64,000 bases of DNA from a virus. Taxonomy: Duplodnaviria > Heunggongvirae > Uroviricota > Caudoviricetes. The stretch lies in IMG/VR virus record IMGVR_UViG_3300013126_000013. The stretch is one strand, 5' to 3'. The notes beneath the pieces were generated by a model. The model saw nothing but the letters and a program-made list of their open reading frames with translations, ran no database searches and had not been told where the DNA came from. The translations under genes were made by a program, and so were the position numbers. How positions within the stretch are numbered: position 1 is the stretch's first letter; each line of letters opens with the position of its first letter. Below are positions 1 through 64,000 of this stretch, in pieces.

Positions 1-657
1 AAACCCATAGCAGCACCGGCATGGAATGCATCGATGTTTGCACCAAGGAACATGAAGCCCCAGTTCTTGCCTTCAGACTTTTCGACCATTGCTTTGATGT
101 CGTCGTTACGGAAGGTGCGAGACTGATTCTCTTCACCGTCGGTCAGAACAGTGATAATGACCGACTCGCGATCAGCTTTCTTCTTGTCAGCTAGAAGAAG
201 GTTGATCTTCATCATGACGCCACCCATAGCGTCAAGAAGGTTGGTGTCACCGCTTGGACGATAGCTGGATTTGTCGAGGGGTTGAACCTCAGCCACGTCT
301 TGACGATCAAAGATCGCCCGAACGTCGTAGCCGTTGAACTTGTAGAGAGAGACAAGAGTCTTGATGCCGGTCTTTTCAGCGTCTTCTTTCTGAGCCTTCA
401 GATATTCGTTGTAGCCAGAGATGGTTTGTTCCCAGCAGGACGACATCGAAGAGGACTCGTCAAGGACGAAGATGATGTGCGAGAGATTCGGATTCTTGCC
501 GGCACGCTTCGGTTTGAAAGCTTGGCCAAGATTTGCAGGTTGAGCGATTGCTTGAGTCGCGAATGAACTAGGAATTGCAGAAGTAGTAGGTTGAACGTAT
601 CCACCGATGTATGTTGGGATAACGGATTCTTGCGCAGTAATGCGACGTGAATTTGCC
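1..657 (-). CDS. von Willebrand factor A (vWA) domain protein, 5' part only (gene continues left of window)
   Basis: ATG at 657 with GAGG RBS; translation has MIDAS DxSxS (VLDESSSMSS), GDTNL and TDGEEN motifs; absent from ORF track because truncated. Confidence 0.6.
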
Positions 658-1039
658 ATGTAAATGCCTCATGTGTAAATGTGTGTTGTGTGTAAGCGGG
701 CCCGTTCTGTTTCTAGGTGGTGCCCATACCCACAGGATTATGCGGCTAGCGCGTAAGCCTTAGGAGCAAAGTTTTCGTTTGCAGTTATAATTTTCTTGCG
801 TTAACCGAGCTTGCGCCGGGTAGCTCCATCCTGCCTAGTCCGCCTGTCGATCCTATTTCGAGCCCATCAAAGATACACTCGGATAATCCTAATGTGCTGG
901 CAGGATTTTACAGGATAGCCAGCACCCTCTATTGGTATAGCCAAGTGAAACTTGGAACCCAACCGAGTGTATCTATGGTGGACCCGCTGGGTACCGCCCC
1001 CAGGTCCAGAACGTGTTCAGTGAACATCATCACTACAAG

Positions 1040-1075
1040 TCTATTTATATCATATTATTCGCGAATGTCAACTAA
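1040..1075 (-). promoter_or_regulatory. phage promoter (TTGACAT -35 + A/T-rich -10), minus strand
   Basis: revcomp GTTGACATTCGCG..TATGATATAAATAG; member of the 36-copy family. Confidence 0.55.
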
Positions 1076-1178
1076 ATAGTTTAGCCCTTTTCATATCGTC
1101 GTTGCTTCTCAAGGTATTCTTCGTGTCTAGGCGTGGATGGAGCTTCTTTTTGTTCTTCCTGTTTCTCCATTCATCACC

Positions 1179-1445
1179 TCAGATACTTGGGTGTTGATAG
1201 ATATGTGAAGCTCTTCCTTCCTTAAAGGCAGTACCAACGTAAATTGAGTGTTCTGGAACAGCTCCTCCGGTTGGTACTACAGTAAAGGTTACATCAATTG
1301 GCACTACAGGTTTTTCGAGCGTTTCGTACCATACAGTTGGAATACCATCTCGTTCATGTGCAGTAAGAACTTTGAAGGCCCCGGCAGATGTTCGGATAGT
1401 TGCACTATCACTGGTGATCTGTACTCTTTGTACGACTCGAGTCAT
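1179..1445 (-). CDS. hypothetical protein (88 aa)
   Basis: ORF with AAGGAG RBS 8 nt upstream of ATG. Confidence 0.5.
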   Translation of the reverse strand: MTRVVQRVQITSDSATIRTSAGAFKVLTAHERDGIPTVWYETLEKPVVPIDVTFTVVPTGGAVPEHSIYVGTAFKEGRASHIYQHPSI

Positions 1446-1455
1446 GCCTTACTCC

Positions 1456-1983
1456 TTAGCGATAAAAGATGTGATTTTCGATTTGAGTAGTCTCTTCAAA
1501 CGATTTGCGCCACTTCGGTTTTACAGAGTCGGCGTGGTACATAGTTGCACCCATCGTAGGGTCGAATGAAGCACCATACGTATTTATAACTACAGTGGCA
1601 ACCTGTAAAGCTTGTTCGTACGATTCTTGATTTTGAATTTCGTCTGATTTACCGTCACAATACCAAGAGAACTGACACTGATTGCGCTTAGGCTGACCAT
1701 CTTTGCCAAGACGAGCTTGCTTAACAACCCCACAGATATCGTCTGGATAGCGATCGTCTGCAGCTCTATTAAGAGTTACATATGCAACTGCTCTTTGACC
1801 AAGCTCGGATTCACCTTTTGCTTCGTGGTAGATGTTGAGAGCTAAGCACTCACGTTGTTCATTATAATCTTCAATCGCCGAAGTGTTGAAGTCTGGGTTA
1901 TACGACGATGCTACTGCATGCGGCAAAAGAGAGATTATGGCTGCAGCCGTGATGGCTGAGCTTACGTTTACTAGAAATTTCAC
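1456..1983 (-). CDS. SleB/CwlJ-like cell-wall hydrolase (endolysin candidate) with signal peptide
   Basis: Hydrolase_2-like motifs (VTLNRAADDRYPDDICGVV, QFSWYCDG); likely GTG start at 1983 (alt 2010) before signal peptide KFLVNVSSAITAAAIISLL. Confidence 0.6.
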   Translation of the reverse strand: MKFLVNVSSAITAAAIISLLPHAVASSYNPDFNTSAIEDYNEQRECLALNIYHEAKGESELGQRAVAYVTLNRAADDRYPDDICGVVKQARLGKDGQPKRNQCQFSWYCDGKSDEIQNQESYEQALQVATVVINTYGASFDPTMGATMYHADSVKPKWRKSFEETTQIENHIFYR

Positions 1984-2080
1984 GGGAAATACTACCTCTG
2001 TTGTTTCCACTTTGGTAAAAATATTTATTCCATAGAAGTCACTACATCAACATTTAATTCTACAACGAGCAGAATTCTGC

Positions 2081-2428
2081 TCATTCCTTGTCTTCAATTC
2101 CAATGATGTCGAATTTGACCAGAAGAGAAAGAATATTCGCAGAGCCTTGGATGATAAGCCATGGTAGAGCAACAAATGCAATATAGCTGTATGGGCTCAT
2201 GTATACGAGAGTTGCCATAGTGATATAAATCATGTACACCATCAACATATGCAAGACGTCAAAGTCAGTTGAAAGGGCAGCTTGAGACAAACCGGTAAAC
2301 AAGCGAACCGCTACAAAATAGAACATTGAAGCAAGTAAAGCAAGAAAGAAGGCAGTTACTTCAATCGCTCCTTCGATTCCATAAGTGGCAGCCAAAGCAG
2401 CTGCCACTCCAAGATACTTAATCATCAT
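2081..2428 (-). CDS. small 4-TM membrane protein (holin-like, next to hydrolase)
   Basis: 115 aa, hydrophobic segments throughout; position adjacent to cell-wall hydrolase. Confidence 0.45.
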   Translation of the reverse strand: MMIKYLGVAAALAATYGIEGAIEVTAFFLALLASMFYFVAVRLFTGLSQAALSTDFDVLHMLMVYMIYITMATLVYMSPYSYIAFVALPWLIIQGSANILSLLVKFDIIGIEDKE

Positions 2429-2433
2429 TTGCT

Positions 2434-3576
2434 TCAGAAAGGAGATTCGTTGCGGTAGTCGTCATCGGGGTTCGTCGTAATGTGCGACTTACCGCTCGGA
2501 GCCGATGCAAGAGCATCGATCTTAGTGTAGAGGTCGACAAAGGCTGCACGAGTATCTTCATCGAAGCGAGAGACGCAGAGGTCGATCGACTTCTTACGAT
2601 CCTTGAAGATCGCGAAGGTCTGAGCGATGTGGCACAGTCGACGAGTGGAGATGATCTCGTCAATGCCACCTTCATCAAAGGTCTTGCGAATGGCAGCCGA
2701 CCATTTCGTCAGGTTCTCAGCAAAGTCTTCGTCGACTTGGCCAAAGAGCTCCATGTGCTTGACGACGATCTTCTTCTCGACCTGAGCCGTCGGGTAGGGT
2801 TGCTCCATCGTGATGGTGAAGCGCTCAAGGAAAGCTTCGTCGATGATCGTAGCGGCGATGAAGCGGCCATCCTCGGAACCTTTACCTTTGGTGTTCGAGG
2901 TGGCGATGATGTTGAAGCCAGCAGCCGGAGTCACAAGCTCACCAGTCTTCTTGATGAGAACAGGCTTACCTTCGAGAACACCCTGAAGAGCCATCAGCTT
3001 GTTCGAACCACGGTCGATCTCGTCGACCAGCAGCATTGCGCCAGCTTCCATCGCTTTGATGACCGGACCTTTCGAGAAGATGGTCTCACCATTCACAAGG
3101 CGGAAGCCACCGATCAAGTCATCTTCGTCAGTCTCAGGAGTGATCTGAACCCGGATGTATTCGCGACCAGCTTCAGCGCAAGCCTGTTCGACCATCATAG
3201 TCTTGCCGTTACCCGACAAGCCGGTAAGATAAACAGGGTAGAACATGCGGGACTCAATGATGGTCGAGATGTCTTTGAAGTGACCCCACTTGACGTAGGT
3301 TTTCACGCGCTTGGGGATGTAGGTGCCTTCTTCCGAGAGGACGATCGTCGGCTGGGCGGTGGCAGTAGTGTTCAACGGAATAACTTTCGCAGAGAAGTCG
3401 ACCACTCCGCGCTTAACAGCAGGAACAGACTTGATCGCTTCCCAGACGGTTTTCGGACGAAAGCCATTTGCCTTTCCGAAGTCAAGAAGTTCTTTACGAG
3501 AGTAGGTTTCTTTACCGCCTTTAGCCGAGCGGATCGAGTCGATGAAAGTTTGGGCGTCAGACATAAGAGTCTCCAT
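2434..3576 (-). CDS. AAA+ ATPase, CobS/MoxR-like
   Basis: Walker A GLSGNGKT, Walker B LLVDEID, sensor ATSNTKG; 380 aa. Confidence 0.7.
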   Translation of the reverse strand: METLMSDAQTFIDSIRSAKGGKETYSRKELLDFGKANGFRPKTVWEAIKSVPAVKRGVVDFSAKVIPLNTTATAQPTIVLSEEGTYIPKRVKTYVKWGHFKDISTIIESRMFYPVYLTGLSGNGKTMMVEQACAEAGREYIRVQITPETDEDDLIGGFRLVNGETIFSKGPVIKAMEAGAMLLVDEIDRGSNKLMALQGVLEGKPVLIKKTGELVTPAAGFNIIATSNTKGKGSEDGRFIAATIIDEAFLERFTITMEQPYPTAQVEKKIVVKHMELFGQVDEDFAENLTKWSAAIRKTFDEGGIDEIISTRRLCHIAQTFAIFKDRKKSIDLCVSRFDEDTRAAFVDLYTKIDALASAPSGKSHITTNPDDDYRNESPF

Positions 3577-3589
3577 GATTTAGCCATTC

Positions 3590-3630
3590 ACTTATTCTAT
3601 ATAAGTCAGTTAAGGGGAAATGTCAACCCC
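3590..3630 (-). promoter_or_regulatory. phage promoter (TTGACAT family)
   Basis: revcomp GGGGTTGACATTTCCCCTTAACTGACTTATATAG. Confidence 0.6.
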
Positions 3631-5754
3631 TTAACTGATAATTTGTGCAAAATTTGCAGCGATCATTCGATCTTGCTTACGCTTGAAAGCCTTGTTAGTA
3701 AAGGCCGAAGCAATGTTACGAGTATCAGAATCAAGATCTTCGTCTTCATCTTCTTCGTCCTTAGTCGAAGAAGTGTTACCAAGAACAGTGAAGATCTGAC
3801 GGTCATATCCATCACGGTTATCCACCGCAATGCAACCATTCTTGTTAACCGTAGCAATAGCATCGGCTAGTTCTTGGCCATCAATGCCGAGGTAGCGCTT
3901 CAGCCCCGAAGTGCCGATCAGGTGGTAGTTCATAGTGCGAACACCCATAGCACGTAGGCCATTCAGGATGCAAGGAGTAGTCTTGCCATAGCCATAGCTG
4001 ACTTCGATCTTCTGGCCAAGGATCTCAATCACTCGCTTCCTGTAACCAGACTTATTGCCACCCAAATCGATGCCGTTTTCAATAAACAAGCCTTCGCCTG
4101 CGCCATCAGTCAACGTGATGAAGTTCATCTTTTGGACCTGATGTTTAGCCTTGAAGTCGGCGATGTGGTGGAACATGGCCAAGATCGAAGTGTCGAGAGG
4201 AGTGCCACCCATTTCTTCAAGTGCACCCTTCCATTGGCGACGGCCATTACCAGTCTGAGCAAAGAGAGCTTTGAAAGCTTCTTCATAGACCTTCTTCGGC
4301 ATTGACGAGTCGATCAGCTTGAAGAGGTGAGTGTTGCTCATGCCGACAGAGGTCAGATGATGCTTAGCAGCACGAACACGAACACCGAAGTCCGGACCAA
4401 CACCGTAGGGGTTGGTGAAGCCATAGACTTCAAACGGAATGTTCACACGCTTACAGAAGGTGGCAAGGATGAGAACCTGCTTGATCACTTTTGGCAGGAC
4501 AGTATCCATCGAGCAAGAGTAATCAATCAGCATCATCATACCGTGCGACTTGTCGTCGTCGAGATGAGTCACTTGTTTAAAGAGGTTGTCTTCGAACTTA
4601 TACTTGTGAAGCACGTTGACGTCAAGCGAACCTTTAGTCGATGTCCGTGCCCGAGCGAAGCGACGAGCAGTCTTACGCATCTCGAACTCTTTTACCATCA
4701 CGGTAACAGAGTCTTTGATATCAGAAAGAAAGCGAATATACTTTCTAGTAGGGAAGTCAGCCGAGTCGACTTTCTTCCAGCGACCTTTCTTCACAGCTTC
4801 GTAGGGAGAAGTGACAGCATTAGCCAATGCTTTGCTCGGCCCTTTGGCATAGAGAGTCGACCCACCGGCATTGATCGAGTCAACAAGCGAGCGAGCAATG
4901 GCTGAACGGAAGAGAGAGTCGGTCTCGACAACATCAGGGTTATCTTCAGTCGTGATGGTGATGGGAGCATCACCGTCTTCAGTCGACTTGTCTTCTTCGT
5001 TGAAGCTGTCGATGTCGACTTCAATCTCGACTTCGCCGCTGAGAATAGCTTCTTTCAGCTCTTCCGACATCGGCTCGGCTTCACCACCACCTTTGCCTTT
5101 CGTGATGATGATCTTTTCAGGGATCGGCTGAGGCATCTTGATGCCGGCTTCTTTAGCAGCTTTCTCAGCTTCTTCCTGAGCCTTGCGAGCAGCTTCGAGT
5201 TCTTCTTTCATGAACGCATAGAGTTCACTGCAGGAAGCCATAACATCTTCCCATGTTTCAACTGCCATGGCACGGTCAACGTAGGGTTGCTCTTTGCTGG
5301 AGAACCTGACGTTGACAAGGCCGCGGCTTTTCGCGAAGATGTTCAGACGGTTCATGAAAGAAAGACCGTTGACGTCTTCTTCTTTGATACCGAAGAAGTC
5401 GCGATCAAGAAGATCTTGATAGCCACGCATGAAAGAACCGAGAAGACCCGGAAACTCGCGAAGCACAAGCTTCTCGATGCGGATGTCTTCAACGATGTTG
5501 ATGTACGAGCGAGGGCAACCAGGAATTTGAGCAGTCGACTCGTGCCAACCTTCAGCCGGAGTGTGAAGGGCATGGCCAATTTCGTGGCCGACGAGCAGAT
5601 CGTAGAGGTCGTTCCCGACGTCTTTCCAATAAGGAAGACCAAGGATACGGCGTTCAACGTCAAAGAAAGCGGTGTGATGGTTAGTCTGTTCAACAGTGAT
5701 GTTCTCACGAGCGAGAAGACGAGCGAGGATAGACTTTTTTGCAAGTGCGGTCAT
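3631..5754 (-). CDS. CobT-like vWA-domain protein with HExxH metallopeptidase-like motif
   Basis: 707 aa; HEIGHALH; MIDAS DYSCSMD; paired with upstream CobS-like ATPase. Confidence 0.55.
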   Translation of the reverse strand: MTALAKKSILARLLARENITVEQTNHHTAFFDVERRILGLPYWKDVGNDLYDLLVGHEIGHALHTPAEGWHESTAQIPGCPRSYINIVEDIRIEKLVLREFPGLLGSFMRGYQDLLDRDFFGIKEEDVNGLSFMNRLNIFAKSRGLVNVRFSSKEQPYVDRAMAVETWEDVMASCSELYAFMKEELEAARKAQEEAEKAAKEAGIKMPQPIPEKIIITKGKGGGEAEPMSEELKEAILSGEVEIEVDIDSFNEEDKSTEDGDAPITITTEDNPDVVETDSLFRSAIARSLVDSINAGGSTLYAKGPSKALANAVTSPYEAVKKGRWKKVDSADFPTRKYIRFLSDIKDSVTVMVKEFEMRKTARRFARARTSTKGSLDVNVLHKYKFEDNLFKQVTHLDDDKSHGMMMLIDYSCSMDTVLPKVIKQVLILATFCKRVNIPFEVYGFTNPYGVGPDFGVRVRAAKHHLTSVGMSNTHLFKLIDSSMPKKVYEEAFKALFAQTGNGRRQWKGALEEMGGTPLDTSILAMFHHIADFKAKHQVQKMNFITLTDGAGEGLFIENGIDLGGNKSGYRKRVIEILGQKIEVSYGYGKTTPCILNGLRAMGVRTMNYHLIGTSGLKRYLGIDGQELADAIATVNKNGCIAVDNRDGYDRQIFTVLGNTSSTKDEEDEDEDLDSDTRNIASAFTNKAFKRKQDRMIAANFAQIIS

Positions 5755-5769
5755 GTCGGATTCCTTTCC

Positions 5770-5808
5770 TGAGACCAGTCTATACTATACACAAGTGAAT
5801 GTCAACAA
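5770..5808 (-). promoter_or_regulatory. phage promoter (TTGACAT family)
   Basis: GTGAATGTCAACAAAAAAG on plus; -10 TATAGTATAG on minus. Confidence 0.55.
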
Positions 5809-5819
5809 AAAAGTGCAGG

Positions 5820-6170
5820 TTATTTCACCTGCACGTAAGGTTTGCACCAGTCTCCTACAGAGAGCGAGAAGTAGTAGGCGGTATGAAAGTAGTCGACCAT
5901 CGAGTCTGAGTGATCGAACCAGTCTTGACTCTTGATGATGTCGAGCATTTTCGAGAACAGAGGTTCAAACTTACCCGACATGTAGAGGTGGTACTGGTTC
6001 ACTTGATGATGACCGTTGGTAGCGATCTCAGAGAAGTCGACCGGACCTTTCAGGATGTTAACGTCGACACTGGTGTGATGGCTCTTGCGTACCGAGAACT
6101 TGAAACCTGGAAACTCAGCTTTGAGACGATCGCGAATGTTCTTCACTTCTTCAGTCGAGATGTAGGCCAT
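5820..6170 (-). CDS. hypothetical protein (116 aa)
   Basis: ORF downstream of family promoter. Confidence 0.45.
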   Translation of the reverse strand: MAYISTEEVKNIRDRLKAEFPGFKFSVRKSHHTSVDVNILKGPVDFSEIATNGHHQVNQYHLYMSGKFEPLFSKMLDIIKSQDWFDHSDSMVDYFHTAYYFSLSVGDWCKPYVQVK

Positions 6171-6189
6171 GATGGCACCTTTCTGTTGT

Positions 6190-6232
6190 TTACTATATAG
6201 ATATAAACACTCACTTGCTAAATGTCAATAGC
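6190..6232 (-). promoter_or_regulatory. phage promoter (TTGACAT family)
   Basis: revcomp TATTGACATTTAGCAAGTGAGTGTTTATATCTATATAG. Confidence 0.55.
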
Positions 6233-6235
6233 TAA

Positions 6236-6580
6236 TCACACAAGTCCGTCGTATTTACCCATAGCGACCCAACCAAAATTGTCGCAGAAGTAGCAGACAC
6301 CATCCTTCACAGCGATATCACCGACAGAAGTACTCGACCCCGGGCGAACGCGAGTCACGAGATGATCGTTCCAGAGGTTCGTCGACTCGAAGGCTTGATC
6401 AAGATTATCAGTGTCGACTTCGTACACCTTCGAGAAGAACGGTACATACTCAGCTTTCCATCTATTAAAGCCAATCATCAGCGAAGTCTTTGCGTGCACG
6501 GCAGGAACTGCGCCGAACCCTTCAGCATTGGCTCGAGCGACGTCAGAGCCGTTCAGTAGAATTTGATAGATTGCGATCAT
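6236..6580 (-). CDS. hypothetical protein (114 aa)
   Basis: ORF. Confidence 0.45.
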   Translation of the reverse strand: MIAIYQILLNGSDVARANAEGFGAVPAVHAKTSLMIGFNRWKAEYVPFFSKVYEVDTDNLDQAFESTNLWNDHLVTRVRPGSSTSVGDIAVKDGVCYFCDNFGWVAMGKYDGLV

Positions 6581-6599
6581 GAGAAGCTCCTTTGCTTAC

Positions 6600-6637
6600 T
6601 ATTCAGATATAAGCACTCGCATTACAAATGTCAATAC
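6600..6637 (-). promoter_or_regulatory. phage promoter (TTGACAT family)
   Basis: CAAATGTCAATACC on plus; AT-rich -10 on minus. Confidence 0.5.
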
Positions 6638-6843
6638 CTTTCGATCAAAATTTGTACAATTTTTTGAATATCTTCCAGCGTACCAGACTCGATGAGCTTC
6701 ACCATCTCGGCTTTCTGTTTTTGACGGTAGATGTCCATGAAGTACTTCTTTGCTTCCATCATACTTACGCCGAACTGTTCGCGATACTGACGAACATCTT
6801 CGGCGCTGAAGCCATACTCATTTTTCACTTCACTGTAAACCAT
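6631..6843 (-). CDS. hypothetical protein (70 aa)
   Basis: ORF. Confidence 0.4.
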   Translation of the reverse strand: MVYSEVKNEYGFSAEDVRQYREQFGVSMMEAKKYFMDIYRQKQKAEMVKLIESGTLEDIQKIVQILIERY

Positions 6844-7424
6844 TCCGGCACCTCACGATTTGTCCAAGCCATCTTGAAACGTTCTTGTTTGGTTTGGTAG
6901 AACTCACGGTACGAACGAACAGGATCATTCGGATACATGCATTCAGGGTTCGACTTCATGGCAAGAGGCTGTTGAGTGAGAGGACCAACCTCGATGTTAC
7001 GAGGAAGCTGCTTCAGCTTCTCACGAAGAAGAGTATCAGTCGCATGCACCTTGCCATAGCGATAAGTGTATTCGTCACACAGAGCAGCAAAGTGAACCCA
7101 GTGCCAAGTGTAGTTGTTGTTTGACACCATCGTCCAGACTGTACACGGGTGGCCGACATGTACCGCTTTGTACAGCACATCTTCGCGATCATCTGGAAGA
7201 GTCCAGTGCTTCGACATAGTCTTGCCAGATTTAGAAGGTGCTCGCTTGAGTTTACCGTCGAGCATGCGATGCGCAGTTGATAGCATCTGAGCTGACTCGA
7301 CGATCATTTTTACTACATGTGCATTACATTGTAGTTGTGCTGCTTCAACTGGATCTTTCGAAAGTACGAAGATATTCATCAAGTTCATCCCAAAGTTTAG
7401 GGTCGTTGACCCCGTGTTCTTCAT
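6825..7424 (-). CDS. hypothetical protein (start uncertain, may be M13/M16)
   Basis: 199-aa ORF overlapping 3' end of upstream gene. Confidence 0.4.
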   Translation of the reverse strand: MKNTGSTTLNFGMNLMNIFVLSKDPVEAAQLQCNAHVVKMIVESAQMLSTAHRMLDGKLKRAPSKSGKTMSKHWTLPDDREDVLYKAVHVGHPCTVWTMVSNNNYTWHWVHFAALCDEYTYRYGKVHATDTLLREKLKQLPRNIEVGPLTQQPLAMKSNPECMYPNDPVRSYREFYQTKQERFKMAWTNREVPEWFTVK

Positions 7425-8040
7425 CTATGAAGACTATATCATAGCCTTGTTCGATTGTACATACCATTTTTGATATATTTAGATCTAGGTTTTGCTTCCA
7501 CGTCCAGTCGCTCTTGATTTCAACGATCAGATCGAGTTCAACAATGTAGAAGTCAGGGTAGTAGTGCCTTGACGTTCCTTCATGGGTGTATTCTATTCTA
7601 GACGGAACTTCTAAGGTGTACCCGCATTGTTCAGCAAAATCAACAAAAAGTTTTTCATAAGCAGACCTACACACAAATCCCTTGTATCTTTCTGCAACGG
7701 AATGTTTAGTTAAATATCCGTTTGAAACACCATATCGTTCAACCATTGTATCACGGCGCTTATCTATTAAGCTTTGCGGTTGAGTTCGCCCAGTCCAATA
7801 TGAGGTCGGTGCTATGTGATTAGATCTACACTTAGGTGAGCAATACTCGCGGTATCCTTCACCGAGATTACGAAACTTTTTAGCGGCACCACATTTGCAT
7901 ATCTGGCTAACCTCTTTTATGTATATATCGTAGTATTCTTTCTTTGAAATATTATGATTTCTAATGTGTTTGGCCAACCCATTCACATTATTGAATTCCT
8001 TTTTGCAAATATTACAAATAGCCATGCTAATCTCCTTCAT
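7345..8040 (-). CDS. Zn-finger + PD-(D/E)xK nuclease-like protein (homing-endonuclease-like)
   Basis: N-term CNICKKEF..HIRNH C2H2-like; C-term YYPDFYIVELDLIVEIK (PD..ExK); paralog of 58455..59117. Confidence 0.5.
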   Translation of the reverse strand: MKEISMAICNICKKEFNNVNGLAKHIRNHNISKKEYYDIYIKEVSQICKCGAAKKFRNLGEGYREYCSPKCRSNHIAPTSYWTGRTQPQSLIDKRRDTMVERYGVSNGYLTKHSVAERYKGFVCRSAYEKLFVDFAEQCGYTLEVPSRIEYTHEGTSRHYYPDFYIVELDLIVEIKSDWTWKQNLDLNISKMVCTIEQGYDIVFIDEEHGVNDPKLWDELDEYLRTFERSS

Positions 8041-8397
8041 GACTATTTATACAATTATGTATTTACAATGTGTTTGTCGAGGATGAAGAGGTTCATATTA
8101 TTTCCAGTACGTTTGACCGACGCCGAGAAGGCCTAGCTGTACAGATTTAATATGATAGCAGACATATGTCAACCGTTTTTTGCATGTGCAAGAAAAACCC
8201 TCATCATGCATGACAACCTCGCAGCCACGAAATGGCCAAGCTGTGCCAACAAGATGAGAGCCTTGAGTTAAGATTTTGTTATGCTGAAAGTATGTCATGA
8301 TAAGGCATAGACCATCATAAAGACTAGCACACCAAAACTAGCACCTAAAAAGATGCTGGCGATGAGTCCCCAGATAATTGCGTTGAGCAGGTCATCA

Positions 8398-8592
8398 TCA
8401 CTTAGTCGCATGGTAGTACGCGATCAGTTGTTTGTCTGCAGCCGTCAACTTCGAAAGCTCGCTCTTGTCTTTCAAGCGAGTCAGACGATCTGACAACGAG
8501 GCAAGAGCATTGCTGATCGTGTCGTTCTTGTGAGTAGCGGCCATGGCCGACATACCGTGCGAAAGTTCGAAGATGGTGCGTTCAAAAGTCAT
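8398..8592 (-). CDS. hypothetical protein (64 aa)
   Basis: ORF. Confidence 0.4.
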   Translation of the reverse strand: MTFERTIFELSHGMSAMAATHKNDTISNALASLSDRLTRLKDKSELSKLTAADKQLIAYYHATK

Positions 8593-8602
8593 ATCGTTCT
8601 CC

Positions 8603-8757
8603 TTAGAGGTCAGCCATGGTCATGATACGGTCAAGACGAAGTTCGAGGTTCTTGACCTTCATATTTGCAACATCTTTCTCGACGATAGTCGAGGCTTTCA
8701 TCAGGTCTTCTTTGGCTTTGATGAGGAGGTCGGTGAGGATCGTGACGATGTCAGACA
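8603..8757 (-). CDS. small hypothetical protein (50 aa)
   Basis: sub-threshold ORF; stop overlaps AAGGAG RBS of next gene. Confidence 0.3.
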
Positions 8758-8774
8758 TGTTCTACTCCATTGCT

Positions 8775-8815
8775 TACTAGTTAGATATAGTACTTGGCAA
8801 CGGAAATGTCAACCG
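8775..8815 (-). promoter_or_regulatory. phage promoter (extended consensus copy)
   Basis: CTTACTAGTTAGATATAGTACTTGGCAACGGAAATGTCAACC; near-identical to copies at 37575 and 61110. Confidence 0.6.
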
Positions 8816-8904
8816 GTAAAATGCACTTTTTGCAAATTATTTTCTTGTTGACAACTTTGGCAGGTTGTGTATAATACCTTTAAGGTCTTCAGAATACTTT
8901 GATA

Positions 8905-9249
8905 TTAGATTCCATTAATCTGCTGATACTTCTTCCGTAGATCCATAAACTGTGGTAGCCAGTTCAGTGGCTGTTCTACAAAGATCTGTGGTTGTTCATC
9001 ATCAACCATAACGAGAGTAACAATCTGTTTGATTGGAATACCAGTCAGCTCGTAGAACGCTGCAGCATAGAATGACTCTTGCATGAAGTAACCATTCGTA
9101 TAAATAGTACTGATCGCGGAGGTACCAGCTCCCATCAGCTCTAGAAAACAAAAGGAATTCCCAGCATGGCTATTTATTACACATACCTTATAGGTTGGTC
9201 GAAACTCAATAGATGGTATTATGGCGTTAGATATGCTAAAGATGCTCAT
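8905..9249 (-). pseudogene. truncated duplicate of the 3' end of nuclease gene 9802..10554
   Basis: last ~58 aa (AAFYELTGIPIKQIVTLVMVDDEQPQIF..RKKYQQINGI) parallel C-terminus of the 250-aa gene; N-terminal part unrelated. Confidence 0.55.
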
Positions 9250-9816
9250 CCAAATGAACTGTGGATGAGATATTTTACATCTTCTAAGGTTGTTAAGAAG
9301 TTTGTAGAGATCAATGGTGAACCAGACGTAATTGAAATTCGTAAAACCTTTGATTCGCCATCTAAAGCTCGTTTATGGGAATCTAGAGTTCTCACTAGAA
9401 TGAGAGTTTCTAGTGATAACAGATTTCTTAATATAACTACTAATGCTGCTCCAGTATCTCCTTCAGAATTACCTAAGGAAGTAGAAGATCTTAGACGATC
9501 AAAAATATCATCTTCGCATAAGATCGGAAATATACAATATCGATCACAAAAAGAATCATACCCAGATTCTGCTAAGTCAATTATTTCCCAAAAGACTAAA
9601 GATAGATGGGCCAAAACCGACAAAACCATTCTATCTGAAAAGATGAAACAGGGGTGGAAGAACATGACCCAAGAATCTGAAGAAATGAGAAAAGAATCTT
9701 GGAAGAAAGCGTACCACGCTAAACCATTGTTAGAGTGTCCACATTGCGGCAAAACTGGCAAAAACCGAAGCGCAATGAGTAGATGGCATTTCACAAACTG
9801 TTCATATACCCTTTAA
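9166..9816 (+). mobile_element. GIY-YIG homing endonuclease gene (216 aa)
   Basis: IYYTYLIGW..YYGVRY GIY-YIG motif; plus-strand insertion among minus genes; C-terminal CPHCGKTG Zn-finger-like. Confidence 0.75.
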
Positions 9817-10554
9817 TTCGAAGTATTTTCTACGCAAAGATATAAACTTTGGAAGCCATTCATATGTGTTAACAGTGAACACTTGCGGCAAATCATCGTC
9901 GACCATTACAAGAATTACGCCTTGTTTAATTGGGATTCCGGTTCTTTCATAAAAAGCTGCGGCGTAAAATGCTGTTTGTAGAAAATATCCTTCAATCCAC
10001 TCAGCCTTCTTTGGCTTACGAGATGTCTTAAAGTCAATGATGGATAGTTGACCATCAAACTCTGCAATCAAGTCGACTCGACCAGCAGTCTTGATCTTCC
10101 TTGAATACAACGGTGCTTCCTGAAAGTAGATGTTATCGACTCGAGCATCGAGCACTGGCTTGAGTGTGTTGAAAGTCATTACATTGATCGGCATGCGACC
10201 TTTGCCATAGTCGACTTCATTGTTCAGATAATTTTCAGCAATGAGGTGGACATCAGATCCACGATTCGCAGCCTGAACACTGATGCGCTTTGCTTCCTCT
10301 TCACCAACACGAGCTTTCCATGCTTCGAGTCCAGACTTGTCCTGCACGCTGAGCACAGTTGTAACTGAAGGAAACTTCTCGCCGGTTGGAGGAAAATAGA
10401 AACGCCCGGTTGGAGTAGTATCACAACCGAGCTGATCGAGTACAATTCCATGATTGACATGGTTAAACATTGGATTGGTTCTTTCGATATTTGGAAACAA
10501 GGAACTCAAGCGTATCTGGAATATGCTTGAAGAATCGTAGTCCTTCTTTTCCAT
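9802..10554 (-). CDS. PD-(D/E)xK-type nuclease (250 aa)
   Basis: IIDFKTSRK motif; full-length copy of gene whose 3' end is duplicated at 8905..9084. Confidence 0.45.
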   Translation of the reverse strand: MEKKDYDSSSIFQIRLSSLFPNIERTNPMFNHVNHGIVLDQLGCDTTPTGRFYFPPTGEKFPSVTTVLSVQDKSGLEAWKARVGEEEAKRISVQAANRGSDVHLIAENYLNNEVDYGKGRMPINVMTFNTLKPVLDARVDNIYFQEAPLYSRKIKTAGRVDLIAEFDGQLSIIDFKTSRKPKKAEWIEGYFLQTAFYAAAFYERTGIPIKQGVILVMVDDDLPQVFTVNTYEWLPKFISLRRKYFELKGI

Positions 10555-11158
10555 TCATTGCAAATGCTTCTTCACGAGTGACTTTTCGCCACTCATCAAA
10601 TGTTTTGGTCTGGCAATCAATACTTATATGATCGTCCATGATGGTTACATCGTAAGTAAAGCCAGTGAGCACGATGGGCTTCTGAGTCGTCTTACGAGTG
10701 ATGTTAGCATATCCATCAATTACAAAATCGCCATACACCCAAGCGTCATCATGCACCTTCGAGTGGCCTAAGATTTCAATCTTTCCGAATACTTGAGAAT
10801 TTCCATACACTGATGAAATACCATCAATAATAGCTTCATCATACACTAACGCGTTTTGAAAGACGTTTGTTTGACCAGTGACAAGAGCATCATCTGATAT
10901 CTTTGCGTTGCCATATACGTTCGCTTGATCTTTTACTTTTGCGTTTCGGTCGACTTGTGCTTTATCGTATACAAGTGCGCTGTCATATATCCAGCAATCG
11001 CCTTCATGTGAAAGGTTAGCTTCGCTTTCAACAAACCCACCGATATCACCAGCACTCACATCTGCAAAGTCTCGAAGTGCTTGAACAGCGTATAACCTCT
11101 TTTGACCAACTCGAATATCGATATCTCGATTCAGCTTGTACTTAGGTTGAAGCATCAT
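10463..11158 (-). CDS. hexapeptide-repeat (left-handed beta-helix) protein
   Basis: >12 tandem hexapeptides [LIVA]xxxxx (AKVKDQ ANVYGN AKISDD ALVTGQ TNVFQN ...). Confidence 0.55.
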   Translation of the reverse strand: MMLQPKYKLNRDIDIRVGQKRLYAVQALRDFADVSAGDIGGFVESEANLSHEGDCWIYDSALVYDKAQVDRNAKVKDQANVYGNAKISDDALVTGQTNVFQNALVYDEAIIDGISSVYGNSQVFGKIEILGHSKVHDDAWVYGDFVIDGYANITRKTTQKPIVLTGFTYDVTIMDDHISIDCQTKTFDEWRKVTREEAFAMNGKEGLRFFKHIPDTLEFLVSKYRKNQSNV

Positions 11159-11633
11159 CTACTTTAATTTCATTGAACGTTAATTCAAACGTTGGAAGTT
11201 TCACTTTGTTCATATCGGGCAAATCTTTCGAGTAGGATACAGACACATGTGGTTTATATTCAGGCCATGCATCTTTCATGTCATAGGTATCTTCATAGTA
11301 TTTTCTGAGTCTCGATATCGCTAGTGACTCTACCTTCAATACCGGTATGTCATTATTAGCTCCAAGCATCATAATGTCAACTACTTTTGCGCTGTTCGGA
11401 GGCGCAATTGTGTGTTTACGATTCGGTATATCATGCTTTGAAGTAGTGAAGAAGATCGTTGTATGAAAGTCGAAGTCTTCTTCGCCCTGCTTCGTACCAT
11501 CATACTTTGTGGTCAGATCAAAGCCGTTTTCTTTTGCCCACTTTCGAAGCTTACGTTGAGTTGCTTCATCATACTGTACAGCAACGTATTTTTCTACCGG
11601 AGCCTTTTCCATAAAATCTCTAAAACTAATCAT
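11142..11633 (-). CDS. hypothetical protein (163 aa)
   Basis: ORF. Confidence 0.45.
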   Translation of the reverse strand: MISFRDFMEKAPVEKYVAVQYDEATQRKLRKWAKENGFDLTTKYDGTKQGEEDFDFHTTIFFTTSKHDIPNRKHTIAPPNSAKVVDIMMLGANNDIPVLKVESLAISRLRKYYEDTYDMKDAWPEYKPHVSVSYSKDLPDMNKVKLPTFELTFNEIKVDDAST

Positions 11634-11637
11634 ATTG

Positions 11638-11937
11638 TTATCCTATGAATACGGATGATGCACCACTTGTTATGCTACCAGCATCACAACCATCACCAAC
11701 TTTTGCTGCTGATATTCCACCAATCTTTACACTTGACGTTGCACCGTTTATAAACTCTACATGCGGTACACAGTCATCGCCAACTAACACTGTATGCGAT
11801 ACTGTAGGGTCGCCTTGGCATGCCACAAGCTGACCCTCTACAAACACCGTCGATTGTGATGGTGTATTCAGCGTAGTCGACCCGGTACAGGCATGTCCAG
11901 TCGAAACAGAATCAGTTTTACGAGCGATCGCTGGCAT
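11638..11937 (-). CDS. PAAR-like protein (spike-tip type, cf. T4 gp5.4)
   Basis: MPAIARKTDSVSTGH.. and VKIGGISAAKVGD..GSITSGASSVFIG resemble PAAR repeats. Confidence 0.55.
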   Translation of the reverse strand: MPAIARKTDSVSTGHACTGSTTLNTPSQSTVFVEGQLVACQGDPTVSHTVLVGDDCVPHVEFINGATSSVKIGGISAAKVGDGCDAGSITSGASSVFIG

Positions 11938-12099
11938 CTTCTTTCTTTCTTATGATGGCCATGTTACCCATGATTTCCCATTCAAGAAGAGTTTGATCGT
12001 CCCAGCCCATTTGTTTCATGAGGGTAGCATTAAACTCTATGTAGGGCTCGCCATATTCATCTTCTTTTACTGTCGATACACCGATGATGTCTGCCATAT

Positions 12100-12846
12100 T
12101 TATAACCCCAATCTATCGCGTTCGATGATATAAGACTTGACTAATTTTGATCGAACAATGTCTTCTACTTGGAAGTCGACGAATTCAAACTCTTTCATTC
12201 GTTCAATGATTCTCATAAAGTCACGAAGGCCTGATAGTTCTTTCTTACGCTCAGACGTAAGGTCGTCTTGCTTCACGTCACCGCAAAAGATGATTCTGCA
12301 ATTTTCACCAACACGAGTCATGACTGTATGTAGTTCACCATCACCCATGTTTTGGACTTCGTCGACGAGAAGAATGCAATCGTCAAATGTCTCTCCGCGA
12401 AGATACGACGTCGTAATAAACTCTACGTAACCTTTACCCTTAAGTACTTCATACGCATCGCCTCTACCAAACAGCTTTGTCGCAATCGGCACATACGGAG
12501 CTTCAAAGACTTTCGCTTTGTCTTTCAATGATCCAGGTAAAAATCCTTGATCACGAGTTGATACTGTCGAACGAACAATGTAGACTTTTTTGTACGGCGA
12601 GTTTGCTTTCAATACTTCTTTGAGAGCAAAATGCAATCCAAGAAATGTTTTGCCGGTACCAGCGATACCGTGAAGCATCATATTGTATCCATCATCCCAA
12701 CGATCAAACGCAAGTCTTTGATTCTCTGTCATTGGTGATATATCAGACTTCATAGCAAACATCTTTGCTTCGCCTGATTCAACTGTTCCATCTTGCTTTA
12801 AGATTCTTTTTTGCCGCTTTGTTAGTCTTTGTTGTTGTAGAGGCAT
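12100..12846 (-). CDS. phoH: PhoH-like ATPase
   Basis: GIAGTGKTF Walker A, LLVDEVQN Walker B, PhoH-family length/organisation. Confidence 0.8.
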   Translation of the reverse strand: MPLQQQRLTKRQKRILKQDGTVESGEAKMFAMKSDISPMTENQRLAFDRWDDGYNMMLHGIAGTGKTFLGLHFALKEVLKANSPYKKVYIVRSTVSTRDQGFLPGSLKDKAKVFEAPYVPIATKLFGRGDAYEVLKGKGYVEFITTSYLRGETFDDCILLVDEVQNMGDGELHTVMTRVGENCRIIFCGDVKQDDLTSERKKELSGLRDFMRIIERMKEFEFVDFQVEDIVRSKLVKSYIIERDRLGL

Positions 12847-12860
12847 TATTGGTCCTTGTA

Positions 12861-13163
12861 TTAAAGTGTATCAATCGTAGAATACTTGTGCGCGGACTTA
12901 GCTTTGATAAGGACGTCGTTGAAGCTCTTGTCTATTTTGCGCACACCTAAGCGCACCGGGTCAGCAAAACCTGGAGTTGCTAGATTCTGTTTGATATGAG
13001 GATTGTTTGTAAGAAAATCATATCTTTCAGAGAGAGACATGATTTCGGTGAAAACTTCTTCAGTTTCAGTGTTTGTAAAGGTGTAGGTTGGCATAATAAC
13101 TCCGATAAAAGAAAAGGGTCCCATGATAGGGACCCATTCACTACCACGATAGTATTTATTCAA
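12861..13163 (-). CDS. hypothetical protein (100 aa)
   Basis: ORF. Confidence 0.45.
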   Translation of the reverse strand: MNKYYRGSEWVPIMGPFSFIGVIMPTYTFTNTETEEVFTEIMSLSERYDFLTNNPHIKQNLATPGFADPVRLGVRKIDKSFNDVLIKAKSAHKYSTIDTL

Positions 13164-13166
13164 TAC

Positions 13167-13748
13167 TCAGGTGATAAGTTCATAGATATGACGCCAATTT
13201 TGCACACGAGTGATATCGGCGTGGTGGTGACCTTTGTTGTGACCGTGATCGATCAGAAATGGAGTAAGACCGGCATTCAGCCCAGCAACTGCGTTTTCAA
13301 ACTTATCTTCAACCCAGATACAACCACTATCTTTGTACTCAGCAAGAGCTTCGTCTTTATCAGCGCCGGTATCAAGACACAAGATTTTTTCAAAAGCAGT
13401 CTCTCCGAACAACCGATGAATATTGCGTTTACGCAATTCACCAGCATATGGATCTTCACTGAGAGAAGTAATGCAATGGAACACATATCCATGTTCTTCG
13501 TGCAGTTTACGAACATACTTAATCGCATCTCTGAAAGGTGGAAGATATTCGATTCGAGCACTCTCATTGAAGTGTCGAGCGAGAGCTTTCGCTTTTTCCT
13601 TTGGGATATTAAACGACTTTTCGATTTGGTACTCGTCGTTTTGTACGATGGGATATCCGTGGAACTTCATCCATCCCGCAAAGGAATAGAACCAGTCAAG
13701 TAGAACCCCGTCAGCGTCGACAACGATAAGTTTTTCACTCAGTTTCAT
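13167..13748 (-). CDS. HAD-superfamily phosphatase (5'(3')-deoxyribonucleotidase / Pnk-phosphatase-like)
   Basis: N-terminal VVDADGVLLDW (DxDG(V/T)) motif. Confidence 0.5.
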   Translation of the reverse strand: MKLSEKLIVVDADGVLLDWFYSFAGWMKFHGYPIVQNDEYQIEKSFNIPKEKAKALARHFNESARIEYLPPFRDAIKYVRKLHEEHGYVFHCITSLSEDPYAGELRKRNIHRLFGETAFEKILCLDTGADKDEALAEYKDSGCIWVEDKFENAVAGLNAGLTPFLIDHGHNKGHHHADITRVQNWRHIYELIT

Positions 13749-13764
13749 GCTAAAGCCTTTCTTT

Positions 13765-13803
13765 ACATGACCAATATAATCACTTGCAGAAGAATGTCAA
13801 TGG
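13765..13803 (-). promoter_or_regulatory. phage promoter (TTGACAT family)
   Basis: GAAGAATGTCAATGG; -10 from CCAATATAATCAC. Confidence 0.5.
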
Positions 13804-14006
13804 CTATTATCACTATCAAAGAAACTATTTTTTCGGAGTGATTTTTGTTCGCGCTGTTGCTTCACGAATTCTTTTTTCGGATTATAGCGTTTACCATCTT
13901 TTTTAACATCGTCAGACGATCCCCATTCGTCGTCTTGCCAATCTTTAAACTTCTTCTGCTTTTTCGCCATTTTTTGGCTTTCGTCCTCTTTTAGGTTGTT
14001 AAGCAA
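13797..14006 (-). CDS. hypothetical basic protein (69 aa)
   Basis: ORF. Confidence 0.4.
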   Translation of the reverse strand: MLNNLKEDESQKMAKKQKKFKDWQDDEWGSSDDVKKDGKRYNPKKEFVKQQREQKSLRKNSFFDSDNSH

Positions 14007-14430
14007 TTACTGGTAGATTAAGACCAAGGCCTTCGTTGATTACGTCTGCGGTGAGTCCTTTTGGTGGTGTTTGTAGAAGAACGCGTTCCATAAGCTTAGC
14101 ATCTTCTTTATCAATACTTTCAAGTAACTCAATGAAGAGGAACTCTCTTCTGTACTGGTTAAGCCTGTCGCCGTCATATCCTTTGATGAAGTACCGAAGT
14201 TTACGAGTTTGACGATATAACATGCCTTGCGACTCAACATGTGGTGAAGGCTTGTAAGGTGGAACACTATCAGATGGAATATTCCATTTGAAGTTTTCCT
14301 TGTCAAACATTACCGTCATAAGAGTACGAAGAGACTGACTATTGTTTCTTTTCAGAAAGTCGACCTTCTCTTCTCGTGTCGGTAATGTTGCAGTTTTGTT
14401 CACGATCTCAGATAATGAAAGTGTTGCCAA
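13999..14430 (-). CDS. hypothetical protein (143 aa)
   Basis: ORF. Confidence 0.45.
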   Translation of the reverse strand: MATLSLSEIVNKTATLPTREEKVDFLKRNNSQSLRTLMTVMFDKENFKWNIPSDSVPPYKPSPHVESQGMLYRQTRKLRYFIKGYDGDRLNQYRREFLFIELLESIDKEDAKLMERVLLQTPPKGLTADVINEGLGLNLPVIA

Positions 14431-14452
14431 TATGGTTCTCCTTTGAGCTCAC

Positions 14453-15307
14453 TCAGAACTCATTCAAGGACTCCGTGAGCAGTTTAAGACGATTTTTGAT
14501 AAAGTAGTTGAGAAGCTGCGAACGATCTTTCGTGTTTTCTTTATTGTACTCATCAAGAATGCGCTCTTTAAGATGAGTGGGAACTTGAGAAAGATCAATA
14601 AGTGATTGATTACGAGCATAGTTTCGCTTAACTTCTGAACTCATTTTATTTATATCAATCCATTCTTCCAACCGCTTCTTCGTAACCGGCTTCTGACGGA
14701 TGTTCATGACAAAGGAATTGTCGACTGAGAGGATGTTCGGAATACCGTCCCCAGCATCACCTTTTACAATATGCTCATAAAGGTACTGCTCAGGATTTGA
14801 ATGTGTAACCCACTTCTTCATCACCGGGTTATACTGCTTCACATTTGCATACTTGTGAAGTTGGATGTAGTCCTTATCACCAGATAGGATAAGAAACTTC
14901 TCGCCAGTATTTAGCTCACGACCTTCTTGGTGGATGATAGTGCCAATGATGTCGTCGGCTTCACATGCGTCAATTTGAATTACTTTGTACGGAAAGATCG
15001 TCTTGAGCTCTTCACGAATCTTGTTCAGAGCATTGAAGATAGCAGTCCAGTCAAGTTCAGACTCTTCACGATTCTTACGACGAGATGCTTTGTAGTAGGG
15101 AAACTGCGTCCGCCGCCAGTAGTTTTTGTCGTCGGCACAGATGATGAGTTCGCCGAATTCATCTTTGAACTTCATACGATTAAAGCGAATTGAGTTGAGA
15201 ACCATGTGACGAATCATGTTCTCATCTACTTCTGCGTTGTGGTGATTGCCAATCTGCATCATAAGATTGGCAATCATTACCTGATTGAGGTCGACCAAGA
15301 TGGCCAT
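14453..15307 (-). CDS. rnh: RNase H / 5'-3' flap exonuclease (T4 rnh-like)
   Basis: FPYYKASRRK, ACEADDIIGT motifs of the T4 RNase H / FEN family; 284 aa. Confidence 0.7.
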   Translation of the reverse strand: MAILVDLNQVMIANLMMQIGNHHNAEVDENMIRHMVLNSIRFNRMKFKDEFGELIICADDKNYWRRTQFPYYKASRRKNREESELDWTAIFNALNKIREELKTIFPYKVIQIDACEADDIIGTIIHQEGRELNTGEKFLILSGDKDYIQLHKYANVKQYNPVMKKWVTHSNPEQYLYEHIVKGDAGDGIPNILSVDNSFVMNIRQKPVTKKRLEEWIDINKMSSEVKRNYARNQSLIDLSQVPTHLKERILDEYNKENTKDRSQLLNYFIKNRLKLLTESLNEF

Positions 15308-15324
15308 TGTATTTACTCCTATTC

Positions 15325-15366
15325 TAGACTATAAAATTATATATCAACTGCGGAGAATGTCAACGG
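15325..15366 (-). promoter_or_regulatory. phage promoter (TTGACAT family)
   Basis: GGAGAATGTCAACGG; upstream -10 in ATAAAATTATATATC. Confidence 0.55.
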
Positions 15367-16562
15367 TAAACTTTCAAAATAATTGTTTCCTCGTTGAGTC
15401 GACCATTTGCTTGTGCTGACTTTGTCTTCAGATCAAGGAAGATCTTTAGAGCCCGCGCCTTCGTTGCAGCGCCAATATCTTTCAGCACTTCTTCAGGCTT
15501 ACGCAAAGTCTTTTTCAAACAGGACTCTTCTCTCAAATTTGTGATCGTCGTACCCTTCACCGAGAAGCCATCCACAGAGGCTGCTACGAGCTGCACCAAT
15601 TGGCGATACTTAGTATTAAAGAGGTATACCTCAGACGCTCCTACAAGAGCTGCAGGATCAACTGAAGTCAGTTTATATTCAGCACTCTCTTTTTGATATT
15701 TTACTTTCACAACAAGCTTTTCAACCGGCACTTTCTTCTTTGCGCGTGGCTTGCGCACTGCTTGCACCTTCGCCGCAGTGGCAGCATTGATAAACTTTTG
15801 ACAGTCGTCGACGATGTTCTTAATGAAAGACAAATAATCTTTCTTATCTTTTGCTGTCTTTAGGTGCTTGTAGCCTTCAACCAGATCAGGAGTCTTTTGA
15901 GTAACAAGCTCTTCGATTTCGTCGTACAGCGGCTTGTAATAATCATACACCTTTTGTGCGAGTGGCTTAGGTGCGTTGATCTTCTTCAGTTCGTTGTATA
16001 CCGAATAGTTTTCACCATCAAGCCAGACCTTTGGATCATGATAAAGATCGATCACATGTTCAACTTCAGCGATAAAGTCACTTGTCTTTTCGGATAGAAT
16101 GTCTGCAGCAGTTTTTACGATTGTAGTTTTCGCTGAGTCATTCATAGCGCGATTCTTGCGGCCGGCATCGATAGCTTCTTGCAGCTTACCATTCAACCAA
16201 GCCATCCGCTTTTCGCTAAAGCGGGCACCCGCCGAAAGCATCTTGCATAGACCGCCAATTGCAGTATTCACTCGCCACTCTTCTGCTGCTTTAAAGTCGA
16301 CTAGATCTTGTGTGCGGTTCTTCTTGATCCAAGCTTCCGCCCACTTGTAAGCATCTTTGTAATCGTAGAAGTAGTTGTAATGCTTTAGGTTCTGGTATAA
16401 CACAACTTCAGCATCAGGAATATTCGTGAAGTTCGTAATCTCAGCACCAATATGTTTTTCTTCAAGAAGCTTCGAAGCGCCGGACTTCCGTTGAGGAACC
16501 GGCTTCAATTCGGGCTTTTTCTTTTTAGTAGTAAGCTTTTTCAGCGCAGCAGATTTTGCCAT
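15360..16562 (-). CDS. hypothetical protein (400 aa, Lys-rich N-terminus)
   Basis: ORF. Confidence 0.5.
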   Translation of the reverse strand: MAKSAALKKLTTKKKKPELKPVPQRKSGASKLLEEKHIGAEITNFTNIPDAEVVLYQNLKHYNYFYDYKDAYKWAEAWIKKNRTQDLVDFKAAEEWRVNTAIGGLCKMLSAGARFSEKRMAWLNGKLQEAIDAGRKNRAMNDSAKTTIVKTAADILSEKTSDFIAEVEHVIDLYHDPKVWLDGENYSVYNELKKINAPKPLAQKVYDYYKPLYDEIEELVTQKTPDLVEGYKHLKTAKDKKDYLSFIKNIVDDCQKFINAATAAKVQAVRKPRAKKKVPVEKLVVKVKYQKESAEYKLTSVDPAALVGASEVYLFNTKYRQLVQLVAASVDGFSVKGTTITNLREESCLKKTLRKPEEVLKDIGAATKARALKIFLDLKTKSAQANGRLNEETIILKVYR

Positions 16563-16574
16563 GAGAGGTCTCCT

Positions 16575-16614
16575 TTAAGGGCAGTATACACCATCACAGA
16601 AATGATGTCAACAG
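16575..16614 (-). promoter_or_regulatory. phage promoter (TTGACAT family)
   Basis: GAAATGATGTCAACAG. Confidence 0.5.
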
Positions 16615-17502
16615 TTCTTTCCACTGCCACCGCCTATTTTCCCACGAATATGTCTCGTTGAGAAAGTCGACTCGATCTTCCGACATCTCGTTGCCATCTA
16701 TTACGTCTTCGATAGCATCACGAAGATTCGCTTCAAACCGTGCCATATGGTGAGCATGATTCTCAGTATAACCATACATATAAGTGCATCCCATAGCAGT
16801 CTCTGGTAGGGCTGCGAGTGACGAATGAACACACACTAAACCTGCACACATAGCTTCAATCATCACTAGACAAGAGGTTTCCTGCCAGATCGACGGATAG
16901 GCGAGAATGTGCGAACGCTTGAGCTCTTCACGGATTACATCATTTGATACTGATTTCGAATAATTAATGCCAGGATGCGCTCTCAATTGTTCGAATAGCT
17001 TTTCATACGGTTTATCACGTACATCCCATCCATAAAGATCGAAAGATGAGTATACATTCAGTTCGATCTTATCACCGAATTCTTTGTATAGATTATCATA
17101 AACTGGATAAAGCAGCTCAAGCCCTCGATGAGGTGTTGAGAAGTACATAAGCCGGACTTTGTCCTGAGGCTTCGCGTGTTTCTCAATTGGCTTGATAGCA
17201 TTCTGTAGAACAATACCGGTGTCAAACGGAACACCTAGATAAGCGTTATACATCTGTTGTTGCCAATAGCTTACAAATACAAGCTTATCAAATCGTTTCC
17301 ACCCGCCATTCTTTAGGTGCTGTACTTCAGGATCACCTGGAAGATCGTGCAGCACAAGTATTTTGCGCTTAGTGGAATCAAGTTCACGCACTCGTGAATG
17401 AATGATTTGAAACGGCGAAAGCAACTCAGGCGGAAGGGAATTAATCCGATCCGCCATAAGTTCAGTTCCGCCTCGAGCGAAATTAGACAAAGACTGCTCC
17501 AT
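16594..17502 (-). CDS. glycosyltransferase-like protein (GT1/GT4-like C-terminal domain)
   Basis: weak similarity (..ILAYPSIWQETSCLVMIEAMCAGLVCV..). Confidence 0.35.
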   Translation of the reverse strand: MEQSLSNFARGGTELMADRINSLPPELLSPFQIIHSRVRELDSTKRKILVLHDLPGDPEVQHLKNGGWKRFDKLVFVSYWQQQMYNAYLGVPFDTGIVLQNAIKPIEKHAKPQDKVRLMYFSTPHRGLELLYPVYDNLYKEFGDKIELNVYSSFDLYGWDVRDKPYEKLFEQLRAHPGINYSKSVSNDVIREELKRSHILAYPSIWQETSCLVMIEAMCAGLVCVHSSLAALPETAMGCTYMYGYTENHAHHMARFEANLRDAIEDVIDGNEMSEDRVDFLNETYSWENRRWQWKELLTSFL

Positions 17503-17794
17503 TTACGCGTTTAAGACTATCCCAACGGAATGATCGCCAGCCTTGATTGATAATGTCAAAGACTGCAACCACATCCGGATTCGGAGTCTTCTTTTGCACA
17601 ACTTCTTCAAGGTCGACCTGCTTAGGAAGAGAATCTTCTTTGAGAGTGCAAGTCATAACTCGAATCGTCCCGTCTTTCTTTACGAATTCGACATCGACGA
17701 TTTCATTACGCAATAAAATAAGAACGTCAGATTTTTCCATCACCAAAACCTCCAGAGGTATTTTCAATTTCTGCAAGAAACGCGTCGTGGCCAC
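17483..17794 (-). CDS. hypothetical protein (103 aa)
   Basis: ORF. Confidence 0.4.
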   Translation of the reverse strand: MATTRFLQKLKIPLEVLVMEKSDVLILLRNEIVDVEFVKKDGTIRVMTCTLKEDSLPKQVDLEEVVQKKTPNPDVVAVFDIINQGWRSFRWDSLKRVNGAVFV

Positions 17795-17981
17795 CTATGT
17801 ATTGGTCATGCCAAAAAATTTGAGGGATTTTTGTAGTGCCCGACGGTACCTTCGACTTCATTTCTTCATACACAGCCAGATCTTCTACATCTTTCCAAAC
17901 GTGTTTCAGCCCACGGTCTTCTGCAAGCTTCTTTGCAGCTTTGCACCATTTGCACCACTCGGCGCCGTAGATGACGATCAT
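17727..17981 (-). CDS. glutaredoxin / NrdH-like redoxin
   Basis: MIVIYGAEWCKWCKAAK CxxC active site, 84 aa. Confidence 0.7.
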   Translation of the reverse strand: MIVIYGAEWCKWCKAAKKLAEDRGLKHVWKDVEDLAVYEEMKSKVPSGTTKIPQIFWHDQYIGGHDAFLAEIENTSGGFGDGKI

Positions 17982-18265
17982 TCGCCATCTGCCTTCTTTG
18001 CCGACTTATTCCAATCCTTCAGGCGAGCAACGTATTCACGACCGGACACTTTCACTTTGATGAAGCGCTTGTTCGTCTGCTCTTTGTTCGGATTTGCAAT
18101 AGTCATAACAACATCTTTACCTTGCTTCAAGGCGCGAAGCTGATTTGCAAGACGATCGCTCGATTGCAAGTATTCGGTACGCATTGCATTACGCACTTTC
18201 TTATCCACGTTCGAATGGATACCTTGCGAAATAAAGCCCTTCGACTTACCACCTTTTTTACCCAC
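17978..18265 (-). CDS. hypothetical basic protein (95 aa)
   Basis: ORF. Confidence 0.4.
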   Translation of the reverse strand: MGKKGGKSKGFISQGIHSNVDKKVRNAMRTEYLQSSDRLANQLRALKQGKDVVMTIANPNKEQTNKRFIKVKVSGREYVARLKDWNKSAKKADGE

Positions 18266-18515
18266 GGTCTTTCTCCTTCATTTCAAATTGAACGTCTTTA
18301 CGCAAGAACCAGTACAACCAACTGGTCATGCAATGATCTTTATCCCAGAAAAATATCTTGTCGAGAAGCCAAACTACATTCGGCTTTCTTGCTTTCTTTA
18401 AAGCGTAATTTCTTGCACTCAGTGTTTGATTACTTGATCCGCCAAGTATTACATTGAGCAGTACGGATATCGCTGTACCTACTCTTGAAAAATATCTTAT
18501 AACAAGATTTGTCAA
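18258..18515 (-). CDS. hypothetical protein (85 aa)
   Basis: ORF. Confidence 0.35.
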   Translation of the reverse strand: MTNLVIRYFSRVGTAISVLLNVILGGSSNQTLSARNYALKKARKPNVVWLLDKIFFWDKDHCMTSWLYWFLRKDVQFEMKEKDRG

Positions 18516-18525
18516 ATGTCAACTC
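18485..18525 (-). promoter_or_regulatory. phage promoter (tandem TGTCAA boxes)
   Basis: TTTGTCAAATGTCAACTCC. Confidence 0.5.
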
Positions 18526-18552
18526 CATAATGAAACCACTATAGAATATATA

Positions 18553-19125
18553 TCAAATCTCTTCGTCGATAGACCGTCTCATTTCTTCTAGAAGATCATC
18601 GTAAGATTCAACCATCTTGATACTGTATCGATCACATACCATCTTTACGTTTCCGTAGCGGTAGAACTCTTTCGGGCAACATACGATCACATTAAACGGT
18701 CCGGGTCCTAAACCTCGACCAAAGATACCAAGTTCAAGAAGCGTAATAGGAGCCTTTGATTCCGCAGCAAAGTAGTACACGAGCATGCTAGCATCTTCTT
18801 GTTGCTCGAGTTCCCAGTCGACTTGCTCATAGAACTGAGTGCCGGGTGTAGGGTCTTGAACCCAAGAAGAATCCCAATCATCACGGCGAGGATTTACAAG
18901 AATCAAATCATCGTTATAATCTGATAGATCTTTCGACAATCTATCCTGCCAATTCTCAGCAGCGCCCATGTCAATCGATCCGCCGAGAAAGACTGAGAAC
19001 TTTCCAGATGGAACCCAGTGTGGCGCCTTAATTACTTGAGTCAAAGGTTTTCTCCCAACAATCTCGAATCCACTCAATCTTCTTTTCAGTGGTCCAACCA
19101 GAAAGATAATCATTATCGCTGTCAA
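18553..19125 (-). CDS. hypothetical protein (possibly nucleoside 2-deoxyribosyltransferase-like Rossmann fold)
   Basis: weak pattern only. Confidence 0.35.
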   Translation of the reverse strand: MTAIMIIFLVGPLKRRLSGFEIVGRKPLTQVIKAPHWVPSGKFSVFLGGSIDMGAAENWQDRLSKDLSDYNDDLILVNPRRDDWDSSWVQDPTPGTQFYEQVDWELEQQEDASMLVYYFAAESKAPITLLELGIFGRGLGPGPFNVIVCCPKEFYRYGNVKMVCDRYSIKMVESYDDLLEEMRRSIDEEI

Positions 19126-19351
19126 AAAGATCGAGAACTTCTTTTTCGCTCATCGTGATTGTATCGGTGATATTTTCTCCAACATGTAATTGAGAAAATT
19201 CTTTTACCTCGTTACAAGTAACACAGTCATGAGCCCAAGTAGCATCTACTGTAGCGTCCGTATTTAGTTCTTGAAGTTTATCTTTTGGCATAACGTACCG
19301 ATGACGAAACGTTGAAACCGTCGTTACAACTATGTATTCATTATCACTCAT
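19028..19351 (-). CDS. hypothetical protein (107 aa)
   Basis: ORF. Confidence 0.4.
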   Translation of the reverse strand: MSDNEYIVVTTVSTFRHRYVMPKDKLQELNTDATVDATWAHDCVTCNEVKEFSQLHVGENITDTITMSEKEVLDLFDSDNDYLSGWTTEKKIEWIRDCWEKTFDSSN

Positions 19352-19372
19352 TTGATACCCATTTGTTAAGGT

Positions 19373-20638
19373 TCAGGCAGACTTAACCGCCTGAACACGT
19401 GCCTTAAACATACCGTCCTTGATCTTTGTCGTGTTCTTCTCGTCGTTTGGAAATACATCTGCAAACTTAACAGCACGAACACTATCGAAAACCCACCGCA
19501 CTTTCATCAGGTGCTCAGTCGGAGCATCCTCAGAACCCAGTCGGCCATTCTCATCACAAACACCAACAGCCCACAGCAGCAGTACAACCTCAGGATCACG
19601 AAAAGCATCCATGTCCTCGAACATGTGAACCCAAGTCTTCGGGTTCAGAGTGTCCAGCTTGTGCATATGCATATGGAACCGAGTAGTCTTCATCACTCGA
19701 TCTCGCATCTTTGCGGGAACAGTCAGACGATTACAGAAGTCACGAGCAACTGCAACACCAGTCACCTCATGCCCGTAGTGCTTAGGCAGCTGATCACGTG
19801 GTGTCAGACCCTTACCGAAGTCATGTACCAGACATGCCAGTCGAGTCTCCAGGTCAAAGTTGCTCTCAGCAGCTTGAGTCAGAACCAGCATAGTGTGCTC
19901 GTACGCATCGCCCTCAGGGTGCCAACGCCGAGCCTCCAGTGCAGTCTTCAGTCGATAGACCTCAGGAAACAGAACATGCAGAGCGTCGCACTCCAGCAGA
20001 GTATCGAAAAACAGTCGTGCATGATCCTCCATCAGAGCTCGACTCAGCTCCTTCCAAACGCGCTCAGCAGTCAGCTCGTTCAGAACACCCTTCTTTGCCA
20101 TCTGAGAAACCAGAGCAGCAGTCTCAGGAGCAACTGTCCAGTCAGAACCGAAGCGAGCCCGAAAACGTGCCAGCCGCAGAACCCGAACCGGATCCTCGAC
20201 AAAAGCATCAGAAGTGTGCCGCAGTACTTTGTTCTTCATATCTTCTTGACCACTGAAAGGGTCGACTATATTCATAATGCGAGTCTCAGCATCGTCAAAG
20301 AACTCTATCGCCATCGCGTTAATCGTCAGATCGCGACGAGACAGATCCTCTTCGATCGTAACCTCGGGTCCAAACTCAACATCGAAACCGTGATAGCCTT
20401 TGCCAGACTTACGCTCTCGCCGTGCGAGAGCCCACTCGTCACCTTGATCGCTCAGATACACCGGAAACTCAGCGCCGACTTTGGTAAACGACTTGATGTA
20501 AAACGGAGGGTTCGCCATCAGCTCAGCCTCAGTTGCACCGGTGACAACCCAGTCAACATCCTGAGAGCGTACACCCATCAGATAATCACGAACGTATCCG
20601 CCGACTTTGTAAAATCTCATGTTGTTCACCTTGTTCAT
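19373..20638 (-). CDS. cca: tRNA nucleotidyltransferase (CCA-adding enzyme) with HD domain
   Basis: GGYVRDYLMG..DVDW head motif; HD motif HPEGDAYEHT; 421 aa. Confidence 0.8.
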   Translation of the reverse strand: MNKVNNMRFYKVGGYVRDYLMGVRSQDVDWVVTGATEAELMANPPFYIKSFTKVGAEFPVYLSDQGDEWALARRERKSGKGYHGFDVEFGPEVTIEEDLSRRDLTINAMAIEFFDDAETRIMNIVDPFSGQEDMKNKVLRHTSDAFVEDPVRVLRLARFRARFGSDWTVAPETAALVSQMAKKGVLNELTAERVWKELSRALMEDHARLFFDTLLECDALHVLFPEVYRLKTALEARRWHPEGDAYEHTMLVLTQAAESNFDLETRLACLVHDFGKGLTPRDQLPKHYGHEVTGVAVARDFCNRLTVPAKMRDRVMKTTRFHMHMHKLDTLNPKTWVHMFEDMDAFRDPEVVLLLWAVGVCDENGRLGSEDAPTEHLMKVRWVFDSVRAVKFADVFPNDEKNTTKIKDGMFKARVQAVKSA

Positions 20639-20676
20639 AGATATAGTCTACACTACATGCAGATAGATGTCAACAA
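20635..20676 (-). promoter_or_regulatory. phage promoter (TTGACAT family)
   Basis: AGATAGATGTCAACAAC. Confidence 0.55.
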
Positions 20677-20679
20677 CTA

Positions 20680-20910
20680 TTATTCAAATTCACAATGAAG
20701 TTCTTCTTCATAATAGTAACAGTCGTCAACATATTCGGGGTCGTAACCGTGTTCGATTGCTTGCTGAACATGATATTGATGTCGTGCAAAATCGGCTTCA
20801 GCTTCAAGATGTGCTTGAAGTTCAGAATCTGCACAAGCCGACAAGAGTACGACCGAGATAAGAACGAGATATTTCATGTTGAGCTCCTTGCTATATAGAT
20901 AGCTTATCAT
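20680..20910 (-). CDS. small lipoprotein
   Basis: MKYLVLISVVLLSAC lipobox. Confidence 0.45.
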   Translation of the reverse strand: MISYLYSKELNMKYLVLISVVLLSACADSELQAHLEAEADFARHQYHVQQAIEHGYDPEYVDDCYYYEEELHCEFE

Positions 20911-20932
20911 GTGCTGAAACTGATGTCAACAG
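20890..20932 (-). promoter_or_regulatory. phage promoter (TTGACAT family)
   Basis: CTATATAGATAGC..CTGATGTCAACAG. Confidence 0.55.
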
Positions 20933-20935
20933 TTA

Positions 20936-21337
20936 TTATCGATGCAGGGACAATTTTTTGAGCTGCTCGAGGATTTCATCTGGAGTCAAGTCACAAGCAA
21001 AGACCCATGCACATGTTACTTCTGAAGTAAGAAACACCTTACCGTAGAAGTTACGCCACGGATACGTCGGGTCAACAGTAACACCGACAGGATGAGGTGT
21101 ACCCATTCCCATAGCTGCGATATCGCTGATCTGCTCAAGTGTAGCCTCAAGAACGAGAGTGCGTCCAAAAGAACGATCTTCTTTCCATTCTTCGATATAT
21201 GGCACATATTCATTCGGAGTTTTTGTGTTAACCCATTCATCGAAGTCTGCTTGAGCATGCATCGCTTGAGCCATACCTTTACCAGGATTCAAGTCTTGCA
21301 GGTCTTCTCGCATAAGGCAATAGAGAGTTGGTGTCAT
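20936..21337 (-). CDS. peptidyl-tRNA hydrolase, PTH2 family
   Basis: LYCLMREDLQDLNPGKGMAQAMHA resembles PTH2 core (..RTDLKMGKGKIAAQCSHA). Confidence 0.5.
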   Translation of the reverse strand: MTPTLYCLMREDLQDLNPGKGMAQAMHAQADFDEWVNTKTPNEYVPYIEEWKEDRSFGRTLVLEATLEQISDIAAMGMGTPHPVGVTVDPTYPWRNFYGKVFLTSEVTCAWVFACDLTPDEILEQLKKLSLHR

Positions 21338-21582
21338 TGTGTAAATGATCCTGTATTAGGTCTATGAGGGTGAGTAGAACTAGTTCTATTCGATTTCCAG
21401 TGTCCAAAGCCTGAGCTAGTAGTGCCATCATCCCAGGTTTCAACTGAATAGTATTTTTGTAACCATACAGTGTACCCGTCGTCAAGCTCAGTTGGGAGCA
21501 ATGCGAAATAAGTTACAATGCGCTGTTCACCAGATTTTGTTGTCTTCCATTTCATGATATATCTCTTTTTGCCGAATGTCAA
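21334..21582 (-). CDS. hypothetical protein (82 aa)
   Basis: ORF. Confidence 0.4.
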   Translation of the reverse strand: MTFGKKRYIMKWKTTKSGEQRIVTYFALLPTELDDGYTVWLQKYYSVETWDDGTTSSGFGHWKSNRTSSTHPHRPNTGSFTQ

Positions 21583-21585
21583 CAG
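21545..21585 (-). promoter_or_regulatory. phage promoter (TTGACAT family)
   Basis: GCCGAATGTCAACAG. Confidence 0.55.
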
Positions 21586-22257
21586 TTAATCCCAAAGAGA
21601 GAAATAATATTTTGCAAAGAGACGAAGGCCGTTTTGGATTCGATCATAGTGAGCCTTCTGCCCCACGCGATCAACCTTGAATGTGTGGTTAGGACCTTCG
21701 TTCATACGATAGAGTTCACTATCTTCTTCCTTATCGAACTTCAAGTCAACTTCACCGGAGTAAAACTGTTCATCGCCTTTATCATCTTTGGTGCACTGCT
21801 CAAAGGCCCAAATCATTTCATCGAGAACCCATGCCCAACGAGCATGTAGAGTATTATCGTGATCAGGATCGTCTGTAACAGGATGCCGAAGATGCTCTGG
21901 AACATCGGCATTATCGACGTATGGCGATCCATGTTTCTTTTCTTTTAGTTTCAAGAGAATAGGATGAACGACAAGTGCAATCGTATGATCTGCACCCCAT
22001 ACGTCATAATCATCAATGCGGATTTTGATTTTACGTTCATTCTTGTCAAGATACTTGTTAATGGTTTTGTTCAAAACATCCATCATAGCATCAGTGACTT
22101 TTGCGACTACGCGATCATACTGAGTGTAATCCGCCTCGCTGTAATCGTAGTTAAACTTACCGAAGCGCTTTGCAAAATACCAATCCTGGAGTTTCAAAGG
22201 CCAGGCGATTCGATCACGATAGGGTCCTATACGAGCTTTCATTCTTCTAGATTCCAT
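21586..22257 (-). CDS. hypothetical protein (223 aa)
   Basis: ORF. Confidence 0.45.
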   Translation of the reverse strand: MESRRMKARIGPYRDRIAWPLKLQDWYFAKRFGKFNYDYSEADYTQYDRVVAKVTDAMMDVLNKTINKYLDKNERKIKIRIDDYDVWGADHTIALVVHPILLKLKEKKHGSPYVDNADVPEHLRHPVTDDPDHDNTLHARWAWVLDEMIWAFEQCTKDDKGDEQFYSGEVDLKFDKEEDSELYRMNEGPNHTFKVDRVGQKAHYDRIQNGLRLFAKYYFSLWD

Positions 22258-22280
22258 ACAATTGTGTCACAGCCTATCAC

Positions 22281-22688
22281 TTAGCTGTAGTGAATGAGAT
22301 TTATCAGCTTTGGTTGTACACCTTCAAGTAGGTGAACGTGGTCTGGATACAGTCTTGCAAACTGTTCTTTGTAGTCGAACCACTTACCAAACAATCCAAC
22401 ATCCTCAATCTCTTGATAGTTGTTCATATCGTCGCAATAACGGAAGTCGCCAGAATCATATAGTATGAGTCCAAGAACCATATACTCACCCATCATAGCA
22501 TCCATGATTGTTTCGATCTGACGGTCAGCAGGTTGCGGTTTACCCCAGCCAAACTCATCAGTGAGTGCTTCTTCGATTTCTTCATATGCTTCATGAAAAG
22601 CATCATCCCAAGGAAGTTTCACACCATAGACGGTGTAGACATGCATGTTAATACCCATTATTTTATGATCCAATCCATATTCATCCAA
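22281..22688 (-). CDS. hypothetical protein (135 aa)
   Basis: ORF. Confidence 0.45.
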   Translation of the reverse strand: MDEYGLDHKIMGINMHVYTVYGVKLPWDDAFHEAYEEIEEALTDEFGWGKPQPADRQIETIMDAMMGEYMVLGLILYDSGDFRYCDDMNNYQEIEDVGLFGKWFDYKEQFARLYPDHVHLLEGVQPKLINLIHYS

Positions 22689-22981
22689 TCAGTATCTTCT
22701 GGCATCAGTTCAACGATATCACCATGTCGCTCTTGTAGCTGAGACCAAATATGTGCATTATTCATTCGAAGACAATATCCAGTCTTTCGGCACTCATAGC
22801 AAGATCCAGTTGAGCCATAGAACATAAACGCATGTTTAGTCTCTTCGACTCGAGTAATACCACTATTCATACGCCAAGAGTCACCGGTAGTGTAGCCACC
22901 AGACCAGCCAGCAAGAATGCGATAATGGGGATCGTCCCCTTTAATTTTGATTACGACCCAGTTATCAGGAGTGTATGTCAT
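22658..22981 (-). CDS. hypothetical protein (107 aa)
   Basis: ORF. Confidence 0.4.
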   Translation of the reverse strand: MTYTPDNWVVIKIKGDDPHYRILAGWSGGYTTGDSWRMNSGITRVEETKHAFMFYGSTGSCYECRKTGYCLRMNNAHIWSQLQERHGDIVELMPEDTDWMNMDWIIK

Positions 22982-23178
22982 AGCCCTAATGCCTTCCTCA
23001 TTTCATCTTGCGTGTCTTCTCGGCCAGCTCTGTATGCCATTCGGATCAACTCTGCAATTCTATTTGCAACACCTTCGTTTTGAGCCGGAAAGTTCCAATA
23101 CTTCGATCTAACTCCCCAGCCGGTTCCGTGTTCAGACACATATGCTTCACACTCTAAAAATGGACTACGTTCGTTCAT
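22978..23178 (-). CDS. hypothetical protein (66 aa)
   Basis: ORF, ATGA coupling. Confidence 0.35.
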   Translation of the reverse strand: MNERSPFLECEAYVSEHGTGWGVRSKYWNFPAQNEGVANRIAELIRMAYRAGREDTQDEMRKALGL

Positions 23179-23822
23179 AGTTCTACGTCCACATAGTCAT
23201 GAATACCCAAGCAATGGAACATTGTACGGCCGTGCTTGTACTGCATCGTGTTGTGCCAGTGGCCGAAGTACCACTCATCTGGTTGATGGATGTCGAGCAT
23301 TGTGCTGAACGCCATTGCAGTCCGTGTAGGAATAGTTTTAGCATTTCCTTTGAACAAAGCGAGCCCAGTTTGAATGAACATAGCAGTGCTCACCTCTTGC
23401 GGACAGTCATGGGTAATCATGACTCGAGGCTTGACCTGCTCATATATGTCGATCATACGATAAAACTCTTCCATCGAGAGCTCCTCATCAGCCCACCATG
23501 AAACACCTTCTGTACGAAGTGCATGATCGATCGACCAAGCACCACCGATAAACATCACATCATTCTCGATGAAGCCGTCTTTAATCCAGCCCGCCATTTT
23601 TGCACAGCGAGCAGGATCATCATGATTGCCACGAATGAAGCGATGAGTTCCATCCCAGTGGAACTCATCTGCACGGTCGTGCCAGTAAGGACCAGCGAAG
23701 CCTACGCCAAAGTCACCGACTTGAATCGTACGTTCGCATCCGCCAAAGTTGATTCCATCCATTGCGGTTTGGTGATAGAGTTCCCACTCGCCGTGGATGT
23801 CTCCAATGAGACGTGTTTTCAT
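23175..23822 (-). CDS. calcineurin-like metallophosphoesterase (ApaH/Ser-Thr phosphatase-like)
   Basis: GDIHG and GNHDD motifs. Confidence 0.6.
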   Translation of the reverse strand: MKTRLIGDIHGEWELYHQTAMDGINFGGCERTIQVGDFGVGFAGPYWHDRADEFHWDGTHRFIRGNHDDPARCAKMAGWIKDGFIENDVMFIGGAWSIDHALRTEGVSWWADEELSMEEFYRMIDIYEQVKPRVMITHDCPQEVSTAMFIQTGLALFKGNAKTIPTRTAMAFSTMLDIHQPDEWYFGHWHNTMQYKHGRTMFHCLGIHDYVDVEL

Positions 23823-24292
23823 TTGTCGAGTTCCTTCAGTTTGAAACTGATTTCAAGATAGAACCGATGATACTTCTCCATCCGAGCAATGTCCTTTTCT
23901 GAGACACCTTTCAGACGGCGTACATCGGTGTTATGGCGAAGGTCGGCCAACTTTACTTTCATCGCATCGACGTTAGCAAAGACACCTTCTTTGTATTCAT
24001 CGTAGGTCTGGCCTGGAACTTTCGTCAAAGCACGAATACCTTCGATGATGCGATCGGTCATACCGGCATCTCTTAGATCTTTGTACGTGACATCAGTATC
24101 TTCGATGACGTCATGGCCGAGTGCGATGCACTGTAGCTCTTCGTCTTCAGACTTGATGTAGTGCATCACTTTGATCGGATGCAGGATATAAGGATTACCG
24201 CCACGATCAAACTGCCCATGATGAGCGTTGGTCGCGATGTGAAGCATCTTGCTGAGGAGTTCACCTTTTTTCATACTATAGTCTCCTTCCAT
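23819..24292 (-). CDS. HD-domain (p)ppGpp hydrolase-like protein (small alarmone hydrolase type)
   Basis: HHGQFDRGGNPYILHP..ALGHDVIEDT matches RelA/SpoT HD hydrolase motif. Confidence 0.55.
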   Translation of the reverse strand: MEGDYSMKKGELLSKMLHIATNAHHGQFDRGGNPYILHPIKVMHYIKSEDEELQCIALGHDVIEDTDVTYKDLRDAGMTDRIIEGIRALTKVPGQTYDEYKEGVFANVDAMKVKLADLRHNTDVRRLKGVSEKDIARMEKYHRFYLEISFKLKELDK

Positions 24293-24331
24293 GGTTTTAC
24301 TCTATACCATGAAGTTATAAATGTCAATCAT
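24292..24331 (-). promoter_or_regulatory. phage promoter (TTGACAT family)
   Basis: TTATAAATGTCAATCA. Confidence 0.5.
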
Positions 24332-25082
24332 AAATATTCGACCAATGCTCAGGATTTACGACTCCTTCAGAGTCTTCATCGAGCTGTGGAAAGATATTAA
24401 GCCCCGTGAGTTCTTCTACTCGATTCACGGTGGTAAGATACTTAGGCATATCTTTGACTGGAAGTTCAGCGTTTGGCATAAGATATGCAATGGTCGAGTC
24501 TGTTGCCTTATCATATACGACCTTCCAGAGGTACGTAGGAACACCTACTTTACCATCACCAATGGTCTTATAACCTTCTTCGTAGATCGTGCCAGATACT
24601 ACATAGAGGTCACGATTCTCAAGCGCCCAGTTGCGCACCTTGAGTTCAAGCATCCGCCAGATACCACGATTGTTATTTGGAACTTGCGGTACCATGTTTG
24701 AGAGGAAGAAGCTCTCACTCATAACTTCTTGGCTAGCTTTATTATTCGCGCCTGCTGACAAGTGTCCACGATCATATGGCTCACCTGAGTAATCTTCAAG
24801 GCTTGCTGAGTGTTCTTTTGGAATTTGATAATCTGGCCGAAAATCGTCCCTGCGTTTAGCAACACCTGTAATATCTAAATTATCAAGATGTTCAACTACA
24901 TACTCAGCGGTCTTTGTGTCATAGCGGTAATGAATTGCGTAGTTAGTATGGCATACATACTGAGTGTTTTCAGTAATAGCCGAAATAGGAGCGCCGAAAA
25001 TCACGTGCTGAGAACAGTTCTCATCAATAGGATTTGCGAAAGTAACAGATGGTATAAGAGCAAGAAGATAAAGTAAGCGCAT
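24324..25082 (-). CDS. secreted DNA/RNA non-specific endonuclease (NucA/Serratia nuclease family)
   Basis: signal peptide; GYDRGHL active-site motif; NNNRG. Confidence 0.75.
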   Translation of the reverse strand: MRLLYLLALIPSVTFANPIDENCSQHVIFGAPISAITENTQYVCHTNYAIHYRYDTKTAEYVVEHLDNLDITGVAKRRDDFRPDYQIPKEHSASLEDYSGEPYDRGHLSAGANNKASQEVMSESFFLSNMVPQVPNNNRGIWRMLELKVRNWALENRDLYVVSGTIYEEGYKTIGDGKVGVPTYLWKVVYDKATDSTIAYLMPNAELPVKDMPKYLTTVNRVEELTGLNIFPQLDEDSEGVVNPEHWSNIYD

Positions 25083-25110
25083 GGATCCTCCATAATATTG
25101 TGCTTACTAT

Positions 25111-25440
25111 TTATTCCTCGCTCTTATAGAACAGATAGCTAGGATGCGTGCGGTTTTTCCACGCTTTATACTGTGAATCCATAAAATTCACTTTAGCCAC
25201 AATATAGCCATCGACGCATTCTTCTTTGTACCAGTCTCGAATGCGTCGATATTCGTCTGCAACTTGGTCAGCAGCCTCTTCAAGCGTGTTATCAACATGC
25301 CGACAGTCTCCGAGCACTCTGCAAAAATGCTGTTCAACAGTGATCTCGTCGTCTGGCCAGAAGGCAATATCCCAGCCTTTACCATTACACATTATGCTTC
25401 CTGCCCGAAAGGTAAGATTGCATTTCAAGAGTAAGTTCAC
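25111..25440 (-). CDS. hypothetical protein (109 aa)
   Basis: ORF. Confidence 0.4.
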   Translation of the reverse strand: MNLLLKCNLTFRAGSIMCNGKGWDIAFWPDDEITVEQHFCRVLGDCRHVDNTLEEAADQVADEYRRIRDWYKEECVDGYIVAKVNFMDSQYKAWKNRTHPSYLFYKSEE

Positions 25441-25576
25441 GAATTCTAGGTTTTACCGAAACATCGTTATCACGAATGAGCTTTTTCATAAGATTAGCTC
25501 GCTCTCTTCGCATATCTCCGATTTTTGATCCAACCCAGAGACCATTTACTACCTCATAGTTCTTTTCGTCGATCAT
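25385..25576 (-). CDS. hypothetical protein (63 aa)
   Basis: ORF. Confidence 0.3.
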   Translation of the reverse strand: MIDEKNYEVVNGLWVGSKIGDMRRERANLMKKLIRDNDVSVKPRIRELTLEMQSYLSGRKHNV

Positions 25577-25827
25577 GCAACCACCTTATCAAGAATTTTA
25601 CTCAAGTTCTCAAGTACCCACTCTTTTGCAACAATGAGTTGTGCAGCATCACCTTGTACTTCGGCATCTTTAAACTTTGCTGCAGTCAACACAATGTTAT
25701 AGTCGGTTGGTAGGCCCGCATCAACTTCGTATACAAAGAAGTCTGATTCTTTTGGCCTACAATATCTATATAGATAAGTGAAGGCCATAAAGTCTTCGAG
25801 GATATCAGTTATCACGCTTTCATCCAT
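25573..25827 (-). CDS. hypothetical protein (84 aa)
   Basis: ORF. Confidence 0.4.
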   Translation of the reverse strand: MDESVITDILEDFMAFTYLYRYCRPKESDFFVYEVDAGLPTDYNIVLTAAKFKDAEVQGDAAQLIVAKEWVLENLSKILDKVVA

Positions 25828-26312
25828 TCCATTAGAGCTTCATACTTCGGCGTCGAGCCGATGTTCTTCTTGCAGTGATCGAGGAGCAGGTCCCGAAGAA
25901 CACAACCGTCGATCAGCCGGAAGATGAAGCCGCCGTCGGCCTTGTTGATCAGGTTTGGCACCATCTCAAGCGCGATGCGCTTCTTGTCAGCACCATAAAT
26001 CGTCCGTGCCAGCAACTCTAGACCTTCCAGTCGACCTTCAGCATTGCGGAAAGCTTCCCAGAAAGCTGCTTCGACTGCATCAACACGAGCTAAGTCCGAC
26101 GGATCGAGCATAGCCCGAGTGTCGTCGATCGTTTCGTTCAGAACGAGCTCAACGATGTTACGATCAACTCGGACGATGTCCTTGGTCTTGTGGATCTGCA
26201 CATACTCATCGGCTTTGACCTTGAGCATGTGCCCGTCTGCAAACCGAATGATGATACCCTCTTCACCGCGAAGAGCCTTTACTTTTTCAAGAAGAGCTTC
26301 AATTTTCGTCAT
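25812..26312 (-). CDS. rnlA: RNA ligase (Rnl1-type), C-terminal segment (motifs IV-V)
   Basis: EGIIIRFADGHMLKVKADEYV = motif IV (EG..) + motif V (KxK); own RBS/promoter. Confidence 0.65.
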   Translation of the reverse strand: MTKIEALLEKVKALRGEEGIIIRFADGHMLKVKADEYVQIHKTKDIVRVDRNIVELVLNETIDDTRAMLDPSDLARVDAVEAAFWEAFRNAEGRLEGLELLARTIYGADKKRIALEMVPNLINKADGGFIFRLIDGCVLRDLLLDHCKKNIGSTPKYEALMEWMKA

Positions 26313-26339
26313 CGTTGTCTCTTTTCACATGGTCTCGAT

Positions 26340-26378
26340 ATAAATAGACTATACTGATCGTTGGAGGATGTCAACATG
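26340..26378 (-). promoter_or_regulatory. phage promoter serving the RNA-ligase C-terminal ORF
   Basis: revcomp GTTGACATCCTCCAACGATCAGTATAGTC; overlaps RBS/start of plus-strand HEG. Confidence 0.55.
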
Positions 26379-27089
26379 TTTTTGCTGTACAAGACAACAA
26401 ATTTGCTGAATGGTAAAGTGTACGTTGGTATTCATGAGTGTGGCGATACATGTCGACATCTTGTAGATTCTAAGTGTACGTACTTTGGGTCTGGCTCAGC
26501 CATTGGGCGGGCGCTGAAGAAGTACGGAAAGGAAAACTTTATACGAGAAACTTTAGCGGAATTTTCTACAGAGGCACAAGTTCTCGCAGAAGAAGCACGT
26601 ATCGTCGACAAAGCTTGGGTGAAGTCTTCTAATAACTACAACATGGCACTCGGAGGAGGTAAGCCGCCAAACCAATCTGGCTTTAAGATGTCACAGAAAG
26701 CTAAAGAGAAGATCAGTGAAGCATCTAAGCAAAGATCACAAAGTTTGTCATATACAGCCAAGAAGACTATGGATGCTAGGGTTTCAACGGGTGGTTGGAC
26801 TTCAGAAGAAATATCTAAAAGAGTCCAGACAAGAAGAACAACTGTTGGGTACTCGAGCGACATGACTGCATGTAACACCCAAGAATCTATAGCTAAACGT
26901 GTAGCTACTAAGAAGGCAAATGGTTACAAACAAGATGTATCTTACTTGCACTCAGAAGATGTTACTTTCCGCAAAACAAGAACCAGGATCATCAACCAGA
27001 TGAAGAAAGGCAAGACCTTCAATGAAGAGGTCTTGCTTAAGTACAACATTACTTCAGAAGATACTCAAGGTATTCTTCTACCGAGTTGA
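26376..27089 (+). mobile_element. GIY-YIG homing endonuclease gene inserted inside the RNA ligase gene
   Basis: MFLLYKTTNLLNGKVYVGIH GIY-YIG; GGAGG RBS; probable ATG 26376 (track gives 26361 TTG). Confidence 0.75.
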
Positions 27090-27705
27090 ATGTACGAACC
27101 AACTCAAAAGGTGCATCCCACTGACGCAAGCTACGGTACTCACCAGACACAGTCTCACGTATTGCAGTCAGGATCAACTTGGCTTCGGTATATTCGACAA
27201 CAATCTTGTTGGTCGGAGCAACATACTCGAAGATCGGTGTGAAGCCATCAATCATCATGTCCTCGAGCCAGTCATACTGGCCAGGATCAAGAAGCTTCTC
27301 GGCTTCCATCGCGATGTCGGTCACACCCATCTTCGTAGCAAGACGAACCATGCCGTGCATACGAACCGGGCGAATCATCGAACCGTCGAGCTTGTCCATC
27401 ACAATGTGAGCACGAGTCAAGTCCAGTCGATGCGACTGGGTTTCTTCTTTCTCGTTTATGTTGAAGAACTTGTGGAACGGACGAGACATGATGTTGCCTT
27501 CAGTGTCGAAGATCAGGCCGCGGCATTCACGACGAATGGCACCCATCACATCGTCAGGACCTTCCATCTTGAAAGTATCAGGCATAGCGACGAGATAGTT
27601 GATCACCGTACCAAACTCACGTTCAGCAACAACGAACTCATCACGACTAGCGATTGCCGGAAGAACGTCATTGATCGTACGAATTTCAGGGAACTGGTAG
27701 TGCAT
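27049..27705 (-). CDS. rnlA: RNA ligase (Rnl1-type), N-terminal segment (motifs I-IIIa)
   Basis: KLDGSM motif I at residue ~105 (T4 Rnl1 K99), FEYV motif III; ORF stops inside HEG region. Confidence 0.7.
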   Translation of the reverse strand: MHYQFPEIRTINDVLPAIASRDEFVVAEREFGTVINYLVAMPDTFKMEGPDDVMGAIRRECRGLIFDTEGNIMSRPFHKFFNINEKEETQSHRLDLTRAHIVMDKLDGSMIRPVRMHGMVRLATKMGVTDIAMEAEKLLDPGQYDWLEDMMIDGFTPIFEYVAPTNKIVVEYTEAKLILTAIRETVSGEYRSLRQWDAPFELVRTFNSVEEYLEYLLK

Positions 27706-27721
27706 AATGTACCTCTCTGTT

Positions 27722-27761
27722 ACTCGATAGATATAAGTAATCTACTCGGGAATGTCAACCA
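27722..27761 (-). promoter_or_regulatory. phage promoter (extended consensus copy)
   Basis: TTACTCGATAGATATAAGTAATCTACTCGGGAATGTCAACC. Confidence 0.6.
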
Positions 27762-27774
27762 GCAAAATGCAGAT

Positions 27775-27897
27775 TTATGCGTTATCTGCGTACCAGACGA
27801 TGAACTTCCACGAAGCAGCTTCGATCGCCTTGCCGAGGGCATAGAGCCCGCCGAACATGATGACGTTGGGGAGGACGTAGTAGATGATGGTTTCCAT
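27775..27897 (-). CDS. small hydrophobic protein (40 aa)
   Basis: sub-threshold ORF METIIYYVLPNVIMFGGLYALGKAIEAASWKFIVWYADNA; ATG overlaps upstream stop. Confidence 0.3.
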   Translation of the reverse strand: METIIYYVLPNVIMFGGLYALGKAIEAASWKFIVWYADNA

Positions 27898-27898
27898 A

Positions 27899-28066
27899 TC
27901 ACACCTGATAATCTTGGGGTTCAGAGTTTTTCATACGTTCGAGAAGAGGCTTGAGTTCAGCTCGACGAACTGCGTATTGCGCGATGCCGAGCTGATTACC
28001 TTCCGAGTCGAGCCACAGCGCAGTCCAGAGACGAAGGCTACGATCGTACCAGTGTTCGATTTTCAT
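27899..28066 (-). CDS. small hypothetical protein (55 aa)
   Basis: sub-threshold ORF with AGGAA RBS directly after promoter. Confidence 0.3.
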   Translation of the reverse strand: MKIEHWYDRSLRLWTALWLDSEGNQLGIAQYAVRRAELKPLLERMKNSEPQDYQV

Positions 28067-28082
28067 GCCGGATTCCTTCTCT

Positions 28083-28123
28083 TACTCGATAGATATAAGC
28101 AATCCGGCATGAAATGTCAACCA
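28083..28123 (-). promoter_or_regulatory. phage promoter (extended consensus copy)
   Basis: CTTACTCGATAGATATAAGCAATCCGGCATGAAATGTCAACC. Confidence 0.6.
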
Positions 28124-28187
28124 GCTAAACCAACAAAAATGATGCCCGCGGCTAAAATAATCACAAGAAGCGTAAAGGCATCCATGA

Positions 28188-29312
28188 TCAGTCTTCCCTC
28201 TTACCTTTGCCCCAGTCGATCACAACCGGGAACCGCGGAACACCATCCGGTGTCGGAGTGAAGTAACGCAGAGTGACCCAATCAGGCTTCTCTTGCTTTT
28301 TCCACATCACGGCGAGGGTATCCATATCACCACGAACACCAGCTTGGAAGGTCTTCTCAGAGTTGAGACGAAGAACGAAGTGCTTCACGCAACCCTGCCA
28401 GTTGCCTTGACCTTCGAGAACCTCGACGACTTCAAACTCGTCAGTCAAGAACTCCTTACGCTTGAGCAGGTTCTTCGTACGTTTGTTCTCGTACGGCTTG
28501 TCGATACGAACCATTTGGCCTTCGTATCCATGCTCAAGGTAGCCTTCATACAGAGAGTCAAGCCCCGTGCGAGTGGGCACGTGCACCGTGGGTACGATCC
28601 GCACGTACTCGAGAGGAGCTTCATAGCGAAGCAGCTCACGTTTGCTGAAAGGAAGATCGGGTTGATCGAGAACGATCACATCGTACACATGGTACTGAAC
28701 AAGTTCTTTCGACTTCACAAGATCTTCTGCTTTCGGCTTGGTCTTGCGGACCATAGAGGTGATCGAGTTGAAGTCATCTTTGAGCTCATGATTGTAGAGC
28801 TCACCGTCAAGGATCATGTTCGGATGCTTCTCAAAGAAAGGTTGTAGGGACTCCCAGATATGAGGCACCGCAACGATCTCTTTGCCGGACCGAGTCCACA
28901 ACCCATCTTTGCGAGCGATGCACCGGATGCCATCGAGCTTCGGCTGAGCATACACATTACCAGCGGCGAAGTTCACTTCAACATCTTCGAACTTCTCAGC
29001 CAGCATGGGCTTGAACTTGTCGAAGGTGTCAACGTTTTTCAAGTCAGAGAAGTATCCACGGTCTTTCTTCTTCTGCACTTCAGACTGCATCTCAGACGTT
29101 GCTTGCTCTTCCAAAGAAGTCTCATTCGAGCGACCGACGTTCTTTTGCTCGACGAAGGTCCATTCGGAAGTCACTTTCTTCCCGTCTTCGAGACCAGCGA
29201 TCGAACGAAGACCCCAGCGAGTCCCGTCAGTGCCAGTCTCAGCGTACCACACTCGAACCTTCCCTTTGGAATCGAGCTTGTAGAGGGTTTCACTAGTGAG
29301 TACAGTTTTCAT
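28188..29312 (-). CDS. ATP-dependent DNA ligase
   Basis: KLDGIR motif I, EGQMVR motif IV, LLKRK motif V; 374 aa. Confidence 0.8.
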   Translation of the reverse strand: MKTVLTSETLYKLDSKGKVRVWYAETGTDGTRWGLRSIAGLEDGKKVTSEWTFVEQKNVGRSNETSLEEQATSEMQSEVQKKKDRGYFSDLKNVDTFDKFKPMLAEKFEDVEVNFAAGNVYAQPKLDGIRCIARKDGLWTRSGKEIVAVPHIWESLQPFFEKHPNMILDGELYNHELKDDFNSITSMVRKTKPKAEDLVKSKELVQYHVYDVIVLDQPDLPFSKRELLRYEAPLEYVRIVPTVHVPTRTGLDSLYEGYLEHGYEGQMVRIDKPYENKRTKNLLKRKEFLTDEFEVVEVLEGQGNWQGCVKHFVLRLNSEKTFQAGVRGDMDTLAVMWKKQEKPDWVTLRYFTPTPDGVPRFPVVIDWGKGKRED

Positions 29313-29313
29313 A

Positions 29314-29847
29314 TTATCTCCAGAAGTTGATCAGTTTGGTCCAGAACGATTCTTTGATGCCACGAGCTTCCTTCCACTTCTTCATCATGGAGTAGGACAC
29401 TTCTCGAGCTTCGACTTCCCACGGGAAGTTTCTGTATTGGTTATAAGTCGGTTTAGTCAAGATGTCAACAGAATAGTGTACACCTCGATAGATTTCGCTT
29501 CCATCATGAAGACGCTGAAAGTCTCCACGTACTTCTTGCATCACATGAGTCATCTCATGAAAGATCACCTCGAGAATCTTGTTCATCGGAACACCGCGAG
29601 AAATTTTGATGACGAATCTCAAAGGCTTGAGTTTGCCACGATCATCGTAGAACTGAGTTTTACAGTAACCACTGGTGAGTCCGAATCCATTAACGGATTC
29701 AACTTCATATGGAAACTTGACATATACCGTGTAGTCGTACTTGTCAAGTTTGTGTTCCTTGATGTAGAACTCAAACGCTTCATGGATAGTAGTCCACGCT
29801 TCTTCAGCGAAGAAAATTTTTGCGCCAAGATGTAGACGCACTTTCAT
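29314..29847 (-). CDS. HExxH zinc-metallopeptidase-like protein (SprT/WLM-like)
   Basis: FHEMTHVMQE motif. Confidence 0.4.
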   Translation of the reverse strand: MKVRLHLGAKIFFAEEAWTTIHEAFEFYIKEHKLDKYDYTVYVKFPYEVESVNGFGLTSGYCKTQFYDDRGKLKPLRFVIKISRGVPMNKILEVIFHEMTHVMQEVRGDFQRLHDGSEIYRGVHYSVDILTKPTYNQYRNFPWEVEAREVSYSMMKKWKEARGIKESFWTKLINFWR

Positions 29848-30386
29848 GAGTAGTTCCTCACGAAATTAGTGACATATTCGTCAGAAGCTTCACCCATGTC
29901 CTTGCCGTCTTCCATCACGTGATGACTTGTACCACACTTAGCAAGCTTACGACCAGCACGGTCATTATCGCATACGGCCACAACAGGGCGAGTACGTCTC
30001 GCCAGCCAAAGCCATCGAGCAAGAGAATCATCAACGTCGTTGCTAAGGGTAGCGACAGCACTGTACCCAAGAGAAGTAAGTCGAGCAGCATCGAAGACAC
30101 CTTCCGTTACAAAGAGAGTGTTTGAGAAAGACCATGACTCGAGACCCCAGACGCCGACGACTTTAGCCTTGCGCCATGTGAAGTAACGAGAGTCACGAGG
30201 ATGATTGTCTCTCTTCTTGTCAGCAGCATGACGATACTGCTGAAAGCCGACCATTTGGCCAGAGAGATTCCAGAGAGGAAACGTTGCGACACCTTCGTCT
30301 TCGTCAACCCAAGCCGTGTGCACGCTCAGATCGAAGTGTCTGGACTTGAGATTTTCGAGGACGGTCATGGTATCACCTTTGCTCAC
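29844..30386 (-). CDS. Toprim-domain protein (primase-core-like)
   Basis: VAVCDNDRAGRK DxD motif. Confidence 0.4.
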   Translation of the reverse strand: MSKGDTMTVLENLKSRHFDLSVHTAWVDEDEGVATFPLWNLSGQMVGFQQYRHAADKKRDNHPRDSRYFTWRKAKVVGVWGLESWSFSNTLFVTEGVFDAARLTSLGYSAVATLSNDVDDSLARWLWLARRTRPVVAVCDNDRAGRKLAKCGTSHHVMEDGKDMGEASDEYVTNFVRNYS

Positions 30387-30424
30387 TGATCAGGTATAAG
30401 CAATCGACAAGAGAATGTCAACTG
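30385..30424 (-). promoter_or_regulatory. phage promoter (TTGACAT family)
   Basis: GGTATAAGCAATCGACAAGAGAATGTCAACTG. Confidence 0.55.
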
Positions 30425-30949
30425 TTATTCTGCAGCTTCCATCAGATCTTTCACTGGAACAAACTTACCTTCGCGGAAGATGTGAGTGATCTTGTTCAGG
30501 CCTTGCTCGGCCACTTGCCTAATGCTAGCAGACCACACTTTTTTGATGGTGCCATCCATCTGCTTCTCTTTGCGTTCAACCGCAACTCTTCCGAGGATGC
30601 CGCCGTAAGTAAACCCAGCGACCACTCGATACTTCCCGGCCCGGCTTCCCGTCACTTGAACAAGATCGCCGACCTTCAGCACTTGGGCCTTGTTGAGCCA
30701 CTCACCTGTCTTGTCGAGAAGTTGCTTACGGTCTTTGTAAGCAGCACGATTTCGAGCCTCATCTTCCAGCTCGAAGACTCGAAGCTTTGAAGTCAGATCT
30801 TTCATCGTCTCAGCGTGTCGCTTCTTCTCAGCGGCGATGGCGTCTTTGAGTTGCTGCTTGTTCATATCACTGTACCTCGCCGAACGGCACGTCAACAGGC
30901 CAAGGTTCCCAGCAATACGCCGGATAGCCATACTTCTGGTCCCACTCAC
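30425..30949 (-). CDS. hypothetical protein (start possibly M29 at 30865, GAGGT RBS)
   Basis: ORF. Confidence 0.45.
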   Translation of the reverse strand: MSGTRSMAIRRIAGNLGLLTCRSARYSDMNKQQLKDAIAAEKKRHAETMKDLTSKLRVFELEDEARNRAAYKDRKQLLDKTGEWLNKAQVLKVGDLVQVTGSRAGKYRVVAGFTYGGILGRVAVERKEKQMDGTIKKVWSASIRQVAEQGLNKITHIFREGKFVPVKDLMEAAE

Positions 30950-31027
30950 TCATGAGTTTACCGTGATCGGTATAAACGGCATGAAGTTCCCATTTACCGT
31001 TTACCATCTTAAAAACTGGAAAGCACA

Positions 31028-31282
31028 TCATTTCCTCGCAAGTGCTAGAGAAGATCCATCTTTGAAGAACATCTTGAGACCAGACATGGTCTGGAACTCA
31101 TCATCTCGCATGTCGTACTCGAACTTCCATTCGTTTATCAATGCTTCCCATGCACCAGAGAAGGGAAAGTCATGGAGTTTGAAATGAGTGAACTGCGCGA
31201 GTTCAGCAATTCCAACTTTATTGAGAGCATTGAGAGGCCGGGTTGTAGAGACTTTGAAGACTTCAGACAGACGAACTTTCAT
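31028..31282 (-). CDS. hypothetical protein (84 aa)
   Basis: GGAG RBS. Confidence 0.4.
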   Translation of the reverse strand: MKVRLSEVFKVSTTRPLNALNKVGIAELAQFTHFKLHDFPFSGAWEALINEWKFEYDMRDDEFQTMSGLKMFFKDGSSLALARK

Positions 31283-31292
31283 GATGAACTCC

Positions 31293-31421
31293 TTAGATCA
31301 GGCCAGTGACAACTTCGAGAACAACGCGGTTGATTGCCGCAGTCAGAGGATCGTAGATAGACGCAAGATGAGCGCAGTAGCACACGATGGCGGTGTTGAG
31401 GACGATCATGAAGGTTTTCAT
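31293..31421 (-). CDS. small membrane protein (42 aa)
   Basis: sub-threshold ORF MKTFMIVLNTAIVCYCAHLASIYDPLTAAINRVVLEVVTGLI, AGGTGA RBS. Confidence 0.3.
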   Translation of the reverse strand: MKTFMIVLNTAIVCYCAHLASIYDPLTAAINRVVLEVVTGLI

Positions 31422-31439
31422 TGTGTCACCTATTGTTGC

Positions 31440-31482
31440 CTTATAGATATGTTCTATACAGTTCTTCAGGTGATGTCAACAA
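31440..31482 (-). promoter_or_regulatory. phage promoter (TTGACAT family)
   Basis: TTATAGATATGTTCTATACAG..GTGATGTCAACAAAAAAAG. Confidence 0.55.
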
Positions 31483-31528
31483 AAAAAGAGCGCTTCGGCG
31501 CTCTTTTTCTGCACTTTTTTCATGTGCC

Positions 31529-32461
31529 TTACTTTTGTGCCATGTCCATGAATGGAACAGTCGAACCCGGGATCATAGTCGTCGGAAGCTTACCGTCCCA
31601 GCGCTCAGCTTGAGTCAGTGCGATCAGGCCGGCGTTGTCACGAAGAGCGTCAGCTTTTGCTCGGATCGCAGCAGCTTCAGCATCACCACGAAGACGAGTT
31701 GCTTCAGCCGCAGCTTTTGCCTGAGCCAGTTGAGCGTCAGCTTGCGCTTGTGCTTGAGTCACGACGATCTCAGCCTGAACCTTTTCACGCTCAGCGTTCT
31801 GACGAACCTTTGCGACTTCGACTTCAGCCTTCATACGATCAGCAACAGCCTCGACATAGTCTTCGGAGAACTTTGCGCCTTCGACCTGCACCGACTCGAT
31901 GATCACGGGACCAACGACACTCGACTGAAGAGCGGTTTGGATCTCAGCCGAGATACGTTCCCACTCGTTGATCGCAGTCGCAGCGGTGAACTTACCGAAG
32001 ACGTTCTTCGATGCTTCAAGCGCTTGACGATCGAGCAGTCGAGCCAAAAGGCCGTCTTCACCGCCGTACTCGCTATAGACTTTCTCGACCTGATCAGGCG
32101 GAAGACGATAGTTGACCGAGACAGTCAGGGTCGCTCGCTGTTGGTCTTTCGAGAACACGATCATGTCTTCATAGACGCGAGCGTTCGAACGAACCGAGAT
32201 CTCTTTGATCGAGTCGACGATCGGAAGCTTGAAGCCGAGCCCGGGTTCAGCCGTGCCAACGACTGCGCCGTTGCGCAGGATAACGCCGCGATCACCTGAG
32301 TCGATCGTATAGAAGGAACCACCAACGATGGTGAGAGCGAAGAGGCCGATGACAACTGCGGTGCTGCCGGCGATAATGGTACGTGCGTTCATGATCTTTT
32401 CCTTGGGTTTTTCAAAAGTAGAAGTACGTTGAGGGCGACGATCGAATGGTGACTTAATCAT
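31529..32461 (-). CDS. SPFH/band-7 (HflC/HflK/prohibitin-like) membrane protein
   Basis: N-terminal TM, SPFH core (RGVILRNGAVVGTAEPGLGFKLPIVDSIKEISVR), Ala-rich coiled coil. Confidence 0.7.
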   Translation of the reverse strand: MIKSPFDRRPQRTSTFEKPKEKIMNARTIIAGSTAVVIGLFALTIVGGSFYTIDSGDRGVILRNGAVVGTAEPGLGFKLPIVDSIKEISVRSNARVYEDMIVFSKDQQRATLTVSVNYRLPPDQVEKVYSEYGGEDGLLARLLDRQALEASKNVFGKFTAATAINEWERISAEIQTALQSSVVGPVIIESVQVEGAKFSEDYVEAVADRMKAEVEVAKVRQNAEREKVQAEIVVTQAQAQADAQLAQAKAAAEATRLRGDAEAAAIRAKADALRDNAGLIALTQAERWDGKLPTTMIPGSTVPFMDMAQK

Positions 32462-32597
32462 TTTCGTCGATCACCGTTTCATTACCGTCTTTGTCGACTT
32501 CATAGCGATAGCTACGAATCTTTACACGAGTCAGAAGGGCATAGACGCCCACGCCGATAAGCGCAGCGACAACACACATTCCGATAAAGGTTACCAT
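32454..32597 (-). CDS. small membrane protein (47 aa)
   Basis: sub-threshold ORF with GGAG RBS, ATGA overlap with SPFH gene. Confidence 0.3.
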   Translation of the reverse strand: MVTFIGMCVVAALIGVGVYALLTRVKIRSYRYEVDKDGNETVIDEND

Positions 32598-32599
32598 GT

Positions 32600-32872
32600 T
32601 CAACTCCAATCCATTTCGATTTCACGAGACTCTTGCCCGGATTTCAGCACTTCTCCGCTGAGACAAATGGAACCCGGGCCTTTCCACGTCCAGTTCATTC
32701 CGGTACGCCATGTGTTCTTCACAGCCATACCGTTATCACGAAAGTCGCCGATGCAGAGACCATATGCGTAGTAGCTTGCGTCGACGAGAGGAACGATGAC
32801 TCCGGCTTCCATGTCTTTGATGACAGAGTTGCGAAGGTTAACTCGTTCTTCCATCGTGAGAGTCTTGTTCAT
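32600..32872 (-). CDS. hypothetical protein (90 aa; ORF shortened to start after internal promoter)
   Basis: GGAAGAAGAGGA RBS before M40 of listed ORF. Confidence 0.4.
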   Translation of the reverse strand: MNKTLTMEERVNLRNSVIKDMEAGVIVPLVDASYYAYGLCIGDFRDNGMAVKNTWRTGMNWTWKGPGSICLSGEVLKSGQESREIEMDWS

Positions 32873-32889
32873 CTGTTCCTCTTCTTCCT

Positions 32890-32931
32890 TACAAGATAGA
32901 TATAATCTATCCTTCAGGAATGTCAACCACT
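32890..32931 (-). promoter_or_regulatory. phage promoter (TTGACAT family)
   Basis: CAAGATAGATATAATCTATCCTTCAGGAATGTCAACC. Confidence 0.6.
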
Positions 32932-33305
32932 TTTTTGTTGCGAAACGAAATTTTTCCTGCCCATGCTGCAGCGCAGTAGAACGTATCACCTACTTCGAGC
33001 TGGAACCCATTGAACTGAAACCGCTTGATCACACGATCTCCGTTCCAGCATGCGTACTCTGGAATGTCAATGTAGCCATGAGCTTTCAGCAATCGACGAA
33101 CTTCATCGAACGCAGGATGATCCTTGAAAGCAGCTATGGTGCCATAGTGACCTTCGAACTCGTAACGGATCAAGCAATCTGTTACGAGTTCATCGGGAAT
33201 CACCACTTTGGGATTCTCGATAGGCGGCTTTGGTGTGTGTTCAGAGAGGACGCGATCAGCGATCTCTTCTAACAGATGGGCTGGAAGTACGTTGTTCCAC
33301 GACAT
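32907..33305 (-). CDS. hypothetical protein (132 aa)
   Basis: ORF. Confidence 0.45.
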   Translation of the reverse strand: MSWNNVLPAHLLEEIADRVLSEHTPKPPIENPKVVIPDELVTDCLIRYEFEGHYGTIAAFKDHPAFDEVRRLLKAHGYIDIPEYACWNGDRVIKRFQFNGFQLEVGDTFYCAAAWAGKISFRNKKVVDIPEG

Positions 33306-33865
33306 CAGTCAGCGAACTCCTTGAGAAGTACCTTTGCCTGTGCGGTGATGTCCTCAAAGGCAATAGGTGTATAGTTGATCACCTCAACCGAGACGTTGAT
33401 GTAACGACCAACTGGTGTTGGGTTACCATGGATATGCCCATGGATGTTGCAGAAGAAGTTTTTGCTTCCCGGAGCACCGACCTCATGTTGCGAAGGATGA
33501 AGCGGGATATGAGAAATATGGATCTTTTCGTCACGGAACTTACGCTCAAGATACACTTCCTTGAAAAATCCACCGCTCGACAAATAGCGAATATCGTCGT
33601 GGTTACCAACAATCAATCGCTTACTACCGTTGAGCTTTGGCCACATCTTCGCAAAACGATCTTTGTCGCCAAACATGACGTCACCGAGATGATAAACCTT
33701 ATCACCGTTCTTTACAACAGAGTTCCAGTTCTCAACCATGCACTCGTCCATCTCATCAACATTTGCAAACCCTGGACGAACTTTGAGTCCAGTGCGAGAG
33801 TCGATAAAGTTCAAGATGTTTGCATGACCGAAGTGAGTGTCACTGATTAGCCAAATATTACTCAT
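33305..33865 (-). CDS. calcineurin-like metallophosphoesterase
   Basis: ISDTHFGH, GNHDD motifs; start set at MSNIW (AGGAA RBS). Confidence 0.6.
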   Translation of the reverse strand: MSNIWLISDTHFGHANILNFIDSRTGLKVRPGFANVDEMDECMVENWNSVVKNGDKVYHLGDVMFGDKDRFAKMWPKLNGSKRLIVGNHDDIRYLSSGGFFKEVYLERKFRDEKIHISHIPLHPSQHEVGAPGSKNFFCNIHGHIHGNPTPVGRYINVSVEVINYTPIAFEDITAQAKVLLKEFAD

Positions 33866-33905
33866 ATTATATTCCTTTGAGAAGAGGTGGAGCCGAAGCT
33901 CCACC

Positions 33906-34022
33906 TCATTTTTGTTTTAGACGATCGCAAAGTTCCAATTGTTTGCTCAACTGGTTTCGAAGATCGTTTGCTTTCCATACTGCAGCCATCCACTCTACAT
34001 ATTCTTTCGAGCGAGTATCCAT
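33906..34022 (-). CDS. small hypothetical protein (38 aa)
   Basis: sub-threshold ORF, AGGAAGGTG RBS, ATGA coupling to nadV stop. Confidence 0.3.
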   Translation of the reverse strand: MDTRSKEYVEWMAAVWKANDLRNQLSKQLELCDRLKQK

Positions 34023-35449
34023 CATACACCTTCCTTTGCACGTTCACGAATAGTTGCGAAGTCGTCTTCGATCAAAATAATACCGTTGTGGTATACTTTA
34101 CGAAGAAGGTTCTTTGCTGCGAACTCCCAGACGTAGTCTTCTGGTACAGTATGAATGTACGGGTTTACACCAAAGCCAGCCTCTTTCACGAGAGCCAAAC
34201 GACCCTCTTTCGACTTCTTACCGTGGTCAGTGATTGGATCTTTCGAGAATCCTTTCCATTCGCCGTTAGCGCCTTTGATCGCCGAAGCTTTCATAGCATA
34301 CTTAAGAGTATCACGGTTCCAAGCCTGCAGAAGACCACCACCCATACCGAATGCAATGTTATCGGCAGAAATGTTTTTCGCGATCATATTTTCCAGAATA
34401 ATGGGCAACGACTTCTCGTTAATACCATCACCCTGAATTACACGAATGTAAGGAGGAAGAACTTTGAAACCCTTACTGTTCACGGTGTAACCAAACTTCT
34501 CCATCAAGATCTCGATGATTTCGACTGGAACAGTCTCAGGGTCACCAGAGTCAGGGCGTACCACCAAGGTGCCGCCAGAAGCAATAATCTTATCTTTCAG
34601 AGCAGTACCCCAAAGATCTGAACATGCTTTGTAGATGTCGAAGCTGTCAGATACGCAAGCATAAAGTTTACCTTCACCTGCGAACTGATTAATCATGTTG
34701 TCGTAAGCTTTCACTTCGTCTTCTCGACCCCAAGAAGTGATCGTCGAGTGTTCAGAAGCAGGAATCGAAAAGCCAACGACTTCATCAGTGTTGTAGTATT
34801 CCATAACCCCGACAAGTGCTTCAGCCGTGTCAGTGCCCCAGAAGTTCACGAGGTGAGCCATACCACCAAGGATTGCGGTCTCACTTGAAGAAGCACCACG
34901 AGCACCGAAGTCATGCAACTTAAAGTTGATCTGAGCTTCTACCGGAACGTCAGACGTTTTCAATAGAGCAGCTTTGATGATCTTCTTCATCTTACGTGAC
35001 TTAGTCGCAACAGTCGAAGGGTACCAGACACCGCGCAGAAGTGCAGTCTCGAGGTATGAGGTCAGCCACCACAGGCGAGGATCAGTGTTCACCACCTGCA
35101 CCTGAACGTTGTGAGTCGGCATAACCGTACCTTCAGGAACAGCTTCGATTTCAACAGGAAGCATGCCATCATATTCGTTGACGATAACTTCCCAGCCTTC
35201 ACGGTTGAAAGGTAGACCGTGTGCAGTTACGATCTTCTCAGCACGGTCGACGTCCTCCATCGTGATAGGAGTCGTCATGTAGTCTTTCATGAAAGCCTGA
35301 AGACCGAAAAAGACCGATTCATCTTCGCCACCACGAGATTCGATGTACGAAGACACATGAGTCGTGCCGGCAGGATACTGCACCCACTGTGAAAATTTGT
35401 AGCTGTCAGTGCGGATAATTGCGGAGATTAGATTTAGTACGTTTTTCAT
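34022..35449 (-). CDS. nadV: nicotinamide phosphoribosyltransferase
   Basis: N-terminal IIRTDSYKFSQWVQYP hallmark of NAMPT; 475 aa. Confidence 0.8.
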   Translation of the reverse strand: MKNVLNLISAIIRTDSYKFSQWVQYPAGTTHVSSYIESRGGEDESVFFGLQAFMKDYMTTPITMEDVDRAEKIVTAHGLPFNREGWEVIVNEYDGMLPVEIEAVPEGTVMPTHNVQVQVVNTDPRLWWLTSYLETALLRGVWYPSTVATKSRKMKKIIKAALLKTSDVPVEAQINFKLHDFGARGASSSETAILGGMAHLVNFWGTDTAEALVGVMEYYNTDEVVGFSIPASEHSTITSWGREDEVKAYDNMINQFAGEGKLYACVSDSFDIYKACSDLWGTALKDKIIASGGTLVVRPDSGDPETVPVEIIEILMEKFGYTVNSKGFKVLPPYIRVIQGDGINEKSLPIILENMIAKNISADNIAFGMGGGLLQAWNRDTLKYAMKASAIKGANGEWKGFSKDPITDHGKKSKEGRLALVKEAGFGVNPYIHTVPEDYVWEFAAKNLLRKVYHNGIILIEDDFATIRERAKEGV

Positions 35450-35510
35450 AATAGAGCTCCTCTATTGTTAGGTTGATGCCAACTCTCTCTGAGCTGGGCT
35501 TTATCGGTTA

Positions 35511-36524
35511 TTAGCCGATATTGATAAAGTTGTCGATGATGTGGAAGTGATCCTCAAACATTTTTTCTTGTTTGACCTTGTTAAAGGGCACCCAGAACGC
35601 TTTAGCTGCATCATCAGAACCTTTCACTTTCGGCAGTTCGCCGACACCAAGATCGATCAAGAACGCTTGAGTGATAGTGCGGCCACGAGAAGAACGATTC
35701 GGAGCATCGAAGGTCTTAGACTCTTTGATAGAACCCTTCAGAACAGGAAGGGGAACCTTGATCTTGGTTTCTTCCTTGAGCTCACGGATAGCACCATCGA
35801 GCATTGTCTCTTCTTGGTTCAAGAACCCGCCCGGAAGAGCCCAAAGCCCTTTGCCCGGCATGTCACCGCGCTCGACAAGAAGGATGTGACCCGATTGTAC
35901 AACGACCGCGTCGACAGTCATGAACGTCGGAGGGAATGGCGCAGCTTTCCAAGCCTCCTTGTACTTCTTGACCATTTGGTATTCGTTGTACAGAGTATCC
36001 CAGTAGCCACCGATCTTTCCACCTGCGATGATGACTCTGTTCATTGCATCACGTGCAGCGTCAGGCATATTGTCAAGAGCCGCGAAGTCGCAGTTGCCGA
36101 ACAGGCAGTTACGAATGTCGGTCGCGTTGATACCACCAACGTCTGCGACTTCCACGTGGTTCTTCCAACGCGGGAAGATTTCCAAGTAGTAGCTGGTGCT
36201 ATCCTTCGAGTGACCGATCAGACCGATGTCTTCAGCATCAGGCACAGTGGATTCAACGATTCGCATAATCGCATTGATCCACTTGTTATCATCATACGGG
36301 TAGTCAGAGACTGGAACGACTTTTACACGATCAGTCGGGAACACCGCTTCGATCATCGCCTTGCGTTCTTGGAATGTAAAAGGATTTCGAATGTTGCGAG
36401 CTGCGAAACTGGAACCGACGACTACGACGACTTCCTTTGCTTGCTCAAGCGCGGCTTCGATAACCGCTTTGTGTCCATTGTGGAAGGGCTGGAACCGCCC
36501 GATAAAAACGAGTGCGTCACGCAT
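35511..36524 (-). CDS. natV: bifunctional NMN adenylyltransferase / Nudix hydrolase
   Basis: FIGRFQPFHNGH (H/T)xGH motif; Nudix box GGFLNQEETMLDGAIRELKEETKI; start at MRDALVFIG (AAGGAG RBS). Confidence 0.8.
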   Translation of the reverse strand: MRDALVFIGRFQPFHNGHKAVIEAALEQAKEVVVVVGSSFAARNIRNPFTFQERKAMIEAVFPTDRVKVVPVSDYPYDDNKWINAIMRIVESTVPDAEDIGLIGHSKDSTSYYLEIFPRWKNHVEVADVGGINATDIRNCLFGNCDFAALDNMPDAARDAMNRVIIAGGKIGGYWDTLYNEYQMVKKYKEAWKAAPFPPTFMTVDAVVVQSGHILLVERGDMPGKGLWALPGGFLNQEETMLDGAIRELKEETKIKVPLPVLKGSIKESKTFDAPNRSSRGRTITQAFLIDLGVGELPKVKGSDDAAKAFWVPFNKVKQEKMFEDHFHIIDNFINIG

Positions 36525-36564
36525 GCAAAAACTCCTTTTGCTACTATGTAGGAGCCTCACTGGC

Positions 36565-36606
36565 TCCTACTTCTATTTATATCACAAGTTAATCAGATGT
36601 CAACTT
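36565..36606 (-). promoter_or_regulatory. phage promoter (TTGACAT family)
   Basis: CTTCTATTTATATCACAAGTTAATCAGATGTCAACTT. Confidence 0.55.
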
Positions 36607-36761
36607 ATTTTTCATTCCGGCTCCATAACCAACATCATATGCAGCCTCTAGCCACCGAGTAATAATCTCAATGTTATCACCTTGGTAATCATTCAGATCT
36701 TCGTACAGCCGCTCGAGACGGCTGCTAAAGACTTCTGTCTCGTTTAACCACTCTTCAAAGG

Positions 36762-37288
36762 TCACTGCTTAATTCCCTTTTCGGCGATGGTATTACCAAA
36801 AAGATCGACGATGAGAATGTAGTCGAAGCCTTCATCAAGTTCAGGCTCAACATAAGAGTCAGCCATCGCTTTGATGATGTGATGAGGGATCGTCTTACCT
36901 TCGCGAAAAAGAAGACGAATTTCAAGTTCGGCCCACTCTTCAGGGGTGCGAGGAGGAGCGATGCATCGACAAGACTTGCGATACGCCTTTGGGAACTTTG
37001 ATAAGATGCCTCGCCGCTTCTTTGGCGACATGTTTGTCTGATCCCAGTAGACGTTAACACCAGCTGAAACAATCGCGTTCAGCACATCATTCATGTGCTT
37101 TGTAGCTGCTGCAATATTATCTTGAAACACATCGTTGTACGTAAGACCAAGTTCTTTAGCTTTGTCTTCGATGTAGTTATCAGTGCTGTAGACGAATACG
37201 TCACCGCCGAACTCAGGATCATCAACAAACGACAAGAAAGTCGACTTACCAGAACCCGGGAGTCCAACAAGAACTTCAACCTTAGACA
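36762..37288 (-). CDS. P-loop polynucleotide-kinase-like protein (T4 Pnk kinase-domain-like)
   Basis: MSKVEVLVGLPGSGKSTF Walker A at N-terminus (cf. T4 Pnk); start moved to M37. Confidence 0.5.
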
Positions 37289-37560
37289 TATTCATCTTCC
37301 ACTTCATCCTTGAAGACTTCGGTGAAGACCGCTTCGCCGTACTCACCAGTTGTGTACAGACCCAGTTCCCAGAACCGAGCCATAAGTTTCGCATCAGCTT
37401 CGTTCTTGATATACATCGTATTCACGAGTTCACCGTTCGGAAGACCCGAGACACTCGAGAAGAAGTCAACGACGTAGATCGTCTTGATGATAGAGCCGTC
37501 GAAGTCGCCGTAGCAAACATCGACATCAACTTCTTCAGGGGTCACGATCGCGATAGCCAT
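37282..37560 (-). CDS. hypothetical protein (92 aa)
   Basis: ORF. Confidence 0.4.
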   Translation of the reverse strand: MAIAIVTPEEVDVDVCYGDFDGSIIKTIYVVDFFSSVSGLPNGELVNTMYIKNEADAKLMARFWELGLYTTGEYGEAVFTEVFKDEVEDEYV

Positions 37561-37574
37561 GTTGTTCTCCGTTG

Positions 37575-37617
37575 CTTACTAGTTAGATATAAGCAACGGA
37601 GAAGCAAATGTCAACCT
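37575..37617 (-). promoter_or_regulatory. phage promoter (extended consensus copy)
   Basis: GTTGCTTACTAGTTAGATATAAGCAACGGAGAAGCAAATGTCAACC. Confidence 0.6.
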
Positions 37618-38303
37618 TTTTCTTGAGTTTCTTGCACTTTTTTTCGCGAAGATTTCTTTAGGCTTGTCATAACTACAGGTTCAGCTTCTTCGATATCGTT
37701 AGCTTCCTGCGCAGCTTTTTCTGCTTCCATCTTTGCTTTCTTTGCTTCAAGACGCTTGATTACTTCGTCGCCATCCATCCAAAGATCTTTGTTGTTCAAC
37801 ATAAGCCTGATTTCTTCTTCAGTCAAGAAGTCTTCATAGATGTCACGCAGAAGCTTCTCTGACCAAACACGCTCATGCTGCAATTGGTCAAGCATCTCGC
37901 CTCCTTTACCCATAACACCACCAGAATAGTTATGGAACATAAACATCGAGTGTTCAGATACTTCAAACTGATCAGCACAAAGGAAGATCATAGTTGCAGC
38001 AGACATACAAGCACCTTCAACTGATACTATCACGGTCGCATCGGTTTCAGAGAGTACTCGCATGAATTGAATCGCAGTGAACAGATCACCGCCATATGAG
38101 TTAATGAACAGACGAATTACGTCTGTTGCGCCCGAATGTCGAATCGTATCAAACCACTCAATATATTCATCGGCTGATTCGATGTTACCGCAAAGATAAA
38201 ATTCGTGGATATTAACAACAGCTCTCGATGTATAACGATCCTGCTGTTTGTTCTTTTGCTGGAACAAATCCATGATGTCGATCTGTTTCATTTTCTTTTG
38301 CAT
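37611..38303 (-). CDS. ClpP-family (S14) serine peptidase-like protein
   Basis: INSYGGDLFTA..GACMSAATMIFL resembles ClpP core; acidic coiled-coil C-terminus. Confidence 0.5.
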   Translation of the reverse strand: MQKKMKQIDIMDLFQQKNKQQDRYTSRAVVNIHEFYLCGNIESADEYIEWFDTIRHSGATDVIRLFINSYGGDLFTAIQFMRVLSETDATVIVSVEGACMSAATMIFLCADQFEVSEHSMFMFHNYSGGVMGKGGEMLDQLQHERVWSEKLLRDIYEDFLTEEEIRLMLNNKDLWMDGDEVIKRLEAKKAKMEAEKAAQEANDIEEAEPVVMTSLKKSSRKKVQETQEKG

Positions 38304-38320
38304 TATCGCTCCTTTTTTTG

Positions 38321-38349
38321 TTGACGTTCTTTGTAGTCTAAGTATAATA
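38321..38349 (+). promoter_or_regulatory. plus-strand sigma70-consensus promoter (TTGACG-17-TATAAT)
   Basis: TTGACGTTCTTTGTAGTCTAAGTATAAT; would produce transcript antisense to 38404..38757. Confidence 0.35.
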
Positions 38350-38403
38350 GCTTTAAGGCTATCAAATGTAATAGATTTGAGATTGAACCATTAATAGTTC
38401 AAT

Positions 38404-38757
38404 TTAGAGATTAAACCATTCCTTCGTAAACAGAACATTCGACGGTACGTCGAACTGCTTAAGCAGAGAGTAAATCTGCTCACGAGAGTATCCAGCCAAG
38501 CCGGTACCGATAGGAGTGAGCATGAAAATATCTTCAGGGTGTTCTTTTGCATAATCGATGAAGTCAGCTAAGTGCCGACCGATTGCATCGAGGGTAAGGA
38601 CGTTGAGAAGATAATCTTTGGTTGGAACTGCATACGAGTTCCCTTGGCGACCAATGCCTTCGCCATATTGCGCGCCATAGTGCGTTAACGCATGGAGTGC
38701 TGCACCTTTGCCGTGGCGGCCAGCAAGGTTACTCCCGAAGACGAAGACGTTCGCCAT
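38404..38757 (-). CDS. hypothetical protein (117 aa)
   Basis: ORF. Confidence 0.4.
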   Translation of the reverse strand: MANVFVFGSNLAGRHGKGAALHALTHYGAQYGEGIGRQGNSYAVPTKDYLLNVLTLDAIGRHLADFIDYAKEHPEDIFMLTPIGTGLAGYSREQIYSLLKQFDVPSNVLFTKEWFNL

Positions 38758-38971
38758 ATTCTTTCACTACCTCATCAGCAAATTCAATCACATCAAACGG
38801 CACCTTTATGCCAATCACTTGATGTTCCCAGAAGCCCACTGAGCCTCTCAATATGTATATCTTTGGCTTTTTAGAAAAGAAAAAACGACTCCACACTGAG
38901 ATTCTCTCCTCGATACGAAGAGTGAACTCATGAGAGCCGTGATAGGTCGTGTGAACTAATCTGTACTTCAT
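38729..38971 (-). CDS. hypothetical protein (80 aa)
   Basis: ORF. Confidence 0.3.
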   Translation of the reverse strand: MKYRLVHTTYHGSHEFTLRIEERISVWSRFFFSKKPKIYILRGSVGFWEHQVIGIKVPFDVIEFADEVVKEYGERLRLRE

Positions 38972-39011
38972 AGAGATATTTATATATCAGTTATGAAGGG
39001 ATGTCAACCCT
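38970..39011 (-). promoter_or_regulatory. phage promoter (TTGACAT family)
   Basis: TTATATATCAGTTATGAAGGGATGTCAACC. Confidence 0.55.
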
Positions 39012-39372
39012 GTTCGATACGGTCCATCTCTGCTTTGCGCTCCTCAAGCCAAGCGTCAGCCTCTTTTTCGTCGAGGAAGTAACCACTCCAATGATTGGCT
39101 TCATTAATGTTTCCTTCATCAATCATATTACCATCGTCAAGATAATACTCGTCGATATGATCTTCCATGCTTGGAACAAGACCTTCAACTACTTTTAGCA
39201 CGCGGCCGACGATCGTGTATTCAGTCTTTGTTTGAGCACGAAGCGGCTGATCATATCGAAACCACTCTATACCGTTTTGGTCTTTAAAGTAGATCTTCTT
39301 ACGATGAAAAGCATTGTTATCCTCTTCAACGTAATAAACTTTTGTACCGATTTCAAGCCGTTCATTAATCAT
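39004..39372 (-). CDS. hypothetical protein (122 aa)
   Basis: ORF. Confidence 0.4.
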   Translation of the reverse strand: MINERLEIGTKVYYVEEDNNAFHRKKIYFKDQNGIEWFRYDQPLRAQTKTEYTIVGRVLKVVEGLVPSMEDHIDEYYLDDGNMIDEGNINEANHWSGYFLDEKEADAWLEERKAEMDRIEQG

Positions 39373-39613
39373 CTGTTATCCTTATCCATTGTACATCGTC
39401 AAGGTAATCAAGATAGATGTTAGGATCATTCTCTTTTCCATACGCCATCACAATCGGCCCATCCATCGAGGGGCCAACAAAGATAGTATGAAAAATAAGA
39501 TCTTCTGCTTTCTCAAGGTCCTTGAATATGTATTCCAATTCAGGAAACACATACTCGAGTGTTTCTTCTACTTGAGGAGCACGATCAGACACCCAGACAA
39601 TCGGAAATTTCAT
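39365..39613 (-). CDS. hypothetical protein (82 aa)
   Basis: ORF. Confidence 0.4.
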   Translation of the reverse strand: MKFPIVWVSDRAPQVEETLEYVFPELEYIFKDLEKAEDLIFHTIFVGPSMDGPIVMAYGKENDPNIYLDYLDDVQWIRITDD

Positions 39614-39645
39614 ATCTCACCTATTTTTCTGTAGTTAGCCATTCA

Positions 39646-39801
39646 GGTACTATCTCTTTTTCCATCAAAAATTACTGAAGTACTTGGTCTAACAATACCA
39701 CAAGTTTTACAATATGTCAATATAACTTTGAAGCGAAAGTCGTCTTCAATGAAGAGTTCCTTCCGCTCCAGATCTACGTTATGACAACATCTTCCCGCCA
39801 T
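39646..39801 (-). CDS. small Zn-ribbon-like protein (51 aa)
   Basis: sub-threshold ORF MAGRCCHNV..CKTCG with AAGGAG RBS. Confidence 0.35.
39685..39723 (-). promoter_or_regulatory. phage promoter (TTGACAT family)
   Basis: revcomp ATTGACATATTGTAAAACTTGTGGTATTGT. Confidence 0.45.
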
Positions 39802-39868
39802 TAGAACTCCTTCGTCATAGGGTTCTGAATCACAGTGTAGTCCTTTGCAAGAAGCTGATTCGTGCTCA

Positions 39869-40150
39869 CTACATTACCTTTCCATCTTGATCGAGATGCT
39901 TTTCGATCTTGGGTCGACCAAGCCAAGTCTGCAGAGTTTCTTGGTACTCTTCATGAGACTTGATAGTTGCAATCATGCCATAGAAGTGGCCCACGCTCAG
40001 AACCTTTGAACCTTTGTAGACGAAGTGATTGCCGAAGCGATCCTCGAGGAAGTTCATGTGGGTGTATCCAAAGGTGTTCTGAAAGGTACGAGACTTCACG
40101 CACTTAACAAACACATACATACGTTCACCAATGGTTCCGACGTGTTTCAT
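39869..40150 (-). CDS. hypothetical protein (93 aa)
   Basis: ORF. Confidence 0.4.
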   Translation of the reverse strand: MKHVGTIGERMYVFVKCVKSRTFQNTFGYTHMNFLEDRFGNHFVYKGSKVLSVGHFYGMIATIKSHEEYQETLQTWLGRPKIEKHLDQDGKVM

Positions 40151-40164
40151 TTCGCATATCCGTT

Positions 40165-40208
40165 GCTTACCAGTTAGATATAAGTCATAGTCTCTCGAAT
40201 GTCAACCG
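40165..40208 (-). promoter_or_regulatory. phage promoter (extended consensus copy)
   Basis: GTTGCTTACCAGTTAGATATAAGTCATAGTCTCTCGAATGTCAACC. Confidence 0.6.
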
Positions 40209-40263
40209 GTAAAATGAAAAAAGTGCCCCGAAGGACACTTTTTCTTACATGGGTACTTTAAGA

Positions 40264-40761
40264 TTACGCGTGGTCCTTCAGACCACGACCGTGAGCAACA
40301 CCGTCTGCACCGAAGGATGCAGCCCAGCTCTCTGGCTTCAGCTTTGGTTCAATACCGGTCATACCGAGAACATAACCAGCGGCTTCGTTCGCAGCACAGT
40401 TTGAACCGAACTTTGGGTCGGTGTTAATATCGAGATGAATCTCTACATCGAACTCGTCGATGAAAGGTGCAAGCTGACTGTACAGCGCGCAGACCTTTGA
40501 AACCTCGTTCATCATACGCATCTTCGGACGATTCTTCTTCAAGTCGTAGTCAGGTTCGTGGTCGACGTGGCTGAAGATACGGCAGCCATTCTTACCGTTC
40601 ATATGAACAATAGCTACTGTTGCGTATCGAGCATGCCAGCGTTCGTCCTTGCGGTAACGAACAGAGTCACATCCGAGATAGATCTTTGTTTCTTGGCCCA
40701 ACGTGATGAGCAAGTTAACTATTTCTTCTACTTGTGATTGAGTAAACATTTCTAACTCCAT
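40264..40761 (-). CDS. hypothetical protein (165 aa; possibly RNase-H-fold)
   Basis: ORF. Confidence 0.45.
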   Translation of the reverse strand: MELEMFTQSQVEEIVNLLITLGQETKIYLGCDSVRYRKDERWHARYATVAIVHMNGKNGCRIFSHVDHEPDYDLKKNRPKMRMMNEVSKVCALYSQLAPFIDEFDVEIHLDINTDPKFGSNCAANEAAGYVLGMTGIEPKLKPESWAASFGADGVAHGRGLKDHA

Positions 40762-40769
40762 TATGTACC

Positions 40770-40809
40770 CATGCTTCCATTATATCTATATATCAGAAAA
40801 TGTCAACTG
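40770..40809 (-). promoter_or_regulatory. phage promoter (TTGACAT family); boundary with plus-strand block
   Basis: TATATCTATATATCAGAAAATGTCAACTG. Confidence 0.55.
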
Positions 40810-40840
40810 CTATAAATACTAAGTCAAAGAGGAGAGTGGT

Positions 40841-41119
40841 ATGGATTTTCTTAGCTTAGTATCTGATGTAGGATTTCCGATTGCGGCTTCTCTGGCTGGT
40901 GGGTTCTTTGTTTTTCTAACGCTTCGGTTTATTCTTGATGGCGTGTTAGGCAGCATCAAAACCCAACGCGGGTTTGTAATGGCTCTGAATAATCGCGTAA
41001 AGACTATGAACAACGAATTAGTTCGAATCGATGTTTTAATTTGTAATGCGTTCGGTGTAAGACCTGACCTTGATCGCATTGCTCGTGCAGATGGTCAGGC
41101 TGATGCAAGGAAAGACTGA
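40841..41119 (+). CDS. single-pass membrane protein (paralog of next gene)
   Basis: AGGAGAG RBS; GFPIAASLAGGFFVFL TM segment. Confidence 0.4.
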   Translation: MDFLSLVSDVGFPIAASLAGGFFVFLTLRFILDGVLGSIKTQRGFVMALNNRVKTMNNELVRIDVLICNAFGVRPDLDRIARADGQADARKD

Positions 41120-41421
41120 TGCAAGAAATAGCTAACGCGATTAATCAATACGGCTTTCCTATCATTGCTGCGTTTGGTTTAGGCTACTTCATTTACTATA
41201 TTTGGACATGGGTGACTGAACAAGTAGATCCTATCGTAAATGAATCCCATATGACTCTGATTGGTTTGATTGATCGTATTCGAATGCTAGACAATGATTT
41301 GATTCGTCTGCGGGCAAAGTTGGATATGATTCTACAGGAACAGGAAAGAGATAAACATGAGGCTGCTGCTACCAATAATACTAATGACGACAACTCCGGC
41401 AATCGCTCAGGAGGCGTATAA
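41119..41421 (+). CDS. single-pass membrane protein (paralog of previous gene)
   Basis: YGFPIIAAFGLGYFIYYIW TM + coiled coil; ATGA coupling. Confidence 0.4.
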   Translation: MQEIANAINQYGFPIIAAFGLGYFIYYIWTWVTEQVDPIVNESHMTLIGLIDRIRMLDNDLIRLRAKLDMILQEQERDKHEAAATNNTNDDNSGNRSGGV

Positions 41422-41794
41422 CTTCTCGAATCCTTCCTTTTCTGGACAAGGGTTTTCTCAGCATATTCTTACACTCGAACAGATGACTCAAAAGAATGAG
41501 CAGGCAATCGATGAACGTGAGAGAGCATTAGCTGAAGAAATTGAACGTGAGCTTCGAAACTCAAATCTAAATAAGTTCTTAAACAACGTCGAAGCAAGAA
41601 TTTACGCCGAGATGTCGAAGCAGCTTGTCGATGCTATCTTTGGAGACAATCCAAGCGCCTCTGGTACAATTGAACTTGGAGGCAATACTATAGAATACTA
41701 CAATGATGGTGTAGATGTTTATCTCACAATCACTGACCAGAATGGTAATTCAACAGAAATAGTTGTACCTTATGGAACGTTAGGAATCGGATGA
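41357..41794 (+). CDS. csgF: CsgF-like curli assembly protein
   Basis: signal peptide MRLLLPIILMTTTPAIAQ; YNFSNPSFSGQGF (cf. CsgF FQFRNPNFGG) and C-terminal LTITDQNGNSTEIVV (cf. NVTDRKTGQTSTIQV). Confidence 0.6.
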   Translation: MRLLLPIILMTTTPAIAQEAYNFSNPSFSGQGFSQHILTLEQMTQKNEQAIDERERALAEEIERELRNSNLNKFLNNVEARIYAEMSKQLVDAIFGDNPSASGTIELGGNTIEYYNDGVDVYLTITDQNGNSTEIVVPYGTLGIG

Positions 41795-42519
41795 TGAAAT
41801 ACCTTGTCATTCCACTTATGGTTGCTGGATGTGTAAATACGGCTGCAGTTCAAGAAGATCCTGAACTCGTAACGCCTACACAAAGCTACGAAGTGCCTGC
41901 ACCACGCAGTGGAAAGATTGTGGTTGGTGTATACGGCTTTGCTGATATGACTGGTCAGAGAACAGGTACAACTTTATCATCTGCTGTAACACAAGGCGCA
42001 GAGAACTATCTTATCACTGGACTCAAAGATTTCGATAATGGTGAATGGTTTCGTGTTGTTGATAGAAAAGCAATCGATAATTTAATCAAAGAGCGACAAA
42101 TCATTAAGTCAGCGAATCCTAGCTTCACCGACGCAGATATGCCAACAATGCTTTATGCCGGCATACTCATTGAAGGCGGAATTGTGGGGTATGACACAAA
42201 CGTTGTATCTGGTGGAGATGGTGTTCGGATATTTGGTATAGGAGCAAGCGGGAAATATTCGAAACATGTTGTTACGATATCGCTTAGAGCAGTATCAGTC
42301 GCAACAACAGAAGTTTTAGCGAGTGTATTAGTGCAAAAAACAATAGTGAGTAAATCGGAAAACACTACAGTTGTTGCATTCTTTGATCAAGACACTCAAA
42401 CCATTGAAATGGAATCGGGATCAAATTATAATGAACCCTCAAATTATGCTGTACAATCAGCGATTGAGAAGGGTATATATGAATTAGTTATAGAGGGAAA
42501 AAGGCAAAAAATCTGGTAA
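41791..42519 (+). CDS. csgG: CsgG-like curli secretion-channel lipoprotein
   Basis: lipobox MVAGC; IVVGVYGFADMTGQ and ILIEGGIVGYDTNVVSGGDGVRIFGIGA closely parallel E. coli CsgG core. Confidence 0.85.
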   Translation: MMKYLVIPLMVAGCVNTAAVQEDPELVTPTQSYEVPAPRSGKIVVGVYGFADMTGQRTGTTLSSAVTQGAENYLITGLKDFDNGEWFRVVDRKAIDNLIKERQIIKSANPSFTDADMPTMLYAGILIEGGIVGYDTNVVSGGDGVRIFGIGASGKYSKHVVTISLRAVSVATTEVLASVLVQKTIVSKSENTTVVAFFDQDTQTIEMESGSNYNEPSNYAVQSAIEKGIYELVIEGKRQKIW

Positions 42520-42528
42520 AGGAAAAAG

Positions 42529-43209
42529 ATGAAACATTTAGCTATTACAGCAGTGCTTGTAATGGTGCCTACTATAACATTTGCAGATCAGTCTGTGTAT
42601 ATTGACCAGGCAGGTGAAAATTTAAACGCTACTATTATCCAAAAATTGGGTGATAACAACACGATCGGTGATATCACTGCCACCGACAAATACTTCTATC
42701 TCGACGGTGATGACATGACACTCACCTTCGGAATGGAAGGTGATGCAAACAAATTAATCGGTTCGATCTCTGGTGATACCTTAGATTTTACTTTGTCACA
42801 AATTGGTGATAACAACCTATTTGAGATTTATGCTACGCTTTCATCAAGCAGTTCTTTGTTGTGGAATATTATTGGAAGCGCGAATGAAGTGTACCTCAAC
42901 ATGGGCCAAGTAGTAAGCGCTGAATATACAACGCTTGATTACAACATAACCGGCAATGACAATATCTTCAATATTGGTATTGATGCCGATGGGGCTACTC
43001 ATACTGTTGAGTTAACCGGTAATAGTAATGAATATACAATTACTCAAACTGGGTACGGGAGTTCATTAGAAGGTCACCTCATCACTGTCGATGCTACTGG
43101 CAACTTCAATAGTGTAACTATTCTGCAAGAAACTACAACTGCGCAATCGATCGTTAATATGGTGACCAATGGCTCGAATCAGGTTATTAGCATTACTCAG
43201 TCTGATTAA
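42529..43209 (+). CDS. secreted curlin-like repeat protein (putative amyloid subunit)
   Basis: signal peptide; imperfect repeats ..ITQ.G..N.. (TITQTGYGSS, ISITQSD, TIIQKLGDNN), Gln/Asn/Gly-rich. Confidence 0.5.
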   Translation: MKHLAITAVLVMVPTITFADQSVYIDQAGENLNATIIQKLGDNNTIGDITATDKYFYLDGDDMTLTFGMEGDANKLIGSISGDTLDFTLSQIGDNNLFEIYATLSSSSSLLWNIIGSANEVYLNMGQVVSAEYTTLDYNITGNDNIFNIGIDADGATHTVELTGNSNEYTITQTGYGSSLEGHLITVDATGNFNSVTILQETTTAQSIVNMVTNGSNQVISITQSD

Positions 43210-44215
43210 TCTGATTGCTGCACCATCGATAGCTGGCATTGGAGAAATAACTGAGTATAGTGGAACTGGGATGGTCGCGCGCTCTGAAGAAGAGATTAAC
43301 GCCGACCTCTCATTGCCTATTGAAATGAACGATTATATCCAGACTGCCAAAGGTGTTATTGGTATTACCTTTGATGATGAGACACAAATAAAAGTATCAG
43401 AACACTCTGAACTAACTATCGACGATTTTGTATATGACCCGAATACAAGTCAAGGGTCTCTTGGCCTCAAGGTTGCGATGGGTACCGTGAAATATGCTTC
43501 AGGAAATATTGCTCACTCGGATCCAGACAGCGTTGATATTGAAACTCCTTCAGCCACAATTGCTGTTCGTGGCACAGCATTCACTATGACGGTTGATGAA
43601 CTCGGTAAATCACTTATAATACTTGTTCCGAATATAGACGGATCTGTCGGTTCAATCGAAGTTTCAAACGATGTCGGGTTCGTTGTGCTAAACCGAGCAT
43701 TTGAATCTGTTCGTGTTAGCTCTCGAGATTCTGCTCCATCAAAACCAGTTATAGTTTCTATTGATGAAAGCAATATCGACAACTATATGATTATTAGTCC
43801 ACCGAAAGAAGTAAAGGATAAGATTATCAGAGAAGCAAAGAGTAGCAATCCTCTCGACGAAAACGAATTAGATGTTGACTTACTTAAAGCAGATTTTCTT
43901 GATACTCGAGATCTTGAATTTAACGAGCTCGATGTCACCTATCTCGATGAAGTTATCTTCGAAGACCTTTTAAGATCTACGGATGCATCTGCTACCGACG
44001 GCGTAGTTCCTGGCCAGAATTCAGTAACTGGTGTTATAACAATTAAACAAGATCCTTATGTTGAAGTAATAAGAATGAATTCAAAGGGTACATTTGGTAT
44101 TAAGTTTGTAGAAGAGACCGGTATAAACACGACTGCAACACAAGGCGAAATAACGATAAATATTATTACTCTCGATGGGCAATCAAGCAATTTTATAAGG
44201 TTAATACAACAATGA
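43169..44215 (+). CDS. FecR-domain-like secreted protein
   Basis: signal peptide; TPSATIAVRGTAFTM-type FecR motif. Confidence 0.45.
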   Translation: MARIRLLALLSLINLIAAPSIAGIGEITEYSGTGMVARSEEEINADLSLPIEMNDYIQTAKGVIGITFDDETQIKVSEHSELTIDDFVYDPNTSQGSLGLKVAMGTVKYASGNIAHSDPDSVDIETPSATIAVRGTAFTMTVDELGKSLIILVPNIDGSVGSIEVSNDVGFVVLNRAFESVRVSSRDSAPSKPVIVSIDESNIDNYMIISPPKEVKDKIIREAKSSNPLDENELDVDLLKADFLDTRDLEFNELDVTYLDEVIFEDLLRSTDASATDGVVPGQNSVTGVITIKQDPYVEVIRMNSKGTFGIKFVEETGINTTATQGEITINIITLDGQSSNFIRLIQQ

Positions 44216-46212
44216 AAATATTATTATCGCCGATGTGGGCAATCATTACAACCGCCGCTTTGACTTGGTTGACTCTATCAAATCCTACATTTCTACAAAA
44301 CGTCGAACTAAAACTCTTTGATCAGATGATTATTCAAGAGCCAATCAAAAACACCGACGCAGTTCTTGTCGATATATCAGAAAAGACACTTGACAAATAC
44401 GGGCAGTTTCCGTTCCCACGTGACACATACGCAGATATCATTACGCGATTAAGAGAATCAAACGCCGGTGTAATCGTACTTAACCTATCTTTCCCTGAAG
44501 AAGATAGAACTGGCAAAGATAGTAAATTCATCGAGGTACTTCCTCAGGGTGTAATACTTGCACACTTTCCATCTGAGAAGACTGAAGGAAGAGCTGCATA
44601 TGCTACGGGCATCGCAGAGGTCGGCGTTCCTGCTTCTAACTTTGTGCCTCGATATAAAGGCATAGCTGCGAACCTTCCACAATACGAATCAGCTGCTTCT
44701 GGCATCGGTATCGCAAACACTTTACCGGAAATAGACGGTGTTGTTCGTCGGCTTCCTATGATATCTGCAGTCGACGATAAACTATATCCTTCAATTGTTC
44801 TTGAAATATTTAAAGCTTACGCTGGTACTAACACGTATCAGATCAAGTCTTCTGATTTTGGTGTTGAGGCTGTTCGAGTAAAAGGATTTGATGCCATTAA
44901 AACTGACCAGTTATCTCGTATCTGGATCAATCCAAACTTTACGTTCCAACGATATGACGCTGCTGATAACTTTCCAGATCTTATGGGTGCTACAGTCTTT
45001 ATCGGTGTAACGGCTGAAGGTATATCCAATCCGGTTCCAACTGCAGCCGGAGCGTCATACGGTCATGATGTAGTAGCAAAAGCTTTTGCATCAGTAACAA
45101 GTGGTTACAACATTGTAACACCAATGGAAAGTGAACTATATAAGTTAGCTGCTATCATTGGTCTCGGGCTTGTGATCGTGTTAAGTAGTTATATAAGATT
45201 CGGCTGGGCACTTCCGATTATTCTTGTGATTGGTGCAATTGCCTATCCATTCTATCTGTTTGCTACTAGCTCGATTCTCATCAACACTGCAATTCCTGCA
45301 CTTATGTCGATTCTTGTCTTTGCTCATGTATACGGTGTAAAGTATGGCCAAGAATACTTCGCGAAGATGCAAATCAAGAAACAGTTTGGTACTTACCTAT
45401 CTCCAGCAATGGTTGAAAAACTACAAAAGAATCCTGATCTACTTAAGCTCGGTGGCGAGACTCGCGAACTCTCGATTATGTTTACAGACGTTCGTGGATT
45501 TACGACGATCTCTGAACATTACGGCGAAAACGTACAAGGGTTAACTCAAATCATGAATCGTTATATGACAGCCATGACTGCTAAGATTCTTGAGAATGAA
45601 GGTACTCTTGACAAATACATCGGCGACGCACAGATGGCGTTTTGGAATGCTCCACTTGACGACTCTCAACATGCAAAGAACGCAGTAAGAACTGCGCTTG
45701 CTATGCTCGAAGACTTGGAGAAGTTCAATGAAGAAATTGCTCAAGAAGGCGTGCCGGCTTTTGGAATGGGACTTGGGATTAATACTGCTCATGTGGTTGT
45801 GGGCAATATGGGTTCTTCTCAGCGTTTTGATTATACTTGCTTAGGCGACGGTGTTAACCTTGCTTCTCGTCTCGAAGGGCAGTCAAAACCATATGGCGTA
45901 AAGATGATTCTTGGTCCTGTGACTGCTGAACAGGTGAGAGACGAATTTGACGTATGCGAACTAGATTGTATAGCTGTGAAGGGTAAGACAGTTGGTGCAA
46001 AGATCTACACCATCCATAAGCAAACGGATGAACACAAAGCCTTCTTAAGAAGCTACTATGATGGCGATTGGGCTACTGCTATATATCGCTTAGAAAAGGC
46101 ACGAGCAATATCGCCGGGTCTTAGCACATATTACGATGCAATGTACGATCGTATTCAAAGCGGCAAAGCTCCAGCAAATTGGGATGGTACTTACCGCTCA
46201 AACTCAAAGTAA
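44212..46212 (+). CDS. CHASE2-sensor membrane adenylate/guanylate cyclase
   Basis: N-terminal TM + periplasmic CHASE2-like domain, TM bundle, class III cyclase core (SIMFTDVRGFTTISE..CLGDGVNLASRLEG). Confidence 0.75.
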   Translation: MKILLSPMWAIITTAALTWLTLSNPTFLQNVELKLFDQMIIQEPIKNTDAVLVDISEKTLDKYGQFPFPRDTYADIITRLRESNAGVIVLNLSFPEEDRTGKDSKFIEVLPQGVILAHFPSEKTEGRAAYATGIAEVGVPASNFVPRYKGIAANLPQYESAASGIGIANTLPEIDGVVRRLPMISAVDDKLYPSIVLEIFKAYAGTNTYQIKSSDFGVEAVRVKGFDAIKTDQLSRIWINPNFTFQRYDAADNFPDLMGATVFIGVTAEGISNPVPTAAGASYGHDVVAKAFASVTSGYNIVTPMESELYKLAAIIGLGLVIVLSSYIRFGWALPIILVIGAIAYPFYLFATSSILINTAIPALMSILVFAHVYGVKYGQEYFAKMQIKKQFGTYLSPAMVEKLQKNPDLLKLGGETRELSIMFTDVRGFTTISEHYGENVQGLTQIMNRYMTAMTAKILENEGTLDKYIGDAQMAFWNAPLDDSQHAKNAVRTALAMLEDLEKFNEEIAQEGVPAFGMGLGINTAHVVVGNMGSSQRFDYTCLGDGVNLASRLEGQSKPYGVKMILGPVTAEQVRDEFDVCELDCIAVKGKTVGAKIYTIHKQTDEHKAFLRSYYDGDWATAIYRLEKARAISPGLSTYYDAMYDRIQSGKAPANWDGTYRSNSK

Positions 46213-46222
46213 CGGAAACAAC

Positions 46223-46543
46223 ATGTCAGAAGATATAAAAATTGACGAATGCGAAGTGGTGGATGAAAAGTTGAATATGAAAGAAAAACAACTGAAAATT
46301 GAAAACGCTGACAAGAGAGAAGATGCTCAGCGCAGAATGGCTTGGTTTGCTCTTTTTGGGATGTTATTATATCCTATATCAGTTGTAATCGCAGCGTGCT
46401 ATGACCTAGATCACGCTGCTACAGTTCTAGGTGATATTGCTCCAACTTACTTCGTATCAGTCGCAGCGATCGTAGCAGCATTTTACGGTGCACAAGCGTA
46501 TAATACCGTTAAGGTGAATTCGAAGCCATCAGATGGTAATTAA
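46223..46543 (+). CDS. small membrane protein (106 aa)
   Basis: ORF shortened to MSEDIKIDE start after cyclase stop. Confidence 0.4.
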   Translation: MSEDIKIDECEVVDEKLNMKEKQLKIENADKREDAQRRMAWFALFGMLLYPISVVIAACYDLDHAATVLGDIAPTYFVSVAAIVAAFYGAQAYNTVKVNSKPSDGN

Positions 46544-46748
46544 GAACAAAGTTCTCTACTAACAATTTAGTTAATGCAGCAAGAGCTATAGTTTGGCGAT
46601 CAGCCGGATTATGGCTCTTCATCATTTCAATTACTTGCTCTGCCATCTTACGATATGCATCTTCTTCTTTAATAGGAATCATTCCCCAATCAATAGGATC
46701 ACCATTCTCTATTTCGTGCGCAAGCTCGACTAACTGATCAATATTCAT
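46509..46748 (-). CDS. hypothetical protein (79 aa)
   Basis: ORF. Confidence 0.4.
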   Translation of the reverse strand: MNIDQLVELAHEIENGDPIDWGMIPIKEEDAYRKMAEQVIEMMKSHNPADRQTIALAALTKLLVENFVLNYHLMASNSP

Positions 46749-46894
46749 GCTGTGTAATACGAAGTATGACCGGTTTTGTTCAACTCTTCAAATTTAACAA
46801 GCTTTCCGTCTTCATAGTATTCCCACAAATGTTCGATACCATCGACAAATGCTTCTTCTTTTTCCTCAAGCTTTTCTTTTACTTCTTCCGACAT
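46746..46894 (-). CDS. small acidic protein (49 aa)
   Basis: sub-threshold ORF, GAGGAA RBS, ATGA coupling. Confidence 0.35.
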
Positions 46895-46949
46895 GATTTC
46901 CTCTATTGAAACTACAAAGCGGCCAGAGACAAACTCTAGCCGCTACGAT

Positions 46950-47023
46950 TGGTGCTGAAGGAGAGAATCGAACTCTCATCGATGGGATACGAAGCCATTG
47001 TAATACCACTATACTACGTCAGC
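46950..47023 (-). tRNA. tRNA (probable Thr, anticodon CGU; one acceptor mismatch)
   Basis: T-arm GAGAGTTCGATTCTCTC, acceptor GCTGACG/CTTCAGC+A+CCA encoded. Confidence 0.45.
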
Positions 47024-47029
47024 ATGAAT

Positions 47030-47105
47030 TGGTGCTGCAAGAGGGAATCGAACCCCCGACCTGATGCTTACAAGGCAACTGCTCTACCGACTGAGCTACT
47101 ACAGC
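47030..47105 (-). tRNA. tRNA-Thr(UGU)
   Basis: cloverleaf: GCTGTAG..GCTCAGTCGGTAGAGC..loop CTTGTAA..GGGGGTTCGATTCCCTC..TTGCAGCACCA. Confidence 0.65.
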
Positions 47106-47112
47106 GTTATTT

Positions 47113-47185
47113 TGGAGCGGGTAGCCAGAATCGAACTGGTCTCCTACAGCTTGGAAGGCTGCCTGGCTACCATAGCCTTACCCGC
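47113..47185 (-). tRNA. tRNA-Gly(UCC)
   Basis: acceptor GCGGGTA/TACCCGC, anticodon loop CTTCCAA, T-loop TTCGATT, CCA encoded. Confidence 0.6.
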
Positions 47186-47263
47186 GTTATTCTTATTTAT
47201 ACTTCTCGCTCCGACCAGTCCATTTAGAGTTTGGACAAACTTGGGGCTAAAAAGCCACTCCAC

Positions 47264-47287
47264 CACCTGCTTTTACGAAAGCAGGAA
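47264..47287. other. perfect 8-bp hairpin (CCTGCTTT-TACG-AAAGCAGG)
   Basis: between HEG and tRNA-Gly; possible processing/termination structure. Confidence 0.3.
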
Positions 47288-47357
47288 AATTCGTCAGGAT
47301 CGTTTTGTCCGCTAAGACATCGAATATTATTTAGCGTTTTTGTTTGCTGAACCGATC

Positions 47358-47993
47358 CTATCTCTTACGACTTTTATACCATCCTTCTGGTATAATGTCA
47401 ACATCTTTTTTGATCTTCTTGTTCTCTTTACCGTCCGTTATCCACATCGTGCCGAACTGAGAATTTGAAGAACCAACATTCTTTGACTTACGCAACTTTT
47501 GTATCGTATCTTCTGAATGCTTCTTTCCTGTAAAGCCTCTACTGTTTTTGCCACCTAGAGAAGAATGAATTTTTCTTTTAGTTACAAAGTCATCATCTGT
47601 TTCCATAAGTCTTTTTATAACTCGTGCAGCTGCAGCAGATGCCTTTTTAGAAAAATTTGGATCTAACCTTCTTTGTTCATCTAAAGATACAGACTTTCCA
47701 CTCATGTTCAGATAACCAAATCCACCATTACCTCCTGGGCAAAGGTTGTAAGTGTCTTCTCTTAAGCAGAACTCTTCTGTTACCAACAGAGCTTCTTTAG
47801 CATTCATATCAGCTTCATTATCAAACTGGAAGAGAATTTCTTTCGTAAAGTTCTCGATTCCATGTTTGTTTTGAGCAGATTTTAGATGTTTACCAGAACC
47901 CATGTAACCATCATTCAAGTCTTTGGTCTGATGTTTTCCAATATAGATCTCGCCATTGATTAGGTTAGTGATCTTGTAGATTGTGTAGAACAT
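47358..47993 (-). mobile_element. GIY-YIG homing endonuclease gene (segB-like position in tRNA cluster)
   Basis: MFYTIYKITNLINGEIYIGKH GIY-YIG. Confidence 0.7.
47365..47404 (-). promoter_or_regulatory. phage promoter inside 3' end of HEG, driving tRNAs
   Basis: revcomp GTTGACATTATACCAGAAGGATGGTATAAA. Confidence 0.5.
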
Positions 47994-48048
47994 TGTTTGT
48001 ACTCATAGTTTTATGCCTTCGCTACTATTTATACAAACAATGTTCTCT

Positions 48049-48125
48049 GTGTCCGGATGGTGGGACTCGAACTCACGACCTACGGTACCCAAAACCGTCG
48101 CGCTACCAGACTGCGCTACACCCGG
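48049..48125 (-). tRNA. tRNA-Pro(UGG)
   Basis: CCGGGTG TA GCGC..loop TTTGGGT..TTCGAGT..CATCCGG A. Confidence 0.6.
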
Positions 48126-48243
48126 ATTATTCTTTGACGTACTCTCCCGTCTGAGTCACCTGGTGCCATCAGGTCAGAGTCAGTATAATCACCCAAACTA
48201 GTAATAGTCTTGCAGGGTTTTGGCGTATCTGACTACGCATATT

Positions 48244-48318
48244 TGGCAGGGGCCGTGGGAATTGAACCCACTTCTCAAGGTTTTGGAGACCTGCGGATTA
48301 CCACTTTCCTTGACCCCT
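48244..48318 (-). tRNA. tRNA-Trp(CCA)
   Basis: acceptor AGGGGTC/GGCCCCT, loop CTCCAAA, T-arm GTGGGTTCAATTCCCAC, CCA encoded. Confidence 0.55.
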
Positions 48319-48326
48319 ATAATCTT

Positions 48327-48402
48327 TGGCTCCCTGAGTAGGGCTTGAACCTACGACCCGCTGATTAACAGTCAGCTGCTCTACCAACTGAGCTATCAGG
48401 AA
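48327..48402 (-). tRNA. tRNA-Asn(GUU)
   Basis: GCTCAGTTGGTAGAGC D-arm, loop CTGTTAA, GTAGGTTCAAGCCCTAC. Confidence 0.65.
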
Positions 48403-48403
48403 T

Positions 48404-48800
48404 AAACTATTTGTCCATTGTACACCCGCAACGGACTAACGACTTGATAGGGTGACCCTCAGACTGAGTAGTTGAACTTCTGACATCTTTTAATGTTCAA
48501 CTTCTACGTGCCAACTCGTCTTCTCATGGTGTCGTCTTAACTTTATTCTCTGTTTTCAACGATACACCACCAAAGCGCTTGAAGCCCGAAGAGGTGGCAA
48601 CAGCTACTATGTCTACCCGCTTACATCTTTCGAATGGTGCACGTAGTGTATCTATGAAAACAGAGTACTCGTTATAACACTATTTATATTCGGGTCTTAC
48701 GGGTTTGTCCCTGCCCGATAATCAACTGGAACTTCTACCTTCATGATCTCGGATCGTCGTGGTTTTCTTGTTCCTTACTATTACAATCTATACTATTCTA
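48404..48800 (-). ncRNA. ~400-nt non-coding transcribed spacer (candidate small stable RNA(s))
   Basis: no ORF, no tRNA; lies between promoter at 48807 and tRNAs; near-repeats GTTGAACTTCT/GTTCAACTTCT. Confidence 0.3.
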
Positions 48801-48815
48801 CAGGAATGTCAACTA
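48775..48815 (-). promoter_or_regulatory. phage promoter (TTGACAT family) driving ncRNA/tRNA block
   Basis: CAATCTATACTATTCTACAGGAATGTCAACTAC. Confidence 0.6.
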
Positions 48816-49036
48816 CTATTTTTAGTTTTTCGCACTTTTTTCTTTTGATCTTGCATGAGGTGTAAATGCTTTTGATACAAGTGTTCTTCTTCTTGTTCTT
48901 CGCGAGTCTCGCGAATCGCTTTAATTGTTTTGATCAATTTACGATGCGCTCGAGCGACGAGTGATCGTTGGAATCGATCTTTACGAGAAGGTTTTTCGAA
49001 ATGGATTTCTACGTCTTCAGTAGTTACTTCAGTCAT
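48809..49036 (-). CDS. hypothetical Lys/Arg-rich protein (75 aa)
   Basis: GAGGTGAT RBS. Confidence 0.4.
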   Translation of the reverse strand: MTEVTTEDVEIHFEKPSRKDRFQRSLVARAHRKLIKTIKAIRETREEQEEEHLYQKHLHLMQDQKKKVRKTKNSS

Positions 49037-49059
49037 AACATCACCTCATTGTTGTTATA

Positions 49060-49147
49060 TGGCGGATGGAGGAGGAATCGAACCCCATAGGTTTCCCTAT
49101 GAACCGCTTTCCAGGCGGCCTCCCGCGCCAGCTAGGAGACTCCATCC
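49060..49147 (-). tRNA. tRNA-Ser(GGA), type II
   Basis: GGATGGA acceptor, loop CTGGAAA, long variable arm CATAGGGAAACCTATG, CCA encoded. Confidence 0.6.
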
Positions 49148-49171
49148 ATACTTTGAGGTTTGCTATATTTA

Positions 49172-49259
49172 TGGCAGAAGGTAGAAGCATCGAACTTCTG
49201 ACGAATTAACGTCACCCGGGCTTTCGAGACCCGTTGAGGAGCCAACCTCGGTACCTTCC
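49172..49259 (-). tRNA. tRNA-Ser(CGA), type II
   Basis: GGAAGGT/ACCTTCT acceptor, loop CTCGAAA, long variable arm, CCA encoded. Confidence 0.55.
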
Positions 49260-49263
49260 ATAT

Positions 49264-49353
49264 TGGCGGATACGGCAGGATTTGAACCTGCGGACCCCTT
49301 TCGGGATCGACGGTTTAGCAAACCGCTGGTTTAAGCCACTCACCCACGTATCC
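49264..49353 (-). tRNA. tRNA-Ser(GCU), type II
   Basis: GGATACG/CGTATCC acceptor, loop TTGCTAA, variable arm GATCCCGAAAGGGGTC, T-arm GCAGGTTCAAATCCTGC. Confidence 0.6.
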
Positions 49354-49357
49354 AATA

Positions 49358-49732
49358 TTATCCAGCAGATCGAGTAATGAAGTTCAATCTGATCTTTTCT
49401 GGGCTAAAGTACTTAGCGATAAGTTCTTCTGCAATCTTTACGTCAACAGTCTTGCACGAGAAGATGTCAATATATGCATCACCATTTGAGTCAACAAGAT
49501 GCCCAGAGATATTGCTTGTCTCGATCATCTGAATAAAGCTGATACCAGCCTTGTCAGGTGCATGTGTAGCAAAATGCTCGATCATTGGTTCGCCATATGC
49601 AATCATATCGATCGCTGGCACCAACTCTTTAATGAAGTTGTAAACGTTTTCTTTGCTTGTAATTTTGTCAATGTCACATGCGGCGCAGTCGAACATTGCG
49701 TGATAGCCCCAATAAGCCATAGTATCCTCCAT
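49358..49732 (-). CDS. speD: S-adenosylmethionine decarboxylase-like (SpeD class 1b, pyruvoyl-dependent) protein
   Basis: GYHAMFDCAACD and GISFIQMIETSNISGHL..IDIFSC parallel SpeH (HLVAEFYECD..VVVISESHLTIHTWPE..IDLFTCG). Confidence 0.5.
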   Translation of the reverse strand: MEDTMAYWGYHAMFDCAACDIDKITSKENVYNFIKELVPAIDMIAYGEPMIEHFATHAPDKAGISFIQMIETSNISGHLVDSNGDAYIDIFSCKTVDVKIAEELIAKYFSPEKIRLNFITRSAG

Positions 49733-49738
49733 TATTGT

Positions 49739-49815
49739 TGGTGCCCTTGGTGAGACTCGAACTCACACTTTCCGGAGTTTGAAGCCGGTGACTCTACCAA
49801 TTGGCCTACAAGGGC
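49739..49815 (-). tRNA. tRNA, type-I body with anticodon CAA (Leu codon UUG) - atypical
   Basis: acceptor GCCCTTG/CAAGGGC A CCA; D-arm GGCCAATTGGTAGAGTC; stem CCGGC/TCCGG, loop TTCAAAC; no long variable arm. Confidence 0.45.
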
Positions 49816-49816
49816 G

Positions 49817-50092
49817 TTATCTACGATTGTCTTTCAGTTGCTCGAGAACTCGTTTCGCCTTTTCACGAAACGCTGCATCAGTAACGGTATCAGAGTCAAC
49901 GTCATTGCGAAGAGTGTACTTGATGCCTTCGTACCGATACAGCGCTTCTTCCATCGCCGAAGCATGAAACTGAATCCGCTCAACTGTTGCTTTGAGCATC
50001 GAGAAATCGTACGTTTCTAACATCTTTCGAATAGTATCAAGTTCGGAACAAATGTAACGGTTCACATCAATTGTGTACGGTACTTTCGACAT
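49817..50092 (-). CDS. hypothetical protein (91 aa; start moved downstream of tRNA)
   Basis: GAGGATGAG RBS before MSKVPY. Confidence 0.4.
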   Translation of the reverse strand: MSKVPYTIDVNRYICSELDTIRKMLETYDFSMLKATVERIQFHASAMEEALYRYEGIKYTLRNDVDSDTVTDAAFREKAKRVLEQLKDNRR

Positions 50093-50117
50093 CTCATCCT
50101 CATTTTGATTTTGAATT

Positions 50118-50193
50118 GGTGCGGATAGAGGGACTCGAACCCCCAACATGCGCGTTCTAAGCGCGCCGACTCTACCAATTGGCCTATATCCGC
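50118..50193 (-). tRNA. tRNA, type-I body with anticodon UAG (Leu codon CUA) - atypical
   Basis: acceptor GCGGATA/TATCCGC A CCA; same D-arm as 49739..49815; perfect stem GCGCG/CGCGC, loop CTTAGAA. Confidence 0.5.
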
Positions 50194-50298
50194 GATATCT
50201 GGTCGGTTTTAAGTTATCCGAAAACTATCAACCCATACTATGCCCAAGCAGCTTGGAAGCCGGCTATCTATTCTCTGGTTGTCCGAACATTCGATCTT

Positions 50299-50374
50299 TG
50301 GTGCGGAATGAGAGGGTCGAACTCCCGACATCTTCGGTGTAAACGAAGCGCTACTACCACTGAGCTAATTCCGC
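50299..50374 (-). tRNA. tRNA-Val(UAC)
   Basis: GCGGAAT..loop TTTACAC..GGGAGTTCGACCCTCTC..ATTCCGC A CCA. Confidence 0.6.
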
Positions 50375-50538
50375 TTAAGTTTATTCCTCAAGTCATTCAG
50401 ACTTGTTTCTCTTTGCTGTGCTTCTACGTTAACCTTTGGTTCTTCGACATCATTATGAATGACTGCATTACCTTCAATTCGGCTTCGCAACTCAGCAATT
50501 CGTTTACGTAAAGAAGCAATTTCAGTTTGAAAATCCAT
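50365..50538 (-). CDS. small coiled-coil protein (57 aa)
   Basis: sub-threshold ORF, GGAGATG RBS; stop lies in tRNA-Val 5' end. Confidence 0.3.
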   Translation of the reverse strand: MDFQTEIASLRKRIAELRSRIEGNAVIHNDVEEPKVNVEAQQRETSLNDLRNKLKRN

Positions 50539-50552
50539 TGCATCTCCAATTT

Positions 50553-50626
50553 TGGCGACCTATGAGGGACTCGAACCCTCTTCACCCGGTGGACAGCCGA
50601 GCGTAATACCCATATACGAATAGGCC
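50553..50626 (-). tRNA. tRNA-Asp(GUC)
   Basis: GGCCTAT/ATAGGTC, loop CTGTCCA, GAGGGTTCGAGTCCCTC, CCA encoded. Confidence 0.55.
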
Positions 50627-50629
50627 AAT

Positions 50630-50669
50630 TCTTGTTTAATCTATACTATCTACTTGGTAGTGTCAACTA
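50630..50669 (-). promoter_or_regulatory. phage promoter (TTGACAT family)
   Basis: CTATACTATCTACTTGGTAGTGTCAACTAC. Confidence 0.5.
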
Positions 50670-50910
50670 CTTTTTTCAAGTAGTCGTAAGTTTCTTCATA
50701 AGTCTTAAAGACCTTCGTTCCATGCTTGCTCATGACTCTCACTGACGATCCAAAGCATTGAACACGTCCAAAACCTGGGTACCTACCGTTGCCAAGGAAT
50801 CGAGAGTTCCATCGGGTACGGCGACGTACAGGATCATGAAACAGATGAGGTATGCTAAGAATAGTGCTGCAATTTGCATAGAACTCTTCTTTCTCTTGAA
50901 TTGTTTTCAT
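50650..50910 (-). CDS. hypothetical protein (86 aa; start after tRNA)
   Basis: ORF; listed 110-aa ORF overlaps tRNA-Gly. Confidence 0.4.
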   Translation of the reverse strand: MKTIQEKEEFYANCSTILSIPHLFHDPVRRRTRWNSRFLGNGRYPGFGRVQCFGSSVRVMSKHGTKVFKTYEETYDYLKKVVDTTK

Positions 50911-50921
50911 ATTATACTTTC

Positions 50922-50996
50922 TGGAGCGGAGAATGGGGATCGAACCCACGACCATCTCGTTGGCAACGAGAAGCTCTACCACTGAGCTACCTCCGC
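50922..50996 (-). tRNA. tRNA-Gly(GCC)
   Basis: GCGGAGG TA GCTCAGTGGTAGAGC, loop TTGCCAA, GTGGGTTCGATCCCCAT, CCA encoded. Confidence 0.65.
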
Positions 50997-51002
50997 GTTA
51001 TT

Positions 51003-51041
51003 TGGTGGACCCTAGCGGGATCGAACCGCTAACTCCTAATT
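51003..51041 (-). pseudogene. tRNA 3' half (positions ~37-76 of a split tRNA-Ala-like gene)
   Basis: AATTAGGAGTTAGCGGTTCGATCCCGCTAGGGTCCACCA; acceptor 3' strand pairs with 5' half at 51668..51698 incl. G3:U70. Confidence 0.55.
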
Positions 51042-51617
51042 TATGGTGGAGGATAAGGGAGTCGAACCCTTGACTCTGCCTTGCAAGGGCAGCGTGTTCC
51101 CACTAGCACCAATCCCCCATTTGTCTTTTACTAATTCCTCAATCAAAGGAACTACTTCATTTGACCATTTACTATGAACCATTTCGTGATGATTTGGACA
51201 TAAGGGTATCAAATTTTTTGGTTCATTATTGTAATGATTTTCATCAATGTGATGAACCGCAACTACTTTATCAAATCCACAAATTGCACATTCACATTTC
51301 CAATTTTGAAATGCTATAGTTCTGTAGTGTGTAGCATTATCCTTCCACCATTCTTGCCTATTGTTTGCGCAAGACCTAGAGCAATAATACTTATCTTTCT
51401 GAGGATGAAGTTTTTCTCGTTCTGTTACTAAAAACTTATTAGAACAACATAAACATTCAACTTCAAATTCCTTTAATTCACCAAACTGACTAATAGTTCC
51501 TTGCGCTTTATTCCAATTATCCCTTTTAGGATTATGTTCACACCAACGACTATGATTAGCCTTTTCCGAAGTAGTTGAGAAATTAAACTCTATTTTGCAA
51601 TGTTTGCATTTCCACAT
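51036..51617 (-). mobile_element. HNH homing endonuclease gene with N-terminal Zn-finger
   Basis: CECAICGFDKVVAVHHIDENHYNNEPKNLIPLCPNHHEMVH; ORF 3' end reads through tRNA-Ala. Confidence 0.65.
51044..51118 (-). tRNA. tRNA-Ala(UGC) (intact; G3:U70)
   Basis: GGGGGAT..loop CTTGCAA..AAGGGTTCGACTCCCTT..ATCCTCC A CCA. Confidence 0.65.
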
Positions 51618-51667
51618 TCGAATTACCTCCTATTATGGAGTATTTATAATTCGCATATTTTCAGCAA

Positions 51668-51698
51668 ATCAGGCGCTCTCCCAACTGAGCTAAGAGCC
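51668..51698 (-). pseudogene. tRNA 5' half (acceptor + canonical D-arm + 5' anticodon stem) of split tRNA-Ala-like gene
   Basis: GGGCTCT TA GCTCAGTTGGGAGAGC G CCTGA TTTGC..; near-identical to E. coli tRNA-Ala(UGC) 5' half. Confidence 0.55.
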
Positions 51699-51702
51699 CG
51701 AA

Positions 51703-51725
51703 ACTATCTAGAGGGGACCTATTCC
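51703..51725. other. perfect 7-bp hairpin CTAGAGG-9nt-CCTCTAG beside split tRNA half
   Basis: inverted repeat in sequence. Confidence 0.3.
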
Positions 51726-51812
51726 TCTAGCAGGTAGATGATGCGTGATCGCCTCAACGAGTCAGGTCGAGAACTCTCAGCAGTGATCAGTGGGATCATC
51801 TACAATATTGGC

Positions 51813-51900
51813 AGAGAGCGGGTGGTATCGAACCCCAACCGGGTACTAGCCGGTCCACTAGTTTTCAAGACTAGGCTGCAGACCTCTGCAGATCACTCTC
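51813..51900 (-). tRNA. tRNA-Ser(UGA), type II (weak T-stem)
   Basis: GAGAGTG, D-stem CTGC/GCAG, perfect stem CTAGT/ACTAG loop CTTGAAA, long variable arm; CCA not encoded. Confidence 0.45.
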
Positions 51901-51908
51901 CATGGAAT

Positions 51909-51983
51909 TGGCACCAGTGGAAGGAATCGAACCCTCTACGCGCGGTTTTGGAGACCGCCGCTCTACCACTGAGCTACACCGAT
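51909..51983 (-). tRNA. tRNA-Trp(CCA), second copy
   Basis: ATCGGTG TA GCTCAGTGGTAGAGC, stem GCGGT/ACCGC loop CTCCAAA, GAGGGTTCGATTCCTTC, CCA encoded. Confidence 0.55.
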
Positions 51984-52051
51984 ATAAAATTTCAGCCGGT
52001 GAATTCTTTTGTACGTGCGGCCGGATCCGTCACAATTTCTGACTAAAGACA

Positions 52052-52124
52052 AAACTGTAATAGGGATCGAACCCATATCTCCCCGCCGTTCCGCAAGGCG
52101 TGCTATCCATTGCACCATACAGTC
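52052..52124 (-). tRNA. tRNA-like gene, anticodon arm non-canonical (8-nt loop or 6-bp stem); anticodon unresolved
   Basis: acceptor GACTGTA/TACAGTT, D-arm GTGCAATGGATAGCAC, T-arm ATGGGTTCGATCCCTAT. Confidence 0.35.
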
Positions 52125-52338
52125 TACTAGTTCGCTTTCTCGGCAAAGACTGCTACTGTAGTTCTCTAGTCAAGGCAATTGCCGCTGCCTATATAAATTC
52201 CTGGGCATCTCGCAATTGGGACTCTTACCCCTGCATCCAAGCTATGACTCAGACCGTGTTTCCCGATACGCCGAGTAGCCCTGTGGCGTATGTAGTGTTC
52301 TCATTGTAGTAGATGTCGACCTCTTCTACAACGTTTTA
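52125..52338 (-). ncRNA. ~210-nt non-coding spacer within tRNA cluster (candidate stable RNA)
   Basis: no ORF/tRNA; GGCAATTGCC palindrome. Confidence 0.25.
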
Positions 52339-52412
52339 TTGGTGCTCCTGGAATGAGTCGAACATTCGTAAGCAGGCTTCGTAGACCCGCCACCGGATCC
52401 GCCGGCAGAAGC
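52339..52412 (-). tRNA. tRNA-Arg(ACG)-like with compact D-region
   Basis: acceptor GCTTCTG/CAGGAGC A CCA, loop CTACGAA, perfect T-arm GAATGTTCGACTCATTC; D region CCGGCGGATCCGG. Confidence 0.45.
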
Positions 52413-52413
52413 G

Positions 52414-52719
52414 TTATGGCATATAAAGACCTTCGATCTGTGGATCAACAATCATTTCAGGCATGTCATCAATCCAAACATCGATATTAATCTTGTGAAC
52501 GTGAAGCATAAAGTCTCGTTTAGGGCGTAGGCCTGTTCCGAAGCAATTCTCAGCACCGATGATACGACCAATAGTATACTTGGGATCATCCATGTGTTGA
52601 ATGCCACGAGCAGATACACAGTAAACTTTATGTCCACGGTCAAGAGCTTGTTGTGCGAACCAATTCCACAACAGTGGATCTTTGGTGTAGGTGTCATCGT
52701 AGTCAATCGAGATATTCAT
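52414..52719 (-). CDS. hypothetical protein (101 aa; start after internal promoter)
   Basis: GAGGAG RBS before MNISIDYDD. Confidence 0.45.
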   Translation of the reverse strand: MNISIDYDDTYTKDPLLWNWFAQQALDRGHKVYCVSARGIQHMDDPKYTIGRIIGAENCFGTGLRPKRDFMLHVHKINIDVWIDDMPEMIVDPQIEGLYMP

Positions 52720-52724
52720 CTTTT

Positions 52725-52769
52725 TCTCCTCTACACCATCATAATCTAAACTGTTCCACATGTCAACCT
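52725..52769 (-). promoter_or_regulatory. phage promoter (TTGACA-17-TATGAT)
   Basis: revcomp GTTGACATGTGGAACAGTTTAGATTATGAT. Confidence 0.6.
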
Positions 52770-52774
52770 CTAAA

Positions 52775-52848
52775 TGGTGCTGCTAGAAAGAATCGAACTT
52801 TCTTCTCATCCGTACCAAGGACGTATAATACCAGTATACTATAGCAGC
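52775..52848 (-). tRNA. tRNA-Thr(GGU)
   Basis: GCTGCTA/TAGCAGC, loop TTGGTAC, AAAGTTCGATTCTTTC, CCA encoded. Confidence 0.6.
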
Positions 52849-52853
52849 GTTAT

Positions 52854-52927
52854 TGGTGTTCCCACCAGGAATCGAGCCTGGGCCTTCTCCGTGTCGAGGA
52901 GATGAGCTTCCATTACACCATGGGAAC
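52854..52927 (-). tRNA. tRNA (anticodon GAC, Val?) with irregular D-stem
   Basis: GTTCCCA/TGGGAAC A CCA, stem TCTCC/GGAGA loop TCGACAC, T-arm CCAGGCTCGATTCCTGG. Confidence 0.4.
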
Positions 52928-52932
52928 ATTGT

Positions 52933-53010
52933 TGGTGCGGCCACCGGGAATCGAACCCGGTTCTCAAGCTTGAGAGGCCGGCGACCATCGCCAAGTAGTC
53001 CTACGCGAGT
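52933..53010 (-). pseudogene. tRNA-like 3' fragment containing perfect palindrome TCTCAAGCTTGAGA
   Basis: good T-arm CCGGGTTCGATTCCCGG + TGGCCGC A CCA, but no complementary 5' acceptor strand. Confidence 0.4.
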
Positions 53011-53088
53011 TGGTACAGCGTACGGGTATCGAACCCGTCATCTCCGAATTGAAAGTACGGCGACCACCCCATCTAGTCCGACGCTGCA
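53011..53088 (-). tRNA. tRNA-Glu(UUC)
   Basis: GCAGCGT/ACGCTGT A CCA, loop CTTTCAA, ACGGGTTCGATACCCGT. Confidence 0.55.
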
Positions 53089-53146
53089 TAAATTTCAGGG
53101 GCATGATTGCTTTGAAATGCCGAAGCCCAGCGGCATTGGGGTTTAT

Positions 53147-53234
53147 TGGTGGGAGTGAAGGGAATCGAACCCAACATGCGTTACCGCGACAGATTTACAG
53201 TCTGCTGCCTCACCTTGAGGCGTCACTCCCAAAC
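53147..53234 (-). tRNA. tRNA-Tyr(GUA), type II
   Basis: GGGAGTG/CACTCCC A CCA, loop CTGTAAA, variable arm CGCGGTAACGCA. Confidence 0.55.
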
Positions 53235-53239
53235 TTGGT

Positions 53240-53310
53240 AGCGCCAGATGGACTCGAACCATCCCTACGGGCTTATGAGACCCATGTCAGCACCTGCTGT
53301 GTCGCCATAA
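53240..53310 (-). tRNA. tRNA-Met(CAU), initiator-like (GGG:CCC anticodon stem, acceptor mismatch)
   Basis: stem TGGGT/GCCCG, loop CTCATAA, GATGGTTCGAGTCCATC, TGGCGCT A CCA. Confidence 0.5.
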
Positions 53311-53316
53311 TTTGGT

Positions 53317-53390
53317 GTTCCTACAAGGTAACGATCCTTGGTCTCTCGCTTATCAGGCGAACGCTCTACCTTTGAGCTATAGGAACATGT
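53317..53390 (-). tRNA. tRNA-Ile(GAU)
   Basis: GTTCCTA TA GCTCAAAGGTAGAGC, loop CTGATAA, T-loop ATCGTTA, TAGGAAC A CCA. Confidence 0.6.
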
Positions 53391-53392
53391 TA

Positions 53393-53433
53393 ATCTAACA
53401 CTATACTAATTGAAGACGAATGTCAACAACTAT
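53393..53433 (-). promoter_or_regulatory. phage promoter (TTGACAT family)
   Basis: CACTATACTAATTGAAGACGAATGTCAACAAC. Confidence 0.55.
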
Positions 53434-53454
53434 TTTCATAGTACTTAATTTGGT

Positions 53455-53530
53455 GCACTTGGAGAGAATCGAACTCCCGACACCAGGATCTTCAATCCCG
53501 TGCTCTACCGTCTGAGCTACAAGTGCGTTA
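53455..53530 (-). tRNA. tRNA-Phe(GAA)
   Basis: GCACTTG TA GCTCAGACGGTAGAGC A CGGGA TTGAAGA TCCTG..GGGAGTTCGATTCTCTC CAAGTGC A CCA. Confidence 0.7.
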
Positions 53531-53535
53531 TTGGT

Positions 53536-53605
53536 CAGGATGGCGGGAATCGAACCCACGCCGGAAGCTTCCAAGGCCGCCACGCTACCACTACGCTACA
53601 TCCTG
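53536..53605 (-). pseudogene. tRNA-like gene with anticodon arm replaced by palindrome GGAAGCTTCC
   Basis: perfect acceptor CAGGATG/CATCCTG A CCA, D-arm and T-arm present; no 5-7-5 anticodon stem-loop can be drawn. Confidence 0.4.
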
Positions 53606-53680
53606 TTTATGAGTTTGGCTCTACCTCCTCGTAGGCGACTTAGCTACACTTCAAGTTTGCAGTACCGTGAATGTGTTTTG

Positions 53681-53760
53681 CTCGGTCGGCTGGGATCGAA
53701 CCAGCGCCATATTGGGTCTCCGGTTAACAGCCGGGCGCATTACCACTCTGCCACGACCGA
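53681..53760 (-). tRNA. tRNA (anticodon GUU?, extended variable region)
   Basis: perfect acceptor TCGGTCG/CGACCGA, loop CTGTTAA in CCGG stem, T-arm GCTGGTTCGATCCCAGC; CCA not encoded. Confidence 0.4.
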
Positions 53761-53777
53761 GCAAAACACACTTTATT

Positions 53778-53853
53778 TGGCTGCCCCTCGTGGACTCGAA
53801 CCACGGTTTCCTGTTTCAGAGACAGGCGTCCTACCGGCATAGACGAAGGGGCA
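53778..53853 (-). tRNA. tRNA-Gln(CUG)
   Basis: TGCCCCT/AGGGGCA G CCA, perfect stem CCTGT/ACAGG loop CTCTGAA, CGTGGTTCGAGTCCACG. Confidence 0.65.
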
Positions 53854-53860
53854 AAAGTAT

Positions 53861-53935
53861 TGGCTGGGAAGGGTGGATTCGAACCACCGGCCTGCTGATT
53901 CAAAGTCAGTTATTCTACCACTGAACTACTTCCCA
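53861..53935 (-). tRNA. tRNA-Gln(UUG)
   Basis: TGGGAAG/CTTCCCA G CCA, loop CTTTGAA, GGTGGTTCGAATCCACC. Confidence 0.65.
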
Positions 53936-53941
53936 ACATTT

Positions 53942-54016
53942 TGGTCCTGACGGTTGGTTACGATCCAACTCTACCGAGTCCACAGCTCAGCGTGCTACCA
54001 TTATCACTACATCAGG
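53942..54016 (-). tRNA. tRNA-His(GUG)
   Basis: CCTGATG/CGTCAGG A CCA, loop CTGTGGA, GTTGGATCGTAACCAAC. Confidence 0.55.
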
Positions 54017-54022
54017 ATATTC

Positions 54023-54097
54023 TGGTGTACCGGGTGGGGATCGAACCCACGACTTACGGATTAAGAGTCCGCCGTTCTACCGCTGAACTACCGGTGC
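54023..54097 (-). tRNA. tRNA-Lys(CUU)
   Basis: GTTCAGCGGTAGAAC D-arm, stem GCGGA/TCCGT loop CTCTTAA, GTGGGTTCGATCCCCAC, CCA encoded. Confidence 0.6.
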
Positions 54098-54201
54098 ATT
54101 ACTTAGAAGATACACTACAACGGATTCGCACCGTCTCCCCTTTCATTCCGCAGAAACCGCCTACTGACGCTTGGGTGCCTACTAGTGTATCATCAAAGTA
54201 A

Positions 54202-54240
54202 TGGTGAATCCGGTCAGACTCGAACTGACGTATTCCGATT
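54202..54240 (-). pseudogene. tRNA 3' half (T-arm + acceptor 3' strand + CCA) of a split tRNA
   Basis: TCGGA ATAC GTCAGTTCGAGTCTGAC CGGATTC A CCA; pairs 7/7 with 5' half at 55051..55088. Confidence 0.5.
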
Positions 54241-54245
54241 AATCT

Positions 54246-54329
54246 TGGTGAACGGGGTGAGATTCGAACTCACGAAGCTAGTGCGACTGATTAAAAGTCA
54301 GTTCCCTTTGTCCACTTGGGTACCCGTCC
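54246..54329 (-). tRNA. tRNA-Lys(UUU) (12-nt variable region)
   Basis: GGACGGG/CCCGTTC A CCA, perfect stem ACTGA/TCAGT loop CTTTTAA, GTGAGTTCGAATCTCAC. Confidence 0.55.
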
Positions 54330-55017
54330 GTATATCTTCCATTACAGAATCAATATAAGCTTTTCTATCTTGTTTGTCAACTAATTTTTTGTAGTCAGAC
54401 CATTTTATCCGTATTATTTTCCACCCAAGATTTTCAAGATATTGATTTCTTCTTTTGTCACTCTCTATAATGCGGTCATCTAAGTAATGTTGATCACCAT
54501 CTATTTCAATGTCAATCTTTTTTTCAACTAAAGCAAAGTCAAGTTGATAGGTGTGTATTTGATATTGCTCAACATAGTTTAAACTTACTTTATCAAAAAT
54601 TTTCTTCCAGTATCTTTCTGGATATGATAGGCCTTTGCTATAATGATTTAGTTTATATGGTACCATATCTGGGTTTTCAGAAAGAAATTTTCTCCTAGAA
54701 TTGGAAATTTTGTTTTTAGTTTCTTGGGTATGCTTTCGTCCGACATTAGCGTTACGCAATTTAATTATTGTTTGTTCAGATCTAATAGGTTTTGGTAAGC
54801 CTAATTTATTAGCTTTTGTATATTGGTTTTCACCCTTATATCCAGGTTTCCTACCAGATTTCGATTTAGGCTTAGGAAAGGGATTGCTTACACAACGATT
54901 TTCATGTGCTTTATTTGCACCAGGATTAGTAGTTTCTCTGCCACAAAATTGGCAAATAAATAGTTTCATGCTGGAAATCTCCGTTTGTGTTTCTAGAGTA
55001 GGTAGATGTTGGCGCAT
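54298..55017 (-). mobile_element. homing-endonuclease-like gene: N-terminal Zn-finger + C-terminal Vsr/DUF559-like (PD-(D/E)xK) nuclease domain
   Basis: CQFCGRETTNPGANKAHENRC; ..DFALVEKKIDIEIDGDQHYL..; 3' end overlaps tRNA-Lys(UUU). Confidence 0.5.
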
Positions 55018-55050
55018 CGTGACCTACATTATTATTTATACAAACAAAGA

Positions 55051-55088
55051 TTTTAGTCGGGTGCTAAAACCACCTCAGCTACGGATCC
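55051..55088 (-). pseudogene. tRNA 5' half of the split tRNA whose 3' half is 54202..54240
   Basis: GGATCCG TA GCTGAGGTGGTTTTAGC A CCCGA CTAAAA.. Confidence 0.5.
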
Positions 55089-55218
55089 ACTCTTTGCGAA
55101 GCGCCATCTTATCGTTACGGCGTTCCACTTTCTTAGTCTTTCCATGCGCACCAGAAGGACGTTTGGAAAGATGAAGGACGAAAGGATTTCGTGCCTTCGG
55201 GAGTTCCTTATGTTTCAT
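55078..55218 (-). CDS. small basic peptide (46 aa) directly after promoter; stop inside tRNA 5' half
   Basis: AGGAAAGGGAA RBS; MKHKELPKARNPFVLHLSKRPSGAHGKTKKVERR.. Confidence 0.3.
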
Positions 55219-55232
55219 TTCCCTTTCCTCGT

Positions 55233-55273
55233 TACTTACTCAGTTATAAACAGTCTTTTCAGAATGTCAACAA
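55233..55273 (-). promoter_or_regulatory. phage promoter (TTGACAT family)
   Basis: TTATAAACAGTCTTTTCAGAATGTCAACAAC. Confidence 0.55.
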
Positions 55274-55300
55274 CTATTTTCGTTTTCCATAAATATTTTT

Positions 55301-55789
55301 ATGAAATATCTTATTCTCATATTCGCCCTTGCCGGCTGTTCGAACAATATGTTCTTGAGCCGTGTCATACCACCAGTTGAGCCGGTAGATACTGCTGCAT
55401 CTATGATTGGCCTACATGAAAAAACCTCAAGAAAAGAGATTCGCAAATTCATAGGTCTCGACCCAGTTAGGTATCAATGGTGTGCAGCATTTGTCAACTC
55501 GGTACTTCACTATCATGATATTCCTGGGTCTGAAACCGTAAGCCGCCATCCGCTTCTTGCAAGAAGCTTTTTGAAGTGGGGTGAGCCGGTTCAAGAGCCA
55601 GAGTTCGGAGATATCGTAATATTTACTCGAAACAACAATAACTGGCAAGGTCACGTTGGTTTCTATATAGAGTCTGCTATCGTAGATGGTGTCCCAAGCT
55701 ACATTGTGTTAGGTGGAAACCAAGACGATGAGATTAAGTACAAAGCGTACCCAACATCAAGATTGCTTGGAATCCGAAGAATACCTTGA
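55301..55789 (+). CDS. NlpC/P60-like (TIGR02594-type) cysteine peptidase lipoprotein
   Basis: lipobox LAGC; YQWCAAFVNSVLH..GDIVIFTR..GHVGFY Cys/His motifs. Confidence 0.45.
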   Translation: MKYLILIFALAGCSNNMFLSRVIPPVEPVDTAASMIGLHEKTSRKEIRKFIGLDPVRYQWCAAFVNSVLHYHDIPGSETVSRHPLLARSFLKWGEPVQEPEFGDIVIFTRNNNNWQGHVGFYIESAIVDGVPSYIVLGGNQDDEIKYKAYPTSRLLGIRRIP

Positions 55790-55802
55790 TTCTGTTTTCA
55801 AC

Positions 55803-55882
55803 TGCACAATCACGAATCGAACGTGTTTTCTTGTCACTGACTATATAGTCCACTACCCAGTAGCTACAATGGGTTATTGTGC
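55803..55882 (-). pseudogene. tRNA-like gene with anticodon arm replaced by palindrome GACTATATAGTC
   Basis: perfect acceptor GCACAAT/ATTGTGC, D-stem CCCA/TGGG, T-arm CACGTTCGATTCGTG. Confidence 0.4.
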
Positions 55883-55991
55883 ATGTGAAAACAGAATCGC
55901 TTCTGTTTCCAGTTCCATCATCGGGCCTCCCCTAGGAACAAAGCTTAAATTTTCAATGAGCTGGGATGATTGATACGATCTCTTCGATCCC

Positions 55992-56031
55992 GAGTTTTTC
56001 TTCTATATTAGATCGACACGAATGTCAACCG
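55992..56031 (-). promoter_or_regulatory. phage promoter (TTGACAT family)
   Basis: TTCTATATTAGATCGACACGAATGTCAACCG. Confidence 0.55.
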
Positions 56032-56036
56032 TTATT

Positions 56037-56118
56037 TTGGAGGTGAGTGTCAGAATCGAACTGACTACTTGCGTGCTTCGGATTTGCAATCCGACCCCTT
56101 ACCATCCGGGCCACTCAC
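56037..56118 (-). tRNA. tRNA-Cys(GCA) (13-nt variable region)
   Basis: GGTGAGT/ACTCACC T CCA, perfect stem TCGGA/TCCGA loop TTGCAAA, GTCAGTTCGATTCTGAC. Confidence 0.55.
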
Positions 56119-56121
56119 CGA

Positions 56122-56165
56122 ATAAGAAACCCCTCCAGACCTTTCGATCGGAGGGGTTGGTTTTC
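56122..56165. terminator. GC-rich 9-bp hairpin with T-runs on both strands (bidirectional terminator-like)
   Basis: AACCCCTCC-13nt-GGAGGGGTTGGTTTTCTT. Confidence 0.4.
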
Positions 56166-56350
56166 TTGAACCATGTACTCTAGCTTGTTAGCTGTTGTAC
56201 CCCCTCATGTTCATAATATTAAGTTCTTCACAACGCACGGTAAAGCGATAGCCAGGCTGTGCCTGCATATGCTTTGAGACTGATGCGATAGTGGGTTTCA
56301 TTGAAGGATAGTTCCTGTTAGTTTGTTTCTTATACTATTTATACACTGAT
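56166..56350 (-). ncRNA. ~190-nt non-coding segment between promoter and hairpin (candidate small RNA)
   Basis: no ORF/tRNA; bounded by promoter 56360 and hairpin 56165. Confidence 0.3.
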
Positions 56351-56368
56351 TCTTGATGATGTCAACAA
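56328..56368 (-). promoter_or_regulatory. phage promoter (TTGACAT family)
   Basis: TTATACTATTTATACACTGATTCTTGATGATGTCAACAAAAAAG. Confidence 0.55.
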
Positions 56369-56393
56369 AAAAGTGTAAGTTTTTGAAAATAAT

Positions 56394-56834
56394 TTAGATG
56401 AAAGCTTTGAGCATCCAGCGGTGCTTTTCATGAGCAGCGATACGATCCTCGATGAAGTTCACAACACCTGCTTGTTCGAGTTGGTCTGCAATTGTACGAA
56501 CTTCATATAGCGTCGTAATGACTACATCATTATCGCGAGCAAGGCGAGCAAACATAAGAGGAGGTTCTGGAATCATAAGCTCATCTTCGATTCGGCTCAG
56601 CTCCTTGAAGCGAGACAACGAACCTGGAGCAAACGATCCTGCAATACGAATCATTTCTGCGATGTCGTCAATAGAACCGTCAACCTCTTCGTAGAAGTCA
56701 CCGAAGAACTCGTGGTACTGGGCAAAGTTTGGCCCAGTCACGTTCCAATGATAGTTCTGGGCTTTGATCGAAAGCCCATACACTGTTCCAAGTAGAACCT
56801 TCAATGCTTCTGCAATTTGATCCATGATACTCAT
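56394..56834 (-). CDS. dps: Dps-like ferritin-fold protein
   Basis: HWNVTGPNFAQYHEFFGDFYEEV..IAEMI ferroxidase-centre pattern. Confidence 0.7.
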   Translation of the reverse strand: MSIMDQIAEALKVLLGTVYGLSIKAQNYHWNVTGPNFAQYHEFFGDFYEEVDGSIDDIAEMIRIAGSFAPGSLSRFKELSRIEDELMIPEPPLMFARLARDNDVVITTLYEVRTIADQLEQAGVVNFIEDRIAAHEKHRWMLKAFI

Positions 56835-56865
56835 CCTTTGTTATTGTTCTTGAGTATTTATACTA

Positions 56866-56904
56866 TGGTGCTCCCGCAGGGATTCGAACCTACGATCAAG
56901 ACGG
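56866..56904 (-). pseudogene. tRNA 3' half (degenerate T-stem) of a split Cys(GCA)-like tRNA
   Basis: CGTCT TGATC GTAGGTTCGAATCCCTG CGGGAGC A CCA; pairs with 5' half 57547..57584. Confidence 0.5.
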
Positions 56905-56977
56905 TAGTTCCCCAGAGACTCGAACTCTGACCTGAAGCGTTATGAGCGCTTAGTGCTGACCTTTACACCAGAGAACC
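56905..56977 (-). tRNA. tRNA-Met(CAU) (elongator or Ile-lysidine type)
   Basis: GGTTCTC/GGGAACT A, perfect stem AAGCG/CGCTT loop CTCATAA, perfect T-arm CAGAGTTCGAGTCTCTG. Confidence 0.6.
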
Positions 56978-57490
56978 ACTTTTTTGTTTCTTCTTTCTCC
57001 AAATTTCGCGAAGATGCTCTTTACGTTCTTCTGAAAGTGGAGCACGTTTTTGGCCTTTGTTTGCCAACCCACCTTTGCGACCAACTTCTTTAGCAGATTC
57101 ACTGTTCCACACTTTTCCGGCTTTTACTGCACCAGCACCACCTGCCAATGAGCGTTTGTGCTGACCGTTTATATAACCTTTGTGTGCAGCTTCTTTGCTG
57201 AAACCACCGTGACCAGTTTCTTCTCGAAAGTTGGCCCACTCTTTAGATTCAACGATGTTGAAAAGTTTGCTAAAGAATATAGCAGTTTCTTTGAACTCGG
57301 CTTCATCTTCAGTAGCCAAAAGAATCTGAGTATCTAGGTTTAAGCCGTGTTCTTTCAGATGTCTTTTCCAATATAGACCTGATCCATTATAGCACATTGG
57401 GTCTCTTATGGTTTTGCCGAGATACTTTAATCCTGTCGTACGATGGGTTTTAACGTACAAATAAATAGTCATGCTGGAATTCCCTTTCAT
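56963..57490 (-). mobile_element. GIY-YIG homing endonuclease gene
   Basis: MTIYLYVKTHRTTGLKYLGKT GIY-YIG; 3' end overlaps tRNA-Met. Confidence 0.7.
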
Positions 57491-57546
57491 TCTAGAGTTA
57501 GTGGACGTTGGCCCGGCGCGACTAACACTATTTATATGATCAAGAA

Positions 57547-57584
57547 TTTGCAGCGCCCAGCTCTAACCGCTGAGCTACAGGAGC
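57547..57584 (-). pseudogene. tRNA 5' half (acceptor, canonical D-arm, anticodon stem + loop CTGCAAA) of split tRNA
   Basis: GCTCCTG TA GCTCAGCGGTTAGAGC T GGGCG CTGCAAA. Confidence 0.5.
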
Positions 57585-57684
57585 AGATTGGTAGAAGTGC
57601 TGGGTTACGCTCCCAGTCGAGAACAGTCATCTACTGCTGAAGGGTTTATAAGGCCCTCTTGCGTCTAACGCCCACTTCCATAAT

Positions 57685-57729
57685 TGGTGTCCCCGGTCGG
57701 ACTCGAACCGACACTGAGATGTAAAATTA
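57685..57729 (-). pseudogene. tRNA 3' fragment (T-arm + acceptor 3' strand + CCA)
   Basis: GTCGGTTCGAGTCCGAC CGGGGAC A CCA with no local 5' strand; possible partner 5' half at 59189..59226. Confidence 0.4.
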
Positions 57730-57737
57730 TATAAATA

Positions 57738-57820
57738 GTGGTAGGCATGGTCGGACTCGAACCGACACGGATTAACCAGCGAATTTTAAGTCCGCCGCGG
57801 CTACCATTTCGCCACACGCC
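57738..57820 (-). tRNA. tRNA-Leu(UAA), type II
   Basis: GGGCGTG/CATGCCT A CCA, stem GCGGA/TTCGC loop CTTAAAA, variable arm TGGTTAATCCG, GTCGGTTCGAGTCCGAC. Confidence 0.55.
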
Positions 57821-57835
57821 CATGGAGATATTTAT

Positions 57836-58429
57836 ATGATTCCTAAGAAAATACTAACACAGTTCAAACTAACTGTCAACTATAATTGTTCAAAATGTAA
57901 TATTTCTTCTTGGTTAGAAAATAAGATTACATTAGAAGTTGACCACATTGATGGTGACAACACTAATCATAGCTTATCAAATCTAAGATATCTTTGCCCG
58001 AATTGTCACAGCCAGACAGATACGTGGAGAGGTCGAAACAAAAATACTGGAAAGGTAAAAGTTTCGGATGAAGAACTATTGAGTGCTATTCATGAAACTG
58101 CAAATATAAGACAGGCTCTCATTAAAGTAGGATTGTCTCCTAGAGGACCAAACTATAACAGAGTTTCAAAGTTGTTAAATACATATGAAATAGACTTCAA
58201 AAATTCTCAATATAATACTGTTTGGATAAATGATGGAACACTCAACAAAAAAGTTAAACATGAAGTATTAAATGAATATTTAGCTACTGGATATAAGATT
58301 GGTAGAATTGGAATTACTCAACCATCAGTTAAAGGAAAGGTATGGGTAACTAATGGAATTATTAATAAAATGTGCAACCCAGACTCTATTCCAGATGGAT
58401 TTTGGAGAGGAAAATTCCACAGAAATTAA
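57836..58429 (+). mobile_element. HNH homing endonuclease gene
   Basis: LEVDHIDGDNTNHSLSNLRYLCPNCHSQTD HNH motif; plus strand. Confidence 0.65.
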
Positions 58430-58454
58430 GTGTCCTGCCTTTGGCCTACGAGGA

Positions 58455-59117
58455 CTATATCGTAAAATTTTCACATTTTTTTAACGTGTCTATTATCTCG
58501 ATATTTTTATATTGTTTAAGTAATATTTTTAATTTTTTATCTTGTACTTTGGCCGCATGTGGATTTTTAGGATCAATATATCTATTATACTTTGGAAGGT
58601 AAAAATCTGGAAAGTAATTATGAATTATTCCATTTTCATCAATCCATGGTAAGGGATCGGGCCTAATCCACTCTATATTTAACTCATCTAATCTTTTAGC
58701 TAAAGCTAATTCCCAAGACGAATCTAATAAAATTCCTTTGTACTCAACAACACCTTTTCTCAATCTTCTATGGGTAGATGCTAAAGCTTTCTCTTTTATT
58801 AGGAGTTTACTTTTTTCAGTATGCCTTTTACCAGTCGATGCGACTCTTTGTTTTTCTCTTGTTGCTTCAGATACAATAGCACCATAAGTGAATTGATTAT
58901 TAAAATTCCTTTTTGCTGATCTAGCTTTAATTAGATCTTTGTTATAAGAATCTTTTTTTGGGTTTTCTGAACACCATCTACTATGATTCGCCATCCATCC
59001 CTTAGATTTATCGGATATATCGAATTCTTTCTGACAGTGTTTACATATTCCCTTATTCACTAAAATACTCCTATATGGAAGCCCCTGGAGGAATCGAACC
59101 TCGTACCGTCCATCCAC
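58455..59117 (-). mobile_element. Zn-finger + PD-(D/E)xK homing-endonuclease-like gene (paralog of 7345..8040)
   Basis: CKHCQKEF..ANHSRWC Zn-finger shared with 51036 HNH; NYFPDFYLPKYN PD motif. Confidence 0.5.
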
Positions 59118-59159
59118 CTTTAAGGACTCGTTTAGAAGACGAGGAGTGGGGCAGGAGCC
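59076..59159 (-). tRNA. tRNA-like gene, anticodon UCU (Arg) candidate, atypical (no room for D-arm, long variable region)
   Basis: GGCTCCT/AGGGGCT T CCA, perfect stem CTCGT/ACGAG loop CTTCTAA, T-arm CGAGGTTCGATTCCTCC. Confidence 0.35.
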
Positions 59160-59188
59160 TTGATATAAAAGTATTTATAGTTTTGTAA

Positions 59189-59226
59189 ATTTAGGCAGTT
59201 GCTCTATCCAACTGAGCTACGGAAGC
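59189..59226 (-). pseudogene. tRNA 5' half (acceptor + canonical D-arm + 5' anticodon stem)
   Basis: GCTTCCG TA GCTCAGTTGGATAGAGC A ACTGC CTAAATT; no adjacent 3' half. Confidence 0.45.
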
Positions 59227-59233
59227 GTTATCT

Positions 59234-59641
59234 TTATTTGTAGAAGTCAAACGAATAGGTTTGACCATTCTGTTTGAAAGTAATGGTACTGTGTGAATAC
59301 ACTTGTGTGCTTTCGTATCGGTATGTTGTTTCTTCCCAACACTTTTTACCGCCTTTATCAGCACCAATTACGCCTCCAATGACGGCACCGGCGGCGGCGC
59401 CTTTATCGTCACCAGTAACACCTTTGCCGATAATACCACCGATAATCATCCCAGCCAGAGCGTCACCACCTGCCGAACCATTGCGGCAAAATGTTTGAGT
59501 GATGGGAACACTGACTTCTTGCCATATGTAATGATCTTTAACCGTAGCCCGAACCGTATCGGCTGATGCTGATGTCGTAATGAGAGTTACTGCAATTGCT
59601 AGTACGATTTTCATTGACCGAGCCTTTCGTCCCAAAAGCAA
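59234..59641 (-). CDS. secreted glycine-zipper protein
   Basis: signal peptide; GMIIGGIIGKGVTGDDKGAAAGAVIGGVIG. Confidence 0.5.
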   Translation of the reverse strand: MLLGRKARSMKIVLAIAVTLITTSASADTVRATVKDHYIWQEVSVPITQTFCRNGSAGGDALAGMIIGGIIGKGVTGDDKGAAAGAVIGGVIGADKGGKKCWEETTYRYESTQVYSHSTITFKQNGQTYSFDFYK

Positions 59642-59661
59642 TATTTTTATTTATAGACGTT

Positions 59662-59862
59662 TCACTTTTTTCGAATATCAATAGCGATCAAGATACCGGC
59701 AACAAAAATGACAAATAGCCAGGTAATCCAAATCGGCGAAAGAACCCACCACCAAGACCACGTAATATAGTTTGTAAGCTTGAGTGTGATGAACACAATA
59801 GTAAGAAGACCAATGAAGCCAATGCCACTCGAAGACGAGCTACTATTCGTGTTGTTTGCCAT
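59662..59862 (-). CDS. small 2-TM membrane protein
   Basis: ORF. Confidence 0.4.
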   Translation of the reverse strand: MANNTNSSSSSSGIGFIGLLTIVFITLKLTNYITWSWWWVLSPIWITWLFVIFVAGILIAIDIRKK

Positions 59863-59863
59863 A

Positions 59864-60079
59864 TTAGTTCAGCCTTTCGTTCCAGAAAGCAGTATACATT
59901 TCTTTGTCAGTTTTCCAGCGAGGACGTACCGACACTGGAGAATCGTAAAGACCTACACGTTCGATAAACGCAGCGACTTCTTTATCAATTGCTAGCTCAA
60001 ATTCAGATTTAACTGGCTTAGCATTTACTCGACGCATTTCGTCGACGACTGGGTTATATTCGGTATTCATACGATCCAT
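59864..60079 (-). CDS. hypothetical protein (71 aa)
   Basis: ORF. Confidence 0.4.
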   Translation of the reverse strand: MDRMNTEYNPVVDEMRRVNAKPVKSEFELAIDKEVAAFIERVGLYDSPVSVRPRWKTDKEMYTAFWNERLN

Positions 60080-60270
60080 TCACGTTTTTCTTTCATTGCA
60101 TCGTGGGCGCAATCAACATAGTCTTTGTCTTCGTCTGTCATATGCGCCCAATACTTAGACAAAGACTCAATCAATTCAGCGACAGCATTAGGTGTTTCGA
60201 TGTGCATTTGAGCATTCATCAAATGCTCTAGAGCCTGCATCTTTCGTTCGACTTTTTCAGCGATACTCAT
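60067..60270 (-). CDS. hypothetical protein (67 aa)
   Basis: ORF. Confidence 0.4.
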   Translation of the reverse strand: MSIAEKVERKMQALEHLMNAQMHIETPNAVAELIESLSKYWAHMTDEDKDYVDCAHDAMKEKREWIV

Positions 60271-60443
60271 GCTGCCATACTCTTAATCATTTTCTCTTCT
60301 TCAAGACTTTGTTCAAGCTGAAGATCTTCTACGAAGAATTCAATCCGCATCATAAGATCTTCTTTCGTGTGGCCATAAGTTTTGGCGCGACGAACGATGT
60401 CTTTCAGGCGGATGATCACGGTGTCGTAGTCTTGCATCTGCAT
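60267..60443 (-). CDS. small hypothetical protein (59 aa)
   Basis: sub-threshold ORF, ATGA coupling. Confidence 0.3.
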   Translation of the reverse strand: MQMQDYDTVIIRLKDIVRRAKTYGHTKEDLMMRIEFFVEDLQLEQSLEEEKMIKSMAA

Positions 60444-60457
60444 CTTTTTTCTCCGGT

Positions 60458-60499
60458 TTACTTATATAGAGTATACTAAACTCTGCCATATGTCAACAG
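60458..60499 (-). promoter_or_regulatory. phage promoter (TTGACAT family)
   Basis: TATATAGAGTATACTAAACTCTGCCATATGTCAACAGG. Confidence 0.55.
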
Positions 60500-60514
60500 G
60501 AAAAATCACTAAGT

Positions 60515-60772
60515 TCACGCATTCTTTTTACCCTTCTTGTTTTTCTTGTCTTCAACAATACGAGCTGCAAGTGCTTTGCTCTTGTCCCACATTTCTTGGA
60601 CGTCTTTGTACCGCTGAGTCGTAATCCACTCGCCGGTCATAAAGCCCCAAGACTGAATTGCGCGGGTCTTCGTTCGATGACTTTGGATAAGACGAGACTT
60701 CATACAAACCGGTTCTTTAATCTCGTCAATCACGTCGAATTGTACGCCGAAGTCGATGTTTTTCGTATTCAT
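60515..60772 (-). CDS. hypothetical protein (85 aa)
   Basis: ORF. Confidence 0.4.
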   Translation of the reverse strand: MNTKNIDFGVQFDVIDEIKEPVCMKSRLIQSHRTKTRAIQSWGFMTGEWITTQRYKDVQEMWDKSKALAARIVEDKKNKKGKKNA

Positions 60773-60780
60773 CTTTTACC

Positions 60781-61089
60781 TCAAAAGTTGTAGTCATAGA
60801 AGCGCTTGGGCTTGTCGGACAGACGATGTTCGCCGTGGATCGACTTCCACTTTCCGCTTTTCTGCAGGCGAGCACGAACAACGGGCGAACCTTCGCGGGG
60901 GCTGTAGGTGTACTCTTGAGTGCTGTTGTTTACACAGTGAGCGCTAAAGCCGCCGGCGATCATCTCGGGTTTCCACCCGTCGACGAGCTTGGCATTCATC
61001 TCACGGATTTCGATGGTTTTGTCAGAAACAACACGAACAACTTCATAGGGGACGATGTCAGAGTAACCGATCAGATTCGCGAATTTCAT
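60781..61089 (-). CDS. hypothetical protein (102 aa)
   Basis: ORF. Confidence 0.45.
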   Translation of the reverse strand: MKFANLIGYSDIVPYEVVRVVSDKTIEIREMNAKLVDGWKPEMIAGGFSAHCVNNSTQEYTYSPREGSPVVRARLQKSGKWKSIHGEHRLSDKPKRFYDYNF

Positions 61090-61109
61090 GGTGTAGCCTT
61101 TCGTTGCCT

Positions 61110-61151
61110 TACTAGTTAAATATAGTACTTAGCTACGGAAATGTCAACCAG
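61110..61151 (-). promoter_or_regulatory. phage promoter (extended consensus copy)
   Basis: CTTACTAGTTAAATATAGTACTTAGCTACGGAAATGTCAACC. Confidence 0.6.
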
Positions 61152-61421
61152 TTATTTTCGATTTTCGTTAATTTTTTTCGCTTGTCTTGCTGCCCATGCA
61201 GCTTCAAATCCAATCTCATGTACAACATTCTCGTGGTTGCCCCAGATCCTCTGGATGTATGAGTGATACGTATCCTCAATATCTTTTTCAGACCATGACT
61301 CGGGAATGAGCTGACCCTTAACAATCCAGTAAAATCGATTCGCTTCTTTAATTTGAAACAATGTCATAACGTTTCCTACAAATGTGTTCCGGAAAGAAAA
61401 ATATAGTTGTCGTGTGCCCAC
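61152..61421 (-). CDS. hypothetical protein (89 aa)
   Basis: ORF. Confidence 0.4.
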   Translation of the reverse strand: MGTRQLYFSFRNTFVGNVMTLFQIKEANRFYWIVKGQLIPESWSEKDIEDTYHSYIQRIWGNHENVVHEIGFEAAWAARQAKKINENRK

Positions 61422-61494
61422 ACTGCAAGAAAACAGGAGGTGCCGGTGTCATGCAGCGTTGGCACTTCGACAGGTGCAGATCACTTAACGATTA
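61396..61494 (+). pseudogene. remnant of a HEG C-terminal Zn-finger module
   Basis: plus frame ..CPHCKKTGGAGVMQRWHFDRC.. parallels C-terminus CPHCGKTGKNRSAMSRWHFTNC of the 9166 GIY-YIG gene; preceded by in-frame stop. Confidence 0.35.
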
Positions 61495-61903
61495 AGTGTT
61501 TTAAGTGGCTCCTATTAATGCGGCCACCAATAAAGGCGTTATAGTATTCATCCGGTTTGAGTAGAACATCATTTACTACTTGTTCACGGAGTTCATAGTA
61601 ACTCATTTCGGCAGTAGTCTTACATAGACGTAAGATTTTTCTTTGAAACCGATCAGGGCCAAACTCTTCTATAAGCGACCTTACTTCCTCGCTTGAGCCG
61701 TAGTAATCCATCCAATCAGATTCAGAAACAACCTTGCGTTTCCGTTTTTGACCCTTCAGAGGTTTCAACGTACGAGTTGAACTGAGTTTTTTCTTTCCGA
61801 CATATTTTTTACCATTCAACGTATCGGTTATTTCATAGACGAAACCAGCATGTCCATTAATATCTTCCGAAGAGAATGGCTTCCCTTCGTACGTCCAGCT
61901 CAT
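61481..61903 (-). mobile_element. GIY-YIG homing endonuclease gene
   Basis: GFVYEITDTLNGKKYVGKK GIY-YIG. Confidence 0.65.
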
Positions 61904-62058
61904 TCTTCGTCTAGCTCTTCATCCCTCTCTTCTTCGTCGTCATCGTCATGAAAAAGAGATTCTCCACAAAATGGGCAGAAACAAATCTCACCGTCTTCAT
62001 AATGTTCAATCGAAAATTCTGAGTCGCAAACTTCGCAGACTAAATCTTCTTTGTTCAT
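61900..62058 (-). CDS. small Zn-ribbon acidic protein (52 aa)
   Basis: sub-threshold ORF, GAAGGAG RBS, CEVCD..CPFCGE, ATGA coupling. Confidence 0.35.
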   Translation of the reverse strand: MNKEDLVCEVCDSEFSIEHYEDGEICFCPFCGESLFHDDDDEEERDEELDEE

Positions 62059-62119
62059 GATAGTCTCCTTCAAATAAAATGGGCAGGATTTGCTCCTGCC
62101 CTATTTATCTTTCCGGATA

Positions 62120-63769
62120 TTAGGCTTCACACGCCTGGCAATTCATAATATCACGCACAAGCTGCTGTGCCGGATTTGTCGATCGCTGATAGTAGAAAGT
62201 CTTTACACCAAGTCTCCAACCTTCGATAATAAGAGCATTCACATCCTTTGGTGATACATCAGGAGCAATCAACAAGTTCAATGACTGTGCTTGGTCGACA
62301 TACTTTTGACGAGCTGCTGCTTGCTGAACGATGCTAATAGGTGCAATCTCAGAGAAAGTCTTGAATACATCCTTTTCAGTCTGAGTAAGGAACTCGAGGT
62401 GTTGCACTGATCCACCATGCTGAAGAACAGACATCCAAGTTTCATCGTCATTCTTGCCATGCGCTTCAAGAACATATACGAGGTAAGGATTCTTGTAGGT
62501 GAACTTACCTTTTGCAAGGTCCTTCGTAAAATAATTCGAAGCAAGCGGTTCGATAGAAGGTGATACCTGACCAAGAATAAAACTAGATGAGGTTGTAGGA
62601 GCAATTGCGCAACGAGTAAGATTGCGTACACCATATCCAAGTAATCCTTCTGGTTCGCCATACTCTTCTGCAAGCTCTTTCGAAGCAGAAAGAGAACGGT
62701 CGTCAATGAACTTGGAGATCTTAATCGAAAGCATGTGAGCGTCAAATGATTCAAACGGAATCATCTTTGATTGAAGATATGAATGCCAACCAAGCTGGCC
62801 AAGACCAAGCGCTCTCCAGTGGCGAGCAAAGTTATTTGATGCTTCCATATACTTTACGCCATCGGTCTTTTCGATGTATTCTTCCATAACGGCGTCAAGG
62901 AACCAGATCATGACCTCGACTGCGTCGGTATTCACCCATTCGTCGAAAGTAAGAATATTCATTGAAGCAAGATTACAAACAAACGACCAATCTTTCGATG
63001 AAGGAAGCGCAATCTCCGAGCAAAGATTTGAAGCCCAGATCGGAATATTCTTATCTTTCAAGGCTTGTGGTTTGTTGTTGTTCACAGTATCGGTAAAGAA
63101 CAGGTAAGGATAGCCGGTCTCTTTACGCTTACGAAGAACACGAGCCCATACGGTGCGCTTTTCTGCATCGCCAGCAATCATTTCTTCCATCCACTTGTCA
63201 GTGATGGTTACACCCATCGAGACATTCTGAATAGGACTGCCAACTTCACGAATATCAAGAAACTCCATAATGTCCGGATGTTCGATCGGAAGATATGCCG
63301 CGAACGAGCCACGACGAGTCGACCCTTGGCTGATGACGTCAACACCTGTATCCCAGAGTGCGAGGTAGTAGGCAGGACCGTTTGCCTTACCATTTGCTCC
63401 ACCTTTGATGTCAGTACCGCGAGGGCGAATAGCACCAAGGTAACCTGAAGTACCAGCGCCGAGTTTGCTCTGTGTACAAACTTCACCAAACTTATCGAGG
63501 AAGCTTTCAACCGAGTCTTCGATGAATACTCCATTACAAGAGATAGGAAGACCCTTCTTCGTACCAAAGTTTGACCAGACCGGTGAGGAGAGGGAATAGA
63601 ACCCTCTGCTCATATAGTCATAGAACTTATCAGCGAAACCTTCTTTATCGAGAATACGTTCAGCTGCTTTTGCAATCTCGCGAACTCTCTCTTCAACCGT
63701 CATATTACCGTCAATATATCCACGCGAAAGAAATGTACGTGAATCTTCATTTGCCCATGCAAATCCCAT
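62120..63769 (-). CDS. nrdA: ribonucleotide reductase class I alpha subunit, C-terminal ~550-aa segment
   Basis: ISCNGVFIEDS, NLCSEIALPS catalytic region, KTFYYQRS, C-terminal CQACEA redox tail. Confidence 0.8.
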   Translation of the reverse strand: MGFAWANEDSRTFLSRGYIDGNMTVEERVREIAKAAERILDKEGFADKFYDYMSRGFYSLSSPVWSNFGTKKGLPISCNGVFIEDSVESFLDKFGEVCTQSKLGAGTSGYLGAIRPRGTDIKGGANGKANGPAYYLALWDTGVDVISQGSTRRGSFAAYLPIEHPDIMEFLDIREVGSPIQNVSMGVTITDKWMEEMIAGDAEKRTVWARVLRKRKETGYPYLFFTDTVNNNKPQALKDKNIPIWASNLCSEIALPSSKDWSFVCNLASMNILTFDEWVNTDAVEVMIWFLDAVMEEYIEKTDGVKYMEASNNFARHWRALGLGQLGWHSYLQSKMIPFESFDAHMLSIKISKFIDDRSLSASKELAEEYGEPEGLLGYGVRNLTRCAIAPTTSSSFILGQVSPSIEPLASNYFTKDLAKGKFTYKNPYLVYVLEAHGKNDDETWMSVLQHGGSVQHLEFLTQTEKDVFKTFSEIAPISIVQQAAARQKYVDQAQSLNLLIAPDVSPKDVNALIIEGWRLGVKTFYYQRSTNPAQQLVRDIMNCQACEA

Positions 63770-63779
63770 TTTATTCTCC

Positions 63780-64000
63780 TTAGAATAGATCTTCAGCTGT
63801 AATTGCTTTGCCCTTCGAATATTCGACCGGTCTCTTTTGGAAGAAGTCAGTCATATTCGCGCCGTAGAGTTCTTCATCGAACCAATGCGTTTTCTTTACG
63901 AGTTCAGCATCATATACAATCGCAGAGCTGTCAAAACCGATTTGATCGATAGACTCTTTCATGCGCTTAGCGATAAAGGCTTTCAAAATGCTTGCATCAA
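63780..64000 (-). CDS. nrdA: ribonucleotide reductase alpha, N-terminal segment (partial; ORF continues beyond window)
   Basis: no in-frame stop to window edge; stop TAA sits in AAGGAGAA RBS of downstream segment. Confidence 0.5.
   Translation of the reverse strand, partial: DASILKAFIAKRMKESIDQIGFDSSAIVYDAELVKKTHWFDEELYGANMTDFFQKRPVEYSKGKAITAEDLF

Follow-up and report, generated by a model that had tools for sequence, protein, structure and literature searches.

Host-type promoter repeats before phage early genes are a kind of element that is already well known. In the phages RB49, RB43 and Aeh1 the published early-promoter -35 element is GTTGAC, and these promoters stand upstream of tRNAs and novel ORFs (PMC1524935). 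The window analyzed here, a 64,000-nucleotide stretch of a Caudoviricetes genome (IMG/VR record IMGVR_UViG_3300013126_000013), carries a repeated promoter-like sequence with the same -35, (G)TTGAC. With a probability of about 0.8, we read these repeats as the early promoter class of a T4-superfamily phage, placed mostly in cassettes of which some are insulated by hairpins; the sigma factor used, the early timing and the exact transcription start sites (TSS) are predictions from sequence.

From our analysis, the exact 8-mer GTTGACAT occurs 33 times in the window, every time on the minus strand as originally predicted, and is far from equally frequent in dinucleotide shuffles (mean 2.74, maximum 8). 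Reading the contexts added seven near-variants (ATTGACAT four times, GTTGACAG, GTTGACAC and GTTGACAA once each), which gives 40 full sites of the form (G)TTGACAT-N16/17-TAtAnn with a TAnnnn -10 element. The A/T-rich element had been placed 17 bp away, which is correct for 31 of the 40 sites, the other nine having a spacing of 16 nt. A weight matrix matched 40 times on the minus strand, twice on the plus strand and about once in shuffles; because it was trained on the same sites, it is informative only as to the strand bias and the number of matches in shuffles. The two plus-strand sites (8848 and 38321) lack the exact 8-mer and form a separate small family. In the sequence logo, TTGACA is invariant, with G at -1 in 90% and T 3' of the hexamer in 93% of sites, and the -10 element begins with T and A in 97-100%. 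An A/T-rich block lies 5-10 nt upstream of the -35, with exclusively A/T at positions -7 to -5 before it. A generic loose sigma-70 scan gave no enrichment over shuffles (34 vs 32.9, 29 vs 28.0 and 53 vs 45.3); the signal is the exact -35 plus strand and position, not generic hexamer likeness. The extended consensus of about 45 nt is also real: CTTATATCTAACTAGTAAG (minus-strand sense), counted at ≤3 mismatches, has eight copies where none would be expected, each on the minus strand, at or near 8773, 27719, 28081, 37575, 40166 and 61108, and additionally at 6595 and 32888. It had been taken for a possible upstream element, which it is not; it consists of the -10, the initial transcribed region and the 5' UTR of one cassette subclass.

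The window encodes 33 tRNAs and a tmRNA of alphaproteobacterial type, and is strongly enriched in the T4 late motif TATAAATA, with 22 occurrences where 1.8 would be expected. The gene content is T4-like (gp30- and gp63-like ligases, NrdA, NAD-salvage genes), with the best protein matches in cyanomyophages, phiM12 and Cr30, and the window is part of an undescribed T4-superfamily phage. This membership, with its tRNAs, tmRNA and TATAAATA enrichment, suggests that the sites are the phage's early promoter class. The -10 element is relaxed, the -7 position being T in 50% and C in 33% of sites; half are without the canonical T, and many would count as weak promoters if judged as in E. coli. They are closer to the alphaproteobacterial RpoD consensus, CTTGAC-N17-CTATAT (PMC2873474), than to that of E. 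coli, and the tmRNA type together with the relaxed -7 position indicates that the host is probably an alphaproteobacterium. In the proposed mechanism, the host primary-sigma holoenzyme (sigma-70/RpoD) would bind directly after infection to sites ordered 5' to 3' as an A/T-rich UP-like block, (G)TTGACAT, a 16- or 17-nt spacer of free sequence and TAtAnn, and transcription would start about 7 nt downstream of the -10. The bipartite motif, the fixed distance to genes, the placement at tRNA and tmRNA genes and the conservation of the hexamers all fit a sigma70-type early class. The original prediction had left the choice between early and middle; the sequence tests fit the former, and nothing favors T4-style middle promoters, the analysis having covered motifs other than those of the MotA-box type.

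Below, each predicted early promoter is given by its minus-strand coordinates with its -10 element in brackets; the -35 is GTTGACAT and the spacer 17 nt unless stated. At five sites transcription is predicted to start 0-23 nt before a tRNA or tmRNA gene: 57851..57879 (GTTGACAG, TAGTAT), 23 nt before tRNA-Leu at 57821; 54352..54380 (GTTGACAA, TATATT), 16 nt before tRNA-Lys at 54329; 53398..53426 (TAGTGT), serving a tRNA-Ile/Met/Tyr run and 5 nt before tRNA-Ile at 53386; 50638..50666 (GTTGACAC, TAGATT), 5 nt before tRNA-Asp at 50626; and the tmRNA promoter 1044..1071 (16 nt, TATAAA(TA), also matching TATAAATA), whose predicted TSS, 1037, is exactly where the Rfam permuted-tmRNA match (738-1037) has its 5' end. 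One copy had been said to overlap the RBS of a plus-strand HEG: 57851..57879 does overlap the 5' part of a plus-strand HNH ORF (57836-58429), at codons 6-15 and not at the RBS, and between the RBS and ATG of that ORF stands a TATAAATA motif, not a sigma-70-type site.

Most repeats are fixed promoter–ribosome-site–start-codon cassettes, that is, modular expression units. About two-thirds of the sites have a predicted leader of only about 18 nt followed directly by Shine-Dalgarno (SD) and ATG; in the remainder the predicted start coincides with or closely precedes a tRNA or tmRNA gene, or the leader would be long. The distance from -35 to start codon is 47-64 nt in 25 sites, with the same mode, 53-54 nt, in relatives (178 unique cassettes). 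The distance from promoter to SD and ATG is fixed, and every site points as its genes do, as had been claimed for the minus-strand genes. The location of copies in the 3' ends of ORFs was likewise borne out, and the cassettes are tightly packed against the preceding gene: the TGA in TTGACA is the upstream ORF's stop at 37611, 24324, 15360, 39004, 13797, 6631, 55267, 48809 and 20670. PeSL cassettes are defined by their upstream terminator stem-loop. The sites resemble such cassettes, with an upstream intrinsic terminator stem-loop in only 4 of the 40, namely 31451..31479 (below), 40177..40205 (class A, TATATC; ATG 40150, 93 aa; 12-bp stem and T-run ending 12 nt upstream), 27730..27758 (class A, TATATC; ATG 27705, RNA-ligase-like protein, 218 aa) and 5777..5805 (TAGACT; ATG 5754, CobT-like protein, 707 aa; GTGCAGGT..ACCTGCAC then TTTTTT, abutting the -35).

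Further class A sites are 61119..61147 (TATATT; ATG 61089, 102 aa, 58 nt from the -35), 32899..32926 (16 nt, TATATC; ATG 32872, 90 aa), 6606..6634 (ATTGACAT, TATATC; ATG 6580, 114 aa) and 6200..6228 (ATTGACAT, TATATC; ATG 6170, 116 aa), and 30393..30421 is class A-like (TATACC; ATG 30368, Toprim protein, 174 aa). The full consensus stands at 40779..40806 (16 nt, TATAAT; ATG 40749, 161 aa), back-to-back with a plus-strand TATAAATA at 40811, and at 15336..15363 (16 nt, TATAAT; ATG 15307, 284 aa; TGA ending a 400-aa ORF). The -10 coincides with a match to the late motif TATAAATA at 56338..56365 (16 nt, TATAAA(TA); ATG 56301, 37 aa, then tRNA-Cys) and 36576..36603 (16 nt, TATAAA(TA); ATG 36524, NMNAT-Nudix gene, leader 43 nt). 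Protein-coding genes also follow 60468..60496 (TACTCT; ATG 60443, 58 aa), 55243..55270 (16 nt, TATAAC; ATG 55218, 47 aa; TGA ending ORF 55267-55452), 52738..52766 (TATGAT; ATG 52719, 101 aa), 26346..26374 (TAGTCT; ATG 26312, 166 aa), 20901..20929 (TAAGCT; ATG 20877, 65 aa), 20645..20673 (TAGACT; CCA-adding enzyme gene, ATG 20620, 415 aa), 16583..16611 (TATACT; ATG 16562, 400 aa) and 13773..13800 (ATTGACAT, 16 nt, TATATT; ATG 13748, 193 aa). A 111-nt leader containing TATAAATA (8051) is predicted for 8144..8172 (TAAATC; ATG 8025, 226 aa), and a long one for 48785..48812 (16 nt, TAGATT; TGA ending ORF 48809-49036). The site 47373..47401 (TATAAA) lies in the 3' end of a GIY-YIG ORF, 181 nt before tRNA-Gly (47185); 29440..29468 (TATAAC) lies inside ORF 29314-29847, about 120 nt before the DNA ligase ATG (29312); and 11352..11380 (AATAAT) lies inside ORF 11142-11633. 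No SD-bearing ORF was found within 250 nt of 56000..56028 (TAGAAG), and the targets of 21554..21582 (TATCAT) and 18494..18522 (TAAGAT) are uncertain.

In about 5 of 25 cassettes of the window, the spacer is complementary to the SD or AUG region of its own gene. The class A site 37586..37614 (TATATC; ATG 37560, 92 aa; TGA ending a ClpP-like ORF) lies within a minus-strand fold-back hairpin (37563..37601) that pairs the spacer with the SD, CTCCGTTGCTTA/TAAGCAACGGAG forming a 15-bp helix whose 3' arm contains the GGAG SD (MFE -27.1 kcal/mol, z -6.1; identical in L002 and L104). Similarly, 28092..28120 (class A, TATATC; ATG 28066, 55 aa) lies within a minus-strand hairpin (28064..28111) pairing the spacer with the start codon (CATGCCGGATT/AATCCGGCATG; MFE -28.2 kcal/mol, z -6.2; conserved in L093 and with a single mismatch in L108). 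At 8784..8812 (class A, TATATC; ATG 8758, 51 aa), TCCGTTGC pairs with GCAATGGA in a fold-back helix (MFE -17.6 kcal/mol, z -2.5). At 3598..3637 (CAGTTAAGGGG-TTGACATTT-CCCCTTAACTG; ATG 3564, AAA/CobS-like protein) an 11-12-bp hairpin carries the -35 in its loop (MFE -20.5 kcal/mol, z -4.9); both hairpin arms have changed together in L017, where the -35 is degraded. A 7-bp hairpin holds the -10 of 38979..39007 (TATAAA(TA), also matching TATAAATA); the predicted TSS of this promoter coincides with ATG 38971, so its mRNA may be leaderless.

Compensatory changes occur in two gene families. The site 31451..31479 (TAGAAC; ATG 31421, 42 aa) has a 6-bp fold-back helix in which TCACCT (31468-31473) pairs with the AGGTGA SD; in its family (13 orthologs) 79.5% are paired against 27-47% with the partner slid, and one pair is CG in five and UA in five. 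For 24299..24327 (ATTGACAT, TAGAGT; ATG 24274, HD protein, 151 aa; TGA ending a nuclease-like ORF), which lies inside a fold-back helix, pairing is kept in 84% of cells over 8 orthologs, compared with 37-62% with the partner slid, and both sides have changed in 5 of 11 pairs. When the duplex energies of spacers with their own UTRs were compared with those for other cassettes' UTRs, the permutation p was 0.003 in the window and <2e-4 over 166 cassettes, and energies ≤-16 kcal/mol were reached by 4.2% of the own pairings and 0.36% of the cross pairings. Against shuffled 3' arms, 3 of 25 window sites have p ≤0.01. The feature is limited to a minority of sites, and some orthologs have no hairpin or only a weak one (that of 37614 in L007; GTAC variants in the 31479 family). 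Overlap of the 3' arm with the SD is nearly unavoidable because the leader is 18 nt. A transcript from the cassette's own promoter would lack the 5' arm and be translatable, and read-through from upstream, with both arms, would fold over the ribosome-binding site. Blocking translation of read-through transcripts is the likely function, the translational effect being presumed, and would make these hairpins mirror-image counterparts of those at the T4 e/soc/49 late promoters.

Both the motif and its strand bias persist in the relatives, which are phages from IMG/VR and metagenomes (e.g., L007 14/0, L012 10/0, L068 12/0). Over 126 orthologous upstream regions, selected by downstream protein similarity alone, identity was 94% in the -35, 88% in the -10, 81% in the SD, 69% in the spacer and 65-71% in the flanks, which is indicative of purifying selection on both hexamers and not on the spacer. 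Of 21 orthologous upstream regions, about 15 retain the 20645..20673 promoter, with a diverging spacer. Homology breakpoints fall ≤45 nt from a cassette in 18.5% of cases against 6.1 ± 1.9% by chance, an enrichment confounded by the tendency of similarity to end at gene boundaries anyway. The repeated cassettes coincide with points at which related phages have exchanged gene modules. The cassette at 30393..30421 is present in some relatives and lacking in others, and the ligase-proximal cassette is followed by different first genes in the window, L007 and L002.

Across the whole 64-kb window, GTTGACAT was found in 33 exact copies, none of them on the plus strand, whereas dinucleotide-preserving shuffles averaged 2.7 copies and never exceeded 8. 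Printing all TTGAC[AT] contexts revealed that every exact copy is followed 16 or 17 nt further on by a TAnnnn hexamer. Seven variant sites, whose first or last base differs, have the same architecture on the same strand: ATTGACAT at 24327, 13800, 6634, and 6228, GTTGACAG at 57879, GTTGACAC at 50666, and GTTGACAA at 54380 (sites are named by the window coordinate of the upstream end of the promoter, e.g., 37614 for 37586..37614). The original prediction, that one promoter-like sequence is repeated many times, always on the minus strand and more often than in shuffled sequence, is borne out by these 33 exact and seven variant copies. The spacer is 17 nt in 31 of the 40 sites and 16 nt in the other nine. 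A weight matrix built from the 40 sites matched 40 times on the minus strand, twice on the plus strand, and about once per shuffle; because such a matrix is circular for its own training sites, its weight is limited to the strand asymmetry and the shuffle level. Generic consensus scans of the window gave promoter-like and terminator-like counts at the shuffle level, the absence of enrichment in the generic E. coli-style promoter scan being due to its demand for T at position -7, which is relaxed here. A literature search for the motif itself returned nothing usable.

In the logo of the 40 sites, the -35 TTGACA is invariant, with G preceding it in 90% and T following it in 93% of the sites, and T or C predominates at the two positions after that. 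An A/T-rich block lies 5-10 nt upstream of the -35 (G or C at -7 to -5 in 0, 1, and 3 of the 40 sites), that is, a UP-like element of the kind found in T4-type early promoters. The -10 reads T (97%), A (100%), t (65%), A (80%), n, and t/c, its last position being T in 50% and C in 33%, and G is favored three bases ahead of it, which differs from the classical TGn extension. The T4-type early pattern, GTT(T/G)AC(A) and TAnnnT set 16-18 nt apart, is hence present in the window with T at -7 in 50% only. The extended consensus of about 45 nt that had been proposed earlier is real, as CTTATATCTAACTAGTAAG at up to three mismatches has eight copies, all on the minus strand, where none are expected; the block is downstream of the -35, however, and is not the upstream element that had been tentatively suggested. 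This subclass (class A) recurs in L007, L012, and L017 (L numbers denote related loci from IMG/VR and metagenome contigs), and its members have the -10 TATATC and the start region TAACTAGTAAG in common, and frequently also the leader CAACGGAG. A conserved TATATCTAACTAGTAAG block is present in eight sites.

All 40 sites in the window are co-oriented with the gene strand. For 25 of them, each with an SD-like purine run, the start codon follows the first T of the -35 at 47-64 nt, and the mode of 53-54 nt to the ATG is also that of 178 unique cassettes from relatives (a cassette being the promoter, SD, and start codon unit ahead of a gene); gene starts were called by a simple ORF-plus-SD rule, and transcription starts are predicted, 7 nt past the -10. 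At five sites the predicted start lies 0-23 nt upstream of tRNA-Ile, tRNA-Asp, tRNA-Lys, tRNA-Leu, and tmRNA, and that of the tmRNA (1037) coincides with the 5' end of the Rfam permuted-tmRNA match. As is typical of T4-type early promoters, the sites are located 5' of co-oriented early-type genes, small novel ORFs, and tRNAs. The cassettes closely adjoin the genes ahead of them, and at nine or more sites the TGA within TTGACA doubles as the stop codon of the preceding ORF (e.g., the ClpP-like ORF at 37614 and the 400-aa ORF at 15363). No sites occur in 40807-47372, and the genes of 40841-46543 are on the plus strand. Stops in all three frames are present in 18 of 25 sites against 12.3 ± 2.4, a weak enrichment, and built-in three-frame stops are not claimed as a design. 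The HD and Toprim ORFs after cassettes 24327 and 30421 were considered as halves of split genes and rejected, as the upstream ORFs are unrelated (a nuclease and one without a match). The ATG of an 80-aa ORF (38729-38971, minus) at 38971 is also the predicted start of promoter 39007, and its mRNA may be leaderless.

We then compared the sites with those of relatives; scanning IMG/VR and metagenome contigs by pattern and by protein yielded many related loci at 70-98% protein identity. Close relatives retain both the motif and the strand bias (14/0 in L007, 10/0 in L012, 12/1 in L053, and 12/0 in L068). Over 126 orthologous upstream regions, picked by similarity of the downstream protein alone with promoter presence as no criterion, identity to the window is 94% in the -35, 88% in the -10, 81% in the SD, 69% in the spacer, and 65-71% in the flanks; the higher conservation of the hexamers than of the spacer indicates that selection acts on a pair of hexamers kept at a fixed distance, as for a promoter. 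In the more distant L017, L019, and L020, some orthologous promoters have TGTACA instead of TTGACA together with an extended TGGTATAAT -10, which suggests a shifted promoter dialect in this branch.

Motif, spacing, placement, and hexamer conservation support the interpretation of the sites as sigma-70/RpoD-type promoters of the early genes of the phage, in agreement with the original prediction of a host-sigma70-type early/middle promoter class as far as the early type is concerned. The early promoters of RB49, RB43, and Aeh1 have a GTTGAC -35 and are found ahead of early-gene orthologs, small novel ORFs, and tRNAs (PMC1524935), and RB49/phi1 cassettes carry a near-perfect TTGACA-N17-TATAAT (PMC2839356; PMC4122927). 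With these promoters the sites share the G-TTGAC-A -35, the 17-nt spacer, the TAnnnT-type -10, and the A/T-rich upstream block, and they likewise number dozens per genome, are co-oriented, and precede nucleotide-metabolism genes, small novel ORFs, and tRNAs; they differ in belonging to another lineage, in the relaxed -7 (T 50%, C 33%), and in having one subclass with the TATATCTAACTAGTAAG block. The loose final base of the -10 is in keeping with the alphaproteobacterial RpoD consensus of S. meliloti, CTTGAC-N17-CTATAT (PMC2873474). Common to both sets are the TTGAC -35, the spacing of 17 nt, and a -10 of the TATAT type in which T at -7 is not strict, whereas G and not C stands ahead of TTGAC in the present sites.

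Four of the -10 elements (1049, 36581, 38984, and 56343) are perfect copies of the T4 late-promoter consensus TATAAATA, so some sites may be read by more than one holoenzyme, and these four may be dual early/late promoters. The same four sites, the atypical -10 with C or A at -7 in half of the sites, and the TATATCTAACTAGTAAG block in eight of them would also suit promoters that are read by a phage sigma-70-family factor or need a phage (co-)activator, and that are delayed or middle instead of immediate-early. We consider this quite improbable, as the -35 is a perfect host consensus at canonical 17-nt spacing with a UP-like block, whereas T4 middle promoters have a MotA box in place of the -35 (PMC1524935). 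Moreover, tRNA, tmRNA, and nucleotide-metabolism genes come under the same motif, as with known early promoters, RpoD promoters of alphaproteobacteria normally have a relaxed -7 (PMC2873474), and no sigma gene was found among the scanned part of the window ORFs. That the repeat is no transcription signal at all, but a site of recombination, replication, or packaging, or a promoter-resembling end of a small mobile element, is barely credible: the cassettes do coincide with module-exchange points and a 19-nt block beyond the hexamers is common to eight copies, but conservation is limited to the two hexamers, set at promoter spacing around a spacer that is free to vary, the gene orientation is strict, the SD and ATG distance is fixed, the positions fall right before tRNA and tmRNA genes, and terminal repeats, target duplications, and an associated recombinase are absent.

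Megablast of a 6-kb stretch against 50,697 phage records gave no DNA match, and the phage can be placed by protein similarity only. The window encodes a ribonucleotide reductase, an ATP-dependent DNA ligase, an RNA-ligase/gp63-like protein, NAMPT, an NMNAT-Nudix fusion, a CCA-adding enzyme, a CobS-like AAA ATPase, and a CobT-like protein, and protein similarity is at 30-60% identity to cyanomyophages, Sinorhizobium phage phiM12, Caulobacter phage Cr30, and roseophages. The window has 33 tRNA genes, and TATAAATA occurs in it 22 times where 1.8 are expected (12-fold). Eighteen of these copies are on the minus strand (e.g., 59655, 57536, 56862, 55040, 51648, 48033, 47201, 14654, 12104, 8051, and 1588), with plus-strand copies at 9099, 26339, 40811, and 57730; many lie just 5' of HNH-, GIY-YIG-, or NUMOD-type endonuclease ORFs amid the tRNA genes, and the one at 40811 (plus) precedes the plus-strand gene block. 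The proteins, the tRNA genes, and the enrichment of TATAAATA together are indicative of a T4-superfamily phage that has both of the usual promoter languages. Going only by the type of tmRNA and the flavor of the promoters, the host is probably an alphaproteobacterium. With these sites, the early transcription units of an uncultured phage of ~195 kb are mapped in usable form; its lineage is present in many freshwater and marine metagenome contigs, and the map suggests that T4 early/late promoter logic reaches this lineage.

Several other features of the window were noted. A phage-encoded two-piece (permuted) tmRNA of the alphaproteobacterial type lies at 695-1075 on the minus strand (Rfam 101-104 bits), with early promoter 1071 ahead of it. 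An Rfam tRNA-Sec match at 51812-51902 (minus) is just over the threshold (50.6 vs 47 bits) with no ARAGORN call, and other long-arm tRNAs in the window also score on this model; it may simply be an unusual class II tRNA. ARAGORN called a tRNA with a 4-base anticodon at 52051-52125. An eight-gene plus-strand island (40841-46543) is situated within the minus-strand early region; among its products are a FecR-domain protein (43169-44215) and a fusion of a CHASE2 sensor with an adenylate/guanylate cyclase (44212-46212). The CHASE2-cyclase gene was tried for host identification and was uninformative, the only matches in bacterial genomes being ~50% identical, on Bacteroidetes-labelled MAG contigs, and without the promoter motif.

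PeSLs (promoter-early stem-loops) combine an AT-rich region with a sigma-70-like promoter, followed by SD and start codon, and carry a terminator stem-loop directly ahead of the promoter (PMC2839356; PMC4122927); PeSL crossovers were mapped within the stem-loops (PMC2839356). The cassettes of the window likewise have a sigma-70-like promoter with an AT-rich upstream region and end in SD and start codon. Like PeSLs (Arbiol 2010, Comeau 2014), they are a repeated unit clustered among small ORFs, the same cassette is found with different downstream genes in related phages, and homology sometimes extends into the first codons; for instance, an ORF of the window and an unrelated one of L003 have the cassette and the first five codons (MKFAN) in common. 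Between cassettes 28120 (ligase-proximal) and 27758, the window allele has orf55 and orf40, L007 has an extra orf62 first and then an orf55 homologue without a promoter, and L002 has five unrelated ORFs. Homology breakpoints fall within 45 nt of a cassette in 18.5% of cases compared with 6.1 ± 1.9% for random positions, a difference that is confounded by gene boundaries. The terminator stem-loop, in contrast to PeSLs, is rare, and some stem-loops here enclose the promoter itself. A custom terminator scan, used because the generic rule misses stems extended via A-U pairs (31479, 40205), detected an upstream terminator stem-loop at 4 of 40 sites only (40205, 31479, 27758, and 5805; 0.6 for random positions), and full PeSL membership was rejected with 36 of the 40 sites lacking one. 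We treat the sites as PeSL-like in function and evolution, short of full membership. The class as such is a known one, early promoters of T4-like phages, here organized as PeSL-like cassettes, and the cassettes can serve as markers of module swaps between relatives and as an aid to reading genome evolution.

In a subset of cassettes, all on the minus strand, the promoter spacer is predicted to pair with the SD or AUG region of the same gene in a fold-back hairpin. At 37614, CTCCGTTGCTTA and TAAGCAACGGAG form a 15-bp helix (MFE -27.1 kcal/mol, z -6.1) with the GGAG SD in the 3' arm, and at 28120, CATGCCGGATT pairs with AATCCGGCATG (MFE -28.2 kcal/mol, z -6.2) with the AUG in the 3' arm. The fold at 8812 has a z of -2.5, that at 31479 joins TCACCT to AGGTGA, the 3' arm being the SD (z -1.9), and the 11-bp helix at 24327 was recognized from covariation in orthologs; within the window, helices sequestering the SD and/or AUG are confined to these five sites. 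The pairing energy of spacers with their own leaders is lower than across cassettes, with a permutation p of 0.003 in the window (n = 25) and <2e-4 for 166 unique cassettes, and 4.2% of own pairs reach -16 kcal/mol or below vs 0.36% of cross pairs. Against shuffled 3' arms, 5 of 25 window cassettes are at p ≤ 0.05 and 3 of 25 at p ≤ 0.01, and 8.4% are at p ≤ 0.01 over all loci; independent strong cases were found in distant relatives, including L081, L082, L068, and L077. In the 24327 family (eight sequences), the 11-bp helix is 84% paired vs 37-62% with a slid partner, both-sided changes occur at five pairs, and the covariation score was reached by 0 of 500 shuffles; the partner-shuffling control ignores phylogeny, a weakness of which the slid-partner control is free. 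The 6-bp helix of the 31479 family (13 sequences) is 79.5% paired vs 27-47%, one pair being CG in five sequences and UA in five. Both families are small sets of orthologs.

By geometry, the promoter of these sites is placed between the two arms, the predicted start (7 nt past the -10) falling in the loop or the 3' arm. Since the 5' arm is in the spacer, a transcript from the own promoter would be devoid of it, while an upstream transcript would carry both arms. Read-through is to be expected at the three cases that are strongest or best supported, namely at 37614 and 24327, where the stop codon of the upstream gene is in the -35, and at 28120, which has no terminator before it, and TATAAATA at 38984 could send late transcripts through the 37614 cassette. 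On the most parsimonious view, own early transcripts would be translated and read-through transcripts from upstream early or late promoters would be folded silent, the hairpin acting as a terminator substitute that insulates tightly packed exchangeable gene modules. We put the probability of this translational insulation, with the genes translated only from their own early transcripts, at a little under one half (about 0.45). RBS-sequestering hairpins that enclose a promoter are an established mechanism in T4 e, soc, 49, and I-TevI (PMC3014915). The fold-back sites resemble them in the 5' arm upstream of the internal start and the 3' arm over the SD or AUG, so placed that translation should be limited to transcripts of the internal promoter, the effect here being a predicted one. 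In T4, the nested promoter is late (gp55) and early read-through is silenced, whereas the nested promoters here are sigma-70-type early ones of the TTGACA-N17-TAnnnn type, with a TATAAATA -10 in 0 of the five fold-back sites. The early type of the nested promoter implies that the hairpin would silence upstream read-through of either early or late origin. A similar fold-back inhibition of transposase translation on outside-promoter transcripts was reportedly described for IS10 by Davis, Simons and Kleckner in 1985. In IS10, a mobile module shields its own gene from read-through, with the 5' arm of the helix upstream of its own start site. The logic against read-through is the same, in a different element, with a different protein, and with no antisense RNA here.

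Alternatively, the inverted repeats could be without a translational role, as recombination scars, as RNase sites, or as 3' stabilizer or attenuator hairpins of the upstream gene, in which case the stem-loop of a PeSL could have shifted onto the promoter. The 28120 hairpin, present only where orf55 directly adjoins the cassette and absent from L007, which has the same ORF with neither promoter nor hairpin, agrees with this alternative, as does the mapping of PeSL crossovers to stem-loops (PMC2839356). The 3626 hairpin (3598..3637, minus, ahead of an AAA/CobS-like gene) points the same way, as it encloses the -35 and not the RBS and is kept in L017 despite a degraded -35; it also shows that the stem-loops are not all of one role. 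G·U in 15 cells vs A·C in 10 gives only a weak sense-strand preference, and these counts were set aside as not decisive for the strand of the helix. Nevertheless, compensatory changes keep two helices paired in 8 and 13 diverged orthologs, which disfavors scars, since a scar would not keep pairing by compensatory change. No U-run comes after any of the promoter-embedding stems, a stem length of 6-15 bp is short for RNase III, the SD or AUG is under the 3' arm in every strong case, and the arrangement is that of the established T4 mechanism (PMC3014915). Covariation, missing U-runs, and short stems thus weaken the scar, 3' stabilizer, and processing-site alternatives, and we hold a non-translational origin to be rather unlikely. 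As translational insulation, the hairpin-embedded promoters would be a compact case and a modest novelty. If true, a promoter inside an RBS hairpin would be a device used by phages in both temporal directions, and a small natural part that makes expression strictly dependent on the gene's own promoter.

The leader of the NMNAT-Nudix gene (36525-36570, minus) is also structured and conserved (fold z -4.9). Its first hairpin, GTAGGAGCC-AGTGA-GGCTCCTAC, begins at about the predicted +1 and has compensatory stem changes in L145, L009, L102, and L113 with a conserved loop, and the second, GCAAAA-GGAGT-TTTTGC, holds the SD in its loop and has GTAAAA/TTTTAC stems in L008-L010. The structured leaders, including this one, matched no Rfam family at a permissive threshold; the NMNAT-Nudix leader could be a 5' stabilizer or a translational operator. 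On the plus strand, the only promoter-like sites (TTGACA or TTGACG, N16, TATAAT) are 8848-8875 and 38321-38348, which have ~60 nt in common, including GTATAATAnCTTTAAGG, and face antisense into two ORFs of the minus strand (8905-9249 and 38404-38757); they are possible promoters of antisense or small RNAs. Amid the tRNA genes, the first codons of a plus-strand HNH endonuclease ORF (57836-58429) overlap the minus-strand early promoter of tRNA-Leu, and a minus-strand TATAAATA lies between the RBS and the ATG of this ORF.

Follow-up and report, generated by a model that had tools for sequence, protein, structure and literature searches.

The window analysed here is a 64,000-nt stretch of viral DNA (Caudoviricetes; IMG/VR record IMGVR_UViG_3300013126_000013). 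At the locus described below it carries three open reading frames: a minus-strand gene for a PD-(D/E)XK exonuclease, a plus-strand endonuclease gene whose end overlaps that of the exonuclease gene by 15 nt, and a small minus-strand ORF beyond it (Table 1). All three lie where an earlier inspection of the letters alone, referred to here as the sequence-only reading, had placed them. It had also claimed that the target gene has two copies of its 3′ end, one on either side of the homing endonuclease gene (HEG), and this is confirmed: the last 65 residues of the small ORF align without gaps to exonuclease residues 186-250, with 39 of 65 identical (60%; BLASTP E 4e-27). The two DNA copies (~8905-9096 and ~9802-9999) have roughly 70% nucleotide identity, with matches across all codon positions, so that the similarity extends beyond the protein level; the duplicated length is about 190-195 nt, somewhat more than the ~180 nt first proposed. 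The PHROG exonuclease family phrog_298 is matched both by the full gene (E 1e-75) and by the fragment (E 7e-12). The similarity of the two gene ends is far beyond chance.

Table 1. Features of the locus in window coordinates; codons are numbered in the 250-aa reading of the exonuclease gene.
Feature	Position	Strand	Basis or context
Exonuclease ORF, 250-aa reading	10554..9802	-	
Native backbone of the PD-(D/E)XK exonuclease gene, codons 1-185	10000..10554	-	Pfam, PHROG, relatives
Apparently imported 3′ end (type B), codons 186-250 and stop, in frame with the backbone	9802..9999	-	identity switch
Endonuclease gene, 216 aa, free-standing, convergent with the exonuclease gene	9166..9816	+	
Endonuclease leader, probable right end of the cassette	9097..9165	+	
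TATAAATA box	9099-9106	+	in endonuclease leader
Inverted repeat	9110-9138		in endonuclease leader
Shine-Dalgarno AAGGAA	9152-9157	+	before endonuclease ATG at 9166
114-aa ORF holding the second copy of the exonuclease end	9249..8905	-	
Apparently displaced native 3′ end (type A), codons 188-250 and stop; candidate right homology arm	8905..9096	-	
Near-invariant block: first ~35 nt of the fragment, leader and first endonuclease codons	9062..9200	none	alignment of HEG-bearing loci

The upstream part of the exonuclease gene, its backbone, has a Pfam PDDEXK_1 match (E 1e-8) and includes the (D/E)xK motif ‘IIDFKTS’; a QxxxY-type motif, ‘LQTAFYAAAF’, is encoded by the current end of the gene (type B in Table 1). 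The displaced fragment is without the upstream nuclease motifs. The true start of the exonuclease is most likely the ATG at 10470, giving 222 aa, because almost all homologues in a large protein collection are 222-223 aa long; the 250-aa reading runs into the upstream gene and overlaps it. As to the 114-aa ORF, its N-terminal part had been called unrelated, but ~49 aa of this are the antisense of the endonuclease leader and first codons. At the same place, gene callers on other assemblies predict a 76-aa ORF.

Two simple explanations of this architecture can be set aside. An assembly artefact is rejected, since at least seven independent assemblies show the same arrangement. An intron or intein is rejected as well: an Rfam scan of 8300-10800 (E ≤1) matched no family, group I introns included, and the endonuclease ORF is opposite in strand to its host gene.

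The endonuclease and its leader

The 216-aa protein is predicted to be a free-standing, Seg-like homing endonuclease of the GIY-YIG fold, in which a helical linker lies between the N-terminal nuclease domain and a CCHC zinc finger at the C-terminus. This assignment relies on the predicted fold, sequence models having failed: no GIY-YIG model of Pfam or NCBIfam was matched, even at E ≤10, and a PDB search with the family profile gave no match. With Foldseek, I-TevI is matched weakly (E 0.25). PHROG ‘homing endonuclease’ families are matched (phrog_314, E 5e-8), and homologues in cultured phages, at 35-37% identity, are annotated as Seg-like or GIY-YIG. Residues Y7, Y18, Y19, G20, E72, and N89 are invariant in 35 homologues, and R22 is at least 90% conserved; we take the conserved residues to correspond to I-TevI Y6, Y17, R27, E75, and N90. 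The zinc finger (C191, C194, H208, and C212, at least 90% conserved among homologues) is predicted to be a separate DNA-binding module, and many homologues have a NUMOD3 domain (PF07460). The homologues in ACP17 and Ps15 were considered as precedents for the present locus and rejected, being sited between baseplate genes, away from any exonuclease gene.

The leader of the endonuclease gene combines a TATAAATA box, which we take to be the T4-type late-promoter consensus, with an inverted repeat and a Shine-Dalgarno sequence. The box occurs 22 times in the window (1.8 expected), and nearly every HEG-like gene of the window has one just upstream; it is also present at the equivalent junction of the more distant L087 locus described below. 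Late expression of the endonuclease would be consistent with this. A conserved promoter on the plus strand is also present at 8848-8875. Among four HEG-bearing loci the leader is 93-100% identical, and the rest of the cassette 75-90%. RNA-level regulation by the leader is a suggestion; its predicted RNA fold is only marginally better than those of shuffled sequences (z -1.9). The leader sequences are too invariant for covariation.

In the alignment of the four loci, sliding identity shows the whole block from the start of the fragment through the leader and into the first endonuclease codons to be almost invariant; among genes from HEG-less relatives, the same 35 nt of the fragment start show synonymous-site variation. 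The block may be read as a junction that is co-converted with every cassette transfer, as a constrained regulatory region, or as both.

Relatives with and without the endonuclease gene

Searched with 3.7 kb around the locus, GenBank phages gave no Megablast match, and a distant blastn search of them yielded only short exonuclease matches. There being no usable cultured close relative, the comparison was made with uncultured ones. At least 12 close relatives lack the endonuclease gene (L001-L011 and L027) and have a single intact exonuclease gene; the small genes that lie downstream in the window come ~150 nt after it. This supports the proposal, made in the sequence-only reading, that the duplication is due to insertion of the HEG. 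In its N-terminal part the window protein is 90-97% identical to those of L001-L005 and L027 (dN/dS 0.02-0.03). The last 65 aa of the HEG-less relatives are 77-86% identical to the window fragment, vs. 62-65% to the end now on the window gene, and the alignment of the window with L001 resumes at 9095 and runs colinear into the downstream genes. Because the 3′ ends of the HEG-less relatives match the fragment and not the current end, the downstream fragment is the native end (type A), and the end now on the gene arrived with the endonuclease.

The same cassette is found on divergent backbones in five further metagenomic loci (L078, L079/L080, L081, L085, and L092), located through a large protein collection and contig look-ups; L083/L084 are the same phage in other samples, with the same architecture. 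When IMG/VR and JGI metagenome contigs were scanned with the endonuclease protein, each set yielded only one locus, at 31% identity. At one site, then, the gene is absent from L001-L011 and L027 and present in L078, L079, L081, L085, and L092. The type-B segment of the window is 92-97% identical in amino acids to those of the other five HEG-bearing loci, whose backbones are diverged, and it is strictly linked to the endonuclease gene in all of them. Its dN/dS is 0.02-0.03 (four pairs computed), and that of the endonuclease, of which six of six copies are intact at 216 aa, is 0.07-0.15; both are under purifying selection.

Between L079 and the HEG-less L007, nucleotide identity is 87-100% in the N-terminal part and 58-70% in the type-B segment; it is 95.5% over a 644-nt flank consisting of the fragment and ~450 nt downstream, the fragment itself being 94% identical to the working 3′ end of L007. 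Between L079 and L081, the N-terminal part is 70-84% identical and the type-B segment 89-100%. The left flank of L079 is less L007-like (84-85% overall) than its right flank, and its history is therefore mosaic. In the window, the backbone gives way to type B at codons ~183-188, sharply at codon ~185 by sliding identity, and the start of the fragment shares one codon position with this switch, 187/188. The cassette appears to be ~900 bp long (window ~9097-9999) and to be inserted between codons 187 and 188, just before the QxxxY-motif codons.

On these comparisons, the cassette evidently moves horizontally between phage lineages, with sharp breakpoints. Its copies are 77-93% identical to each other in DNA, so the spread is old, not a recent sweep, and the shared architecture may be due in part to vertical inheritance and exchange of flanks rather than to repeated homing. 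Here the comparison goes beyond the sequence-only reading in three respects: the fragment is the original end, the current end an import, and the unit one that moves between lineages. The ultimate source of type B would be either a foreign gene or an ancient in-situ duplicate. Among 120 full-length homologues classified, no type-B end was found outside the cassette (best match ~71% aa), and when proteins were searched with just the 65 aa of the type-B segment, only five short ORFs were found, mostly stranded fragments.

The displaced ends evidently decay. In L078, a 15-nt deletion has removed five codons of the conserved AAFYE motif; the L085 fragment is frameshifted; and the only recently separated pair of fragment and native gene (L079 fragment vs. 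L007 gene, dS 0.10) has a dN/dS of 0.52. The fragment is, by such signs, most likely non-functional. Most fragments are still open reading frames. There are also HEG-bearing loci, such as L086, that have no fragment.

One HEG-less gene carries a footprint of the cassette. L091 has an L004-like gene (89-98% nt identity) with type B at codons ~183-215, a patch of roughly 100 bp that is 93-96% identical to the window in nucleotides, followed by codons 215-250 and a downstream spacer of type A. It is a chimeric HEG-less allele, presumably a resistant one. A different case is found in L087-L089, where a 318-aa homologue of the endonuclease (44% identical) is inserted at this codon, too, together with a new end of another type; the fragment there shares 88% identity with the ends of the HEG-less relatives L013/L014, vs. 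54-60% with the current end of the gene in L087-L089 themselves. This L087 lineage is a second one with the same layout and different end types.

A proposed homing cycle and its alternatives

We consider it probable that the locus holds a mobile homing cassette, made up of the type-B end, the opposite-strand endonuclease gene, and its leader, which has pushed the resident type-A end downstream, where it persists as a decaying remnant. In a mixed infection, the target of the endonuclease would be the type-A allele carried by a HEG-less phage, cut at some point within codons ~183-215 of the exonuclease gene, and the type-B sequence, ~30% different in DNA, would escape cutting. The break would be repaired from the HEG-bearing genome, with homology provided on the left by the N-terminal part of the exonuclease gene and on the right by the type-A fragment displaced in the donor, together with the DNA downstream of it. 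The recipient would thereby acquire the cassette, its own 3′ end turning into a new fragment after co-conversion of a short tract of ~10-35 nt on the right, and the in-frame replacement end would keep the exonuclease whole. The endonuclease gene could afterwards be lost by recombination between the two diverged repeats, and what remained would be a chimeric allele, presumably resistant. Sequence comparison shows the insertion and its polarity, junctions that are sharp, and the chimeric HEG-less allele. That type A is cut by the endonuclease and type B is spared, and at what position, we infer; the one indirect support for cutting of type A and immunity of type B is the type-B patch of L091 (codons ~183-215). 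The cycle predicts that the endonuclease target lies in a ~100-bp stretch of the exonuclease gene, codons ~183-215, and the invaded alleles, together with those presumed to be sensitive or patch-resistant, make up a natural test set for the phage homing cycle.

A wider reading is possible but tentative: a long-running, serial end-swapping contest in the exonuclease gene of these uncultured T4-like phages, in which related GIY-YIG endonucleases target the QxxxY-motif DNA at one codon, each with a different cleavage-resistant 3′ end (type B in place of type A here, another type in place of a different native end in the L087 lineage), and in which the diverged repeats allow loss, giving chimeric resistant alleles (L091). 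If this were true, homing endonucleases would be a direct driver of modular evolution in a core phage enzyme, and naive, invaded, decaying, and lost-but-resistant stages would be found within one natural system.

As an alternative to a homing cassette, the endonuclease could be an inert, domesticated, or vertically inherited passenger, with the breakpoints resulting from ordinary recombination at a conserved motif. The cassette copies do differ by 7-23% in DNA, with no recent sweep visible, and the breakpoints fall on a very conserved coding motif that would favour homologous exchange anyway. However, an inert passenger is difficult to reconcile with six intact copies of six under purifying selection, or with the strict linkage of type B to the endonuclease in the HEG-bearing loci, only a partial patch of it being found in L091. 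A homologue of 44% identity also occupies this codon in the L087 lineage; and presence/absence, a co-converted junction, and a resistant-looking patch allele are classic signs of homing. A passenger seems unlikely.

As a second alternative, the 3′ end might have been duplicated in tandem at insertion and the upstream copy might then have diverged in place (for example, in escaping cutting), with nothing imported. No lineage with a type-B-like end was found among the homologues classified, and type B has much the same identity to every sampled end (60-71%), as a rapidly diverging old duplicate would also have. Its low dN/dS, however, indicates strong purifying selection, and it is not visibly fast-evolving; moreover, type B is far more similar between L079 and L081 than their backbones are, in a locus (L079) whose flanks match L007. 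This pattern implies that type B was imported with the endonuclease in present-day genomes, which restricts duplication in place, in our view quite an improbable event here, to the first origin of the cassette.

A third alternative concerns the fragment only, which might be a working small gene (the 76- or the 114-aa ORF), e.g., a regulator of the nuclease or the endonuclease. Its reading frame is uninterrupted in the window, in three other loci with the same cassette (L079, L081, and L092), and in the L087 lineage; a protein of 72-76 aa is predicted by gene callers, and dN/dS among fragments is 0.07-0.15. Such low values, however, mostly date from the time when each fragment belonged to a working gene, and the recent L079/L007 pair has the much higher ratio given above. 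The losses in L078 and L085 also argue against a function, as do the missing upstream nuclease motifs, the lack of a Shine-Dalgarno sequence before any of its ATGs (as read from the sequence), and the nature of the N-terminal extension, antisense to the endonuclease leader; a working gene here is very improbable. The reverse polarity, with a wholly native full gene and a downstream fragment that came from a donor along with the endonuclease, could appeal to the first ~35 nt of the fragment, which are near-invariant among HEG-bearing loci and so travel with the cassette, but it is rejected, since the HEG-less 3′ ends match the fragment rather than the current end, the fragment past those ~35 nt is specific to each lineage and runs on without a break into the downstream flank (95.5% identity over 644 nt between L079 and L007), and it is the type-B end that HEG-bearing loci have in common.

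Known systems and the tRNA loci

The closest precedent for a homing cassette of this kind is the swap of C-termini in Allomyces and Glomus mitochondria. An atp6-ORF element of Allomyces macrogynus swaps the C-terminus of the gene, according to the account of it in a later paper (Paquin, Laforest and Lang 1994, cited in PMC3630166), and mitochondrial atp6, atp9, cox2, and nad3 hybrids of Glomus sp. carry swapped C-termini, with a GIY-YIG enzyme found in one case (PMC3630166). The elements of the arrangement are alike: a gene core, an in-frame foreign C-terminus, an endonuclease ORF, and the native C-terminus downstream. The diagnostic is also the same: in Glomus, the native copy is 91-98% identical in nucleotides to close relatives and the two copies in one genome are 64-81% identical (PMC3630166), compared with ~80-94% to relatives and ~70% between copies here. 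The differences are several. Those are mitochondrial DNAs, and this is a T4-like bacteriophage genome. In Allomyces and in the atp6 and nad3 cases of Glomus, so far as PMC3630166 describes them, the endonuclease ORF is on the same strand, in phase or co-transcribed, whereas here it runs on the other strand and has a TATAAATA box, a Shine-Dalgarno sequence, and a putative late-promoter leader of its own. Here a nuclease gene is targeted, the cut-off point falling just short of the QxxxY motif, and, side by side with several invaded lineages, there is a second type of cassette and a chimeric allele without the HEG.

Among phages, T4 has free-standing GIY-YIG endonucleases (SegF, SegG, SegB, and others) that carry out intronless homing (PMC2988022; for SegB, PMC2330249). 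There as here, a Seg-like gene lies between or beside phage genes and occurs in some relatives but not in others; it presumably cuts a neighbouring gene in its HEG-less form, with co-conversion of a resistant donor flank, and its late promoter is either its own or an embedded one. In the T4 cases, however, the donor flank replaces that of the recipient, whereas here the recipient's 3′ end would survive as a second copy and homology arm; the review (PMC2988022) reports no duplicated, displaced gene end for the Seg cases. HEGs are also found inside genes of T4-like phages: mobE in nrdA of Aeh1, mobA with the gene 60 bypass element, and seg43 in gene 43 (PMC2988022). Like the present one, they occupy a conserved, critical part of an essential-type enzyme gene, and function is saved by extra sequence. 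There this involves split, reassembling polypeptides or translational bypass; in the present locus, a replacement end restores a complete gene, and the severed part is discarded. Finally, HEG-bounded recombination modules have been described in ‘Nuclease genes occupy boundaries of genetic exchange between bacteriophages’ (PMC10448857); here also, the endonuclease gene is exactly at an abrupt boundary of similarity between related phages, though a duplicated target-gene end beyond the HEG is not described there. A limited full-text search of the phage literature found no report of a C-terminal swap by a HEG.

On the homing reading, a free-standing HEG could occupy an important phage gene without breaking it, by bringing along a spare, presumably uncuttable, version of the part it displaces. 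Small ‘hypothetical’ ORFs beside phage endonuclease genes may then be stranded ends, such as those called here as 72-76-aa proteins, and endonuclease genes would mark sharp recombination boundaries, yielding mosaic core genes.

The sequence-only reading had further proposed an insertion mechanism shared with the tRNA loci of the window, which are flanked by HEGs at 47-58 kb. This is unproven: the two proteins of HEG-like genes from the tRNA cluster that were compared pairwise with the 216-aa endonuclease show no similarity to it, and the layout, read in one case (57480-57840), differs, being a full tRNA, a 3′ fragment, a 5′ fragment, and then the HEG. A blastn-short search for part-copies of the window's own tRNAs outside the called tRNA genes found none, and the tRNA-like part-sequences are not copies of neighbouring full tRNAs. 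Several HEG-like genes of the tRNA cluster do have the same TATAAATA box, and tRNA-like part-sequences lie beside some of them.

The displaced exonuclease end

The exonuclease gene is followed in the window by a convergent endonuclease gene and, beyond it, by a second copy of its own 3′ end. The sequence-only reading had described this as a GIY-YIG homing endonuclease gene (HEG) bracketed by a nuclease gene and its duplicated end. The coordinates it gave for the three ORFs are confirmed, and so is the duplication: the last 65 residues of the 114-aa ORF align without gaps to exonuclease residues 186-250 (39/65 identical, E 4e-27), and both copies match phrog_298, the match of the 114-aa ORF being confined to exactly its exonuclease-like part. 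The likeness is not at protein level only, since the copies are ~70% identical as DNA, over ~195 nt instead of the ~180 nt proposed earlier. The N-terminus of the 114-aa ORF, previously considered unrelated, is the antisense of the endonuclease leader and first codons; in other assemblies of the same phage, gene callers predict a 76-aa ORF here. The exonuclease itself is probably 222 aa long with its start at 10470, which is the form seen in nearly all homologues.

Features of the exonuclease locus and of other regions of the window
Feature	Coordinates	Strand	Remarks
Exonuclease ORF	10554..9802	minus	Pfam PDDEXK_1, E 1e-8; phrog_298 “exonuclease,” E 1e-75
216-aa endonuclease ORF	9166..9816	plus	convergent with exonuclease gene, 15-nt overlap at its end
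114-aa ORF	9249..8905	minus	last 65 residues copy the exonuclease end
Inserted block	~9097-9999	both	type-B end, opposite-strand endonuclease gene, 69-nt leader
TATAAATA box	9099-9106		upstream of endonuclease start
Endonuclease leader	9097-9165	plus
Leader of unrelated endonuclease gene	57485-57552	minus
Perfect sigma-70-type promoter	8848-8875	plus	TTGACA, 16 nt, TATAAT (12/12); spacer downstream of exonuclease locus
Second HEG-like gene	7345-8072	minus	231 aa; C2H2 zinc finger, DUF7487; phrog “endonuclease”
TATAAATA box of second HEG-like gene	8044-8051
tRNA cluster	46900-58500		33 ARAGORN calls interleaved with at least six HEG-like genes
GIY-YIG-type HEG-like genes	47358-47993; 56963-57490		in tRNA cluster
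HNH-type HEG-like genes	51036-51617; 54298-55017; 57836-58429		in tRNA cluster
Rfam tRNA-Sec match	51812-51902	minus	50.6 bits (gathering 47); no ARAGORN call
ARAGORN tRNA of undetermined identity	52051-52125	minus	four-base anticodon gaac; Rfam tRNA 41 bits
Exonuclease neighbors	11142-11633; 11638-11937	minus	include Acb1-like anti-CBASS phosphodiesterase (Pfam Acb1, E 2e-11) and small Gly/Cys-rich ORF
PhoH	12100-12846

No cultured phage is close enough to show which of the two ends is native; IMG/VR does hold close uncultured relatives. Twelve of these (loci L001-L011 and L027) have a single exonuclease gene and no endonuclease gene, and the small genes found ~150 nt past the exonuclease are the same as those downstream of the window's stranded copy (the fragment, 8905-9096). 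These HEG-less relatives are 90-97% identical to the window over the first 185 residues; over the last 65, they share 77-86% identity with the fragment and only 62-65% with the window gene's present end. The DNA alignment with L001 stops inside the exonuclease gene, restarts at 9095, and is then colinear through the downstream genes. Because the HEG-less ends match the fragment and the alignment restarts there, the fragment is the native (type-A) end and the working (type-B) end the newcomer. Codon 187/188 marks both the switch of the gene from backbone to type-B sequence and the beginning of the fragment: a single block has been inserted at one point. This point falls between IIDFKTS and LQTAFYAAAF, which correspond to the (D/E)xK and QxxxY-type motifs of RecB/Cas4-like PD-(D/E)XK nucleases.

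The type-B segment has a dN/dS of 0.02-0.03, like that of the exonuclease residues ahead of the switch (the N-part); values are 0.07-0.15 for six copies of the endonuclease gene, all 216 aa, and 0.05-0.10 for native type-A ends of HEG-less phages. For the fragment of L079 against the L007 gene, the sole pair in which a fragment has recently separated from a working gene, dN/dS is 0.52 at a dS of 0.10. In addition, the L078 fragment has a 15-nt deletion of the codons for the conserved AAFYE, and that of L085 is frameshifted. For these reasons the fragment looks like a slowly decaying remnant rather than a gene, renewed at each entry of the cassette (type-B end, endonuclease gene, and leader) into a fresh genome.

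Distribution of the cassette among related phages

A large protein collection contains endonuclease homologues with 77-85% identity, and every contig recovered for them (L078, L079/L080, L081, L085, L092) has an identical layout, with a convergent endonuclease gene overlapping the exonuclease by 15 nt and a type-A fragment whose start lies ~65 nt before that of the endonuclease gene. The type-B ends of these HEG+ loci are 92-97% identical to the window's (aa); their backbones are diverged (N-part 75-85% nt, neighboring genes 62-82% aa). Locus L079 resembles HEG-less L007 in its N-part (87-100% nt) and again over 644 nt (95.5%) that begin at the fragment's first codons and extend into the spacer beyond it, with only 58-70% identity in the type-B segment; against HEG+ L081, the N-part is 70-84% and the type-B segment 89-100% identical. 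Since the flanks are L007-like, the type-B segment is L081-like, and the switch is sharp (within a few codons of 185), the cassette has crossed between lineages, and the adjoining fragment is the native exonuclease end of the recipient lineage. Near-invariance across HEG+ loci (93-100%) is limited to the fragment's first ~10-35 nt, the leader, and the initial endonuclease codons; it would be expected of a constrained regulatory region or of a short tract of co-conversion.

A further allele, L091, has no endonuclease gene at the exonuclease 3′ end, its contig reaching just 139 nt of ordinary HEG-less spacer beyond the stop. Its exonuclease gene resembles that of L004 (89-98% nt) apart from a type-B patch at codons ~183-215, where identity to the window is 93-96% nt; type-A sequence returns for codons 215-250 and continues in the spacer. 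The simplest readings are that the endonuclease gene was lost when the diverged repeats recombined at the conserved MVDDD codons, or that the patch is a product of conversion during repair. Under either origin, L091 represents the stage of the homing cycle at which the HEG is lost and the site changed, and its patch points to codons ~183-215 as the stretch relevant to predicted cleavage.

The homologue encoded by loci L087-L090 has 318 aa and is 44% identical to the window endonuclease; its gene likewise converges on the exonuclease gene and overlaps it. Upstream of this homologue, a 72-aa ORF represents another stranded exonuclease end, which starts at most two codons from the same site; it is 88% identical to the end of HEG-less L013/L014 and only 54-60% to the current end in L087, the N-parts of the two groups being 77% identical. 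The equivalent junction also has a TATAAATA box. In L086 (endonuclease 49% identical) the convergent arrangement is present, with no detectable fragment. Because a second lineage occupies the same codon, the link between this endonuclease family and this exonuclease site is old and recurrent.

The neighborhood is mosaic even outside the cassette. In the window, L001, and L079, a beta-solenoid gene separates acb1 from the exonuclease gene; it is missing from that position in L005, L007, L008, and L081; L007 has a 42%-identical copy ~1 kb downstream of its exonuclease gene. Gene order around acb1, the Gly/Cys-rich ORF (counterparts of which carry a weak PAAR motif in related loci), and PhoH is kept in relatives.

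Endonuclease, expression, and proposed homing

Sequence libraries gave no GIY-YIG placement for the 216-aa protein. The evidence that does assign it, as a predicted member, consists of matches to PHROG “homing endonuclease” families, cultured-phage homologues (35-37% identity) annotated as Seg-like or GIY-YIG homing endonucleases, and conserved residues (Y7, Y18, Y19, G20, E72, and N89 invariant among homologues, R22 at least 90% conserved). Its C-terminal end is a CCHC zinc finger. The upstream TATAAATA box, the T4 late-promoter consensus, makes late expression likely; this octamer is twelve-fold enriched in the window and precedes nearly all its HEG-like genes. The exonuclease/endonuclease locus contains no RNA family, and therefore no intron.

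The two leaders listed in the table share short strings and a layout (TATAAATAGT, an inverted repeat containing TCGCG, CTCTAGAA, and an A-rich Shine-Dalgarno region), and CGGAGTACCAG is common to the L087 leader and that of the window endonuclease. HEG cassettes may have a promoter-leader module in common. The sigma-70-type promoter reads antisense into the fragment, in the direction of the endonuclease gene. HEG-less L001, L004, L005, and L007 conserve the two hexamers but differ in the sequence of the spacer, and there the promoter faces antisense into the working exonuclease 3′ end.

These comparisons give good support to a homing cassette that brings in a replacement end for its target gene. 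In a mixed infection, the endonuclease would cut type-A alleles near codons 183-215, sparing type B, and repair would copy the cassette from the HEG+ genome, using the N-part as one arm and the donor's type-A fragment with downstream DNA as the other. First formation of the cassette would have needed a one-sided or illegitimate repair event, of a sort on record for the homing of T4 introns (Parker et al., 1999, as cited in PMC2988022).

The anatomy matches that of fungal mitochondrial C-terminus-swapping endonuclease ORFs (Allomyces atp6; Glomus atp6/atp9/cox2/nad3), and as there, the native copy is relative-like and the two copies within one genome are far more diverged (PMC3630166); what differs is the host (a phage), the target, and the endonuclease gene, which lies on the opposite strand and has a promoter to itself. 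The homing logic is that of T4 intronless homing by SegF and SegG, for which, however, no displaced duplicate is described (PMC2988022); nor are such duplicates described in a paper on phage nuclease genes at recombination boundaries (PMC10448857). A limited literature search found no phage report of such an end-swapping cassette. The locus is thus a phage representative of a type of element already known in mitochondria, and its natural intermediate states form an unusually complete series.

Other HEG-like genes in the window

Several HEG-like genes of the tRNA cluster (47-58 kb) have TATAAATA boxes, just upstream in most cases, and some of these genes adjoin tRNA-like part-sequences that are not called as tRNA genes (e.g., 57684-57710, 57550-57600, 56861-56899, 54204-54265, and 52928-52985). 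The two of their proteins that were compared pairwise have no similarity to the exonuclease-locus endonuclease, and the order of parts at the one tRNA locus read differs from that of the cassette; the suggested common mechanism would be plausible in general terms. For the tRNA-Sec match, the candidates are a true selenocysteine tRNA and a tRNA with a long variable arm.

The second HEG-like gene, 1 kb from the exonuclease cassette, is a further presence/absence polymorphism: L001-L003 and L027 lack the ~690-bp block cleanly, and L004 (95% aa) and L008-L010 (82%) have it in the same position as the window.
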